NCBI GenBank assembly: GCA_963575745.1
Contig: CAUYUJ010000251.1
Coordinates: 1 to 64,000 of the forward strand
DNA from: Prorocentrum cordatum
Taxonomy: Eukaryota
Direction of reading: 5' to 3'
Length of the DNA stretch: 64,000 nt
Part shown: positions 1 to 64,000 of the stretch, piece after piece
Position numbering within the stretch: the first letter of the stretch is position 1
Layout: each line of letters starts with the position of its first letter
The notes under the pieces: generated by a model
What the model saw: only the letters and a program-made list of their open reading frames with translations
Databases searched by the model: none
What the model was told of the DNA's origin: nothing
Made by a program: the position numbers and the translations under genes

Positions 1-936
1 CGCCGGGGGCGGGGCAGGACATGCCGGGCTCGCCTCGCGGGTGGTTGGCCGACCAGCCCGCGCGGCAGAGCGTGGCCGCCGGCGGCCGCCCTTCGCACCC
101 CACGTCCCCCCCTCCTTGTGCGTGCTCGGGCCCCAAATGACGGCTTGCAGCATTTCGGCTAAGAGCAGCAAATTCTTGTCAGGCCCCAGGACGGGACGCA
201 CGTGCCATGGCAATCTCGCATAGCGCGCCTCCTCGCAAGCGCGCTCTCCCGCTGGGCGCCGGGAAGGTGGGCCGAGTCGACTGGCTCCCCTTTCCAGCAG
301 CGTCTCCACGCAGTGGTCCGACGTCGGCGCGGCCACTCGGAGCCAGCACGCAATCCTCCTGCAGGGGGTCCCCGGAAGTCCCAAGCCTCTCCCCAGAGTT
401 GGTTGATATCTTGACGACTCGTTTCTTGACGGGCCTGGGGCCCGGCGAGGGCCCCAGGAGGCCGAAACCAACCCCCAAAACCTTCCGTCGTGATTCTTCA
501 AGACGCCAGCATGTGTAGGGGGGTGATGTGGAAGCCGAGCGGCAAAGCTCCAGGCTGCGCGCAGGAGCCCCGGAGGCAGCAGCCCTCGCCGCCTCTGCTC
601 CAGGGCGGCTTTGTGACGCCCCGCTGGTGCCGCCTGCGGCGGCGCCCCAGGCCGAGACCGACGCGACGGTTGCGCTCTCCACGGCGCAGGGGGCCCTGGA
701 GCTCTGGGCCCCCCATCCAAGGGGCTGGCTTTTCTCGTGCTCGGACTCGGGCTGAGGCTCGAGCGCCGCCCTGATAATCATGGAGTCTGCTCACAAGTTG
801 CGACGTCCGAACTCTGCCCCCACCAACAGTCGATCCCTCTAAATCGAAGGGCGGCGGGAGCAGGGCTCGGATTTCGCCACGTGCTCGAGGAATTCCGAAC
901 CCTCCCCCCGCCGCCCATCGAGCTGCCCGAGTCGAG

Positions 937-1111
937 AGGCCTCCTAGATAGGGTCCGTGTAGATGGGGTCGGAGGATCACGCTGCATCGCCGATGCATCG
1001 GCGACGTCGGAGTGGGAAAACACGGGCTCCGCATCGAGCCGCATCGTCGATGCATCGGCGATGCGGCGCGATCCTCCGACCCCATCTACTCCGACCCCAT
1101 CTGAGAGGCTT
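937..1111. mobile_element. MITE-like palindromic element with long TIRs
   Basis: AGATGGGGTCGGAGGATCACGCTGCATCGCCGATGCATCG (961-1000) is the near-perfect reverse complement of the 40 nt ending at 1087. The ~15-nt motif CCGACCCCATCT is tandemly doubled near each end. Related ends occur at ~1850-1925 and ~48030-48172. Confidence 0.7.
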
Positions 1112-1280
1112 AGGGATCGGCGAGGGTGGGGTTCGGATCTCGCCCCCAATGCTCCATGGACGGGGAGTCCATTGCGCATCGGCCCGCTGCCCTCGGCCCG
1201 CGCGCGCTAGTCTGGCGGCGCCCGCGGCTGGCGGCCCCTGGCCCCCCGCCGCGGGCGCCGCCGCCCTCGGAAGGGGGGGG

Positions 1281-1450
1281 ATGAGGCGGAGGGAGGATGA
1301 GGATGAGGATGAGGATGAGGATGAGATGAGGATGAGGATGTGAGGATGATGAGGAGGAGAGAGGAGGAAGGAGGAGGAGGAGGAGGAGGGGGAGGAGGAG
1401 GAGGAGGAGGAGAAGGAGGAGGAGGAGGAGGAGGAGGAAGAGGAGGAGGA
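1281..1450. repeat. (GATGAG)n/(GGA)n microsatellite
   Basis: Directly visible simple repeat. Confidence 0.95.
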
Positions 1451-1614
1451 GTCTGCCTGATCGCTGCCAGAAGCCGGCTCGCTCCGAGGCCGCTCCCCTG
1501 CGCCACGTCTACTCCGCGCGAGCGCGGCGCTCGTCTGCCGCTTCCATTGCCCCCCTCCCTGCGCGGTGCTGGAGGCAGCCGCCAGTAGGCATCCTCCTCT
1601 GCGGCGCTGCTGCA

Positions 1615-1925
1615 CGGATGCATCGGCGACGTCGGCGATGCATCGGCGACGCCGGCGTGGAGCAAACCGCCGGGCCCCAGTAAGACGAAACCAGGACGAA
1701 AATGAAATCCAGCGCTGAGATCCCGCGGCTCTGGAGGATGTCTGGGGCGTTGCGCGGACTTCTCCAATCGTTCTGGAACGCTCTGAAAGCGTTCCAGAAC
1801 TCTCTGGAACGGAGGTATCCTCGTCCTAACCCCGTCCAATCCACATCGGGCCGCATCGCCGATGCATCGCCGATGTGGCGGGGTCGTCCGACCCCATCTG
1901 CTCGGACCCCCTTTTGGGAGGCCTA
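1615..1925. repeat. Partial copy of the GCATCGCCGATGCATCGG / CCGACCCCATCT element family
   Basis: Same motifs as 937-1111, including the doubled terminal motif followed by GGGAGGCCT. Confidence 0.55.
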
Positions 1926-2457
1926 GATTCGCGCGGCGCAGCCATGCCAGCTTTCTGAAGGCCGGCCCCCATGCAGGCCTCTTCAGGAGCGCGTTCTGGC
2001 GAGGCCGTTGTGAAGCCGACGACGAAGGCGACGATGTCGACATCCTATATCGGCGAGGCCGATGACGCGGACGACGGCGGCGACGTCGGCGAAGCTGTCG
2101 AAAACAAGTCGACGACAGGTCAACGTTGGTCGTTGAAGTCAAGATCCGAAAACGGCCTATAACAGTGGTAACCGGGGCATTCCAACAACCCGCAAAACTC
2201 ACAAGGCGTCCAGAGTCAAAGTCTTAGTTCGCATATTTGAACCAACCCAAGATAGGAAGCGATATGCCTCTCGGGGCCTCGGTTGCACCCAGGTGCGCGA
2301 AGAGCGCCAAGGGAGGGCCCATGGAAGGGCATTTAGAGCATCGGGCCCCTTCCGAAACCAACGTGGATCTTAACCGACTGCCCCAGATAGGAATCCCTGG
2401 GAGATAAGAAAGTTCGGGGGTCTGGCGGGGATAATCAAAGATTTCCCCGGCGAGAGT

Positions 2458-2535
2458 GATGTTATGATGATGCTGATGATGATGATGATGCTGATGATGA
2501 TGATGATGATGATGATGGTGGCGGTGGCGATGATG
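2458..2535. repeat. (GAT)n microsatellite
   Basis: Directly visible. Confidence 0.95.
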
Positions 2536-2609
2536 ACCCTGGGCGCTCGTGCAACCTGGCCTTGTAGATCTTGACGCGAGACTGACTCGAGAGATCTCGA
2601 GGCTCGCGG

Positions 2610-5600
2610 CTACAACATGCCCGCGCAAGAGAGGTCCTTGGCGTTCCTAGCCAAAAAACCTCTCTCGCGTACGACTTCGCACCGCTCGCTCATGCAGGCG
2701 CGGCATTCTTTGGAGCCGTCCTTGCGCGGGGGGCGCTCGGTGTAGGCCTGAGCGGCAGCGCTTGCCTCCTCGTTGGTGGCATGCTGCGGCTCGACCGCCC
2801 CGGGGTCCTTGAAGGGCGTGAGCTTGGCCTTGCTCTTGGCCTTGGCCTTGGCCCTGGCACTTCCCTTGGCAGAGTCGTTGTCGCTGGCCTCCTTGAGCTG
2901 GTTGATCCACTCGTTGTCTCGGGCGCGCATCGCGCTTGTGCTCGCGGGCGCTTGGCGGCCCTCGCCTCGGATCTCGCGCGGGGCGCGCTCGATCCAGCGA
3001 CTCGCCCACAGGCCGCAGGACCGGGCGTCGGCCTGGAAAATCTCGCTGCTCCTCGCAGGGCAGGTCTCGCCAGGGCCAATGGCGCCGAGCTCGCGGAGGA
3101 TCTCTGATGCGGCCCCGGGGGGCCACGTGCGAACCTTACCCGCGATTTCTGAAGGGGGTGGGGTTCACTTCGTTCGGCAGCTCACGAACAAAGTGAACCC
3201 GACCTCCCCCCTCAGAAATCGCGGGGTGTAGGTGTGTGTTCGCATGTGGCCCTTTAGGCCTGCTCGGCATTCTCGGGCGACTGCTTGAGGGCGCCGCGGT
3301 GCTCCGCCGCGACGCCCCCGCCGATCCTCGAGACCTTGGCGGGCGTTGCCACAGGTGCCCCCTGCCCAGGGTGCCTCCAGGATTCGCTCCAAAACGGAGC
3401 GAACAACTGGGGGCGCCCTGGGGCGCGGGCAAGCGTAGCAACCGCCGACCTCGAGGTTGGCGTGGCGCGCGGGCGCCTCGGAGTGCACGCAGATCAGGTC
3501 GTGCTCGGCCCAGTGGACTCTCTCGGCCCAGCGCTTCTGCTCCTCGGGCAGCTGGGCGGGGGTTTAGTCCTCGCCCTGGCCCTCTCGAGCCCAGGCGACG
3601 GCCGCCGCGGGCTCGACCGCCAGAACGGTCTCGGGGACGCCCGCGCGCTCCTCGATCTCACCCAGCAGCGCGCGCGCCGTGCCCGGCTCGAGGGCGTCGC
3701 CCTTGGCGATCTGCTCGCAGTCCATGACCGCGCGCTCCTTGGCGAACTCGGCGCGGCGAACCAGTCTCGTCTGGCGCCAGTCGAGCCTGTGCGGCCCGGG
3801 TAACTTGCAGTCCTGCTCGATCGCGACCTGTGGCGCTTGGGATTCACAAGGGCTCGTCAGCTTCCACTCGCTTCCGCTTCGTGTCGCTTCCGCCGCCAGC
3901 TCTCCGCCAATTTCCACCGTCGCCCCCGCCGTTTCCGCTAGCCTTCGCTAGCTTCCGCCGCCCCAGTCGGAGGCAGGCGGAAGCTATCGAATGCCTGTGA
4001 GCCTCCGAGCCTAGCTGCTTTCGATCTGGAAGATCGCCGCGGTCTCCACCTCGAGGGCGCGCAGGCGGCGCACGTCCTCGGCGCCCAGGACTCGCCGGAC
4101 GTCCTGCGCTCTGCCGCGCCTGCCCTCGTGGACCCCCCCTCGGCGACGCGCGCCACCTTGCCGTGCCGGGGGGGGGGGGGGGCGTCCTCGCAAGCCAGGA
4201 GGCCTGTTTTCTTCGTGGCCTTCGCATGCTTCTTGGCGTGCTTCTCCGCGTGTTTCTTGGCCTTGAACTTCTGAGAGGAGCTCGTCTTGGCCATCGGCGC
4301 CCATCCTGTGAGCTTCGCCTTGGCCGCGCCTCGGCCCAGGTGCTCGAGCGAGGCCTCGCCGCCAGTCTCGGCCATCTTGCGCTGCCACCTGCGCTGCAGC
4401 TTGCCCAAGAACTGGCCCGAGCACTTGGGCGCCCACTTGCGTGCGCTCGTTCGTGCCACCTTGATCCGGTTCTCCAGGGCGTGCGGGAACAGGATTTCCA
4501 TGGCCCGCTCTTTTCTGGCGTTCTGAGCATGTCCTTCTGCTCGTCGGTGAGCTCGAGGTCCAGTTCTCGGAGCTCCAGGAGCCAGGGGGCAGGGGTTCTC
4601 GTCCTGCTCGCGGTCCCCGGGCAAGTCGTCGAGGTGGAAGCAGTTCCTGTCGAGGGCGCCCCACTCGGGCACGGGCGGCGCGCCCTCTGGCCACCTCTGC
4701 ATGCCCCCCAGGCGCTCGCTCGCCAGGCTCTGCTCGATGCCGCGGCCGGGCTCGATGGAGTAGCCCCGCGGCTCCATGCCCGTGGCGACCTTGAGCTCGC
4801 CCTGCTCTGTCGGCCGGACCGCGAGCATGTGGTTCGCTCGCAGCCCTTGGAGCGGCGCCGCGTCTTTGTTCTTCTCGCGGAAGCGGGCGTGGGCCTCGGA
4901 GACGCAGTGGAGGCACTCGTGGGGCCCCCATTGGGTCGGGAACTGGTACTGCTTCTGGGGCTCGGCCTTGGCCTTCTGGATCCAGTCCTGCTCCATGGCC
5001 CAGTGCATCTCGGCCTGGACCTCTCGGATCATGGCCTTGGGCCGGCCGTGCTCGTGGGTGTCCGGCTCCTGCGAGAAGCTCGTGGCGTCGGGGGCCATGG
5101 GCGCGCGGGCCACGTGCTGGAACCACGCTCGGAGCGCCACTGCCTCGGTCCACCGGCTCGAGAGGCAGTCTGCGAACGCGTGGCTCTGGCCGTGCTGCTG
5201 CTTGATGAAGCCGATGGTGCAGGGGGCGACGAGCTCGCCCGTCCAGGTCCAGGGCTGCCCCCGCGCGTCGATGGCCTCGAAGACCCTCGCGCGTTCCTCC
5301 TCGGAGAACTCGAGAAGAGCGTTGCACCAGCCCTTGAGCAATGCTCCTATGGGCTCGCCTGCTCGGAAGCGCCCCGTCTCGCCGTCGCCCCGCTCGTAGG
5401 TGGCGCCGCGCCGCCAGGTGCCCTCCTCGAGGTTCGCGTGGCTCACTCGGCAGTGCCTTGGGCAAGGGGCGTGGACACGCTGCGCTTCCTGGCGGACTTG
5501 GGCCCCCTGCTCGGGTCGAACCAGCCCTCGACTCCGGAGATGTTGATGAAGATGATCCTGTACTTGTCCCCCGCGCTCGAGTAGGCCCGGTCCACTTGCT

Positions 5601-5900
5601 CCTTCTGGTCGCGGTGCTCTGCCAAGCGCTTCGCCTTCTCAGCCTCGAAGGCTGCCTTGTCCTCCTCGGCCTGCGTCTCGCGGTACTTCCAGCGGAGGTT
5701 CTGGGTGCGTCTCTTGGCGTCTGCGGCGTAGATCTCGCCGTCGTGGACGCGAGCGTTCTCCTCGCCCCGGTGCTTGGGCCCGAGCGCGGCGGCGTTGACG
5801 GCGACCGCGCTCGTGCTGGCTCTCCGCTGGGCGAAGGTCTCGGGGTCTCCGACGAAGAGGCCGAGGTCCTCGGAGCGGCCCCACGCAACCAGGTGCACGA
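2610..5900 (-). pseudogene. Decayed DNA-transposon protein: DDE_1/pogo-like transposase region followed by a Ulp1/C48-like protease region and a Cys-rich tail
   Basis: Consecutive GC3-rich minus-strand ORFs broken by stops and frameshifts (5443-5898, 3938-5446, 3564-3917, ~2610-3113). AFADCLSSRW and APDATSFSQEPDTH resemble the DDE_1 motifs (D..SH; P..T..LQP.D). LICVHSEAPARH and FQADARSCGLW resemble the Ulp1 His and Q.N..DCG motifs. Confidence 0.55.
3119..3253. repeat. ~135 bp near-perfect palindrome within an insertion in the protease-like region
   Basis: Nested inverted pairs GGCCACGTGCGAAC/GTTCGCATGTGGCC, CCCGCGATTTCTGA/TCAGAAATCGCGGG, GGGTTCACTT/AAGTGAACCC and GTTCG/CGAAC. Confidence 0.85.
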
Positions 5901-5917
5901 ACCTACTGGAAGTATAC

Positions 5918-7375
<1,458 letters not shown>

Positions 7376-8513
7376 AATTACATGAGTTATCCTGGGAAGT
7401 CGTATGTCTTACAAGTTCTGCTTCCACGACTACTATTACGACGAACACCTACTCTGTCTACTCGTGCAATCTGTCGGCCGTGGCCGGCCTTATCCTTGCT
7501 GAGCGTCGGACGCCTCCCGTCGGAGAGGCGCTGGCCCTTGCGCCCGCTCGCGCGCAGCCTCGGGGCCCTGCCGCACGTTCGTGAGTTGGGAACACTGAAG
7601 CGGTGAGAATCCCATAGCCCTGCCCATCGCTCGTGATTGCGGAAGCTGAAATGGTGAGAGCACCATTGCCATGCTCAGCGGTCTTGAAGCTGATGCTAAT
7701 CAACATGAGATGACAGCAACTTCGATTCGCAACTTCCCCGGGGGATTATCAAATTCGGCCTCCGCGCCCGCTCTACAATTAAATCCACTTGACTTGGGAT
7801 AAAAAAGATAGAAGGGGGTGAAGGGGGGGTATAATTTATCATCCGGGGCAGTGGGTAATCCCAACTGTCTCAGAGGAAGAAACAAACGACACACAGAGAA
7901 ATGTTGGCGCAGGTCCGCGCGGATCTATTCGACCTGCAATGAACCCCCCTCCCTGGCGCGCGGAGCGCGTCAAGCGCGGCCACAGAGGCCCCGCCAAAGG
8001 GGTTCCAGCGCAGGTCCAAGACATCCGCGCGGAGCTCCGACGAGTTCGCCTTCTGCCGTGTTTCTCTCCTTCGACCTTTGGTTGTAAACACCTTTCCCCC
8101 CCCTCCTGTCCCAGGCAGCGCCAGGAGCGGCCACCACTGAGGGGTGTCGCCAAATCCTAGAACAAAAAACGCCATTTCATGTTGAAGATGCCCCCCCCCC
8201 ACCGCACAAAGTACTTCCGACCCCCCCCCGAACTGCCCCGAACGTCCAACAAAATCTCCTCGAGCTTCGATCCCGGAGCCTGGATCCTCGGGAGGAACTG
8301 GTGGCCCCCTAGGCCTGCGGCACGAATCTGTCGCTACCCCTGACCACCCCCCGCCCTGATGATCTGGCGCTCTGACTGGCACCTCCTCCCCCTCCTCCCC
8401 CTCCTCCTCCTCCTCCTCCTCCTGCACCTCCTCCTCGTCCTCCAGCTCCTCCTCCTCCTCCTTTTCCTCCTCCTCCTCCTCCTCTTCCCTCCCCGCCCGA
8501 GGCCCGCCGGGAC

Positions 8514-8574
8514 CTTAGACAGCTTGTCGAAGACGTTCACCAGCACCAGCACCGCAACGTAAGTGGCGTACGAC
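8514..8574 (-). CDS. Possible isolated 61-nt exon (SYATYVAVLVLVNVFDKLSK), hydrophobic, gene unknown
   Basis: On the minus strand it is bounded by a TAG|G acceptor and an AAG|GT donor, with GC3-biased codons, and sits between repeats. No partner exons identified. Confidence 0.3.
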
Positions 8575-8700
8575 CTATCCGAGGGGGCGCTGGGCCCGGG
8601 CAAAGGAGGGACGACAAGAGGCCTCACAAAGTCAGAGGGGCCAAGGGGCACACACAAATAAATCGACAGGAACCCCAGGATTCCCAAACAAGTCCTATAT

Positions 8701-10416
8701 TTCCCAACCATCCTGTGGTGTTGGGTCCTCGTTTTGAAGAGACAGCGCCCCGCGTCCCACCTCCTCTCCTCCTCCTCTTCTCCTCCTCCCCCTGGCTGCC
8801 GTCCGCATGCGTCCCGCACACCCATTTCGGCACACCCCTCACACGTTTCGTGGCCCCACAGGGAGCTCCACCGAAGGCCCCAGTGCTGCCGTCCGCATGC
8901 GTCCCGCACACCCATTTCGGCACACCCCTCACACGTTTCGTGGCCCCATAGGGAGCTCCACCGAAGGCCCCATGGCTGCCGTCCGCATGCGTCCCGCACA
9001 CCCATTTCGGCACACCCCTCACACGTTTCGTGGCCCCATAGGGAGCTCCACCGAAGGCCCCAGTGCTGCCGTCCGCATGCGTCCCGCACACCCATTTCGG
9101 CACACCCCTCACACGTTTCGTGGCCCCACAGGGAGCTCCACCGAAGGCCCCAGTGCTGCCCGCATGCGTCCCGCACACCCATTTCGGCACACCCCTCACA
9201 CGTTTCGTGGCCCCATAGGGAGCTCCACCGAAGGCCCCATGGCTGCCGTCCGCATGCGTCCCGCACACCCATTTCGGCACACCCCTCACACGTTTCGTGG
9301 CCCCACAGGGAGCTCCACCGAAGGCCCCACCCGCATGCGTCCCGCACACCCATTTCGGCACACCCCTCACACCACCGAAGGCCCCATGGCTGCCGTCCGC
9401 ATGCGTCCCGCACACCCATTTCGGCACACCCCTCACACGTTTCGTGGCCCCATAGGGAGCTCCACCGAAGGCCCCAGTGCTGCCGTCCGCATGCGTCCCG
9501 CTGCACCCCTCACACACTCCACTGCTATGCGTCCCGCACACCCATTTCGGCACACCCCTCACACGTTTCGTGGCCCCATAGGGAGCTCCACCGAAGGCCC
9601 CATGGCTGCCGTCCGCATGCGTCCCGCACACCCATTTCGGCACACCCCTCACACGTTTCGTGTTTCGTGGCCCCACAGGGAGCTCCACCGAAGGCCCCAG
9701 TGCTGCCGTCCGCATGCGTCCCGCACACCCATTTCGGCACACCCCTCACACGTTTCGTGGCCCCATAGGGAGCTCCACCGAAGGCCCCAGTGCTGCCGTC
9801 CGCATGCGTCCCGCACACCCATTTCGGCACACCCCTCACACGTTTCGTGGCCCCATAGGGAGCTCCACCGAAGGCCCCATGGCTGCCGTCCGCATGCGTC
9901 CCGCACACCCATTTCGGCACACCCCTCACACGTTTCGTGGCCCCACAGGGAGCTCCACCGAAGGCCCCAGTGCTGCCGTCCGCATGCGTCCCGCACACCA
10001 GGTGTGTGGCGTGCCGACATGGGCGTCGCGGCGCGCGGGCGCTGCCGTCGGGGTTCCCAGGGAAGCCCCCTGCAGAGGCGACGCTCAGAGTCACGAGTAC
10101 CGAGAGTCACGCAGACCCAAACTGTTCACAGTCGTATACATACATTTACACTGGGCGTATCCATGCACGCATTCATGCGAATAGAATCAATCGCGCGCAG
10201 ATTCATTCATAATCAGACTCGCTCGCGATCCGACTCGCACGCGCTCAAGCTTTCATATTCGGACCTATCGTCTTCGTTCGTGTTGTGTACACTGCCACGC
10301 ATTTCGGCACACCCCTCATACGGCTCGTGGCCCCATAGGGAGCGCCACCGAAGAAGATATTCACAATTGCGGTACTCTCAACTGCATATGGTTGGGTCCT
10401 TCGCCAGGCTAATTTC
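8701..10416 (+). mobile_element. Non-autonomous tandem-array element (Helentron/DINE-1-like), copy 1, 90-bp central array
   Basis: Head TTCCCAACCATCCTGTGGTGTTGGGTCCTCGTTTTGAAGAGACAGCGCCCCGCGT, then a CCT-rich tract, ~13 units of 90 bp (8795-9998), and tail CAACTGCATATGGTTGGGTCCTTCGCCAGG. Confidence 0.8.
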
Positions 10417-10629
10417 TGGTAATTCGTTTTCCCCCACTTCCAATATTTCCTTATATTTCCTGTGAGTCGACGATTAATAGTGTCTGTGTGTTTTTCCTCC
10501 TCTCGCAGAATGCAGGGGCCGCAGATTCCAAACCAGAACGCCCTACTCGAGGTCATGAATGATCGCGGCAACTCCCCAGACATCGGGCGTCTCGAACAAC
10601 AGCCGAGACGGAGGTTTTTCCTACTGCGC

Positions 10630-10740
10630 CTTGGGACCGTCAACAGAACGACTCAGGATGAAACCGATCGGTCCCGGGGAAGGGGTCGAGACCTCTGGGA
10701 GTCGACGTTGTGAAGCACTCACGACGTCGGGGGTCTGGGC
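10630..10740 (+). repeat. Dispersed repeat family ending GTCGACGTTGTGAA...CA(C/T)GACGTCGGGGGTCTG
   Basis: Similar copies at ~47900-48025 (+), ~50370-50498 (+), ~46832-46900 (-), ~51138-51190 (-), and a partial copy at ~59335-59390. Confidence 0.65.
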
Positions 10741-11539
10741 TCGAGGCCTGAAGCGATCGCGGCAACCGCGAGTCAACGGGCTCCACTTCTCCCGGCGGGT
10801 GGCGCACCAGAGCCGCCAGCGCCCAGGCGAGGGCTTCCCAACTTTCCAGCGGACGGGACGGGGGCTCCAAGGCACTCCGCCGACCTCACTGGCTTGGGCG
10901 GAAGGGAGGAGGGAAGAGGGCTGAGGGAAGCCAGCGGAAACCAGAAGGAATCCATATTAGAAACCCCCCTGGCGTCCCCAGGGAGATGCTACGACACCCC
11001 GAAGACTGCCAAAGAAATCAGGAGAGGAGGACATCCTCAAGATCTCTGAGGACATCTGGAGGATATCCTCAGGATAAGCTGAGGGATAGACTAGACTCGC
11101 CGCATGGGAAAGCATGGGCCCACAGCAACAAGACACTGGTCTGCTCTACTCGTCACGTGGCAACGCATGGGGTGCAGAACAAATGGCCGATTCCGCCGCC
11201 CTCGTTTTACTTCCGCCGCCTTTCGCCGAGGAAGAGATGACAACTCCCTCTATGCTCGAAGGCGAGGCCTTTTTGCGCGAACTCCACGATGGGGACCCGC
11301 CAGGCGGTCCACCAAGTCACCAGCATTCGGATAGGACCGACCAAGCTGGCCTGCGAGACTGCGGCGTGAGACATCGCGCGATCGCCCTGCTTCAAAGTCT
11401 TCTAAGTCACCGCAGAGGGCTATCCAGATCCAGAGGCTAGCAGCAGCGTTCGCCCAGGGCGGGGTGCGGCGCCGTTGGGCAAACGATGAAGGCAATTCCA
11501 CCAGCCCTTCAGAGCGTCAGTGGTTTACAGAGTTTCCTA

Positions 11540-11850
11540 TTGCAACCCCCCTTCTTCCCCCTTCGGGGAAGGGTTTAGCACGGCTCATTAATGAACACCC
11601 CCTCCCCCGCCCGCCCGGCAGCCAACCCAGACCCATGAGGGCACCCATGACAACCCCCTACCATCCCTATCAAACAAGTGCACAGCCTCCCAACCATTTA
11701 GGGCTCTAGCGCGTTTCCTCTTTCAACCCCGATTCTTCCCCTTTGGGGAAAAACTTATCACTGTTCCCTAGTATTAAACACCCGCTCCCCCAGGCGACCA
11801 GCGGCAACTAGGACCTAGGACCATGACCCCCCCCTTCCCTGTCAACAGAA
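11540..11850 (+). repeat. Two tandem copies of a dispersed ~130 bp module (TTCCCCCTTCGGGGAA...AAACACCC...CCATGAC...CCCTGTCAA)
   Basis: Copies at 11540-11670 and 11715-11845; another at ~59540-59665. Confidence 0.65.
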
Positions 11851-11917
11851 CATAAAAACACACACTCTGGGGCAGAATCTTGGGTCACGCTCGTGGCCCC
11901 CGCGAGCACTTTGTATT

Positions 11918-12575
11918 GTTCCCAACCGTCCTGTGGTGTTGGGTCCTCGTTTTGAAAGGACAGCGCCCCGCGTCTCTCCTCTCCTCCTCTCGTCCTCTCC
12001 TGCTCCTCCCCCTCCTCCCTCCTCCGATCCCTGCCTCTGCCCTCCGCATGTCAACCATTTCGGCACACCCCTCACACCCTTCGTGGCCCCATAGGGAGCT
12101 CCACCGACGGCCCCAGTGGCTGCGTTTGCATGCAGTTCCACCCCCATTTCAGCACACCTCTCACGCGTTTCGTGGCCCCATAGGGAGCTCCACCGAAGGC
12201 CCCAGTGGCTGCGTTCGCATGCGGTTCCGCCGCCATTTCGGCACACCCCTCACACGTTCCGTGGCCCCATAGGGAGCTCCACCAGAGGCCCCAGTGGCTG
12301 CGTTCGCATGCGGTTCCACCGCCATTTCGGCACACCCCTCACACGTTTCGCGGCCCCGAAGTGAGCCCCACCTAAGACCCGAGCGGCTGCGTTCGCGTGC
12401 GGGTCCACCCCAATTTCGGCACACCCCTCACACGTTTCGTGGCCCCAGAGGGAGCTCTACCGAAGGCCTCAGTGGCTGCGTTCGCATGTGGCTCGGGAGC
12501 TCCACCGAAAGAGATAATCACAACTCCGGTACTCACAACTGCATATGGTTGGGCCCTTTGCCAGGATATGTTTTC
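11918..12575 (+). mobile_element. Tandem-array element copy 2, ~89-bp array
   Basis: Same head at 11919, CT-rich tract, ~5 units, and tail CACAACTGCATATGGTTGGGCCCTTTGCCAGG ending 12565. Confidence 0.8.
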
Positions 12576-13289
12576 ACTGTGACGATGGGGATGCCCTCAT
12601 ATCATATCGCCTGTTTTACGGAAGGCCACCATCCCTGTCAAGAGAAAACAAGCAACATGCACTTCGCGGCAAAAGATGCATCATGCGCGGCCACCCTGCG
12701 ATTACTTGTGAGCGTTTTTTTATTCGACGTTTCGGCATTTGGCGGAAAGAGGGGGAGGGGGGGGGTCTGGCTCCAGACCTCTGCTTAGCGCGGCTGTTTG
12801 TAACAGTGCGTCCCATGGGGGAGACTCCACCTGCTCGAAACAGGCGCCCAAAACAGCCAAGACCTACTCCATGAGAGGGGGGGTGCAAGGGCCCGCGCCA
12901 ATCGGCAAAACACTGAATAAAAAACGACCGCCTTCCCATGGGTGTTTGACACGGACCGCGGGGGTGCTGGCCCACCAGGCACCATGATGGCCTCCTCGCC
13001 GCGATTGTGAACTGGTTTTCGACAAGGATGGTGGGGGCCGATATGTTTCCCGATGTGTGCTGTCACGTGCTCGGGCGCCCTTGGCACACTCCGCGCGTGC
13101 CCCAAACGTGGAGCACCTGGCGGCCTGGCGCGGCTGGACCATGCGGCACACATGGCGCACGTGGAGCATGTGGCGCATCTGGCGCGCGAGGTGTGCCTGG
13201 CACGCCTGGGCCCCAGGGGTGCCTGGCGCAACTGGATCGCCCAGCACGCGTGGCGCACCTTGCCCCATCGTGCACATGGGGTCCGTATT

Positions 13290-13590
13290 GGTTCCCAGTA
13301 GCTGCCCATGCATACACGACTGGTGAACATGCTGAGGCCTGGGTGCTACTTAAGTGTTGGGAGGGCGGGTGGGAGTGAGCGAGACAGCTTGCGGGCGCAC
13401 CTCTCCCCAGCTCGAGCACATGGGGTCGGTTTTGGTTCCCAGTAGCTGTCCATCCAAAGACGACCGCTGAACATGCTCAGGCTCGGGTGTTACTTATGTG
13501 TTGGGAGGGCGGGTGGGAGTGAGCTAGACGGCTTGCTATCTAGGGGGAGTCTTGACCCCTCCCCCTCCTCCTGGACCTGGACGGGAGGTT
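13290..13590 (+). repeat. Duplicated dispersed module CCCAGTAGCTG...GTGTTGGGAGGGCGGGTGGGAGTGAGC
   Basis: Copies at 13290-13400, 13432-13585 and ~60085-60250. Confidence 0.75.
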
Positions 13591-13729
13591 TCGCGAGGGG
13601 TTGGAGCGTCCAAAATGGCCTCGGCGAAGAAGCCACAATCATTGATTTTACTACCGTGTTGGCTACATTCTGGCTTCCGAGGGGGGGGCGTAATTGGAGC
13701 CTCCCTCTTATTTGATCGATCTCCTCCTA

Positions 13730-14830
13730 CATGGCCCCAAGATGGCCCCCGAGGCTCCCAAGGGTGCCCCGAGGGGGCCCCAAGAGGTGCCCAAGAGGCC
13801 CCAAAGGTCCCCCCCGCCAGAGGCCTCCAAGATGCCCCCCAGAGGCTCCCAAGAGACACCCAAGACGCCTCAAGAAGCACCCACGACGCCCCAAGAGGCC
13901 TCGGCGAGAAGGCCAACATCGCTGATTGTACTAAGGATTTGGCCACATTTGGGCCTCCTGGGGGGGACCCTTACGCATTACGGTCCCTCCTTTGAACGAT
14001 CTCTTCCAAGATGGCCCCAGAATGGCAAGGGTGCCCCAAGACTGCCCCAAGCGGAGCCCAGGAGACCCCAAGAGGCCCCCAAGATGAGCCCAAGAGGCTC
14101 CCAAAAGATTCCCAAGACGCCCCCAAAGCCCCTCCCCCCCCCCCGGGGCACCCATGACGCCCCAAAAGGCCTCGGCGAGAAGGCCAACATCAGTGATTTT
14201 ACTGACGTGATGGCCACGTGTTGGCCTCCTCGGGAAGACCTTAGTTGAGGAGCCCCCTTTGATCGATCTTCTCCCATATGGCCCAAGATGGCCTCCGAGA
14301 CTCCCAAGGGTGCCCCAAGAGGGCTCCAAGAGGTGCCCAAGAGGCCCCAAAGGCCCCCCCCCCAGAGGCAGGCCCCCAAGATGAGCCCGAGAGGCTCCCA
14401 AGAGACCACCCAAACGCCCAAAGAGCCCCCCCAGAGGCACCAAAGATGCCCTCAAGAGGCCTCGGTGAGGAGGCCAGCATCATTGATTGTTTCTTACGTT
14501 TTGGCCACATTGTGGCCTCCAGGGGGAGGGGGCCTGATTAAGGAGCCCCCCTCCTTTGAACGATCTCTTCCAAGATGGCCCCAGGATGGCCTCCGAGGCC
14601 CCCAAGGGTGCCCCAAGACGGCCCAAGAGGTGCCCAGGAGGCCCCAAGAGGCCACCGAGAGGCCCCCAAGATGCCCCCCCAGAGGCTCCCAAGAGACCCC
14701 CAAGAGGCCCCCCCTGCGGCACCCGAGACGCATCAAGGCCCTTCCAGACATCCAAGAGACTCCCAAGACGCTTCAGAAAATACCCGAGAAGCTCTCGGAA
14801 ACAATCCGGAGAGGCTCCGAGAGGCATCCA
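13730..14830 (+). repeat. CCCAAGA-rich degenerate satellite with ~270-300 bp sub-periodicity
   Basis: Recurrent GGCCCCAAGATGGCC/CCCAAGAGGC words. GGCCTCGG(C/T)GAG(A/G)AGGCCA(A/G)CATC recurs at ~13898, 14168 and 14458. Confidence 0.8.
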
Positions 14831-15034
14831 CGAAACCTCTGGTCTTTCTGCTCGCCCTCCTCCTCCTCCTCCTCCTCCTCTTCTTGGGTGTGGCTTCCAC
14901 CTGTTCCCAAATGCTAGGTAAACAATGGTAATACTTTGCCCGTGTCCTGATGGACAGACGCCCTTGACAACCCTCCTTTTCCTCATCCGCCTGTTCTTCC
15001 TGCTTCCTCCTGAATTTTCTCCCTCCCCTTCTCC

Positions 15035-15065
<31 letters not shown>

Positions 15066-17379
15066 TCCTTCTTCTCATCCTCCTGGTCCTCCTCCATCCC
15101 CCCCGTTCTTGGCGTAAGACATCTTGTCCACCTCTTTATTCCACTGGTGAGCCTTTCTGGGTGGGCTGGTGGGGTGACGCGAAATGTCTAGAATCTGGTT
15201 GACTCAAAATATGGAGCATGCGCGGGTGCCCCGTGACCACGCTGCGTTGGTTTCTGATACAGACATGGGGTCGCCAACACATTGCCTGCTACGCGTACTG
15301 TAGGCCGGAACTTCCCCACCATCCGTGGCATAAAACAAATACCCCAACGAAACACCCGAATAACAACTAAGGTGTGGCGGCGGGTGGACGCCTCGTCGGC
15401 TTGCGAAAACGATCCCATCATATTTTCGATGCGATAACGGAATTTATCTTGCTGACGTTCGTGGTGTCGACATGATGGCACGCACGCGCTTGGAATGACA
15501 TTACGTGCGTAACGACACCACTCTGGGCAGCCAGAATGGTGAGAAACCGGTGGCCCTCCCACACTTGCTGGACCTAGGACGCCTGGAATGGTGAGGACCC
15601 GATGCCCCTGCCACAATTTCAGGACCTGCGACGGCTGAGATCGAGCAGGAGCACCAGAGTGAGTCTCATTTCTGGACCTGCGAAGGCTGAAATCGAGCCA
15701 GGACATTCGCCCCCCCGCCCCCTGTGGAGATTCGTCTTGGATCGAAATCGAGCCCAGACACCGTAGTGAGTAGTCCTGGACCAAATCGAACCAAAACACC
15801 ATAGTGAGTCTCATTTCTGGATCTGGAAGGGTTGAAAACGAACCACTGCACGATAGGGGGCTGGCCGCATTGCAAGAACGAGTCGAACTAGAACACTAAA
15901 GCGAGTCTCATTTCTCGATCTGCGAGGGCTGACATCGAGCCAACATTCGCGCCCCCAAAATGGGACAATCTATAATCACATAACTCAAACACATCGGATT
16001 CGAGCCACATGAGAAGGCCGATCACTAGGCATCGACGACAACGTATGAACATTCGAGCCGCAGCAGAGGTGGTGCGAGGGCTCAGGAGGTCCATGAGCGC
16101 CCGGAAGCCAGAAAACGTCAACACGCTGACGTCAGATACGCATGAATTCCTGGCCTTCCGTCCCGGGGCCTGGGGAGGGCTCGGGAGGCCCCGGGGAGAG
16201 CCGCCCAGGGTCCTAGAAATCCACGAACACCGGAACAAAAATCAACCTCCGACCTCCGACCGTCCGTCCCAGGACGCGGGGAAGCCTCGGGAGACACACG
16301 CACGGGCGGTACCGTAGCTTTGACCGTGCATTGGAAGTCGTAAAGATCATCGCCGGGCGGGCCGCCCGACTTCCCATCCCCCTGATGCAAAGCTTAGGAT
16401 ACCGACGAACGACGACGGCAATGGACATCATCGGTGATGTCGTCGCGTCGCGACGTTGCTCAGCTTTGCGTCGCTGGGGGGAACGGGGGGGGGGGAGCGC
16501 GGGCTTCGCGTTCGCACTGCGACAGATTCGGCTACCGCCGCATGGGCGCGCCGTGGCGTTTCTGCTACGATCGCTTTCCGAACGGCGCAATCTGCGGCAG
16601 CGCGGTCGACAGTTTTTGTACCCGGCAAGGGCCAAGACTGTCCGCGGCGTCACCAAAGCCTCGTGGTGGGAGAAGTGCAAGGGGCGGAGATCTGGCTCGG
16701 CGGCTCAATGCTGCGCGGTCGCTTTCACGCGCGCCCTGGACGCTTCGCTTGGCGCCGCGCAACTGGCGTTGCAGCCTGCATGGGGAATGCGCCGCGCGAC
16801 GTGCGCGCGACGCAGCGAACTGATTCTGCAGGTTGATACCGCCACTCGCCCTAGCCAGCGCGGGGGCGCCCCCTGGCGTCGCTTTCGCGGAGGAGCCGAC
16901 GGAAGCCGCATAGGAGCCGATAGAAACCGCGCAGAAACCGCCCCAACCAAGTAAAAGTAAAGTTTACAACTTTGTAAGGTGTGCGGCGGTTTCTGCAAAA
17001 TGCAGTTTCTGCGCGCTTTCTACACGGTTTCTCTCGTTTCCTGCACGGTTTCTACAACGAAGAAGCAGCGGCGGCGTTCGGCTTCATTTAAAACTGGAAT
17101 GGGAAAGCGGCTGGCCAGCCACTTTCCTGTTCTATTCTGAATTTCGAGCGGGAACGGTCCGACGACGGCGACAACCGAGGGCCGCCTGGGACGCTGGCGA
17201 TGCGGTGGCGCCACTGGGCGCCCCCGCGCCGCGTCGTGTCGAAACGTGATCGGATCTACGCAAGGCGGACATATCACATGTGCACCTGGTCGACGCAGTG
17301 CGTTATCGAGCTCTGATGCGCGCGAGAAGAAAAACGACCATCCGCGCGAGATGATGCGTTGAGAACGCGCACAGGCTCC

Positions 17380-20300
17380 CAAGACGTCCCATGAGGCCCC
17401 CAAGACGGCCCAAAAGGACCCCTAGAAACCCTCAGGCGGCCCCGAGAAACCCCCAAGATGGCGCCCGAACGGGCTCGACGGCGCAATATTGCCCGAAGAC
17501 GGCCCAACACTCCCCCAAGAGACCTCCAGGAATCCCCCTGAGGAACAGGCCGCCAAGAAGCCCCCAGGAGCCCTCCAAGAGCGGCCCCACAGGTCTCCAA
17601 TGGATTGGACTGGACACGTCCAGCAGGCCCCCAAGAAGCCCCCAGGAGTTCCCCAAGTGGGGCCGAAGAGGACTGGACAGACCCCGAGCAGCTCGAAGTC
17701 CACGTCCGGAGGTGACGTGCTGAGCGGCAGCATTTTTCGGCGAAGGCCTTAATGCAACGTATCAATTGTATCTGATAATTGTAGAATTGCTACATAGATT
17801 GTATTGTATTAGATTATTATGACCCCCCCCTGACACCCCTTGGCGTCGCGCCACTCCGCAGGCCCAAGGTTTCCCCCCCCCCTTCTCGCGCCCTCGAAAC
17901 CGTAGAAAAAACTAAAGGAAATCTGCGATTTGGGCCTCTTGGGCCTCTTGGGAGCTTTAGACTGCTGCTGCAAAATTGCCCAGGATGGCCTCGGGGCCGG
18001 TCCAGACAACCCGACAACAGCCCAAAATGGCCCATCCAGGATTCATGAGGCCCTCCAGACAGCCAAAGAGGGCCCCAAAAACACCCACAACGGCGCCTCC
18101 ATAATCGAAATTCACTGGTTTCCCGATATATTTTGACAGATTTTATCGCTCTCGCCTGCTTCGACTCTCAAAAACCAACGACGGTCAACGCAGCGGCCAA
18201 AATTGCCCCAAGAAGACCCAAGACCCACCAAAAGGGGCCCAAAACAGCCCCGTACCGACCAAAGACGGCCCCCAACGCGGTCCAGGAGAGACGGCCCAAA
18301 AGGACTCCAAGAACGTTCCAAGGCGGCGCGAGAAGCCCGCAAGACGGCCTCTGGAGGTATCAGACGGACTCAAAATCCGCCAAGGCGGCCCCCAAACGGA
18401 CCGACATGACCCCACGAGGCCGTGCGCGAAAAACTTCACAGAGGCCAAGAACTCCCCCAAAAAAACTCACTGTGGTGCGCGAGAACACCCTTGCGCATCG
18501 CACGGGAACCTTCATCAAACAGCTCCGCAAGCTGGTACTCTGTGCATGTGCGACGCTTGTACAGGCGGTCCTTCGACAAAACGCTGAAATGCTGCACCTA
18601 ATTAGCTCGATGCACGCGGTGAGGTCCAGCGCACCTCGCTGCAGAGCTGGGCACAGGAGCGGTCCCCGAGCCGGCTCCCGAAGGATCCATGCGACCCTAG
18701 CGCGCCCGAAGACTGTCTCCCAAAAGTCAGCCAAGTCTCATGAAATCGATGCCTACAAGAAACGCCGAACATCTTCCAAAACGACCCAAACGCTTGCGCT
18801 CTCCGCAATCCGGACGAGCACCCCGCGAAGCGAAAGGAATCCACGTCCGGAGGTGACGTGCTGAGCGGCATCGTTTTCCGGCGAACGCCTTACTGCAACG
18901 TATCCAATGTATCCGATGATTGCATACTTGCTTTAGATTGTTCCCCAATCAGAGCTTGCCTCTGTAGGGGTCCTAGCAGATTCATATGGTTAGGTGAGGT
19001 GCGGTGCCGATTTGGTGGCCAGCGGCCGGGTGCCCGGGTGCCCGGGGGTGCCCGGGTGCCCGGGTGCCCGGGTGTCCGGGTGCCCGGGCGTGCCCGGGGG
19101 TGCCCGGGTGCCCGCCCGGTAGCCCTATAGGGCTACGGGTAGCCCTATAGGGCTACCGGCAGCCCTATAGGGTTATAAAGCTATATATATAGCCTTATAA
19201 CCCTAGAGCCTTATAGCCTTATAGCCCTATAGCCCTCTAGACCTATAGCCCCAATAACTTTACAACCCTATAGCCCTAATAGCTCCATAGCTTTATACCG
19301 CTATAACCCTATAGCCCTATAGCCCTCTAGCTCTCTGGCCCTCTATCCCTATAGCCCTATAGCCTTATAGCCCTACAGCCCTTTAACCCCATAACCCGAT
19401 ATCCTTAAACAGATTATGATTGGGTTTTTCTCAGGTGTCATAATGTGTTACGTTTTAATGTCTCCCCCCTACCCCCCCCAGGGCCACGCCACATCCACCG
19501 TTCCAAAGATGGTGGACCCCTTCTGGGCTTCAAAAACCTTCCAAGCCGCTGGGAAATCGATGATTTCGGCCCCGTGGTACTCCGGGGGGCCCAAGAGGGC
19601 TTCAAAATGGCTCACGATGGTTTCTAAACGCCCACGACGGCCCCGAGACGGCCCAAGATGGCCCCAAGAGGGGCCCCAAAACGCCCAAGACGGCCCAAGA
19701 GGGCCCCGGAGAAGCCCCACTAGCGCCTCAGCAAATCCAAACCATTGAATTTCCGAAAAAGATTTTGAAGGATTTTCGCGTTCTCGTTCCTTTCGACTCT
19801 TGACGACCCAACCAGCCTTCAAAATCGCACCATGACGGCTCAAGAAGCGCCCGAGAGGGCCCCAAGACGGCCCAAAGAGGTCCCCAAGACGGCCCAAGGG
19901 ACCCCCGAGACGGCCCAAAAAAACCCCAAGAGAGCCCCCAGGCGGCCGCGAGAGGCCTCCAATACGGCCTCCGCAGGGGCCAAACGGCGCAACAGCGCCC
20001 AATACGGCTCAAGACGCCCCCAGGAGTCCAAAGAGACCCCAAAGAAGTCCCCAAGAGACTCCAGAAAACCCCCAAAACGACTTGACTGTACGCACTCCTG
20101 ACGTGCACCCCGCGAAGCGATGGGGAATCCACGTCCAAAAGTGACGTGCTGAGCGGCAGCGTTGTCTGCGGAAGCGATAATGCAGCGTGTCCAATGTGCC
20201 CAGTGATTGCACAATTGCATAGTATCCCGTTCTTACATAATTGGTGCAAATTGTATTGTGTTACGTTCTAATGTCTCCCCCCTAACCCGCCAGCGCTACG

Positions 20301-22540
20301 CCACATCCGTCGACGACCCCCTCCCGGGGCCCAAAAACCTACCCCAACCCTACAGAAAATATATGATTTCGGCCTGTTCGCCCTCTTGGGGTGCCCAAGA
20401 GGGCGTCATGACGGCTCTATATGGCCTCAAGACGGGCGAAGACGCCCCCAACACGGACCAGGATGGCCCCGAGAGGGCTGAAAAAGCCCCCAAGACGCCC
20501 CAAGAGGGCCCCAAGAGGACCCCCAAGAGCGCCTCCAGAGGCCAACATTACTGATTTCCCATTGGGTTTTTAAGGATTTTGACGTTCTGGCCCTTCTCGA
20601 CTCTCAGAGGCCCATGGCGGTCCAAGCAGCCTCCGAAATCGCCCCAAGACGGCCCAAGAAGCCCAGAAGAGGATCCAAAGACAGCCCAAGAAGACCCCAA
20701 TATGGCCCAAAAAGGCCCCCCAAACGGTCCCAGAGGCCCGCAAGACGGCCCAAGAGCACCCCAAGATCGCTCAAAGGCGGCCCCGAGAGGTCCTCAAGAC
20801 AGCCTCCGAAGGGGCGGAACGGCGCAGAAACGCTCCAAGACGGCCCAAGATGCTCCCAAGAAGCCCCAAGAGGCGCCTAAGAGGCCTCCAAGAGGCCCCC
20901 AAAAGGCCCCCCAAAGGCCTCCAAGAAGCCTCCAAGAGGCCCCAAGAAACCAACCAAAACGGTTCATCACACCCCCAAGAGACCTCCAGGAATTCCGCAG
21001 AGGCTTCCAAGGGAGCCTCCAACAGGCCCCCAAGAAGCCCCCAGGAGTTCCCAAGGGTGGCTCCAGAGGTTTCCAAAGAACTGGATTGGACATACTCCGA
21101 GCAGCTCACAGAGGCCCTCCAAAGGCCCCAATGGCGTTGGCAGCGCCCCAGTTCGGGCAGAACGACACGGCAGACCGGCGCGACAGACGTGCAGGGAAAA
21201 CCACCAGACGCCCAGTCTTTACGTAGTCCGGACGTGCACCCCGCGAAGCGAGAGGAATCCACGTCCAGGAATGATTTGCTGCTGGAGGCGGGCCGCGCAG
21301 CGGTGCGGAAGCCCTAATGCAACGTATCCCACGTATCCAACGATTGCATAATTGCCACATCTTTTATTGCGTTACATTATTCTGTCTCCTTCTGAATCCC
21401 ACCCCAAGGGCCACGCCCCATCTGTTGACCCATCGTGGTGACCCCCATTTGGGGCCAATGGGTCCGGAAACATACAAAAACCGATGGCAAATACATGATT
21501 TAGGCCCCTTGGGCCTGTTGGGGGTCCGAGAGTGCGCCAAGACGGCTCAACATGACCTCGACACGGGCCAAGACGACCCCATGACGGTCCAACATGGCCC
21601 CAAGAGGGCCCCCCACAAAAACCTTAAGAGGGCCCCAGAAGGCTCTCCGAAAGCGCCCTCAACAAAGGCCAACATGTTCCAGCACGCTTTTAAAAGGATG
21701 TTAGTGTTCTCGCCTTCTTGTTCGACCTCAGAGGCCCATGGCGGCCAAAGCAACCTCCGAAGTGGCCCCAGAACGGCCCGAGAAGCCGCCAAGAGGGCCT
21801 CACGACGGCCCACAGAGGACCCAAAGAAGGTCCAAGAGGCCCCCGAGACTGTTCAGAGGAGCCCAAGAGTGTCGATCTCGGATCGGTTCGTCGATCGAGG
21901 ATCGCATCTTTTCCCGGAAGGGCGCCCTGGCTCAAGGGCCCTAAACAGGGCCCCAATGCGGCCGCGAGAGGCCCACTGGACGGGCTCCGAACGGGGGGGA
22001 ACTGCGCAAAAACGCACCAAGACGGCACAAGACGCTTTGTAGAGGCCCCCAAGAGGCCTGAAGCCCCAAGGAGGCCTCCTAGAGGCTCCCCACAGGCCCC
22101 CAAGAGGCCTCCAAGAGGCCCGCAAGAGGCCCCAATATGCCACCAAAAGGCAAATGAAACTGTATACGAATAGCACGTTGTTGCTATGCTCATCGGAATT
22201 TGAACTTGGCGTTGCTTCTTGCCTCTGAAGAGACCGTGCAGCGCGGAAGCGCCCGAAAACTGCCCAAGACGCGCCAAAGGGCCCCCAAGACTCAAGACCC
22301 AAGACGGCCCAAGACGCATATGCCATCCAGAGACCAGGATGACGCGCGACAACATGGCGCCGTCTTTGTGCCCGACCCGCTTCCCAGCAAGGACACGGTA
22401 AGTACCCGCGACGACAGACCCGCGCTCGACGAAGCTCATGCAAACGGCGAGGGCTCCATCCCCGACGCAGCGGAGCTGAAGCCCTAATGCAACGTATCCC
22501 ATGTATCCAATGATTGTACACTTGCCACATATTGTATGGT
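17380..22540 (+). repeat. Degenerate ~1.1-1.3 kb macro-repeat (CCCAAGA-rich body plus conserved ~100 bp box)
   Basis: The box TCCACGTCCGGAGGTGACGTGCTGAGCGGCA...TAATGCAACGTATCCAATGTATCC recurs at ~17699, 18840, 20128, 21258 and (partial) 22485. Confidence 0.75.
19025..19400. repeat. Adjacent short tandem repeats (GTGCCCGG)n and (AGCCCTAT)n
   Basis: 8-9 bp units directly visible. Confidence 0.9.
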
Positions 22541-22694
22541 GTCACATTGATTATCCGACCGATCGTGGCGGACCCCTTCCGGGCCTCAAAACCTACACAA
22601 CTTTATGGAATATCGATGCTTCGGGCCCCTTGGATCTATCGGGGGTCCAAGACGGCCTCAAGACGGTCTCAACACGGCCTCAAGACGGCTCAAG

Positions 22695-23480
22695 GCGAAA
22701 GCTGCGGCCGCTCGAGCGGAATCCCTTCGCCGCGCGCGAGAAAAACAATGCCGAGGCACGGTGGCCCGACGGGGTTCTGGGCGACCGCCGTGGCGCGCCG
22801 CCCTGTCCTAGCTCTGCCCCCCCCCCCCTCCCCCTGTGCGCGCCGCCGCGAGCGTGAGCCGGCCGAGACCCTGCCAGCGGCTACCGCAGAAGCACGGTTG
22901 GCCAGCGGATCGCGCGCCGAAAGGGCTCGCGGCATGAGCGGAAACTCTCGGAGTTCCGCGCGGATTGGATCGACGACTTTCCGAATGAAAAGTATTGTCA
23001 CGAATGGAAAACCAAGGCGATGGAGACTCTCCATCTCATTCGGTGAATGGAGAGAGGCTGCCGACTGCAGATCAAGAGCTCAACTCCTCCAGAGAGGAGC
23101 ACCATGTACGAGGCTGAGAAGGACCTGAAAGTGAGAGGATGACGGCGAAGCCGTTTGTCTGCAATGTTTCGCAAACCGCCTCAGACTGTGTATATTCTCC
23201 CCAGCACCGACTTCCAAAAAGAGACCAGCTCAACGGGGGCCTCCAGGAGCTTGGTCTCCAAGAAATCTGCTCTGGTGAAAATTGCGGCCGCTCAAGCGAA
23301 ATCCATTCGCCGCGCGCTCGAAAAAGAATGCCGAACCACGGTGGTCTGGGCGGCAGCTGTGGCGCGCCGCCCTGTCCTAGCCCTGGTCCAACGATGTATC
23401 CCTGTTGCCCCCCCACCCCCCCGTCTCCCTGGGCGCACCGCCGCGAGCGTGAGCAAGCCGAGACCCTGCCTGCGGCTCCT
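22695..23480 (+). repeat. Diverged direct repeat pair (~190 bp)
   Basis: GCGGCCGCTC(G/A)AGCG...GTGGCGCGCCGCCCTGTCCTAGC...CGCCGCGAGCGTGAGC...GCCGAGACCCTGCC at 22695-22880 and 23277-23475. Confidence 0.75.
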
Positions 23481-24179
23481 GGAGAGACACGGCGGCCCAG
23501 CGGCGCCCGTTGCTCCCGTCAGGCACATCGTGCTCTCCTTGCGACTGCGGGGGCCATTTCCGTAGACCAGGAAGGGAGCATGTATACACATGAAAACTGA
23601 GGACACGCTTCTGGGGCCATGCTGGGGCCATGCTGAAGCGCTCTGGGTCCATCTCCGATCAGCTGGAACCACGCAGGGAAATCTTGGACCATTCTGGGGG
23701 CATCTTCAGCCGTCTGGAAGCTCTAGAAACCCTACTAATAAGGAGGCCAGGGGCGCCCATGCCAATTGGTGGCAGCCATCCGGACCCCTCCCCGACCACT
23801 CCCAGGACGACAATAACGAATAATAATCATATAATCAGCAACAATAACTACTATTAATTATAAACAAGAGAAGAATAGGAATACAGTTAATACTAAAAAT
23901 AATGTTCCTGATCGTGACGATAAGAAAAGGAGTCAGAATAATACGACTACTAGTAATAATCAACATACTAAGAATAATAAGAACGGGGGAAAAAAGAAAC
24001 ATAAACATTTGGTGAGACGGCTGCCCCTCGAAAAACCGCCGGTGGCCGTTTGGGTTTCAACTTCTGAATGTGTCCAGCAATGGCCACGAGAGGGTGTCCT
24101 GAAGGCCGAGAAGATCAGGAAACGTCTGACGACCCTTTTGGACCGTCTCGGGGCCTCAATTTCCCCATTGAGCGCGGTT

Positions 24180-25745
24180 CTTTATATTCGGCGATGACGG
24201 GCGTCATGGGGGGGGGGGGCGGGGGGGGGGGAATGTTACATAACGCTCCCCCCCCCCCCGCCGTGTGGCTCCGGCACCACATCCGCGCCCGCGCGCACGA
24301 CGCGACTAGCGACGAGCGACGACGACGACGACGACGACGCGACCAGCATGTTGGTGGCGATTTGCCCCACTGCGCCTGCGTACACCACAACGCTCGCGTG
24401 CACCACAGCGCGTGTGCACCACAGCGCCTGCGTACACCGCAACACCGCAACACCGCGTATACCTGTGTACACTCGTGCTTGCGTACGCTACAGCGCCGGT
24501 GTGCATGTGCACACCGCAGCAACCATGTGCAAAACAGCGCCTGTGTACACCACAATGCTCGCGTGCACCGCAGCGCCTGTGCACGCCACAACGCCTGTCT
24601 CACCACAACATCCGTGTGCAACGCAGCGCTGGTGTACACCACAGTGCCTGCGTGCATAGGACAAGTAGAACGAGCATGTACGTATGTGAGGATCTGCTGC
24701 GGACAACTAAACGCCACGCCAGGAAAGTGCTGATTATCGAATGCGACGTTTTTCCCTCCTCCATCCTCCTCCACCTCCACCTCCACCTCCTATTCGTCCT
24801 CCTCTTCCTCCTCCCCTTCCTCCTCCTCCTTACCCCCTGTCGTGCGGGTTGGCGCTACAACGCACCTGCGCATCTCAGCGTGCACCGCAGAATTGTGTAT
24901 TGAATCGGTCCACTTGGTTCTCGGACGGCCAATTGAGCTGGAGCCTCCTGGACGCAGATGGGAGGCGTTAGGGTGGTGCGGGCGGACTCGGGAGGACTCG
25001 TAGATTCCAGCGGCGCTCTTTTGTCCATAAGTATTCCTTTCCATTGTTTTCAATGGAATCTACAAACGCTCGATTTTGTCATGAGGATTCCTTCTAACAT
25101 TCTATATACAACAGTGGCGCTGTGTTGCACACGGTTGCTGTGGTGCACACAGGCGCCGTGGTGTACACGGGCACTGCAATGCACGCAGGCAGTGTGGTGT
25201 ACACTGGTGCTATGTTGCACACGGCTGATGTGGTGTACGCAGGCGCTGTGGTGTAATTACACAGGAGCTGTTGCGCCCGCAGGCACGGTGGCACACATTG
25301 GCACTGTGTTGCACGCGGCTGCTGTGGTGTACACAGGCGCGCTGTGGTGCACGCGCATGCACTGTGGTGTACACAAGCGTTATGGTGCAGATCGCTACCT
25401 ACATGCTGGTGCTACCCGTCCTCCGCCATTCCAAAGCATTTCCAGACGCCGCCGGCCTGACACGCGACGTCATCGCCCCCCTCCAACCCCCCAAATGATT
25501 GCCGTCATCGGCCCAGAATAAAAAATAGGCTCCAGCCGCGTCCGCGCGCACGACGACGAGAGCGACGAGCGACGAGCGACGACGACGAGGACGAGGACGA
25601 CGACTGCGGACCAAACTCCTATGCGGATTCCCACGCGGACACCTACGCGGATCCCAATGCGCACGGCGGCAGTGCCCGGAGCGCACTGGGGGGGGAACGT
25701 TTACGTCATAAGGGAGGGGGGCGGGGGCCATGACGCCCGTCATGC
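24180..25745. mobile_element. Foldback-like element: perfect 16-bp outer inverted repeat plus inverted arms made of ~18-bp subrepeats
   Basis: ATGACGGGCGTCATGG (24194-24209) versus CCATGACGCCCGTCAT (25728-25743). Arm 24342-24650 (CACCACAGCGCCTGTGTA-like units) is inverted at ~25110-25410. Confidence 0.65.
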
Positions 25746-26318
25746 CCCAAGCAACAAAGAAACGGGCTCATCTTTAGTCGAGGTCCTGGCCTGGGGGGAT
25801 TGGGCGTCTTGGAGGCCTCTTCGGGCCTCTTGGGAGCGCTCTCGGGGGGCTTTGGGGGGTAGATTTCGGGCCTCTTGGGAGCCTCTTCGGGGCCTCTTGG
25901 GGCCCTCTTGGGGCCTGTTGGGGGCCTCTTGGGGGCCTGCCGGTGCCTCCTGGGGGCCCCTCGGGGCCGAAGATTCGAAATGTCCGCTCGGGCCCCCCAT
26001 CTGGGCCCCCTCTTGGAACCGTCCTTGCGGCCTCTCTGGCGGGCTGGGCGCCCCTTGGGCTGTCTTGGAAACCTCTGGGAGCCGGCCGCGCCGGCCGCGC
26101 CGGCCGCGCAGGCCCCGCGGCTCGAACCGAGTGCGCGGAGGGAGGAGGAGGAGGAGGAGGAGGAGGAGGAGGAGGAGGAGGAGGAGGAGGAGGAGGAGGG
26201 TAACGAGCTCTACGCAACACATCCACCGCCCGAGGCCTGGCCCCTGCTGGGCCCAGGAGGGGTGTCTGTGCATCCCTGCGCGGCGAAGCCAGGACGAAGA
26301 CAGATTCGGATGAGGATA

Positions 26319-26513
26319 TCGGGTCGGGCGAAAGGGGGGGATAGCAAAGGGGGGGTTTGAGAATCAGCGCACGTAGCTGATTTTCCGGGCGCCTCCCGGC
26401 GCCGGAGGCGGCTATGTATCGAGGAATGGGCCCCTCGGTGAGGCCGAAACCAACTGCATGCAGCAAATTTCGTAACCCCCCCTTTCCCAATCCCCCCCTT
26501 TCGCCCGGCCCGA
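26319..26513. mobile_element. 195-bp MITE, TCGGG...CCCGA termini, 5-bp TSD GGATA
   Basis: ~38-bp TIRs (TCGGGTCGGGCGAAAGGGGGGGATAGCAAAGGGGGGG / CCCCCCCTTTCCCAATCCCCCCCTTTCGCCCGGCCCGA). GGATA at 26314-26318 and 26514-26518. Confidence 0.85.
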
Positions 26514-27192
26514 GGATACCTGGAGAGCCTCTGGGATCCGGCGGGTGTAGAGGACGTCTCGGGCGAAGCGCCCTTCTCGGAGCATTCTGGAAACAGCGTT
26601 CCGGAACGCTCTGGGGCGGTTTTGTCCAGGCGGTGGACATGAATAGATCCCGTCACCCCAGCACGGGTGAAGGAGGGGGCCGCGCGCGAGCTGTACAACC
26701 CCTGAGACCCGGGCATTGCAGTCTGTTCGCGCCCGGGCGAGGAGGAGAAACGAGACTCACGCACGATGGCACAACGACCTTAAGCGCGCGGGCCGCCAAC
26801 GCGGCACGCCGCAGCCGAAACGAGGGCGCTTCCGCACGATATTACGCGGGCAGCTTGCGCGCTGGTGTTGGCGAAAACGACACCGCTCCCCTCCGTCGCT
26901 CGCCCGGCGCTTTCGCCTGGTCCCAGGTCCCCGGGGCCTTCACATATCGATCTGGCTCTAGTCGGCTGCGAGCGAGGGGGTGGGAGTGAGAAGGGGGCAG
27001 GGCCGGGCTCAGAGGTCTCCTCGCCTTCTGAAAAGTTATCTGGGCCTTCCCCGCCGGAGGCCTTCTGAGAAGACCTTTTCCTTCTCATCTCCTTCCTTCG
27101 CTCGCCGCCGATTTGGGGCTCCGGTCGTGCGTTTCAAACTGTCGCAAATTTTTCGAAGCGTCGGATTCCAGGGAATACGCGGAAAGACGGCT

Positions 27193-27795
27193 TTCTCACA
27201 ACCATCCTGTGGTGTTGGGTCCTCGTTTTGAAGAGACGGTCCCCGCGTTCCTCCATCCTCATTTCTTCCTCCCCCTCTTCCATCCTCCGTGCGTTTGCAC
27301 CACCCAGTACAGCGCTTCGTGGCCGCATAGGGAGCTCCACCGAAGCCCCCAGTGGGACCGTCCGGGACGCATGAATTTGGCACTTTCACCCACCCAATAC
27401 AACGCTTCGTGGCCCCATAGGGAGCTCCACCGACGCCCCTAATGGACCACCGTCCGGGACGCATGAATTTGGCATTTTCCCTCGCCCAGTACAGCGCTTC
27501 GTGGCCGCATGGGGAGCTCTACCGAAGCCCCCAATGGGACATCCGGGATGCATGAATTCGGCACTTTCACCCAACAAATAAAGCGTTTGGCCCCATAGGG
27601 AGTTCCACCGACGCCCCCAATGGGACCGTCCAGGACGCATGAATTTGACATGCTCACCCACCCAGTATAGCGCTTCGTGGCCCCCATCGGGAGCTCCACC
27701 GAAGCCCCCCAGTGGGACCGCCCGCGTGCGTCCCACACGCCCAATTCTATGGCAGTTTCGCTCACCCAGTACAGCGTGGGACCTCCCGCATGCGC
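27193..27795 (+). mobile_element. Tandem-array element copy 3, ~89-bp array, tail missing (runs into CA array)
   Basis: Conserved head from 27198 and ~5 units with core CGCTTCGTGGCCCCATAGGGAGCTCCACCGA. Confidence 0.75.
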
Positions 27796-27802
27796 CCCCC
27801 CC

Positions 27803-28614
27803 AACACACACAAACACACACAAACACATACACAAACACGCACGCAGGCACGCACACACACACACACAACACACAAACACAACACACAAACACAACACAC
27901 ACACACACAACACACAACACACAACACACACACACAACAAACACACACCCACACACACACACCCACACACCCACACGCACACACACACACACCACACCCC
28001 CACACCCCCACACCCCCACACCCCCACACCCCCACACCCCCACACCCCCACACCCCCACACCCCCACACACACCCACACACCCATGCTCACACGCACACG
28101 CACGCGCACGCGCACGCGCACGCGCACGCGCACGCGCACACGCACACGCACACGCACACGCACGCGCACACGCACACGCACACGCACACGCACAGCACGC
28201 ACGCACACGCACACGCACACGCACGCGCACGCGCACACGCACGCGCACGCGCACGCGCACGCGCACGCGCAAGCGCACGCGCACGCGCACGCGCACGCGC
28301 ACGCGCACGCGCACGCGCACGCGAACGCGCGCGCGCGCGCACACGCACACGCACACGCACACGCGCACGCGCACGCGCACGCGCCACACGCACACGCACG
28401 CGCACGCGCACGCACACGCACACGCACGCGCGCACGCGCACGCGCACACACGCGCACGCGCACGCACGCACACGCACGCGCACACGCGCGCCACGCACAC
28501 GCTCACGCACACGCACGCGCTCACGCACGCACGCACGCACGCACGCACACGCGCGCATGCGCACGCGCACGCGCACGCGCGCGCGCACGCGCACGCGCGC
28601 GCACGCACGCGCGC

Positions 28615-28659
<45 letters not shown>

Positions 28660-29142
28660 CCCACGCACCACACCACACCCCCACACACGCACACGCACAC
28701 GCACACGCACACGCGCACACACACACACACACACGCACACACACGCACACACACACGCACACACGCACACACACACACGCACACACGCACACGCACGCGC
28801 ACGCACACGCACACGCACACGCAAACGCACACGCACACGCACACGCACACGCACACACACACACACGCACACGCACACGCACACGCACACACATACACAC
28901 ACGCACACACACACACGCACGCACACGCACACGCACACGCACACCCGCACCCGCACCCGCACACACGCGCACACGCACACACGCACACACGCACACACAT
29001 ACACACACAGACACACACACACACACGCACACGCGCACACACACACACACACGCACACACACACACACACACGCACACACACACACACACGCACACACAC
29101 ACCACACACACACGCACACACACGCACACACACACACACACA
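27803..29142. repeat. Compound (CA)n/(CACG)n/(CACGCG)n/(CACACCCC)n microsatellite
   Basis: Directly visible. Confidence 0.98.
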
Positions 29143-29164
29143 TCCGTAGCCACTTTGGCTCAAG
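29143..29164 (+). other. Genomic copy of the dinoflagellate spliced leader (DinoSL)
   Basis: TCCGTAGCCACTTTGGCTCAAG versus consensus DCCGTAGCCATTTTGGCTCAAG: 21/22 match, full length. Confidence 0.92.
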
Positions 29165-29327
29165 GCTATGAACCGCCCGACGACCGCGAGTCCCTTCTCG
29201 GGCGTCTCTGAGCGCGAGGGGGTTCGCGGTCTGAGGCAACTAACTTCGAGCAAGGTTCTCTCTCCTGTGGCTGGCCTGGCCGTCATCCTGCTTCTCGCGG
29301 GCGCAGCTTCAGTGTGGTTGGGGAGCA

Positions 29328-30507
29328 ATGGCGCCAACTGCCGCTGGAGGGAGGCCAGGCGCTCGCGCGGCGCGTCGTGACAAATGGCTGTGCAAATCCT
29401 GCCTGGGACGCGATCGCAAGCCCTCTGAACTTTGCCGACAAGGTACGCTGCAACAGTTGTGGTCTGGCAAAAAGCGTCGTGCACGGGGGCCCCGTCAAGT
29501 CCACCACGCCATCCAAGCCAGCTCCTTGAGCCCAAGGCGGTGGTGGAAGCAAAAGCGCTGGCTCCATCTCGGCGCAGCTGCTGGGGATGCAGAAGCAGGT
29601 GCGCGCTCTCACGTAGGAGCTCAAGCTGGCAGAGGCGAAGGCTCCTGAGGTGAGCGCGCCCCCCGCCGGCGTCAAGAGCGGCGAGGGCGACGCCGGTGCC
29701 GAGTCTGCTGTCAAGAAGCGGCTGGACGAGCTGGATGGCGTTCTCAAGGAGCTGGCTGGCGTCGACGCCCCAGAGGTTGCCCAGCTGGTGGAGTACAAAG
29801 CTGAGCAGGTCAAGTGGCGGGCGCAGCTTTTTCAGGAGAAGCCGCCGTCGCAGCAGCTCAACACTCTCGGTTTCAAGACCACCAAGGTCGAGCAGCATAT
29901 CACCAAGCAGCAGAGCGCCCGCAAGGCGAAGCAGGCGCAGCTGGTGGCCCTGCAGGCGGAGCTCGCTTCGCAGGATGCAGTGCTCGCGGAGCCCCGCAAG
30001 CAGCTGCTCGAGCTCGAGAGCCAGTGGGCCCAGCTCTATGGCGTTCTGCCGCAGCCGCCCACGGGGCCACCTTGCGCCGACGCTGGCAACGACCAGAGCA
30101 GCTGGGCGCTGCCCAAGCTGGAGCAAGTGCTTTTGGCTGCTGGCGCTGCTCCTGACCTGCCGCAGGAGGTGGCTGCAGTGGTGGGCAAGATTCGCCAGCA
30201 CCGCCAGACCCAAGAGCAGCAAGCCCAGGCCCAGCGAGAGGCCAACGAGAAGCAGGCAGCTGAAGCAGCTGCTCAGGCAGCCATAGAGCAGCAGGATGCT
30301 GCCACGGCAGGCGATGCCGATGAGGTCCAGGAGGAGGAGTCGGTCAACCAGGCCACTGCTGAAGAGCTTCGCGATTACCTGCGCGACTCTGGTGCTGAGC
30401 TCCCTAATGCTGCTGAAGCCTCCGAGGAGGAGCTCCGAACAGCTGTCAAGCGCCTCCGCCTGGCCAAGCCCAAGTGGAAGGTGGTCAAGAAGCCACGCGC
30501 GGCCTGA
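29328..30507 (+). pseudogene. LINE ORF1: RanBP2-type Zn finger plus coiled-coil region (frameshifted)
   Basis: WLCKSCLGRDRKP / LNFADKVRCNSCGLAK across a frameshift near 29423, then the Ala/Glu/Gln/Lys-rich helical ORF 29650-30507. Confidence 0.7.
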
Positions 30508-30526
30508 GTTCTCCCTGTCGCCGACC

Positions 30527-33500
30527 ATGACGAGAACCAAGTTGCATACTACCGCAGTTAATGCCAAGCCTTTTAGCACCTTGTCCAAGCACCTCGTCGA
30601 CAGCAGCAGTGACGTGGCCATCGCGCAGGAGCACCACGCGCGCTCTGACAAGCCGAGGTGCAGGGTGACACCCAAGGCGCTGGCTGGCGTGGCGTCTGGT
30701 GCCCCGCGTTGCCCACCGCGGCAAGGGGCACTGAGGGAGGCGTCGCGGTCCTGGCCCAGACTGAACTCGCCGTCGCCCAGGCGCCGCTGCTGGACGACGG
30801 CATCATTGTGCCAGGCGGGGCCGTGGCGGCCCACGTCCATGCTGCCCTGACTGGCGGCTTCGTGGCGGTGGCTCTCTACCTCCGCACGGGCGAGGGCAGG
30901 TCGCCCCCCAACCTGGCGCTGGTGTGGCAGGTCGTGCAGTATGTGAAGCGCGTGGCCGCAGGCCCTGTGCTGTCGTGGGTCGTCGGTGGCGGCTTCGACA
31001 TGTCGCCGCAGGAGCTGCTGGGGCATGACTGGCTCCCCTTGGCTGGCGCCAGGTGCGTTGGCCCGCTGGGGCCGACCTGCATGCAGGCCGTGCCTGCCGC
31101 GACGCTGGGCGATTTCCTGGTGCATGGGCCCATGCTGCATGGCGTCGCGTTCGAGGTTGGCGACTCCGTCACTGGCATCACCTGGCCACATCGGCCCGTC
31201 ACGCTGGCCATTGCCAAGCGCGCGGGGCCGCCGATCGCCCGCGAGCTCGACGAACCGAGGCCATTCCTCGGGAGCCGCCTGTGGGGTGTGCGCGCTACCC
31301 CTGGCGCGGCTGGGGGCAGGTATACGGCTCCATCGATCAGGCGCAGTCTCTTCCCCAGCTCGCGACAGCATGGGGTTTGGTCCTCCGAAGCGTTGGAGGA
31401 GGAGCTTGCAGGAAGACGCGACATCGTCGGCTCTCGCAAGCAGCGCTACGTGGGCAGAGAAGGCACAGTCCAGCAGCGCACGCGCCAACTCCGGCGGCGC
31501 CCTCCTGCGCGACGAGCACGCCACGGCCCCGACGTGAGCGCGTGGACTGTCGCGGCCTGGCGGGCCCAGCACATCATGCAAGTGCGCGGCTGCGCGAGCA
31601 AGACAGTCGCCCAGCTCACAATCTCCCAGGCCGATCAGAAAGAAGAGCAAAACCAGGTGGTCAGGTGGACCCCTCATCGCGCGCGCCGTCTGTCCCTTCC
31701 AATGGCAAGCAGACCGCGCAGGGGAGCAGCAGCGGCCAGGTGGACCCTGCAACTACCCCCTCAGAGGTCAGGCCAGCTCTGGTTTCGACTTTGGAGGCTG
31801 ACCTTATCGAACTAACGCCGGTTGGGGAGCATGGCCCGAACGTGATCGACGGCAGCGCAACTACGCGCACCCTGTATGCCCATGGGAAAGGGCCTGCTGC
31901 TTGTGAGGCCCACAGCGGTGGGGTGGCCGATGCCCTCACACATGTTGTGGCTACTGGCGGCCTGGCGAGGTGCTGCGACGCTCGCCCCGTCGCCCCCTCC
32001 CTGCAAGCCCGAGCGAGGCCCACAGCGGTGGGGTGGGCGAGGCCCTCGCGCAGCAAGTTGCTCCTGGCGGCCTGGTGAGGTGCTGCGACGCTCGCCCCGA
32101 CGCCCTCCCTGTAAACCCGAGCGAGGCCCACCGCGGTGGGGTAGCCGATGACCTCGCACGTGGTGTTGCTCCTGGCGGCCTGGTGAGGTGCTGCGACGCT
32201 CGCCCCGTCGCCCCCCCTGTAGGCCCGAGCGAGGCCCACGGCGGTGGGGTGGCCGATGCCCTCGCGCACGGTGTTGCTGAAGGCGGCATGGAGAGGTGCT
32301 GTGACGCTCGCCCCGTCGCCCCCCCTGCAAGACCGACGCTGCGCAACGTGGGCGGCGAGATGGGCCCCTTCGACGAACTGGATGCGGCGCCGCTGGGCGC
32401 CGAATAAGGTCAGGATGGTCTGGAGGCTGGCGGCCCGCAAAGGCCCGGTCAGGATCCCTCCCCGCTGGTCGCGCTATCCGCGGGGAGGTCGGTCGTCGCC
32501 AAGATGGGCGCTGGTGAAGACAGCCAGTCCCCGGATCCCAGTCTCGCTCACGATGGACACGGAGGTGGTGCTAACCAGGCGGGGCCTGGCGGCCTGCCTA
32601 GGCTTGGTCAGGGCCCCTCCCCGCTGCGCGCTCGACCCGCCGGGGAGCCTTCGCATGCCGCGATGGACGCTGGTGAAGATCGCTAGGCTCCGCCCGAGGA
32701 CCGCGGTGAGGACCCCGACCAGGTAGTGGCGCAGCGACGACGAGAAGCACGCCAACGGGGGCTCCGACGGCGCGCCCAGCACTGGATCGGCGACCCGCTC
32801 CACGACCAGCAGACCGAGCAGGACGTTCTCGACGACTGGATGGAGCGGTGCGTGCCGCGCACAGCGGAGCAGCTGCGGGGCCCAGTCTTCGATGCCCTGT
32901 GGGGCGGTGGCGGCTGGGGCGAGGCCCCGCCGCGAGATGCGCGACGGTGGCATCGGGCCCGTGAGATGTGCGAGTCGGCCTGCCGGCAGCCGCAGCCGCA
33001 GTCGCAGCTGCGCCAACGCTCTGAGGAGGACTGGGCCGAGGCGGCAGACATGGATTTACGAGCCTTCGAGCAGCAGCGGCAGTGGCTCGACCAGCGCTCA
33101 GGCGATCGAGCAGGCCGTGCACCTCAGCCGCGGCCTCCAGGAGCTGCCAGAAGCATGGTCTTCCACGGGTTGCAACACTACACGCGGCTCCATAGCCTGG
33201 CCGCCGAGCTGCTCGCCTTCGAGGCGTTCTTTGGGCGCATCAGCAAGCAGCAGCACATCCTGAGACAGCTGGATGGCGGTGCTCGTGAGATCTTCCAAGC
33301 CAGCCCTAGGGCGCTGGCCAGCCGCTCGGTGGAGGTCCGACTGCAGGGCATCATCGCCAAGGCCAAGGAGTTCACCGCGGAGGCTGTGGCCAGGTGCACC
33401 AAAGCCTGGGCCACTTGGGCGAAAGACGCGTTCGCGGGAGGCGCTGGGCTGGCACGCAGGTTCGCCAAGCCGAGGCAGAAGGTAGAAGTCCCACGGGCCA

Positions 33501-36320
33501 GTGTGAGTGGCCACCCATGCGACCTCGCGAACACGGAGCTCGGCGACTGGAAGGCCATTTGGGAGCACCACCAGCTCGGCGAGGCCTCGCTCCCTCCTGG
33601 TGCTGAGCATTGGCCAGAGCTTCCGCACCTCGCGGTGCAAGACCTGCTCTCGGCCATCCGCTCTACCAAGCAGGGCGCGGCCGTTGGCCAAACAGGCCTC
33701 CGCCCGAGGCAACTCGACGTCCTCTCCGACGAGGCGTTGCTGGCGCTGTCGCTACTATTACACACCTGTGTGCATCGCCTCGGATGACCGCCGCAGCGCA
33801 TCGTTACAGTCCTAATCCGATTACCAAAAGCTGGAGGAGGCATGAGACTGATCGGGCTACTCGACGCGGCGGGTTCGCCTCGGGAGTCGCGCGCGGCGCC
33901 CGCTGGCAGCCCAGTGGGAAGCCACCCATCGAGAGGAGCACGCCTGGGGGCTTGGCCCGGGCATGAGTTCTTCTGCCTCCGTTTTCGCCTACAACCTGTC
34001 CTCGAAGATTACGCTGGCCAGGCAACAGGACGTGATCACACTCATGGTGGACTTGACGAAATGTTTCGAAATGGTTGCGCCTGTAGTATGGGTGCGCGAA
34101 GCTATGAAAGTGGGATTCCCACCGAGACTTGCATGGCGACTGGTGCAGTTATACTGCCAGCCTTGCGTGGGGCGGGCCCACGGTAGCGAGAGCGAGCTCT
34201 ACATCTCGTTCCAGGGCATCGTGGCAGGCTGCCCGCAGGCGACCACGCTCCTGGCGGTGCTGATGCACAGAGCCATGCTGCGGCTCAGCGCCCAATGCCC
34301 CGCGCTGCAGCCCAGGCAGTTGGTGGGCGACGTGCGTTGCAGCGGACTGGCCCCGCTGGCCGCAGTTCGCTGGGGCTTGGTGAAAGCATCGACCAGCTCA
34401 CGCACGAACTCAAGTCCCTCAAGCTGCCCATCCAGGTCAAGAAGCTGGGCTACGTGGCTTCGTCTAATCGCGCTGCACGGCGGTTCAGCTTGGCGGCGCG
34501 GGCTCGGCAAATCGCAGGCCTACCGTGGATCCGCAACCTCGGGCACGAGTTGGGTGGGCCCAGGGTGCGACGCCGCCTGGAGGCCGACAGACTTGCGCAG
34601 CTACGCGGCCGAGTTCGACGATCCATGATTCTCAAGAAGGCAGTGGGTGCCAGGCGCATGGCGCGCATCCAGACGGCTGGACTCGCACCCTCGGTCACGC
34701 ACGGGGCCTCGGTCAGTGGGGTCGCAGACGCCGCGCTCAAGCCGATCCGATCGGTAGCTGCCATGTTGGCAGGAGTGCGCCCCACGGGCAGCATCTGCAG
34801 GGACGTGCTCATGCAGGACCAGGCGCTGTACGACCCGCTCTACGCGGCGACCGCCAGCATCGCCTACATGTATGCGACCCAGCTCTGGGAAGGCCGGGTG
34901 GAAATGCAGGCCCTGAGGGCCGCGCGGCGGTTCTTGGACGGCCAGATGCGCACCCAGCCCAACTGGGGCAAAGTACGTGGACCCATCGGCGCGCTGTGGC
35001 TTTCTTTGGCTCGGATCGGCTGACGGCTCAGCTCGGCTACCACGTTCGAGACCCACCTTGGCACTGTGTTGCGCCTCCTGGAGATGTCACCTCGCGACGT
35101 CCGTGACCAAGTCGACCAGGGGGTCATGCGCTGGCTGTTGGCGCGGGCCGAAAGCCACATCGAGGGGCACAACGGCGAGCAGTTCTGGCACCGCGGCATT
35201 CGGCGGTGCGTGGAGAAGGCCGTTCGGGATCCTTCCGAAGGAGGCTCGCTGCAGTGTGTTTGGACTGATGCGATGTGGCCTCGCCAGAAAAAGTTGGAGA
35301 AGATACTGACCTCTGATGGTCGTTGTCTGGCATGCGGTGCACAGCGTGAGACCCGCGGCCATCGTTGGCACAAGTGCCCTGCGCTCCTGGACCCTGCCCT
35401 GCACGAGACGGAGCCCCCAGAAGCCATCATTAAGACCCGCGAGCGTTTGCTTGAACCAGCAGGCCCTGGAGTCTGCCCTGGATGAGCCCCATGAGGCCCT
35501 GAGGTTTGCCTATGCCATCCCGCTCGAGCTCCCTCCCGCTGAAACCCCGCCCATGTGCCCCGATTTCGTGCACCATTGGGGGGATGCGGAGCTGCCTTGG
35601 GGCGGCCGTCTGTGCATTGATGGCGGTGGTCTTGGCATGGGCACTCCTGAGATTGCCAGACGTTCGCGGGCCGTGGCCCAGTTGCGAGACGACGGCTGGC
35701 CCTGCATGGCGATGTTCGGCACTCTTCCAGGGGCGCAGACGGTGGCCCGAGCTGAGAGATATGCTGGGCTGATCACTGCTTGCCTCTCCCCTCAGGTCAC
35801 CAGTCTTGTCTCGGACCAGTTCAGTTTTGTTGGGGGAGGGCGACTGTGGAGCCCTCGCGACGCGCCCGCCTCGGCTCGCCAAGACAGGAGGCCGCCGTCG
35901 TTTGGAGGTATTCCCTCGCACAAATCCCTGGCCCAAGCTATTGAGCTCGATCTTGACCTCCAGGGTTGGCTCGGTAATGGGTGGGCCGACCTGTTTGCCA
36001 GTGTTGCCCTGGACTTGGCCAGCCTCGCCGAGAGCCTGGCTCGTAGTCTGAAGGTTCGCCTGGAGGAGGCCTGCCTGGACGCTCGTTTCTTGGCGCGGGC
36101 TTCTGCTCGCGTGGCTGGCTCGGGCGCCTGGGGCCCCGTGGAGGCTGACCCTCGGGGACCTCGCCCCGAACCTCGGCCACCCAAACTGCCCACGTTTGTT
36201 GCGCGCGAAATTGCGGCGCTCCCTGGATGGGGGTGCCCGTTGCACGGCTTGCAGCCGCGTCGCTCGCACGGCAGAGGCCGTGCGATGTCTTGAACCGTTT
36301 CCCTGCGTGGCTTCCCGCTT
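30527..36320 (+). pseudogene. LINE ORF2: APE endonuclease, reverse transcriptase, CCHC Zn knuckle, RNase H (multiple frameshifts and stops)
   Basis: APE: TAVNA..DVAIAQEHH, GGVAVL, WVVGGGFD, LGDFLV, WPHRPV (30527-31210). RT: AVGQTGLRP, LPKAGGGMRLIGL, VDLTKCFEMV, QGIVAGC, LVGDV (decayed YxDD), RNLG (33670-34545). CCHC: CLACGAQRETRGHRWHKC (~35325-35380). RNase H: LCIDGG, QTVARAE, VSD, IPSH, GNGWADLFA (35610-36000). Confidence 0.88.
31905..32340 (+). repeat. Four ~108-bp tandem repeats inside LINE ORF2
   Basis: GAGGCCCAC recurs at 31905, 32015, 32123 and 32231. Confidence 0.9.
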
Positions 36321-37511
36321 GGCCGGGCTCCGCGCCCAGGCGGCCATGCAGGCCGAGGGGGTCAGCCCTGCCCCTCCGCGCCCCTCCCCCGCGGTGGCCT
36401 TGGCCCTGGCCGCCGCTGCCGCCGTCGCCGCCACTGCGGCTGAGAGGGCCGAGACTGGCCGTTCGCCCAGGCGGCAAGAGGACGACCCTGCCCCCTCTGT
36501 GCCCCCGCTCAGGTCTCGACGCAGGTTGCACGGAACCCATTCGTCCCAAGCCTTCGAGCTGGACCGATCTGCCCGCGCGCAGGCCTCGACCGAACCCTCG
36601 AGCCCGTCTGGGCGCCGGTTTGCCTCGGAGGTCGCGGGCTCGGGGCCCGACGTTTCCCGCTCCTAGCGTCCCGAGAGCAGCCTCTCGGACGATGCCCGAC
36701 GTGCTGCGATCGTGGGTCGCCTCCTCAGAGCTGCGGGGGGTGCACCCGCTGCCCCTGCCTCTCGCCGCGCCCCGCCCTCTCCTGAGCCCCCCTCGGGGTG
36801 GCTTGCTGGAGGCCCCCCTGGAGGAGCTGGAGGGGTCGGCGTGCGAGGTGGCTGGGAGGGCGGGCGATCGCGCGATGCGAACGCAGTCGAGCAGCCCCGC
36901 CCCGCCGACGGCGGCGCCAGCAACGCCCCCGCCACCGTCGGCGCCTGCTGCTGCGGCGCGGGCTCCGGCGAATGCGGGGCCAGGCGGCCCGCCACCGTGC
37001 CGCGACCGCTGCTTCCACCGAGGAGGGGGGCGGGGAGGCGGCTGGGCCTCGTTCGGGTGGGTCGGAGGAGGTCGTCCTGGACCGAGGCCACGAGATCCTC
37101 GCTCGGCCCCCCTCCACTCTCCGCCGCAGAGGAGGCGCCTTGTCCAAGAAGCAGGTGCGGAGTCTGTCTTCAGCCTGCCCTGGCACGCTCCCTGAGCCTG
37201 GGCAGTGCACGACGCCCGCCGGGCGTGAGCGAGCTCGTCGGAGGGATCGGCTTGTTCAGGGGCTCCACCCGATGACGGGTAAGGCTTTGGGCTCGGGGCC
37301 ACAGGCCGCCGCTCCCTCCCAGGGGTGCCAGTTTTCTGGTTTTTCCCTGGCCTCCGAAGGGTTCGGAGGCTCCTTGATCGGCGATTTGGGGATGGCCTGC
37401 TGCCGAGTTTCTGGTTTTGTCCAGGGGCTCCTAAGCGGCCCACGTGGGCCCCGCTGGTTCAGGCCGCGGTCCGTAGCTCCTTGATGCGGAACGTGCGCCC
37501 TTGATTGCCCG

Positions 37512-37620
37512 ACACACACACACACACCCACACACACACACACAAACACCCACACACCCACACACCCACACACCCACACACCCCCATACCCCCACACCCC
37601 CACACCCCCACACACCCACA
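37512..37620. repeat. (CA)n/(CACACCCA)n tract at the LINE 3' end
   Basis: Directly visible. Confidence 0.95.
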
Positions 37621-37819
37621 TCCTTGTTCCTTATTATTATATACCCCCACCTACCTCGTATTCCGGCCGATAGCAACCCAATCCGGGACCTCCCATCCGG
37701 ACTATAAAAAATTATAGCCGGAGTGCAGTATCCCCAAACAGGGTTTTTAGACCCACTGTGATTTCCAAGGTCGATTGCGTGCCCGTCCAGTGCGGGCTGG
37801 CATGGCATGTTAAAACATG

Positions 37820-38915
37820 CCTCCTCCTCCTCCTCCTCCTCCTCCTCCTCCTCCTCCTCGTCCACCTCCTCTTCATCCCGAAAGGCATCTCGGAGCCCAG
37901 AGTTGCGAGGATGTCTCCAGCGTAACGGGCTGGACCACCTCGCGCGCGGCATCTCGGACCCAGAGTTGCGACGATGTCTCTGGCGAAACGTGGTGCGAGG
38001 AAGTCTCAGGCGAAACGGGCCGGACCACCTCGAGCGCGGCGTCTCAGAGCTCCGAGTTGCGGGGGCCTCCTGGTGCCTCCTGGGGCCTCCTGGGGACCTC
38101 CTGGGGCTTCCTCCTGGGCCTCCTGTGGCCTCCTGAACTCCACCTGGGGTTTCCTGAAGCGTCTTGGGGCTCCCGGGGGATATCTAACCTGTGGCCGCTT
38201 GGGCCCCTCAAAATACAGGGGGACCCACAAGAGCAGGAAAAATCAACGAATCGACACCTGATGTGAATTAACTTGACACGTTCTGACAGGGGGCCTCCTG
38301 GGGCCTCCTGGGAGCCTCCTGGGAATCTCCTGCGGACCCCTTGGGGCCTGTCCTGGGCGTCCTGCGGCCTCCTGGAGCTCTCTGGGGCCTCCCCCTCCTC
38401 CTGCCTGCTCCCTCATGCACATCATCCGCCTCCTCCTTCTCCCTTCCATCTCCTCCTCCTCCTCCTCCTCCTCCTCCTCCTCCTCCTCCTCCACCTCCTC
38501 TTCATTCCGAACGGCATCTCGGAGCCTAGAGTTGCGAGGATGTCTCCAGCGTAACGGGCTGGACCACCTCGCGCGCGGCGTCTCGGACCCCAGAGTTGCG
38601 ACGATGTCTCGGGCGAAACGTGGTGCGAGGAAGTCTCAGGCGAAACGGGCCGGACCACCTCGAGCGCGGCGTCTCAGAGCTCCGAGTTGCGGGGGCCTCC
38701 TGGGGCCTCCTGGGGCCTCCTGGGGACCTCCTGGAGCTTCCTCCTAGGCCTCCTGTGGCCTCGTGAACTCCACCTGGGGTTTCCTGAAGCCCCTTGGGGC
38801 TCCCAGGGGGGATATCTAACCTGTGGCCGTTTGGGCCTCTCCAAATGGAGGGGGGGGCACAAGAGCAGGAAAAATCACCGGATGTGTATTAACTTGACAC
38901 GTTCTGATAGGCGGC
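37820..38915 (+). repeat. Recent tandem duplication, period ~630 bp
   Basis: (CCT)n-CTTCAT..CCGAA.GGCATCTCGGAGCC..AGAGTTGCGAGGATGTCTCCAGCGTAACGGG...ATTAACTTGACACGTTCTGA is near-identical at 37820-38290 and 38450-38910. Confidence 0.9.
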
Positions 38916-39488
38916 CTCCAAGACGACCTCCGAAGGCGTCAGGCGGGACAAGAAAGCTCGAAGACTGCCCAAGAGGGCCCCAAGATGCCCCAAGAGGCCT
39001 TAACGAGGCTCTCCAAGAGGCCCCCAAGGGCCCCTCAGAGGCCGCCAATGCTCAATTGCAGTGGGTCTCTGAGTCAACCTCCCTCACGCAGCGCTGCTGC
39101 GTTGGCCTGTTGGTACAGAGTGCTCCAAAGAAGAATCGCAAACCAGACCGATGATCCAGACACTTGCGAAGTATAAAAAACTAACTATCATTCGCCATTC
39201 TCTTAAACTCAACACCCGTGGCACCAACCAAGACAATGGGGTAACCGCTCAACCTGGCGGCGTGCACAGCGGGGAATGGCGAGGGGCAGACTTCTACGAA
39301 TGCAGGGGGCTCCTTAAAAGACTCCCTGCTTTCCAATTATACTTGTTCGACACCTCTGTTCGGGTTCCCTTCTCAAGAATTCCTCCGCAACCCATCCCAA
39401 CTCCTTACCCGCCGAAGACTACCGTGGTGCGCCCACAACCATACGCATCCGCCAAAGACCAGCCGCGTTGGCATCTGCACCTCGATGT

Positions 39489-40010
39489 TCATGTCTCGGC
39501 CAACATGCTCTCCTCCATGTCTTGCTGGGCCTGGTCTGTCGGGTTGCTGTACTCAGCCTCTGCCTGCAGGACTTGGTTCGTGGCGAGGGCGACAAACCCA
39601 GCAAGAAATTCCGCTGTCGCGGCGACTAGGAAGATCAGCGGCAACGCCATCGCCAGCGCCACGAAGCCCTCGATGACCGCGAGGCATACGGTGCAGACCT
39701 GGGCTCCAAAGGTTGCGGCGCTGCTAAGCAGCGCCATCTGAAGGGCCACGCTGACGTGGCCCTGCTGCTCCTCAGCACGCTTGCTGAGCCTTCCGACAAG
39801 GCCGAACCCTATGGAGTGCGCCCCCGCGAACGGGAGGATTGAGAAGGTGGTGCACAAGAAGGCGAGCGCGCCGTTGTGCCCCACGAGCAGCGCCGCAGTC
39901 GAGTTCGCAGCGGCACCTGAGAACAGCATCACGGCGAAAATCGCCATCGGCTGCGCTCTGGTTCTACGCAGGATGAGGATGACCAGCAAAGAAGACGCAA
40001 GAAGCATGAT
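39489..40010 (-). CDS. Terminal exon of sucrose/H+ symporter-like MFS transporter (SUT/SLC45 family); 5' boundary approximate
   Basis: About four hydrophobic segments. ILPFAGAHSIGFGLVG...QMALLSS..TFGAQV fits the C-terminal half of the family. Same strand as, and downstream of, the diagnostic exons. Confidence 0.7.
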   Translation of the reverse strand: MMLLASSLLVILILRRTRAQPMAIFAVMLFSGAAANSTAALLVGHNGALAFLCTTFSILPFAGAHSIGFGLVGRLSKRAEEQQGHVSVALQMALLSSAATFGAQVCTVCLAVIEGFVALAMALPLIFLVAATAEFLAGFVALATNQVLQAEAEYSNPTDQAQQDMEESMLAET

Positions 40011-42491
40011 CCGCGGGCCCCCGCTCGCTTGGTGAGGCATCCTAGGCGATCGACGGGGCTGGCCACTCAGCAGAGAGCGGCGGGCTCAGCTTCGAAGAAT
40101 CCGGGGCACGCCCTACATCCTCCCTCGAAGCGAAACGCGTGTTGTTCCCGCGACGTGGCGGCGCCCCAGGACCCTAAAATTTCAATGTTCGCGCCGACGG
40201 TGGCGACTGCAAACACAAGAATCTGACCCCGTGGGCCCGTGGGTCGCGTTCCACGCGTCTACCAACAGTAGAATTCGAGTTTGACTTCGGGGAGGGTTGT
40301 AGCCTCGCCGCAGACGCCGCCCATCCAGACGGCTGATACGGAGGGAAGCCAGGTTGATCCTGGCCTCTCCCGGCCTCCGCTTCCGCGGCGGGGGGGGGGG
40401 GTCAGCGAGCAGCCCGGGCTCCCAGCTGTCCCCCGATTTGGTTTTGAACAGGGACCGACCGCCCCGGTATTCATATAGGCCTACCACGGAGTGTTCTTAG
40501 AACCAACCAATGTTTAAATAACAAGAAACAAGGTTCTTAGAGCATGGAACCGATGTACTAGAACAATACAGTTTTGGCCAAACACGTTCTGAGAACCTTT
40601 CGCGCAAACCACCATCCCAAGACATTTTTCGGTTGTCGTATAGGCAAGCCTGGACGCTTCGCCAATGCTTGATGGTTTCCCCAGCCCGCGGCCCCAGAGC
40701 TCCCGAACCCCGGCCCGGGGCCAGCTTTGCGCCCCGGATCCATTTCTGATGGCCCCGACGCTCCATGGTGGGCCCCGGAGGCCGAAATCGAGGAACAACT
40801 CCGGAATGCAAATAATCGTATCCTCAGGGATCTGGGTTGCCGATTCAGGACTCGGTCGGCGTCCGTCCGGAACGATTCGGGCATTCCCCGAACGGTCTCG
40901 GCGAGGCGCAGCTGTTGGAACGCACCCCGAGGCCAGAAGACCTCCAGGAACCGTCGAGAACTGCCGAAACCTTGCTCCTCGGAGATCTGGGTAGGTCGGA
41001 ATTACAGGAACAAACGGCCCAGATTGAGAACATCATACCCTCGGAGCTCTCGCCTCGCACCTCGCGAAGCTCCTCGCGCCAACCCCCCGTCCCCCCGCGG
41101 GGAGGAAGAAACACAGAAAGATGCCCAATCTGCACCACGAGGCGCGGCTTGACGATCCTCAGAACGTGCCTTATAGCGCCACCGTGCGTTTGTCCACCGA
41201 GGCACTCCTGAACCTAGACTCCAGCACTGCTTCAACCACTTGCTCGACCTCGTCACGGAGCCCCGGCAACGCCCGTGGGTGCGCCCTCGCCGCGGCCCGG
41301 CTGCTGCCACGGCCCGGCTGCTGCCACGGCTGGCCGCACCGGCCCACTCGACGTGGAAGTCTTCCGCGTCTGAGAGGCTCTCCTCCTCCTCCGGTCCTCC
41401 GCGCAGCCACCCCAGTCCTGTTACCCCCTCTTGCACGCGAGCCAATTCGCCTTTCGGTCGCCCCGTATCGCCACCCGCTGGAGCAGCTTCTCTGCCTCGC
41501 AACCGACGGAGAAAGCTTGCCCACCGAGGCCCTCCACGTGCGACGCGGGCGGCGTGGCCAACGAGGGCCCACACGTGCACGGCCTGCGAGCCAGCGGCGG
41601 AGAGGAGCGTGCGTCCTGCGGGCCCTCGCGCGGCCGCCTCCGCGCCCCTGCGGTGGAGAGCCAGGTGGCCCAGGGCCCCCCCCCCGCGCTCGGAGGCCCT
41701 CGGGGCCGACCAGGAGCGCTGCTCGGGCGTTTGCGCAGGGGGGGGGCGTGGCGAAGAAGGAGGGACCTAAGTTAAGAGGGCAGGGCCAGGAGCATTAAGG
41801 TTGAGCACGGACCAAACCGCCCAGAATAATCATCCCTAATGCGAAGACGACGGGGACCTCAGAGAGGCTACGTCTTCACCGCGCTATTGAGGTCAGGGGT
41901 TCCTGTGTTCTCAAGGAAGAAGCGCGCACCCTGCGTGCACCTTTTGGGACCTGCGGTGGCAGTTTCGGGGCCCTTCAGGGCCACCCTCCTGCAAGCCTCG
42001 ATCCTCCCGCGCTCATTGCCCCCCCGGGGCAGCCGTCCGCCCGAGCTGCTCGGGCTCGGGTGCGGCCCTGGGATGTCTCGCGGCTGCCTGGCGACGACCT
42101 GGGCGCGGCCGAAACCTGGCAAGCGTCCCAGGAGAGGCGTGCGGCACTCCCTGCACTCTCACCCCTCCCGCTGCCCGTCCAGCTACTTCCACCTCTGCCC
42201 TCCTCCTGCGTCCTCCATTCTCTTCCCCAGACCCCCTCGCGTCGACAAAAAACGCACGAGGGGAGGTCTTTGGGCGTTTTCGGCTCCTGGGGGCGCACCT
42301 CCTTGGAACTTGGTCCAGGCGCGTCGATAAATAGAGATGCCCAAGCGCCAAGCGCGTACAAGCACTATAACCTCGCCGACGTTTCGCGCGCTTAGGTTCT
42401 GACCACCACCCACCCTCGACAACGGCACAACTTTACATGTGCACACCAATACGCACCGGTTGCATTTAGGTTGCGACAAGGGACGCCCAGG

Positions 42492-43756
42492 AAATTATCC
42501 CAACGGAAGACCCAACCATATGCAGTTGTGGGTACCGCAATTGTGAAGATATTCTTCGGCGAAGCTCCCTATAGGGCCACGAAGCGCTGTACTGGGTGGG
42601 GGGGGAACGCATGCGGGTGGTAACGCTGGGGCCGTCGGTGGAGTTTCCTATGGTGCCACGAAGCGCTGTACTGGTGGCGGACGCATGCGGGCGGTGCCAC
42701 TGGGACCTTCGGTGGAGCCCCCTTACGGGGCCACGAAACGCTGTACTGGGTGGGTGAAACGCAGGGAGCAAGGGCTGTGCTGGGTGGTGGCGGACGCATG
42801 TGGGCGGTGCCACTGGGCCCTTCGGTGGAGCCCCCTATGGGCCACGAAACGCTGTATGGGTGGGTGGAACGCAAGGAGCAAGGGCAGTGCTGGGTGGTGA
42901 CGGACGCATGCGGGCGGTGCCACTGGGACCTTCCGTGGAACCCCCGATGGGGCCACGAAGCGCTGTACTGGGTGTGCGAAACGCAGGGAACAAGGGCTGT
43001 TGTGGGTGGTGGCGGACGCATGCGGGCGGTGCCACTGGGATCTTCGGTGGAGCCCCCGATGGGGCCACGAAGCGCTGTACTGGGTGGGTGAAACGCAGGG
43101 AGCAAGGGCTGTGGTGGGTGGTGGCGGACGCACGCGGGCGGTGCCACTGGGACCTTCGGTGGAGCCCCCCATGGAGCCACGAAGCGCTGTTCTGGGTGTG
43201 TGGAACGCAGGGGGCAAGGGCTGTGCTGGGTGGTGGCGGACGCATGCGGGCGATGCCACTGGGAACTTCGGTGGAGCCCCCTATGGGGCCACGAAGCGCT
43301 GTACTGGGTGGGTGAAGAGGGAGCAAAGGCTGTGCTGGGTGGTGGCGGACGCATGCGGGCGGTGCCACTGGGACCTTCGGTGGAACCCACGATGGGGCCA
43401 CGAAGCGCTGTACTGGGTGGGTGAAACGCAGGGAGCAAGGGCTGTGCTGGGTGGTGGCGGACGCATGCGGGCGGTGCCAATGGGATCTTTGGTGGAGCTC
43501 CCTATGGGGCCACGAAGTGCTGTACTGGGTGGATGACACGCAGGGAGCAAGGGCTGTGCTGGGTTGTGGCGAACGCACGCGGGCGGTGCCACTGGGGGCT
43601 TCGGTGGAGCTCCCTATGGGGCCACGAAACGATGTGCTGGGTGGGTGAAGCGCATGGAAGAGGGAGAAGGAGGAGGAGAAAAGGAAAGGAGGAGAGGAAC
43701 GCGGGGACCGCCTCTTCAAAACGAGGACCCATCACCACAGGTTGGTTGGGAAAAAC
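42492..43756 (-). mobile_element. Tandem-array element copy 4, 112-bp array
   Basis: Tail (rc) CCCAACCATATGCAGTTGTG at 42511, ~10 units, and head (rc) CTCTTCAAAACGAGGACCCATCACCACAGGTTGGTTGGGAAAAA ending 43755. Confidence 0.8.
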
Positions 43757-43854
43757 TGGGTTACCAGAGGGGGTGGGGGGGAATTTGGAAAAATGGGTCG
43801 CCCACTGGGCCCGCGGACCCTGTCAACAACAACAACAACAACAACAACAACAGC

Positions 43855-43887
<33 letters not shown>

Positions 43888-45426
43888 TACTAGCACGTGG
43901 GGACACACCGTTCTCACCAGTGCCAGGGTTTTCATAGGAGGCGGGCAATACCCCCACTTTGTGGGGGGGCCGGTTCAAGCTCTACCAAATTTCCAAACGA
44001 CTCTTCGCCACCACCCACACCCAGCTTCCCGCCCTATGACGTTCGGACACTTCACTTCGTGGCATGCGGACGACCGTGGCTACTATTCAGGGCCCCGCGG
44101 CCGACGACGACGGCGTGCGCGCGCGAAGAAAAAACGAATGTGTCCCGCATGGTATTATTTGACAGGGATGATGGCCCTGGCAGGTGCGCAACCGTTGTTG
44201 CAGAAGTTCGAAAAAGTTGCTCGCAAAAGCCCGTTTGACAGAAATGTTTAAAAAGTGTTGGGTTTCCTACGAATCCGCAAGAGCGCGCGGGATGAAATTT
44301 TGACATTTTTTGTTGAAAAACCATTGGTTTTTTGATGTTTTTATGTTAAAATCGCTACGAAAACTAAGGTTTTGGAAGGATTTCGTCTTGCGCGCGCGAA
44401 TGTCCACTTTACCTTATTTTTTGCAAGGGATTCTTGAAGTTTGGTTATGTTAGAACAAGAAATGTCCACTTTAGCTTATTTTTTGCAAGGGAAAACCGAT
44501 CGTAACAACACAACCGGATCCGGACTCCCCCGTTTTGCCAGAGACTTCCTCGCGAAAATGATGAAAATGAGGCTGCGGCCTAGGCGCGGCGGGGGGGTCG
44601 TGCACCAGGGGCCCCAACAATAATTATTCTTAAGAAGAAATAATGTTCAACAACAACAACAACAAAGAGCCGCGCCCAGACGGCGCATCGGCAGAAAATG
44701 TGCACATGCATACGTGGAAAATGTCACTGGGCCTCGGCCGGCAACCACTTGCAAGCTCTGCGCAAATGGCGCGCGAGGGTAAGCAGCAACACTCCGTCTG
44801 AAGAGGGTGGGGGGGGCGGGGAGGGGACAGGGAGGAGGGAGGCGAATGGGCAGAGCGAGGGAACTCATCGCAGTCACACTGGCTGTTTACAATACTCTTT
44901 GACAGCTGGATCCCATTCCCTTGGAGGAGAATTCAATAACATCTGCAGGCGGTCGGGGTCGTCTCCTGCGACTCTCAGCGCGCGGGCGTGCATGCAACTG
45001 GTCCATTGCAAGCGCGGTCTGCCTCGATTCTTCAGGGACCGCCATTCCCGTGGCATTAGGGAGTGCGGACCCTGTCGCCGGGTATATTTCATGTGTGCAT
45101 CCAATAATCTATCTATGTATACTTGCGCGCCGATGTTGATCTTCACACCCTCACGCGTCCGCAGGCTGAAAGGTGCCTTACCGCATCGGCGACCCCTCGC
45201 TTTCACGACCTGGCGCCCGCCCGACTATAGCGAGACGCTTCAGGCTCCGACGATCGACTTTAACTTTCGGGTGGTGCCCTCGCTCGTGGACTCCACCGGG
45301 ACCCATGGCCCGAGCAGGGGCGGTAGACTTCCGCATCGTGCGGACAAAAGGGTTCGTGTGGGTAGGTCGCAGGGGCTGCAACTGCTCGATGCGTGAACGG
45401 CGGGTGTCTGTGCGCCGCAAGGCATC

Positions 45427-46040
45427 CTCTATGGATTTGCTCTGGCCTGCGCGGGCAAACTGCCTCTGCCCTGTCGCATAAGCCTCGTGAGCTGCAGACC
45501 CGAGAGGTGCGGATGGGTTGCCCTGGTAGACGCAGGTGCTGAACCACTGTCCGGCGTACAGTCCCCAAGCTGTCCCTGCCAACGTAACCAGGCATTGGAC
45601 AGCAGCCAGGCGCCGGAATATCAAAGAACTCCCCTTTGCAGCCTCGATGACATCGAAGACGGGTGTGAGCAAAGAACTCCGTGCGCACCTGGCGTCTGGC
45701 GAAACATTGGTCGCTGGCGCTTCCTCGGCTACAGCGAACTGAATCAGGACTGCAATCGAATTAATTGAACAAAGAAGCACTACCAACTCCAACATGTGCT
45801 CCGCTGGGACGCCATACAAGCCCAGCATTGAAAATCCCATCAAGCTGCCGACTCCCTTCATGAAGACGACCAATACCTGCACTTGAACCTGCTGGTCATC
45901 GGAAGCAATATCCGCAATTAGCGCGCGTTGCGGTACGTCCAATATGTTCACCGCAATATCCAAAACCCAGAGCATCGGAGCCGCCGCAAAGGGCGCCACG
46001 TGTTCCGGCAGCAGGTGCTCGCCCAGGGCGAACGACACTC
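45427..46040 (-). CDS. Internal exon of SUT/SLC45-like transporter (donor position approximate)
   Basis: WVLDIAVNILDVPQRALIAD and QWFSTCVYQGNPSAPLGSAAHEAYATG match family signatures. CCCAG|GA acceptor at 46041/46040. Confidence 0.88.
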
Positions 46041-47560
46041 CTGGGAGCCCCCGGCCCAGGCCACTGGTTTATCCAGCCCTCCCCGCCCTGCCTTTCCCAG
46101 GGCAAGCTCCCGTGGTGGGCTGGGAAGGGTGGAGTGTTACAGTCAAGGCCCCGCCACAAGGATCCTCTACGTGAGGGACGCTGCTCCTCGCGGGCCCCAC
46201 TTCTTTTCCCCAAGTGCGCGGTGAGCGCTGGAGGAGAGGGCTGGGGTGGAGCCCAGGAGCCTCGAGGTCCATCCGTTCCGGAACCCATGTGCTCTGTTCA
46301 ATCGACCCGACCGCAGGGCCCGGTGTTGCCAAGGGTGCCGTCAAAGGTGCGGTGCCCCAGGCCTACAACGCCCCCCCCTAGGATCAGGAGGTCCAAGGAT
46401 GCGCAGGCGCAGACGGGGGACGAAAATAAACGGATCCAACGCACGATGATACAGCGGCCTTACGCCGCGGCTTACCCGGGCCGCCCGGGAAGCGAAGCGC
46501 GCTACATTGGAAACGAATGGGCTCGCGCGCGACCTCACGCGGGAGGCCTCCGCGCGAATGTCGGCGCTGGCGACCCCGCTTGCATCCGCCGCCCAGATGC
46601 CCTGCAGCGCGCACATCACGAGGCCCAGGGACCCCGTGGGGGCTCCAGGGTGGCAAGCAGAGCAGTGGACCGTCTGGGCCAGGGCCACCACCTGGCGGGG
46701 GGGGGAGGGGGGGAAGGGGTACCGAGGACCAGCGGGCGCGCTGGAGCCGCGCAGAAGACATGCCGCACGAGACGGGGCCAGCATTTCTCCGTCTCTCCGA
46801 GGGTGTGGGGCGCGCGGCGCCTTGCGCGACAGGGCCCCCGACGCCATGTCCTGTTCACCGCGTCGACCCCCCCAAGAGGTCTCGACCCACTCCACAGGAC
46901 CGATGCTTCAGGTCCTTCATCCGGAGCCATGCCCTGATGGTCCCGGAGCCTGCCGAGGGCCCACCGGTGCCGAAGATGTCCCAAAGACCTCCTGTCGCGC
47001 TTGCTCCACGGCTCGAGGGGGTCTGCTGAGCTCACCGCTGCGGGGGTGGTAAGGGGGCAGGGAGAGGTTAGAAGTGGATGCTAAGGCGAGTCGTATCTGG
47101 CCTAACCTTGGCTTAAATGGGCTACGGGGGCCCAAATTGGACTGAGCGGGAGTGCGGGTCTGGTCCAAGTGGGCGGAGCCCACTCAGCGGAGCTCTCATC
47201 ACTATACACTACTTGGGGCACGCCCAACCCATTCATAAGATAGCTCAGGCCAGATACAGTCGGGCCGCTGAAATAAGGAACTAAGCCCATCTTCGGCCCC
47301 AAAAGCACCTACGTGCACAGGGAGGGCTAGAGGAACAACCACATAGTCGCCTAAGGAACATCAGGCCCCTCTCGTGCCCAAACTGTTCCTTGTTTCGTAG
47401 TCTTGACTGTAGAACCCCACCACGGCATCCACTTCTAACCTCCGTATCCTCTCCGCACCCACAGCGGTGATCTCAGTGGGCTGGGGGGCAGGACCCCCGC
47501 ACGCTGCGCGAGCGAAGGCGGGCGGGCGGCGGGAGATCCGTCGAAGGCGACACGCACAGC

Positions 47561-47608
47561 GACGGTACTCACAACTGCACATGGTCGGGTCCTTCGCCAG
47601 AATATTTG
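47561..47608 (+). repeat. Orphan tail of the tandem-array element
   Basis: CGGTACTCACAACTGCACATGGTCGGGTCCTTCGCCAGAATATTT with no array or head. Confidence 0.7.
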
Positions 47609-48590
47609 TTCCACGGCGTCGATCCTCAGAAGTCTCGGCTCAAGCCCCAGGAACGTATTCTTAAGATATATATTTTTATATATATATATATATATGAATA
47701 TACATATATATACATATATATATATATCCCCAGGAACGTATTATATATATATTGCGTCGTTTCCTGACACGACGAGGGCCCCAGAGGCCGAACACGCCCC
47801 AACAACTCCCGCCACGATCCTCTCACGGCGCGCAGGGGTCTGGGCTCCCGGGGCCCCCCTCGCCTCGTGAACCGCTCACGACGGCAACTGTTGTTTTGCT
47901 CGGCCTCGGGGGGCCCGCGCCGGGCCGTAGGACCGTCAAACCACAACTCGAAAGCCAGCCCTGGGGAACGAGTCGAGGCCTCAGGGGGTCGACGTCGTGA
48001 AAACGTCATGACGTCGGGGGTCTGGTGTCGGAGGGATCGCGCCGCATCGCCGATGCATCGTCGATGCATCGGCGACGTCGGCAACGCATCGGCGCCGCTG
48101 GCGTGGATAAGTTCGAGCTCCGCGTCGAGCGCCATCCTCCGACCCCACCTAGTCGGACCCCATCTGGGAAGCCTGGATCTCTGCCCCTTTCCCCCAAGAG
48201 GATGTTTAGGTTCGTCCGAAGTTGCTGGACGGTCCTGGGGGGGTGGACGTTGCCCCCACTCGCTTTTTGCGAAGAAGCAGTCGTGCCCCCCCCGACGCAG
48301 CGAGCCCTGCGGCGTGGTGCTTCGATCTCCAGCAGAAACTGGTGTCTCGCACAAATGGCTTGGTCCAAACTCAGACAGGGGAGGAGGGACCCTCCCGGGA
48401 GCCCGAGCCCAACCCCCTCCCACCTCCCCGCTCTCCTCCGGGCGCCCGCCAAAACGCAGTGTGGCGGACTTCGCGGCCGCGTAACTGGATTGCCGCGACA
48501 GTCCTGGGCCCCAGCGGCGACCTCCAGACACCAGAACGTGACAACTGACCCATGGAACAATCCTGCCGACCCATACCCCCTCGAATCATG

Positions 48591-49975
48591 AAATTATATC
48601 CTGACGAAGAACCCAACCATGTATACCGCGTTGTGGTCATTGCTTTCGGTGAAGCTCCGTGGGGCCACGAACCATGTGAGGTGTGCGCCCGAATTGGCGG
48701 GGAACCGCATGCGAACTGCGCCACGGAGACACTCGGTGGGGCTGCCTACGGGGCCACAAAGCGTGTGAGTGGTGTGCCGAAGCGGGCGCGACGCCCGCAT
48801 GCGAATTGCATCACGGCGGCACTCGGTGAAGCCGAAATTGGTCTGGAACCACACGCGAATTGCGCCACGGGGGCACTCGGTGGTGTGGCCATCGCTTTCA
48901 GTGGAGCTTCCTATGGGGCCACGAAACGTGTAAGGGGAGTGTGCCAAAACGGGAGTAACGCCCACATGCGAACTGCGTCACGGGCACTTCAGGTGGAGCT
49001 CCATGTGGGGCCACGAAACGCATGAGAAACGTGCCGAAACGGGCGTGACGCCCACATTGGATCTGCGCCACTTTGGCCTGAGGTGGAGCGCCGTATGGGG
49101 CCACGAAACGTGTCGGGGTATGCCGAGGCGGGGGTGACGCCAACATGTCAACTGCGCCACAGAAGCACTCGGTCGAGCTCCCTGTGAAGCCACGACACGT
49201 GTGAGGGGTGAGCCGAAACGGGCGTGACGGCCTGATGCGAACTGCGCCACCGTGGCTTTAGATGGAGCTCCCCCTGGGGCCACGAAACGTGTGAAGGGTC
49301 TGCCGAAACGGGTGGGGAACCGCATGCGAACTGCGCCACACATGAACTTGGTGTGGCTCCCTGTGGGGCGACGAAAAGGTGTGATGTGCCGAAAAAAGTG
49401 CGACGCCCGCATGCGAACTGCGCTACGGAAGCACTCGGTGGAGCTGCCTACGGGGCCACGAAACGTGTGAGGGGTGTAACGGCACGGGCGTGACGCCCAC
49501 ATGGGAATTTCGCCACATTTGCCTGAGGAGCGCTATATGAAGCTACGAACCGTGTGAGGGGTGTGCTGAAACGGGATTGACGCCCACATGCAAACTGCGC
49601 CACAGAGGAACTCGGTGAAGCTCCCTATGGGGCCACGAAGCGTGTGAAGGGTCTGCCGAAACCGGCGTGACACCCACATGCGAACTGCGCCACGGAGGCA
49701 ATCGGTGGAGCTCCCTATGGGGCCACGAAAAGTGCGATGGGGTGTGCCGACATGGGCAAAGATGATGCCGCTGATTTGATGGTGGTGATGATGATGCTGC
49801 TGATGCTGATGCTGATGATGCTGCTGATGATGCTGCTGCTGATGATGATGATCATCATCCTCATGCTGATCATCATGATGATCATGATGCTGATAATGAT
49901 AATGATAATGATAATGATAATGATAATGATGCTGATGCTGATGCTGATGCTGATGCTGATAATGATGATGATGCT

Positions 49976-50006
<31 letters not shown>

Positions 50007-50011
50007 ATTAC

Positions 50012-50081
<70 letters not shown>

Positions 50082-50150
50082 GCGGCGGCGGCGGCGGCGG
50101 CGAGGATGATGATGCTGATGCTGATGCTGCTGCTGCTGCTGCTGCTACTC

Positions 50151-50190
<40 letters not shown>

Positions 50191-50341
50191 GGAGGAGGAG
50201 GCGGAGGAGGAGGAGGAGGAGGAGGACAAAGAGGAGGACGAAGAGGATGAGAGGAGGGATGAGGGGGGAGGAGGAGTCAGGAGTGAGCGCGGGGGCTCTC
50301 TTCAAAAAGAGGACCCCACACCACAGGATGTTTTGGACAAA
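48591..50341 (-). mobile_element. Tandem-array element copy 6, diverged ~89-bp array, expanded (GAT/GCT/GGA)n microsatellite
   Basis: Tail (rc) near 48600-48620, ~12 degenerate units, microsatellite 49760-50275, and head (rc) CTCTTCAAAAAGAGGACCCCACACCACAGGATG. Confidence 0.75.
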
Positions 50342-51357
50342 TATCAGGGACATTTTTTTCTATATTTTTAGCTTCTGGGGCCCATACCGAGCCTCGGGAC
50401 CGCCTAAAAAACGACTCGGGATGAAAAGCCAGTCCTGGGGACTGTGTGGAAACCTTTGGGGGTCGACGTTGTGAACGATTCATGACGTCGGGGGTCTGTG
50501 CGTCAAGCAATCCTGTCGAGTCGCCAGGGAGGTCCAGGAGTGCGAAAGAGGGTCCGCAGTAATTCAGGAACAGAAGAGCAGTCAGGTCAGCGATGCGTTC
50601 CGGCGTGCTCGAGTGTCGCTGGAGCAGCCCAAGCACTGTCCTGACCAGTCGGCTGTGGCAACCGCCTCAAGGCCACGACGAGTCGGGCCCGTGCTCGGGC
50701 CTTCCGAGCATCCGATGCCCGAGGGGACCCGGGCGACCCGCATGCTGACCTTCGCGCTGCGCGCTGACAGCCCCTGCAACTAGAGTCCTGGCTGGCCCGG
50801 GCTGGCCCCCAACGCAACACGCCCCAGCCCTGGAGCGAGGAACGTCCCAGGGGCGCCGCCGGAGGCGGCGCCGCCGGCGTTCATGACCGCCCCGAGCGTA
50901 GATGTTCTCAAAGACGTTGGGGGCGTTTTTCTTGTCCGTTTTCGAGATCGACGTTTTTTCTTTGTTCTGGGAGCCGTTGGTTCCCCGCTTCGGAGGCCGG
51001 TACATTGAAAACTAAAAAAAAAGCCCCCTGCGTTTTCAAGAACAACTAGGCCCCAGACTACTCGGAGGGCCTGTTGAGGCCAGCAGAGACCACTTTGGGG
51101 CGGCCTGTGTTCAACCTGGAGCCTTGCCACGCTAAGCAGAGTCCGCGACGTCATGATTTTATCACCACGGCGACCCCTCGAGACCCACTCACCAGCAACG
51201 GCTTCTCGTCCTGAGCGAACTGTTCGGCGGCACCGTGGCTCGGCGAAGGCCCCCGTGATGCTGACAACGACCCCCCGAGAACTCCCGTCGTGCGTTTCTC
51301 ACGACGCGCGGGGATATGGCTGACCAGGTCCTGTCCTCGGATCCCGACCCCGGGGTC

Positions 51358-51446
51358 CTGCTGCCCACGTCAGCGCCAGGCCCAAGGCGATCACGGGCCG
51401 CCGCCGCCCGTAGGGCGACGCCAGCGAGTCCGACACGGCGCCGACC
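51358..51446 (-). CDS. SUT/SLC45-like transporter exon, 3' part (VGAVSDSLASPYGRRRPVIALGLALTWAA)
   Basis: MFS motif A variant typical of SUT/SLC45 (VG..SD...S..GRRRP). The CAG|GA donor joins in frame to 46040, giving TWAAGVSFALGEH. Confidence 0.85.
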
Positions 51447-51451
51447 AACGG

Positions 51452-52737
<1,286 letters not shown>

Positions 52738-52818
52738 AACGGGCACGCGAAGAAGCCAGTGATGGGGCCAGCCAGGTTGTTGAGGGTGGCCAGGGACGGG
52801 GCGAGGCCGAGGCGCAGC
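52738..52818 (-). CDS. SUT/SLC45-like transporter exon, 5' part (LRLGLAPSLATLNNLAGPITGFFACP)
   Basis: TTCCCAG|G acceptor. The LGL...LAGPITG family motif continues in frame into LVGAVSD once the insertion plus one TSD is removed. The upstream (TM1) exon was not found. Confidence 0.82.
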
Positions 52819-52856
52819 CTGGGAAGCGCGCCTCCACCGCTGCTGCATGGCCAGAC

Positions 52857-52940
52857 CTCCTCGTCCTCCTCCTCCTCCTCCTCCTCCTCCTCCTCGTCGT
52901 CCTCGTCCTCGTCCTCCCCCTCCTCCTCCTCCTCCTCCTC

Positions 52941-52976
<36 letters not shown>

Positions 52977-53072
52977 TTCCTCGTCCTCTTCCTCGTCCTC
53001 TTCCTCCTCCTCCTCCTCTCCTTCTCCTCCTCCTCCTCCTCCTCCACCTCCTCCTCCCCTCTCTCTCTCTCT
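52857..53072. repeat. (CCT)n/(CCTCGT)n microsatellite
   Basis: Directly visible. Confidence 0.95.
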
Positions 53073-53212
53073 CGTCACTGGGAGATCTCCGAGCGGAAGG
53101 CTTCTGGACATTCTCGTCCACCTGGAGGGGGGCCTGGGAACCGCCAAAAACGGGTGGGATTGAATTGTGGATCCTGGGGCAAAGATGCGCGGTTCCAGGG
53201 GCACCGTGTGGG

Positions 53213-54630
53213 AAAAAATACCCTGGCGAAAGCCCCAACCATATGCAGTTGTGACCACCGTCGTTGTGAGCATCGCCTTCGGTGGACCTCCTCATCGGGC
53301 ACCGAAGCGTGCGAAGGGTGTGCCGAGATGTGGCGGGCCGCCATGCGAGTGAGGGGTGTGCCGAACTGGGGCGGCGGTGCCATGAGAACCCTCCCACGGG
53401 CCTTAGGTGGAGCTTTCTATGGGACCACGAAGCGTGTGATGGGTGTGCCGACATGGGGCGGCGGTGCCATGCGAATCCTGCCACTGGGGCCTCAGGTGAA
53501 GCCCCCTATGGGGCCAGGAAAGGTGTGAGGGGTGTGCCGACATGGGGCGGCGGTGCCATGCGAATCCTGCCACCGGGGGTTTAGGTGGAGCTCCCTATGG
53601 GGCCACGAGACATGCGAAAGGAGTGCCGCAAGGGGGCGGCGCTGCAGTGCGAATCCTCCCGCTGGGGCCTTCGGTGGAGCTCCCTATGGGGCCGCGAAGC
53701 GTGTGAGGGATGAGCCGAACTGGGGCGGCGGTGCCGTGGAACCCTCCCACTGGGGCCTTAGGTGTAGCTCCCTGCTATGGGGCCGCGAGACGTGTGAAGG
53801 TGTGCCGAAATGGAGCGGCGGTGCCATGCGAATCCTGCCACTGGGGTCTCCGGCGGAGCTCCCTGTGGGGCCACAAAGATTGTCAGGGGTGTGCCGAAAA
53901 GGGGGCGGAGGTGCCATGCGAACCGTCCCACTGGGGCGTCAGGTGGAGAGGCACATGAGGCCACGAAACATTTGCGGGTGTGCCGACATGGGGCAGCGGT
54001 GCCATGCGAACCCTGCCACTGGGGCCTCAGGTGGAGCTCCCTGTAGGGCCACAAGGAGTGTGAGCTGTGTGCCTAAAGGGGGCGGCGCTGCCATGCGAGC
54101 CCTCCTGCTGAGGCCTTGGGTGGAGCTCCCTCTGGGCCACGAAGCGTGTGACGGGTGTGCCGAAATGGGGCGGCGGTGCCATGCGAACCCTCCCACTGGG
54201 GCCTTAGTTGGAGCTCCCTATGGGGCAACGAGACGTGCGAACGGAATGCCGAAAGTGCGAACCCTCCCGCTGGGGCCTCAGGTGGAGCTCCCTATGGGGC
54301 CGTGAAGCGTGTTAGGGGTGTGCCGACATGGGGCGGCGGTGCCATGCGAACCCTGCCACTGGGGCCTCAGGTGGAGCTCCCTATGGGGCCACAAAGCGTG
54401 TGAGGGATGTGCCGAAAAGGGGCCGGAGGTGCCATGCGAACCCTCCCTCTGGGGCCTCGGGTGGAGCCCCGTGTGGGGCCACGAAGCGTGTGAAGGGTGT
54501 GTGCCGAAACAGAAGCATGGTGAGGGCAGAAGCAGGGACGGGAGGAGGGAGGGAGGGGGGGGGAGAGGTGGGAGACGCGGGGCGCTGTCTCTTCAGCAAA
54601 AGGACCCGACACCACAGGATGGTTGAGAAA
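53213..54630 (-). mobile_element. Tandem-array element copy 7, ~89-bp array
   Basis: Tail (rc) CCTGGCGAAAGCCCCAACCATATGCAGTTGTG, ~13 units, and head (rc) ending CCACAGGATGGTTGAGAAA. Confidence 0.8.
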
Positions 54631-55739
54631 GACGGCACCAGATGTCTGCGGTCTGGGGTCTGGCCGAAGCACCGCCTCTTGGAGGCACCACCCACGATCC
54701 AAATCTGGGCCGATTCATTGGCATCTTCGAACTACCGATTCGATCCGGGCGTTGCGACTCTTCCAGGTCGGGATCTGTGGATGTCATCTTGTCCCCCCTG
54801 CCTTTCACACCTGGCGTTTTCGCCAAATTTCGGGACTGGGGGCCCTCACAGGGCGGTCCGGCTGGAGAAACGCTCCAGACAGATGGGGCCGAGGGCTCTG
54901 GTTGTGATGTTTCGTGATGCTGCACTTTTTCGCAACGTTGGATCTCAGGGTAACCGATCCCAATCTCCGCTGGCATGGCCTGATCCCTACTGGACGACTT
55001 ACTCCCCCAGGTCGGGAATAGATGCTGGCCTCCTCGGTGTTTGCGGGGCCTAACTCCCCACCTGGGGCGATGGACTGGGGCGGGGCTGAGGCACATACAG
55101 TCGGGGCGTTGACCTAAGGAACCCTATATAAGGAACGAGGCCCCTTTTTTCCACAAGTTGAACTTCGATTTCGTATCGAACACACACGGAAAACCTGAGG
55201 CAAGCTGTGAAGCACTGAAGGAACGCGGAGCCCCTCCCCAACCAAAAGGGTTCCTTCTTCAGGGCCCCGACTGTACAGGACCCCCAAAACTGCATAACCA
55301 TCAACTTCTGCCATGACCTTCCGAAGGTCCGCGCAAGTTTCGATCGGCGCTGGACCGTCCCCGGCACGCGGAGCGAGCCGGGGCTGTCGCAGGAGGCGCC
55401 GCCGGGGAGATCCAGCCGCGGAGCTCCGAGCACGCACGTGTATGTAATTAGCCATTCCTGCTTCGAGGTGGGCCGGTGTGGCCTGAGATGCCACGGCCCG
55501 GTGGGGATGGGGATCGGTTGGACGGTGCTGAGTCCACCACCATGTGAGCCCAACAAGTATAGAACAAGAAACTGCTGAGGCTAAGAATCATCCGCCTCCG
55601 TGCCTGCACGGAGTGGGCGTGTTATAGTGCCTAGTGTGACGTCTGGGAGGTATTTTAATGTTTTCTAGGGCCCTCCCTCCTAGCACACGTGGTTAAAACA
55701 TCGCCCCCTCAGACGTTGTGTTCTGGCGCTCTTTTCAGC

Positions 55740-57610
55740 TCCAAACGGCCAGAATGGTCTCCAAGGCGGCTTCTATGGCAGTTCGGATGACACATGGACG
55801 ACCCAAGAATGGCCGAAGACGGCTCAAGTGGGCTCCCAAGGCGGCCTCAAGGCAGCTCAAGAGGTCCCCATGACGGCCAAAGATGGCTTCAAGTGGCCCT
55901 CCAAGGGAGCCCGAGGAGGCCAAACCCACTGAATGTCCGACCGCCCAAGACAGCCCATGGAACCTCCAAGATAGCTCCAAGACAGCCCATGCGGCCCACA
56001 AGAGGGGCCCGAGTCGGCCCAAGAGGACCCCAAGATCGCCCGAGAGGCTCCCAAGAGGCTTCCAGGATGGCCTGAAGCGCTCCAAGAGGGCATCTAGAGG
56101 CCCTCCAGGAGAATCCGACGCTAGACCCTGGATTATCTGTTGGTGTTGACGGAGTTTGAGGTCCTCGCCAATTTGAATTTCCGACCGCCTAAGGCGGCCC
56201 AAGAGACCTCCAATATAGCTCCACGATAGCCCATGAGGCCCACAAGAGAGCCCCGAGTCGGCCCAAAAGGATCCCAAGATCGCCCAACATCCTCTCAAGA
56301 TGGCCCCAAGATGGCCCTCAAACGCTCTACGAGGGCACCAATACTGCTCAAAGTTACCCTCAAGACGGCCTCCGAAGGCGTCAGCAATCGCTTCCCTGCA
56401 ACGGCCCAAGAAGCCCCACGAGACCCCCAAGAGGCCTCAAGAGGCCCCTAAGATGCCACCAAGAAGGCCCCCCAGGATGCTCCCAGGAGGCCCCCGGGAG
56501 ACCCCAAGATGGCCCCAAGAAGCTTTCTCCTCCTCGTCATCACTTCTTACCTCTCCTCCTCCTCCTCCAACTCCTACTCCTTCTCCTCCTGCTCGTCCCT
56601 ATCGCGCAGACGAAGACGATGTCGGGATCACGACCCTCCCCAATTTAAACCACTAGCTGAACTGCCGCGGACTGTGAACTCGATCTCCTATCTACCGCGC
56701 GGACGAAGACGAGGTCGATTTCACGACCCGTCCTTATCAGACCATTTGTCGGAATTGCGCTGTTCCTACACTCAGCCTCCTTACTGCTGCGCTGTTGCAC
56801 AGGCAAGGTCGCGAGGTTTGCCGCAGGCAGCTGTAAACATGCTTTAGCGGCCCATGATCGCCAGAGTCACGCGTCTCGACATCACGTGAACCATAGCAGG
56901 CAGAAGGAGCTGAAACGCAGTAGCTCCGTAGCCGCCGCAGCCGCGGGGGAAGCCCCTTCCCTTTGATCCCTCCCCCGTCGGGGGGAGGGGTCCCGGGGCG
57001 GTCCCGGGGGGGTCAGATACGCACCCCCAGTACCAAAACAAGCCAAGAGTGCACCAGGAGACCCCCGAGACGGTCTAAGAGGGCCCCCAATCGAGGTCCA
57101 AAACGCCTTCACGCTCCCACTGCCCAGGAGACCTCCAAGACGCCCCAAGAGGCCTCCGAAGGCACTCCCGAGAGGGCCACAAGAGGCAAACATCATTGAT
57201 TCGAGTTTGGGTTTAGACATACTTTGGTCTCGCCTGTTCCGATTCCCGCCGCTCCAAGGCTGCCGACGACGCCCTCAAGATCGCCTCAAGACGGCCCAAG
57301 AGGCTTCCAAGAACGCTCCATAGCATCCCAAGAGAACCCCAAGACAACCCAAAACGCCTCCAAGACGGCCCACGAGGCCCCCAAGACGGCTCCAAGAGCA
57401 CGCCTTGACGGGGAACCCGAACATACATTTCGAGCCCTCGGCCCCGAGAAGCTCTCAGGAGGCCCCAAGAGGTTCCAAGAGGCCCCAGGAAGCCCACAAG
57501 ATGCCCCCAGGACACCCGAACAGGTCCCCAAGAGGCTCCCAAAAGGCTCTCAACAGACCCCGAAATTCCTCCGCAGAGGCCCCCGAGAGCCTTCCCAAGA
57601 GACCCCAAGA
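55740..57610 (+). repeat. CCCAAGA-rich degenerate satellite blocks (interrupted ~56525-57040)
   Basis: Same word composition as 13730-14830 and 17380-22330. Confidence 0.75.
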
Positions 57611-57989
57611 AGCATCCCTGAGGACTCGGGTCCACGTCAGCGTCGTCGTCGCCGCCGCCGCCACCGCCGCCGTCGTCGTCGACATCCCCCTTCAGGGTCG
57701 GCGGCACTGGCCGTAAGGCCTTCGCAATCTTTCGCCCACAGGAGCGCCGTTCCCTCCCTGAGAGAGGACGCGGGGGGAGGGAGCGTCCTCCCTTGACAAA
57801 ATCCCGGCTCGCATTATGGACACTTAGCCCCGATCCAATTCCGCAGCTTAAGGCACCCCCGACATCGATCGGGTGCCAGGTCGGCCAACGTCCACAAGCC
57901 CAGTCGATCGACAGGACGGGCCGTAGTGGCGGATCGATCGGTCGGGGACTGAGCATTGGCACCAACACCAAACCAGACATCTAATGTAT

Positions 57990-59310
57990 TAATTCGCCTG
58001 GTGAAAAGACCCAACCACATGCAGCTGCGAGTGCCGCGAGGGAGATGAGACGAATGAGGAGGGGCGCAAACTCCGAGTAACGCACGCGGTATAGCCTTCT
58101 GCCACGGAACGTGTGAAAAGTGTGCGGACATGAGTCGGGAGGACGCCTGCGATCATCGCCATTGGAGCTTTCCGTGGAACCCCCTATGGGGCCACGAAAC
58201 GTGTGAGGAGTGTGCCGAAGTTGGGCGGCGGTGACATGCGAACTTTCCCACTAGGGCCTTAGCTGGAGCTCCTTATGGAGCCACGAAGCGTGTGAGGGGT
58301 GTGCCAAAATGGGGCGGCGATGCCACGGGACCACGAAACGTGTGAGCCGAAATGGGGCGGCGGTGCCAGGCGAACTTTCCCACAGGGGCCTTAGGTGGGG
58401 CTCCTTATGGGGCCACGAAACTTGTTAGGGGTGTGCCAGGATGGGGCGGCGGTGGCATGCGAACTTTCCCACTGGGGCCTTAGCTGGAGCTCCCTTTGGG
58501 GCCACGAAGCGTGTGAGATGTGTGCCGAAATGGGGCGGCGGTGCCATGCGAACTTTCCCACTTGGGTTTTCGATGGAGCTCCCTATGGGACCACGAAACG
58601 TGTGAGGGGTGTGCCGAAATGGGGCGGCGGTGCCATGCGAACTTTCCCATTGGGGCCTAGGTGGAGCTTCCTGTAGGGCCACAAAGAGTGTGAGCTGTGT
58701 GCCGACATGGGTTACCGATGCGAACTTTCTAACTGGAGCCTTCGGTGGAACTCCTTATGGGGCAACGAAACGTGTGAGGGTGTGCCGCAATGGGGCGGCG
58801 GTGCCATGCAAACTTTCCCACTGGGGCCTTCGGCGGAGCTTCCTATGGGGCCACGAAACGTGTGAGGTGTGTGTGTGTGTGCCGAATTGAGGCGGCGGTG
58901 TCATGCGAACTTTCCCACTGGGGCCTTCAGTGGAGCTCCCTGTGGAGCCACCAAACGTGTGAAGGGTGTGCCGAAATGGGGCGGTGGTGCCATGCGAACT
59001 TTCCCACTGGGGCCTCAGGTGGGGCTCCCTATGGGACCACGAAACGTATGAGAGGTGTGCCGCAATGGGGCGGCGGTGCCATGCGAACTTTCCCATTCGG
59101 GCCGCAGGTGGAGCTCCCCATTGGCCCATGGGGCCACGAAACGTGTGAGTTGTGTGCCGACATGGGATGGGCATGCGGAGAGCAGAGACAGGGAGGGGAG
59201 GGGGGAGGAGGATGAGGGGGAGGAGGTGGAGGGGGAGGATGAAAGAAAGAGGAACGCGGGGCGCTGTTTCTTCAAAACGAGGACCCAACACCACAGGATG
59301 GTTGGAAAAA
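57990..59310 (-). mobile_element. Tandem-array element copy 8, ~89-bp array
   Basis: Tail (rc) CCTGGTGAAAAGACCCAACCACATGCAG, ~12 units, and head (rc) TTCAAAACGAGGACCCAACACCACAGGATGGTTGGAAAAA. Confidence 0.8.
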
Positions 59311-59772
59311 CATAAGGACGGACACTCTTCCTCGTTCTCGGCCTCTGTGGGCCCTCGCCGGGCCGTGGGACCGTTAAACCACGAGTCGGGGCTTCTGGAG
59401 GGCCCGTATTGGAAACACCAACAAATCTGATCTATGGGCGCACAAGGGGCTGCCTCCACCAGGGGAATATAGTCCTAGATCTTACTGCTGGTGGTAATAC
59501 CACCAGCCCTCTGGGCGTAGGTAGTCTAGGGCGGCTCCTCTTCCAACCCCCTTTTCCCCCTTCGGGGAAAGGTTTATCACTGTTCCCCATTAGTAAACAC
59601 CCCCTCCTCCAGGCGACTTGGGGCCAACCCGGGTCCATGACAACACCCCCCCACCATCCCTTGTAAAAAACCATACAAAACACACTCTGCCTCCAAATTC
59701 GGAACATGCGCAGCCAACCCGATGCGGCCCCCCCCCACCATCCCTGTCAACAAAAATACAAAGTAGTACACT

Positions 59773-59828
59773 TGGCGGCGGCGGCGGCTGCGGCGGCTGC
59801 GGCGGCGGCGGCGGCGGCTGCGGCGGCT

Positions 59829-59859
<31 letters not shown>

Positions 59860-59977
59860 GGCGGCGGGCGGCGGCGGCTGCGGCGGCGGCGGCGGCGGTG
59901 GCGGTGGCGGCAGCGGCTGCGATGGCGGTTTGGCAGCAGGGGGCGGCGGCGCGGCGGCGGCGGCGGCGGCGGCGGCG

Positions 59978-60018
<41 letters not shown>

Positions 60019-60080
60019 GGCGGCGGCGGCGGCAGCGGCGGCGGCGGCGGCGGCGGCGGAGGCGGCGGCGGCGGCGGCGG
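59773..60080. repeat. (GGC)n microsatellite
   Basis: Directly visible. Confidence 0.97.
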
Positions 60081-60539
60081 ATTGGCCCCCAGTAGCTGCC
60101 CATCCAAAGACGACTGCTGAATATGCTGAGGCTCGGGCCAGACTCGGGTGCTACGTATGTGTTGGGAGGGCGGGTGGGAGTGAGCGAGACGGCTTGCGGG
60201 CGGGGGGGGGTCTTGACCTCTCCCCCTACCCCCTCCCCTGGACCTGGATGGGGCCGGTCGCGAGCGGCCCTGATCACCTCAACTCGCCTGGACATCGTTT
60301 CTGGATGGGCTGGTGGGGATATTTTTTAAAACAGCCGCAGGCGGAAGCGCCAGCGGCGGCGGGTCACGGTCGGGCTGCGGCCGTGACAAATTAGCCGGGC
60401 GCGCGCGGGGGCCGCGGATCAGGCGGCGGTGCAAGCTGCTGCCCAGGGAGTCTAAAGGGAAACAGTCACCCAGGAAGCAGGGAGGACGCTGCCAAAATGG
60501 CGCGACGCACATCCCCAGTCGAGGATCGTGTCGGTCCGT

Positions 60540-62060
60540 CGATCACGAGGTCGTGGGGATCAGTCTCCGTGCATGAGGGGTGTCAGAGAGCCCACGGTGT
60601 CTGTCGGGTATGAGCGAGACCGTAGGCAAATGAGCTGACGTCGTCCAGCAGGGAGGAGGGTCTCTGACAGCGCCAGCGAACCGTCGCAGCTTCAGAGAAC
60701 GCATCCACGCGGCTGAAAGGGTACGCCTGAAGTCATTGACAACCGGAGTCAACCTCAGAACAACTGCGGAGGAAAACGTCTGCACGCGAAAGATCAACGA
60801 CATGATGTGACGCAGTGCAGGGGTACACCTGTTCCCGACCTTGGCGAGAGACACGACGGCCAACCGAAGGTGACAGGGCGTGTACCAGGAAGCAACTAAG
60901 TGACATAACAAAGAGCGGCTCTCCATCCACGCTGAGGGGCCAGAAAGAGGAAAAGCGCTCTGAGAAAGCTGCGCTGCCGCATACCCACTGCAGCACAAGC
61001 AATCCGTAGTCACGAAGAGGCCCAGGGAGTGGCCGCTCAACCAGGTTGAGCGTGGGAGCGACGATGGGGTGACGTCAGTGCGCACAGATCCTCGCGGCGA
61101 GCGGTGCACCACTAGCCGCTGGGGTAGCACGCCTGGGCCAACCGCTGCAAGACTGTGGTAAGTCATGTACGGGAGCACGCCTGCGACTCAGTCCGAGTAC
61201 GGCCGCAGCGGACCGGGTGGGCATTCCAGCCGGCGCAGCGGGGCGACCCACGTCACAAGGGCTGGTGGGGATACGCGAAGCGTCTAGATTTATCGGCCAC
61301 CCAAGAGTACCACATAACCAGGATTAAGATCATCTTCTCTGGGTGGAGGCAACCGCCGACACTGGCGCTGGTGCCAACCTCTAGGGCTCCGCTGGTGGAA
61401 CCCAAATCGATGGTCGGGATCCTCTGAGGGCGCGGCATGTACGGAGCGGTGCACGGCATGAGGGACACCCAGAACGCCTGAATCGCAACCATCGGCAAAG
61501 CTACGATGCTCAGCCTCCAAAGGGGCCAGCCATCTCTCGCGCCGCCATGTGGCCAGCTATCGTTGGCGGTCATGCAATCCCGACTGACGGCTAGCAAAAG
61601 AACCTGAGTCCCCGATGTGAAGTTGGACCTCCTCCGCTGCCCATTGCTTGTAACCGTAAAGAGAAAACGTGCTTTCACCCGACGAATTCTCCAATCTCTG
61701 TGTCCTGACGCCGCGATTGGCCCCTGGACCCATTTCTGCGTTCCCAAAGAACTGTTGACTGAAGTCTCCTCTTGCTCCTCCAGTGAGGCTGCCTCAACAG
61801 AAAATCCCAAACTTCACAACGAAGACGGATGTCAAATCGCACAGGCCAGACTGAGCAAACGCTTGAGCAAATCAACGCCTTCACTCGCACTGAAGCAGCA
61901 ATCACCGTGCCACGTGCATCGACAAAGGCGCCGAGGGCACGCTCTGTTTCGGTTCGCACTCGGAGAGGGAATGGGCTTTGGGAGTCGAAGCAATCAAGGA
62001 GAGCAAGGGGATGCTGGCTCCTTCAAAGGCGCCACCCTCCCACAGGTGGCAGGGTAGGTC
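60540..62060 (-). pseudogene. Possible highly decayed LINE RT/C-terminal remnant
   Basis: Non-repetitive stretch with colinear weak motifs across frames: GGAFEGASIPLLSLIASTP (~QG.PLSP.LF), LGAFVDARGTV (~FADD), FAQSGL, KARFL, and later TWLSG..CLCC. Confidence 0.35.
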
Positions 62061-62679
62061 GAGGAGACGGAAGGGTGAGGACGAGGAGAGGGGGGGCGGG
62101 GAGGACAATGATGCAAGTGTCTCCGACGAATTCTGGTGATACTTTTGACTGGCACTGACACTGGCCGTTTGGGAGGCGGTGTCGAAGCTGCTTCGCTGTG
62201 CCCCGCAGCACAATCCTCAACGGCTTGGCCGTTTCTCGGCCCCCGCCGACGGACTCCGCACGTGCCTGAGATACGCGCCAGGTGAGCCCATCTCTGCCAC
62301 CTGCGGACAGCTCTAGTTCCCTTGGGCAAGAGGCAGGCAGGTCCTGAGGGAAGCGGGTCCTGGACCCAGGGGCGCCGTCCCCAGGACCAGCTCCTCATCC
62401 TGAGTCCTTCTTGGCTGTCCTGGGGCCCCTGGAGAGCTTCGAAAAATGAACAATGCGAAACAACTCAGGACCGCTTCACTCAGGACCCCTTTTGATTCAC
62501 GGCGATCCACGGGGGCCGAACACTGCCTGAGCAGTCTCTGGATCGAGTGGCCCACCTCCCCCCGCGCATCCGCTGCGGGGACAGCGCCCACGGACCCAAG
62601 AAAGAACACGAATGGAAGTCGGTGGCGCTTAGGAGGGGGCGGGGCCTGAGAAGGGGGTGTCCTTCCGAAACGGGCTGAG

Positions 62680-63068
62680 CATGATGACTATGATGATAAT
62701 GCTGCTGGTGCTGATAATGATGCTGATGCCGATGCCGATGCTGAAGCTGCTGCTGATGCTGCTACTGGTGATGATGATGCTGATGATGATGATGATGATG
62801 ATGCTGATGATGATGATGATGATGCTGCTGATGCTGATGCTGGTGCCGATGCCGAGGATGCTGATGCCGATGATGCCGCTGCTGCTGCTGCGGCTGATGA
62901 TGATGCTGTTGATGCTGATGATGACAGGATGATGATGGTGATGATGATGCTGCTGATTATGATGATGATGACGATGATGATGATGATGATGATGCTGATG
63001 ATGATGCTGATGCTGATGATGATGATGATGATGCTGATGCTGATGCTGATGCTGATGATTATTGATGA
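62680..63068. repeat. (GAT)n/(GATGCT)n microsatellite
   Basis: Directly visible. Confidence 0.95.
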
Positions 63069-63292
63069 CGAGGGGGCGGGGCCTGAGAGGGAGGCGGCCA
63101 TCCGAAACGGGCGGGGGGGCACCCCCAGAGCGACCCCCGAAGGGCCTGATGAGGGCTCCCGTAGAATTCGTGGGCGCGCGAAGGTTCCTGGAAACCCGCC
63201 CCCCTCAATCGCGCCAACCCCCTCCCCCCCCCCCGCGCGTCACCTCGGAGGCCCCAGCCGCGATGTCGTGCTATCGCTGTTTTGTGTTATGA

Positions 63293-63553
63293 CTGTGTGT
63301 ATGTGTGTGTGTGGTGTGTGTGTGTTGTTGGTGTTGTTGTTGCTGCTGTTGTTGTTGTGGTTGTTGTTGTTGTTGTTGTTGTGTGTGTGTGTGTTTGCTG
63401 TTGTTGTTGTTGGTGTTGTTGGTGTTGTTGTTGCTGTTGTTGTGGTTGTGGTTGTTGTCGTTGTCGTTGTTGTTGTTGTGGTTGTTGTTGTTGTTGTTGT
63501 TTTTGTGTGTGTGTGTGTGTGCGTGTGCGTGTGCGTGTGCGTGTGCGTGTGCG

Positions 63554-63593
<40 letters not shown>

Positions 63594-63840
63594 TGGGTGT
63601 GGGTGTGGGTGTGGGTGTGGGTAGGTGTGGGTGTGGGTGTGGGTGTGGGTGTGGGTGTGGGTGTGGGTGTGGGTGTGGGTGTGGGTGTGGGTGTGGGTGT
63701 GGGTGTGGGTGTGGGTGTGGGGGTGGGTGTGGGGGTGTGGGTGTGGGTGTGTGTGTGTGTGTGTGCGTGGCTTGTGTGTGTGTGTGCTGTGTGTAAGTGT
63801 GTATGTATGTTCGTGTTTGTTGTTTTTGTTGTTGGTGTGG
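63293..63840. repeat. Compound (GT)n/(GTT)n/(GGGTGT)n microsatellite
   Basis: Directly visible. Confidence 0.97.
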
Positions 63841-64000
63841 GCACTCGGTCGCTGCTCCTTGCACGCGAGGGACGACCAAGCATGCCAATCCAGTGGAACT
63901 GTGAGTGACTAAACATGCAACAACAAAAAAACGATTGGTTCACAAACTCGTCGAACATGTTAATGCCGTTTTGGGGCATGCTGGCGTTGGCCTTCACGGG

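What the first reader, a model, noticed from the sequence alone, without database searches (positions are those of the whole stretch)
8795..59160. Array unit = constant scaffold with two array-specific variable windows
Seen: the unit is CGTTTCGTGGCCCCATAGGGAGCTCCACCGAAGGCCCCAGTG-[A, 8 nt]-CGCATG-[B, 13-14 nt]-ATTTCGGCACACCCCTCACA. A/B values are: copy1 CTGCCGTC/CGTCCCGCACACCC; copy2 GCTGCGTT/CGGTTCCGCCGCC; copy6 GCGCAGTT/TGGGCGTCACGCCC; copy7 GCAGG(G/A)TT/GCACCGCCGCCCC; copy8 GGAAAGTT/GCACCGCCGCCCC; copy4 GCACCGCC plus a longer B. The windows are fairly homogeneous within an array but differ between arrays, while the scaffold and central CGCATG are held. The geometry superficially recalls dual-spacer guide arrays. 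It could equally reflect conserved protein-binding boxes (chromatin organisation in histone-poor chromosomes, or Rep binding) under concerted evolution. Function is unknown.
Basis: partly seen in the sequence, partly recalled or inferred. Interest (0 to 1): 0.7.

Follow-up and report, generated by a model that had tools for sequence, protein, structure and literature searches.

The report
Satellite-carrying Helitron2-type elements, dinoflagellate
The repeat arrays are most likely the inner cargo of a very common, protein-less rolling-circle transposon in a dinoflagellate-like genome, not guide-RNA arrays, although one 25-base block of the repeat unit has stayed oddly unchanged while its neighbours diverged.

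Summary
The pattern is real but smaller than claimed. Seven arrays of a 75-112-bp unit each lie inside a dispersed element. It has a fixed 5' end (T-tract, 9-bp subterminal inverted repeat folded into a hairpin, CT-rich tract; 7 of 7) and a fixed 3' block (6 of 7). This is the HINE/DINE-1 (non-autonomous Helitron2/Helentron) layout. A spliced-leader relic points to a dinoflagellate. Between six arrays, 27 fixed changes fall in the 21 window columns and 11 in the 68 scaffold columns, none in a 25-bp core. Within arrays the windows vary no more than the scaffold (7.0% vs 10.1%), so they are not mutation hotspots. The windows are subfamily marks, not array-specific guides: they are homologous between arrays, one B is shared by two arrays, one outside array holds three unit types, and the tail of the 'scaffold' is replaced in two arrays. 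TIGR features, covariation, Rfam and target matches were all negative. Oyster HINE monomers show similar conserved boxes. No autonomous partner or empty site was shown. The scan already reported satellite-carrying Helitron2-like elements on other pieces of this genome. Open question: what holds the core constant.

The parts
8703..9999 (+). E1: 5' module (inverted repeat 8703-8711, hairpin to 8725, CT tract 8760-8793) and young array of 90-bp units (8795-9999, units 95% alike)
10000..10295 (.). Segment interrupting E1; begins with an inverted piece of a unit (10002-10026); itself repetitive in public runs
10296..10415 (+). Partial unit plus 3' block (3' inverted repeat 10389-10397, weak hairpin, A/T tract); either E1's own end or the end of a neighbouring copy
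11921..12575 (+). E2: complete short element, array 12055-12488
27197..27800 (+). E3: 5' module and array of a different unit type; no 3' block, runs into (CA)n
42492..43750 (-). E4: complete element; 109-112-bp units with an internal 18-bp duplication, last two units 75-79 bp
47563..47600 (+). Solo 3' block without array or 5' module
48593..50336 (-). E6: complete, old element (units 68% alike); about 500 bp of trinucleotide microsatellite after the 5' module; array about 48640-49757
53212..54627 (-). E7: complete element, array about 53290-54510
57988..59306 (-). E8: complete element, sister of E7 (same B window), array about 58100-59166
8938..8962 (+). Example of the 25-bp core of the unit; no fixed change among six array consensuses; its last copy opens the 3' block
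29144..29164 (+). Dinoflagellate spliced-leader relic (1 mismatch); context only, indicates the host lineage
   Evidence: the same string occurs in dinoflagellate papers of the listing

Best explanation
The arrays are the central tandem repeats of a very high-copy, non-autonomous rolling-circle transposon family (HINE/DINE-1-like, Helitron2 group) in a dinoflagellate-like genome. Shown: shared ends with sharp boundaries, an asymmetric inverted repeat, a 5' hairpin, a CT tract, T-rich flanks, both orientations, and no protein. Inferred: a RepHel made elsewhere copies the element by its ends. The unit arose by duplication of the stretch between the CT tract and the start of the 3' block, and local duplication or slippage then homogenises each array or block of units. 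A and B are therefore subfamily-diagnostic sites inherited from whichever master copy was amplified. The 25-bp core stays fixed most likely because copies that transpose need it: its last copy is part of the right-hand module (a possible RepHel-binding or folding site; about even odds against the rivals below). After insertion the whole unit decays evenly.
For: 5' module in 7 of 7 arrays, with its first 33 bases 28-33 identical to consensus. 3' block in 6 of 7 plus one solo copy. Inverted repeat 9 bp perfect in E1/E1b and 7-8 bp in E2, E4, E7 and E8, about 20 bp from the 3' end. 5' hairpin in the minimum-energy fold of 2 of 2 ends folded. Public contigs break off at 8700 into unrelated flanks (175 contigs, agreement 0.35) and join 3' end to 5' end (10415 to 8700 or 8703) in 3 of 4 runs; 3,344-140,694 contigs were laid per run. 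This matches the HINE layout in PMC7492417 and PMC4067079 and the Helitron2 ends in PMC3627910 (passages). Oyster HINE subfamilies share two conserved monomer boxes with the rest dissimilar (PMC7492417, section 6). E3 and E4 share both a variant 5' module and the variant tail. Arrays end just after the core in 5 of the 6 window 3' ends that follow an array or partial unit (E8 is degenerate) and in L002. Polymorphism versus fixed change: 74 and 27 in windows, 347 and 11 in scaffold, Fisher p about 1e-11. A Helitron2-like RepHel element is in print for Symbiodinium microadriaticum (PMC8788227, one passage).
Against: No autonomous partner with these ends was found (no genome held; no RepHel among 186 frames scanned). 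No empty site in the window or L001-L003, so exact ends, TT insertion and absence of a target duplication are not proven. The inverted repeat is shorter than the 11-15 bp usual for HINEs and was not recovered in E6. The 3' hairpin is weak, and none of nine folded ends or units beat shuffles (z from -1.07 to 0.62). Terminal copies of the core are no better kept than inner ones. The Fisher test treats related arrays and columns as independent, and the windows were chosen after seeing the data. It rests on six arrays.
Confidence: 0.72

Rival explanations
1. Same element, but the core is constant without selection. Short gene-conversion tracts between arrays keep the long identical block uniform, while the two windows are rewritten in jumps by out-of-register exchange: A and the start of B behave like two copies of a short internal sub-repeat.
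For: A windows resemble the first 8 nt of B windows more than shuffles do (mean 3.06 vs 2.40 of 8, 0 of 3000 shuffles; E4's A equals the start of E7/E8's B, p 0.015). E4's long unit came from an internal duplication. L002 changes unit type in blocks. The same scaffold variant at column 12 recurs in several arrays.
Against: Conversion would have to spare sites 13 bp away and keep a 6-bp island between two diverged windows. Whole-unit self-similarity was not above chance in 8 of 9 units tested. The A-B pairs are not independent.
Confidence: 0.3
2. The core is a binding site for a host chromatin protein, and the element spreads clusters of these sites through histone-poor chromosomes; host-level or element-level selection keeps it.
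For: No fixed change in 25 columns among six arrays and 2 among ten unit types. The core holds short dyads and is present in marine contigs and in runs labelled as four organisms.
Against: Resident copies decay in the core as fast as in the windows (8.2% vs 7.0%), which argues against host selection on inserted arrays. No footprint data were available.
Confidence: 0.12
3. The arrays are TIGR-like dual-spacer guide arrays processed into unit-length RNAs.
For: Two short variable windows split by a 6-nt constant island.
Against: The unit is 75-112 bp, not 36. Units repeat the same windows. Windows are related by descent. Box polarity is not met and there is no target excess in 55,147 non-element bases. 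No covariation in 7 predicted pairs. No Rfam hit. No Nop or nuclease family in 186 frames.
Confidence: 0.02
4. The element is a MITE-like derivative of a cut-and-paste DNA transposon with short subterminal repeats and an internal satellite.
For: An inverted repeat joins the two ends; there is no coding region; DINE-1-like elements were once filed as MITEs (PMC4067079 passage).
Against: The repeat is asymmetric (at the 5' end, but about 20 bp inside the 3' end). One-ended copies and head-to-tail joints occur. No duplicated target was seen by eye in six flank pairs.
Confidence: 0.1

Closest known systems
Cg_HINE elements of the Pacific oyster (PMC7492417; passages and section 6 read, supplements not read)
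   Same: 5' subTIR with inverted partner, microsatellite, short array of tandem units, 3' subTIR and palindrome, T-rich flanks; subfamilies whose monomers share conserved boxes; elements with consecutive arrays of related monomers.
   Different: Units here are 75-112 bp and GC-rich (oyster 138-181 bp, 31-45% GC); inverted repeat 7-9 bp rather than 11-12; 3' hairpin weak; host is dinoflagellate-like.
DINE-1 / HINE of Drosophila and mites (PMC4067079; passages read)
   Same: Non-coding, very high copy, subTIRs, inverted repeat near the 5' subTIR, microsatellite, central repeats, T-rich sites.
   Different: There the autonomous Helentron partners and empty sites were shown; here neither is. The subTIR is shorter.
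Helitron2 group (PMC3627910; passages read); Helitron2-like element of Symbiodinium microadriaticum (PMC8788227; one passage)
   Same: [quoted passage not shown]
   Different: No RepHel here; sequence relationship to the Symbiodinium element was not tested.
Root-knot nematode satellites with conserved boxes (PMC3694981; abstract only)
   Same: Diverged satellite monomers keep short conserved motifs, proposed to act in rearrangement or protein binding.
   Different: Those are classical arrays; here the arrays are short and carried inside mobile ends.
TIGR arrays (PMC12045711; passages read)
   Same: Two short variable windows per unit separated by a short constant island.
   Different: 36-nt units, 8-12-nt repeats bounded by UG and CCA, variable spacers, adjacent Nop-domain gene, found in prokaryotes and their viruses; none of these holds here.

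Membership tests
Helitron2 / HINE (non-autonomous) | Short asymmetric terminal inverted repeat (8-15 bp): at the 5' end and 20-30 bp inside the 3' end | tested here: met
   9 bp in E1/E1b, 8 in E4, 7 in E2, E7 and E8, not recovered in E6; 19-26 bp from the end of the block. Below the 11-bp lower bound used in PMC11417382 and PMC4067079.
Helitron2 / HINE (non-autonomous) | 5' hairpin formed by the 5' repeat and a downstream partner | tested here: met
   Present in the minimum-energy fold of E1 and E8 ends, though energy is not better than shuffles; sequence kept in 7 of 7.
Helitron2 / HINE (non-autonomous) | 3' stem-loop after the 3' repeat | tested here: inconclusive
   Only a 3-5-bp stem can be drawn; folds of three 3' ends differ and are not significant.
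Helitron2 / HINE (non-autonomous) | Microsatellite and central tandem repeats between two conserved modules | tested here: met
   CT-rich tract and array after the 5' module in 7 of 7; 3' block in 6 of 7.
Helitron2 / HINE (non-autonomous) | Insertion between T residues with no target-site duplication, shown by empty sites | tested here: inconclusive
   T-rich tracts flank both ends and no duplication was seen, but no empty site exists in the window or L001-L003.
Helitron2 / HINE (non-autonomous) | Autonomous RepHel partner sharing the termini | not testable with these tools
   No genome is held; none in the window or in 3 metagenome loci.
TIGR array | 36-nt unit of two alternating 8-12-nt repeats and 9-12-nt spacers | tested here: not met
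   73 of 78 units are 74-113 bp long; the long constant block is over 50 bp.
TIGR array | Spacers variable from unit to unit | tested here: not met
   Within-array identity A 0.82-1.00 and B 0.63-1.00 in the seven window arrays; windows no more variable than scaffold within arrays.
TIGR array | CCA before and UG after each spacer | tested here: not met
   One unit of each of eight arrays was tested on both strands: no array has both windows so framed; the recurring hit lies in the constant part.
TIGR array | Adjacent Nop-domain (Tas) gene | tested here: not met
   No such Pfam family in 36 long frames and 150 of 153 shorter frames; frames under 110 aa and spliced genes were not covered.
TIGR array | Processing into unit-length RNAs | not testable with these tools
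   All 24 listed runs were contigs, which show no RNA ends.

The most novel reading that the evidence does not exclude
The 25-bp core and the 6-bp island are sequence-specific protein-binding sites under purifying selection, and a Helitron2-type element has planted clustered, regularly spaced copies of them at very many places in dinoflagellate chromosomes. That would give a first candidate cis-element for organising these histone-poor chromosomes, or show that the central repeats of HINEs are multiplied transposase-binding sites rather than passive cargo.
Probability: 0.15. Interest if true: 0.7.

Novelty: new member of a known kind. Interest (0 to 1): 0.3.

Why it matters
As it stands, it adds a dinoflagellate family to the known link between Helentron-type elements and dispersed satellites. 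These elements fill about 8.7 kb of this 64-kb window. The one testable extra is the contrast between polymorphism and fixed change: a short core is held between transposing lineages but decays in resident copies. If that survives a genome-wide test, it points to a functional site inside HINE central repeats, which are usually treated as passengers.

Tried and rejected
Rfam (0 hits) and tRNA scan (0). Pfam on 36 long and 150 of 153 shorter frames: only sub-threshold hits (RVT_1, CBM_14, Collagen, Ribosomal_60s), with no RepHel, Nop or TnpB/Fanzor. Exact-pattern scans: viral contigs 0 in three scans, prokaryote genomes 0 in two, metagenome contigs 3 loci, two of them nearly the same sequence. 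Consensus folding of 16 units: one 7-pair hairpin in the core, 0 pairs with changes on both sides; single folds no better than shuffles. A/B target search in 55,147 non-element bases: 25 vs 23.9 (A exact), 6 vs 3.5 (B, 1 mismatch), 64 vs 56.6 (B, 2 mismatches), none beyond 40 shuffles. Joined A/B targets were absent for the two inverted geometries; only this window could be searched. CpG decay as cause of the windows: rejected, CpG transitions 0.050 vs 0.044-0.057 elsewhere. Mutation hotspot: rejected. Empty-site search: none. A symmetric dyad around the central palindrome of the scaffold was noticed, but its right arm is broken in several subfamilies, so it is not used. Literature searches that found no paper on this element or on dinoflagellate HINEs. 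HELIANO main text and one supplementary file have no dinoflagellate terms. Subscription papers, Repbase and unread supplements (oyster Table S2, PMC8788227 figures) may bear on novelty.
Full report
Context. No genome is held for this window. The DNA is mostly 55-70% GC and crowded with microsatellites and short repeats. A spliced-leader relic with one mismatch lies at 29144-29164, against 0 in 100 shuffles. I recalled the motif; the same string occurs in dinoflagellate papers of a search listing. Runs that hold the repeat are labelled as four coded organisms and marine metagenomes. I infer a dinoflagellate host.

Observation. The anchor of the unit has 45 matches with up to 3 mismatches and none in 100 shuffles. 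They form seven arrays: E1-E3 on the + strand, and E4, E6, E7 and E8 on the - strand. With one outside array (L002) I cut 78 units and aligned the 73 that are 74-113 bp long. For the column test I used the 51 units of the 89-90-bp type from six arrays, leaving out E3, E4 and L002 units 7-14. Array consensuses differ by at least 27 changes in the 21 columns of A and B and by 11 in the other 68 columns. The first 25 columns and the central 6-mer have none. The best pair of windows in 300 column shuffles held 17.4 changes on average and 23 at most. Without E8 and L002, which are kin of E7, the counts are 25 and 8. So the unevenness is real.

The windows are not hotspots. Within arrays 7.0% of window cells and 10.1% of scaffold cells differ from the array consensus, and CpG sites mutate no faster. 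Polymorphism against fixed change gives Fisher p of about 1e-11, and still about 1e-10 when distinct alleles are counted. The test assumes independence that six related arrays do not have, and the windows were chosen after the fact.

The scaffold is not constant throughout. Columns 26-38 carry 7 fixed changes, and the 20-nt tail fits 37 of 59 window units and none of the 14 in E3 and E4. The windows are not array-specific. E7 and E8 share their commonest B, and E6 and L002 share an A. Seven of 73 units have their nearest unit in another array. L002 runs through three unit types in blocks of 6, 3 and 5. A windows of different arrays are 48% identical against 27% for shuffles, and B windows 54% against 43%, so they descend from common ancestors.

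What the arrays sit in. All seven arrays follow the same 5' module: a T-rich tract, about 45 conserved bases, then a CT-rich tract. The first 33 bases match the consensus at 28-33 positions. Six are followed by a conserved 3' block, and a solo block lies at 47563-47600. E1's block is separated from its array by about 300 bp that start with an inverted piece of a unit, so it may belong to a neighbouring copy. The first bases of the element are repeated in inverted form about 20 bp inside the 3' end: 9 bp perfect for E1/E1b, 8 for E4, 7 for E2, E7 and E8, and not recovered in the old copy E6. The 5' repeat pairs with the following bases in the minimum-energy fold.

Evidence from public runs. In four runs 3,344 to 140,694 contigs were laid on 8400-12800. 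In one run 175 contigs leave the element at 8700 into unrelated sequence (agreement 0.35). Joints from 10415 back to 8700 or 8703 occur in three of the four runs, as expected of head-to-tail copies or circles. Depth there is no copy number.

Comparison. This is the layout given for oyster HINEs: 5' subTIR, inverted partner, microsatellite, tandem array, 3' subTIR, palindrome and T-rich sites (PMC7492417, passages). It is also that of DINE-1 (PMC4067079, passages) and of Helitron2 ends (PMC3627910, passages). The oyster paper also reports monomer subfamilies that share two conserved segments while the rest is dissimilar, and elements with consecutive related arrays. A Helitron2-like RepHel element is reported in Symbiodinium microadriaticum (PMC8788227, one passage). 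Three features are weak or missing here: the 3' hairpin is 3-5 bp and not significant, no empty site was found, and no autonomous partner is in reach. I file it as a likely HINE-type member, not a proven one.

Guide-array test. TIGR arrays have 36-nt units, 8-12-nt repeats bounded by UG and CCA, variable spacers and a Nop-domain gene (PMC12045711, passages). None of the four holds here. A/B windows match the 55,147 non-element bases no more than shuffles do, which is a weak test on one window. Sixteen units give one 7-pair hairpin in the core with no pair changed on both sides, and Rfam gives nothing. Processing into small RNA could not be tested because all runs were contigs.

Mechanism. Shown: ends, layout, high abundance, subfamily structure (E3 and E4 share a variant 5' module and the variant tail), and uneven divergence between lineages with even decay inside arrays. 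Inferred: movement by a RepHel in trans, and birth of the unit by duplication of the stretch from the CT tract to the start of the 3' block. Arrays mostly begin near the central 6-mer or just after it and end just after the core. Local duplication then homogenises arrays. For the constant core I favour a requirement in transposing copies, since its last copy opens the right-hand module. Conversion between arrays with jump-like rewriting of the windows is a serious rival. A windows resemble the start of B windows (3.06 vs 2.40 of 8, with non-independent pairs; one exact match, p 0.015). A host chromatin role is possible, but resident cores decay at 8.2%, which argues against host selection.

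Prior notes and print. My reading was recorded before I saw earlier notes. The scan has several unchecked notes on satellite-carrying Helitron2-like elements and on Helitron transposase genes on other pieces of this genome. Sequence look-ups found no look-alike, so I cannot say whether they are the same family. Six paper searches found no description of this element or of dinoflagellate HINEs. The library lacks most subscription papers and Repbase.

Verdict. A new member of a known kind. Interest is 0.3, kept above the floor by the unexplained invariance of the 25-bp core.

Noticed in passing
window 29144-37510 (+): Long decayed stretch that looks like a LINE (weak RVT_1 hit at 33852-34628, E 0.0086, below cut-off). 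It begins exactly with a spliced-leader relic and has (CA)n on both sides (27804-29142, 37513-37620). Possibly a trans-spliced LINE that targets CA repeats; it follows E3, which lacks its 3' end.
   Followed up: partly
L001 1500-1690 and L003 (-): The 5' module and CT tract are followed not by an array but by a spliced-leader relic (3 mismatches) and gene-like sequence: a retrocopy inserted in, or captured by, the element.
   Followed up: partly
window about 12630 (+), 44170 (-), 59740 (-): A short end motif resembling the 5' repeat of this element recurs beside T/A tracts; perhaps ends of a sister family.
   Followed up: no
window 50330-50485, 59310-59390, 47900-48000, 10620-10715, 415-465, 62377-62426: The upstream flanks of E6 and E8 belong to another dispersed repeat found at several places in the window, so the element inserts in or next to that repeat more than once.
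   Followed up: partly
window 13700-26000, 38000-39050, 55700-57600: Many degenerate 10-11-bp and 21-22-bp repeats of one type on both strands; the same type is seen in L001 and L003.
   Followed up: no
window 31905-32336: Unrelated 108-bp tandem repeat (4 copies, 85% matches) inside the LINE-like stretch.
   Followed up: no
window 47000-47480 and 51500-51620: Two small stretches with inverted ends seen by eye, possibly MITE-like.
   Followed up: no

What the first reader, a model, noticed from the sequence alone, without database searches (positions are those of the whole stretch)
29143..37511. LINE whose 5' end is exactly the dinoflagellate spliced leader
Seen: the CA array stops at 29142, and the next 22 nt are a full-length DinoSL (one mismatch), followed by a ~160-nt 5' UTR and ORF1. 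Established: DinoSL is trans-spliced onto mRNAs, and relict SLs mark retrogenes in dinoflagellates. Inference: this retrotransposon uses host trans-splicing to define and cap its 5' end. It could be expressed by read-through transcription with no internal promoter, then be reverse-transcribed to the cap. The terminal AG of the genomic SL could act as the acceptor in the next cycle, keeping the 5' end constant. An alternative is that the SL motif is a fixed, element-encoded signal; it is followed by GC, a usable donor.
Basis: partly seen in the sequence, partly recalled or inferred. Interest (0 to 1): 0.85.

Follow-up and report, generated by a model that had tools for sequence, protein, structure and literature searches.

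The report
Dead LINE copy starting with spliced leader
A full-length but broken jumping gene (LINE) in a dinoflagellate genome begins with the 22-letter leader that these cells splice onto their messenger RNAs, as expected if a mature messenger was copied back into DNA.

Summary
Window 29143-29164 is the dinoflagellate spliced leader (DinoSL) with 21 of 22 letters matching. It is the only such match in 64 kb, and 0 of 100 shuffles gave one. It lies at the junction between a 1.3-kb CA-type microsatellite and an 8.37-kb non-LTR retrotransposon. That element has a 163-nt 5'UTR and an ATG at 29328, then a zinc-finger-like and coiled-coil N-terminus, APE, RT, an RNase H-like domain, a C-terminal region and a 3'UTR of about 210 nt. 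A second CA-type array follows at 37511. The copy is dead: at least five frameshifts and three in-frame stops. Contigs of one public DNA run show a multi-copy family whose other members lack three of these breaks.

The best reading is a relict leader from reverse transcription of a trans-spliced, full-length LINE mRNA, the signature already known from dinoflagellate retrogenes. I could not see the 5' ends of other copies. The stronger claims therefore remain untested: family-wide use of the leader, no internal promoter, and re-splicing at the terminal AG.

Rejected: chance, an SL-RNA gene, and SL-gene-targeting LINEs.

In a second organism, many contigs carry a CA run and the leader followed by unrelated sequences.

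Side observation: giant-virus bins with many genome-encoded DinoSLs upstream of genes.

The parts
27804..29142 (.). Upstream CA-type compound microsatellite, with (CA)n, CACG and CACACCCC variants. It ends directly at the leader.
   Evidence: Tandem Repeats Finder; sequence.
29143..29164 (+). Relict DinoSL, 21 of 22 letters matching, with C instead of T at position 11.
   Evidence: consensus from PMC7245778 passages.
29165..29327 (+). 5'UTR (leader) of 163 nt. It holds a predicted hairpin at about 29182-29230. An upstream ATG at 29168 opens a reading frame of about 70 codons that overlaps the main start.
   Evidence: The fold is not better than shuffles (z -1.19).
29328..30654 (+). N-terminal region with a zinc-finger-like motif and a coiled coil. 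It is broken by a 2-nt loss after 29427, TGA at 29527-29529, TAG at 29614-29616 and a stop at 30505-30507.
   Evidence: alignment to P0004 residues 32-268, E 3e-20; other copies have +TC after 29427 and G at 29529.
30655..31449 (+). Apurinic-type endonuclease (APE, Exo_endo_phos) domain.
   Evidence: tblastn of P0001 residues 235-495, E 7e-28. Pfam on P0001 and P0003. The window piece alone gets no Pfam hit.
31450..33163 (+). Linker that is about 1.5 kb longer than in P0001. It holds a 108-bp x4 tandem repeat at 31905-32336.
   Evidence: Two X1 contigs skip 31942-32169.
33164..35449 (+). Reverse transcriptase with a downstream zinc-binding part, read in three frame segments. Frame changes lie near 33859 and near 34334.
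   Evidence: Weak Pfam RVT_1 (E 0.0086) and zf-RVT (E 0.019). Other copies have +T after 34334.
35490..36137 (+). RNase H-like domain.
   Evidence: Aligns to P0003 residues 1364-1560. That stretch gives a weak Pfam RNase_H match, E 0.0024, below the curated cut-off.
36232..37301 (+). C-terminal region, with further frame changes. Its end resembles the C-terminus of P0166 and P0168 (...LHPKTGASLGGAP).
   Evidence: The C-terminal comparison was made by eye.
37302..37510 (+). 3'UTR, ending ...CCCTTGATTGCCCGA. There is no poly(A).
37511..37620 (.). Downstream CA-type array. It is either the target microsatellite or the element's own tail.

Best explanation
This is one full-length but mutationally dead insertion of an APE-RT-RNase H non-LTR retrotransposon lying inside a CA-type microsatellite. 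Its first 22 nt are a relict DinoSL.

Mechanism. The template for target-primed reverse transcription was a mature LINE mRNA that had already received the leader by trans-splicing. The reverse transcriptase copied it to its last nucleotide. This is the same mark that retroposed cellular genes carry in dinoflagellates. The C at leader position 11 is most simply a later substitution in a decaying copy.

Shown: the leader and its exact position; the identity and completeness of the element; its decay; that the family is multi-copy.

Inferred: trans-splicing of the LINE transcript, copying to the cap, and the age of the mismatch.
For: Leader: unique in the window, with 0 of 100 shuffles giving a match. 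It lies exactly between the CA array and the 5'UTR.

Completeness: the coding region is complete at its N-terminus. It runs collinear with relatives through APE, RT and the RNase H-like domain to a family-like C-terminus.

No other source for the leader: there is no second leader, no relic and no SL-gene array in the window.

Family: in run X1, 583 contigs lie on all 30 bins of the element. By identity they split 48 at 99% or more, 98 at 95-99%, 148 at 90-95% and 289 below 90%. They carry +TC after 29427, G at 29529 (turning TGA into TGG) and +T after 34334, which are three of the window copy's breaks.

Literature: dinoflagellate mRNAs carry DinoSL and retrocopies keep it (passages). Genes with upstream DinoSL are enriched for 'RNA-dependent DNA replication' (PMC5585692 passages).
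Against: - Only this one 5' end was seen.
- No RNA evidence was obtained.
- The leader has a mismatch in the motif ATTTTGG.
- The element ends in a CA-type run rather than poly(A), so it differs from ordinary retrogenes at the 3' end.
- In organism C (run X3), CA-run plus leader junctions are followed by unrelated sequences. The link between CA runs and the leader may therefore have a cause I have not identified.
Confidence: 0.7

Rival explanations
1. The family has no promoter of its own and depends on read-through transcription plus trans-splicing to create its 5' end. The genomic leader is renewed each cycle through its terminal AG, or acts as a core promoter as proposed for retrogenes.
For: - The copy has exactly one complete leader joined directly to the 5'UTR, with no 15-nt relic.
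- The upstream CA array has no AG in its last 133 nt (last one at 29009). The first two AGs after it are at leader positions 6-7 and 21-22.
- PMC5585692 proposes that TTTT/TTTG inside DinoSL acts as a core promoter (legend passage).
- Contigs of other copies cover the leader-proximal 5'UTR.
Against: - The documented relics arise from the internal AG or from TG (PMC12014239 passages). That route would add relics at every cycle, and none is present.
- A single first-generation copy from a leaderless master explains the same picture.
- No transcript and no second 5' end were seen.
Confidence: 0.3
2. Chimeric retrocopy. The reverse transcriptase switched from the LINE RNA to another leader-capped RNA, so the leader and the first tens of nucleotides belong to a different transcript.
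For: Three X1 contigs leave the window sequence behind 29192 and three more behind 29220.
Against: - By eye, both loose ends are still similar to the window sequence a little further on. The first resumes at about 29222 (7 of 10 letters). The second matches 12 of its first 18 letters at 29221-29238. They therefore look like diverged or deleted versions of the same 5'UTR.
- One X1 contig joins 29195-29464 (table 8, record 1).
Confidence: 0.07
3. The leader belongs to an SL-RNA gene or pseudogene next to, or targeted by, the LINE, as with SL-gene-specific LINEs of trypanosomatids and nematodes.
For: The leader is followed by GC, which is a donor seen in Fugacium SL genes (PMC6616646 section 3).
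Against: - It is a single leader in 64 kb, with no array.
- The DNA upstream is a microsatellite.
- The exon motif ATTTTGG is broken, and there is no GTTTTC or CTTTTG in 29143-29500.
- Rfam gives nothing near its thresholds.
- The leader is whole on the 5' side, and nothing at the 3' junction continues it.
- The element has an APE endonuclease.
Confidence: 0.04
4. A chance match.
For: None.
Against: 0 of 100 shuffles gave a match with up to 3 mismatches. The match also lies exactly at the repeat/element boundary.
Confidence: 0.005

Closest known systems
Dinoflagellate retrogenes with relict DinoSL (PMC7245778, PMC12014239, PMC5585692, PMC6050394; passages read)
   Same: A genome-encoded leader sits at the 5' edge of a retroposed unit. 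The origin is the same in both: a trans-spliced RNA copied back into DNA.
   Different: - The retroposed unit here is the retrotransposon itself, complete from leader to 3'UTR.
- The relic is the full 22 nt, not the usual truncated 15-nt form behind a new leader.
- The 3' end is a CA-type run, not poly(A).
SL-gene-specific LINEs (SLACS, CZAR, CRE of trypanosomatids; NeSL-1 of nematodes).
   Same: A LINE physically joined to spliced-leader sequence.
   Different: As recalled, those elements carry a restriction-like endonuclease and insert inside the leader exon of SL-RNA gene arrays. Here the element has APE, the leader is whole, there is no array, and the leader is at the element's own 5' end.
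Pr77 of trypanosomatid L1Tc/ingi elements (abstracts of PMC1874656 and PMC8190864 in the search listing)
   Same: A LINE in a lineage that trans-splices its mRNAs, with a defined short 5' module.
   Different: Pr77 is an internal promoter that gives unspliced transcripts, which is the opposite solution. No promoter activity is known for the 5'UTR here.
Microsatellite-associated LINEs (for example R1-clade elements in (AC)n, Dong in (TAA)n). Recalled, not read.
   Same: This copy has the same type of microsatellite on both sides.
   Different: Only one insertion was seen. Whether the family targets CA arrays is open.

Membership tests
Non-LTR retrotransposon (APE-type LINE) | APE endonuclease N-terminal to the reverse transcriptase, in one reading direction | tested here: met
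   tblastn of P0001 places APE at 30655-31449 and RT at 33164-35449. P0001 and P0003 pass Pfam's cut-off for Exo_endo_phos, and P0003 passes it for RVT_1. The window pieces alone stay below the cut-offs.
Non-LTR retrotransposon (APE-type LINE) | No long terminal repeats | tested here: met
   blastn of the element against the window finds nothing outside the element itself at E 1e-5.
Non-LTR retrotransposon (APE-type LINE) | Target-site duplication and a defined 3' tail | tested here: inconclusive
   Both flanks are CA-type repeats, so a duplication cannot be told apart from the array.
Non-LTR retrotransposon (APE-type LINE) | Dispersed multi-copy family | tested here: met
   583 contigs of run X1 lie on all 30 bins, at identities from below 90% to 99% and above. 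The closest named protein is P0011 at 71% identity, from Prorocentrum cordatum.
Relict-DinoSL retrocopy | DinoSL encoded in the DNA at the 5' edge of the retroposed unit | tested here: met
   21 of 22 letters at 29143-29164, directly before the 5'UTR.
Relict-DinoSL retrocopy | The transcript of the copy carries a new leader followed by the relic | not testable with these tools
   No RNA run was listed.
SL-RNA gene | Leader exon followed by a GU or GC donor | tested here: met
   GC at 29165-29166. The criterion comes from PMC6616646.
SL-RNA gene | Sm-type motif: AUUUUGG in the exon, or GUUUUC downstream | tested here: not met
   The exon reads ACTTTGG. No GTTTTC or CTTTTG occurs in 29143-29500.
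SL-RNA gene | Tandem arrays, or linkage to 5S rRNA genes | tested here: not met
   There is one leader in 64 kb. Rfam finds no family above threshold at 29100-29500. The rest of the window was not scanned with Rfam.
SL-gene-specific LINE (SLACS/CZAR/NeSL type; features recalled) | Insertion inside the leader exon, so that leader pieces flank the element | tested here: not met
   The whole leader is on the 5' side. The 3' flank is a CA array.
Microsatellite-targeting LINE | Independent copies flanked by the same microsatellite | tested here: inconclusive
   This copy is flanked that way. 8 of the 583 X1 contigs run over the ends of the laid stretch, but their sequences were not shown.

The most novel reading that the evidence does not exclude
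This LINE family is the retroposition engine of its host.
- It is transcribed by read-through and capped by trans-splicing.
- It is copied to the cap and integrated into CA-type microsatellites.
- The same machinery places other leader-capped RNAs there. That would explain the many CA-run | leader | unrelated-sequence junctions seen in a second organism.
- It would link dinoflagellate retrogenes to a LINE, rather than to the LTR elements favoured in PMC6050394.
Probability: 0.2. Interest if true: 0.75.

Novelty: new member of a known kind. Interest (0 to 1): 0.45.

Why it matters
Which reverse transcriptase makes the thousands of retrogenes in dinoflagellates is an open question. PMC5585692 says it is unknown what mediated the reverse transcription. 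PMC6050394 says it is unknown which type of retro-element did it and leans towards LTR elements.

A LINE copy that itself carries the complete leader shows three things. LINE messengers enter the trans-splicing pathway. A LINE reverse transcriptase can copy a leader-capped RNA to its end. The insertion can be compared directly with retrogene insertions in its flanks, tails and relic forms.

This makes the question testable in any assembled dinoflagellate genome.

The fact itself follows from known biology, and RT-type genes with upstream leaders have already been counted among retrogenes. The surprise is therefore moderate.

Tried and rejected
Sources for other copies.
- No whole genome is held for this window.
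- Earlier findings of the scan: nothing by place, words or sequence.
- A 23-nt stretch of the 5'UTR has 0 matches in metagenome contigs.
- A protein-guided scan of metagenome contigs gave 3 distant loci, L001-L003, at 24-27% identity. Their best leader match has 8-9 mismatches of 21.
- Viral contigs and genome-contig scans with the protein alignment gave nothing, or bacterial endonuclease-family genes only.
- There is no second copy of the element, and no empty-site paralogue of its flanks, in the window.

Sequencing runs.
- No RNA holder was listed.
- Run X2 gave 0 contigs laid.
- In X1, contig depth looked higher around 29193-29205 than over the body. The tool states that contig depth cannot rank parts of a gene, so I draw nothing from it.

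Protein routes to the 5' junction.
- I searched the protein collection with a 41-aa translation that reads through the CA run, the leader and the 5'UTR. The best E-values were 2.4-6.6, so nothing was found. A first try of 39 aa was too short.
- The N-termini of P0001-cluster members start with Met and carry no leader-encoded residues.

Classification and structure.
- Pfam on 11 window pieces: none reaches a curated cut-off.
- PDB sequence search with P0001: only two weak endonuclease-fold matches at E 0.004.
- Rfam on 29100-29500: 4 matches, all far below gathering scores.
- The 5'UTR fold is no better than shuffles.

3' end.
- The 3' end holds TCCGTAGC (leader positions 1-8) at 37470. Leader 8-mers occur 28 times elsewhere in the window, so I treat this as chance.

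Literature.
- Searches, and passages of the papers listed in the full report, gave no description of a LINE whose 5' terminus is DinoSL.
- Supplements were not opened. Those of PMC5585692 and PMC8045281 may list such genes.
Full report
OBSERVATION

The sequence at 29143-29164 is TCCGTAGCCACTTTGGCTCAAG. The published DinoSL is DCCGTAGCCATTTTGGCTCAAG (passages of PMC7245778). The window copy therefore differs at one position, C for T at position 11. Allowing up to 3 mismatches, the 21-mer occurs once in the 64-kb window on both strands. None of 100 dinucleotide-preserving shuffles gave a match.

Tandem Repeats Finder places a CA-type compound microsatellite at 27804-29142, ending directly before the leader. 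A second CA-type array lies at 37513-37620. The element's last letters are ...CCCTTGATTGCCCGA, followed by the CA run starting at 37511.

WHAT THE ELEMENT IS

Pfam gives nothing above its cut-offs on 11 reading-frame pieces of the window. There is only a weak RVT_1 match (E 0.0086) and a weak zf-RVT match (E 0.019).

A protein search with the piece 32687-33787 found one relative, P0001, of 1811 aa. P0001 carries Exo_endo_phos at 220-404 and a sub-threshold RVT_1 match (25.9 bits, cut-off 29.6) at 775-989. By tblastn it aligns to the + strand in six segments:
- 30655-31449
- 33164-33859
- 33855-34334
- 34397-35449
- 35490-36137
- 36232-36345

These lie in changing frames, at 33-50% identity.

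Ten relatives were found with P0001. Four are unnamed proteins of the dinoflagellate Prorocentrum cordatum. P0003 shows APE at 201-402, RT at 781-1028 and a weak RNase H match at 1375-1522. The window stretch 35577-36116 aligns to that last part.

The only ATGs between the leader and 29330 are at 29168 and 29328. I read the region from 29328 with X at its breaks. It aligns to residues 32-268 of P0004 at E 3e-20. The alignment includes a W-x-CKS...NF-x-D-x3-C-x2-C motif and a coiled coil.

The N-terminal region and APE share one frame, and P0004 and P0005 are single proteins. By eye, the window frame 36786-37484 ends like the C-terminus of P0166 and P0168. That puts the family's stop near 37301 and leaves a 3'UTR of about 210 nt.

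The copy is thus complete from leader to 3'UTR, but it is dead:
- a 2-nt loss after 29427;
- stops at 29527, 29614 and 30505;
- at least four further frame changes.

It also has about 1.5 kb more than P0001 between APE and RT, with a 108-bp x4 tandem repeat at 31905-32336.

THE FAMILY

No genome is held for the window, and the window has no second copy.

One public run, X1, holds 0.24 of the element's sampled words. It is recorded as 'DNA?' and kept as contigs. Laid at 80% likeness, 583 of its contigs cover all 30 bins:
- 48 at 99% identity or more
- 98 at 95-99%
- 148 at 90-95%
- 289 below 90%

The best holder may be the sample the window came from, so the near-identical contigs are not independent support. 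The diverged ones do show a multi-copy family.

These contigs carry differences that fall on three of the window copy's breaks:
- +TC after 29427 (4 contigs, all of the depth there);
- G instead of A at 29529, turning TGA into TGG (2 contigs);
- +T after 34334 (3 contigs, 10.8 of 17.9 depth).

More intact members therefore exist.

A search of 1.84 billion representative proteins with the piece 34187-35023 found 215 relatives at E up to 0.001 and 45 at E up to 1e-10. The two closest are 71% and 82% identical. The first of these is a partial Prorocentrum cordatum protein.

THE DECISIVE TEST COULD NOT BE DONE

I could not see whether other 5'-complete copies begin with the leader.
- The read-laying output shows only part of its rows.
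- It lists one X1 contig joining 29195-29464.
- It lists contigs that leave the window sequence behind 29192 and behind 29220, three each.

By eye, both loose ends resemble the window sequence slightly further on. The first resumes at about 29222. The second matches 12 of its first 18 letters. I therefore read them as diverged or internally deleted versions of the same 5'UTR, not as foreign sequence.

Eight X1 contigs run over the ends of the laid stretch. Their sequences are not given.

All other routes failed. They are listed under Tried and rejected.

A SECOND ORGANISM

Run X3 is from the same study but another organism. It has 110 laid contigs, and only 7 of 30 bins are covered. Seven of the eight listed pieces match only 29128-29164 or 29128-29166, that is, the CA flank plus the leader.

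The sequence then continues differently:
- 12 contigs diverge behind 29164 (agreement 0.47);
- 3 diverge behind 29166 (agreement 0.62);
- 2 diverge behind 29167 (agreement 0.60).

So CA run | leader | unrelated sequence occurs at many places there.

Only contigs that hold both the CA run and the leader could be laid. No enrichment can therefore be claimed.

HOW IT MOST LIKELY WORKS

Dinoflagellate mRNAs receive DinoSL by trans-splicing, and retroposed copies keep it in the DNA (passages). A full-length LINE mRNA copied to its 5' end by target-primed reverse transcription would produce exactly this structure.

The mismatch fits a decaying copy.

Both flanks are CA-type repeats. The simplest reading is insertion into an existing array, or priming through a CA-type tail. 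A target-site duplication cannot be read in a repeat.

These claims are open: no promoter, a 5' end defined by trans-splicing, and renewal through the terminal AG.

The CA array has no AG in its last 133 nt. The next AGs are at leader positions 6-7 and 21-22. The documented relics, CCATTTTGGCTCAAG and CTCAAG, come from the internal AG and from TG (PMC12014239 passages). Cycling through those sites would stack relics, and none is here. Use of the terminal AG would be invisible.

A first-generation copy of a leaderless master fits equally well.

PMC5585692 proposes that TTTT/TTTG inside the leader acts as a core promoter for retrogenes (figure-legend passage). In this copy TTTT has become CTTT.

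REJECTED READINGS

Chance is excluded.

An SL-RNA gene is unlikely. The GC after the leader is a usable donor (PMC6616646 section 3). However:
- there is one leader in 64 kb;
- the upstream DNA is a microsatellite;
- ATTTTGG is broken;
- no GTTTTC follows;
- Rfam finds nothing.

SL-gene-specific LINEs, as I recall them, sit inside the leader exon of gene arrays and use another endonuclease. Here the leader is whole, single and 5'-terminal, and the enzyme is APE.

LITERATURE

I read passages of PMC3229502, PMC7245778, PMC12014239, PMC8045281, PMC10235124, PMC6050394, PMC11453091, PMC3942190, PMC10666404 and PMC5585692, and section 3 of PMC6616646. Five searches for the LINE question and these passages gave no description of a LINE whose 5' terminus is DinoSL. 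A sixth search concerned the giant-virus side observation.

The nearest statement is in PMC5585692: genes with upstream DinoSL are enriched for 'RNA-dependent DNA replication'. Reverse-transcriptase genes tagged by the leader have therefore been counted, though not dissected.

PMC6050394 states that the mediator of retroposition is unknown and leans towards LTR elements.

Supplements were not opened.

VERDICT

The explanation is an expected consequence of known biology, applied to the retrotransposon itself. It is a clean new example rather than a new kind of system.

Its value is as a handle on which machinery makes dinoflagellate retrogenes, and on how a LINE is expressed in a trans-splicing genome.

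SIDE OBSERVATION

I scanned IMG/VR for the exact 21-mer leader. It returned 119 stretches, mostly in giant-virus bins with a median GC of 0.20.

Among the 137 unique sites:
- 129 are preceded by A;
- the 60 nt upstream are 90% A+T at the median;
- of the 123 sites with at least 1 kb downstream, 113 have an ATG-ORF of at least 100 aa starting within 600 nt, at a median of 52 nt after the leader.

None has a CA run upstream, and none has LINE-like coding sequence.

One search found no paper on this.

Noticed in passing
L006-L124 (IMG/VR contigs, mostly named GVMAG): Very AT-rich giant-virus bins (median GC 0.20) hold 137 unique exact DinoSL 21-mers. Of these, 129 are preceded by A, and 48 lie behind an AAT[CT]AATTTT motif. 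Of the 123 sites with at least 1 kb downstream, 113 are followed within 600 nt (median 52 nt) by an ATG-ORF of at least 100 aa. Some leaders stand in tandem 50 nt apart (L029). It looks as if viruses of dinoflagellates encode the host leader in front of their genes. One literature search found no paper on this.
   Followed up: partly
window 29128-29167, as laid by run X3: In another organism of the same study, at least 17 contigs carry a CA run plus the leader and then continue with unrelated sequences. Because only such contigs could be laid, it is open whether leader-bearing retrocopies prefer CA arrays.
   Followed up: partly
window 31905-32336: A 108-bp x4 tandem repeat lies inside the LINE between APE and RT. 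Two X1 contigs skip 31942-32169, so the repeat number varies between copies.
   Followed up: partly
window 29168-29380: An upstream reading frame of about 70 codons starts 4 nt after the leader and overlaps the main ATG at 29328. It has a hydrophobic stretch. It may be chance in GC-rich DNA.
   Followed up: no
window 37470-37510: The last 41 nt of the element hold TCCGTAGC (leader positions 1-8) and two CCTTGAT motifs, which are complementary to the leader's TCAAGG end. Leader 8-mers occur 28 times elsewhere in the window, so this may be chance.
   Followed up: partly
window 8700-10000, 27300-27724, 42550-43750, 48650-49740, 53250-54500, 58130-59180: One satellite family with units of 89-112 bp occurs in both orientations over much of the window. 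The LINE lies in a repeat-rich stretch.
   Followed up: no
window 13700-21000: Long stretches show an 11-nt periodicity of the type CCCAAGAnGGC.
   Followed up: no
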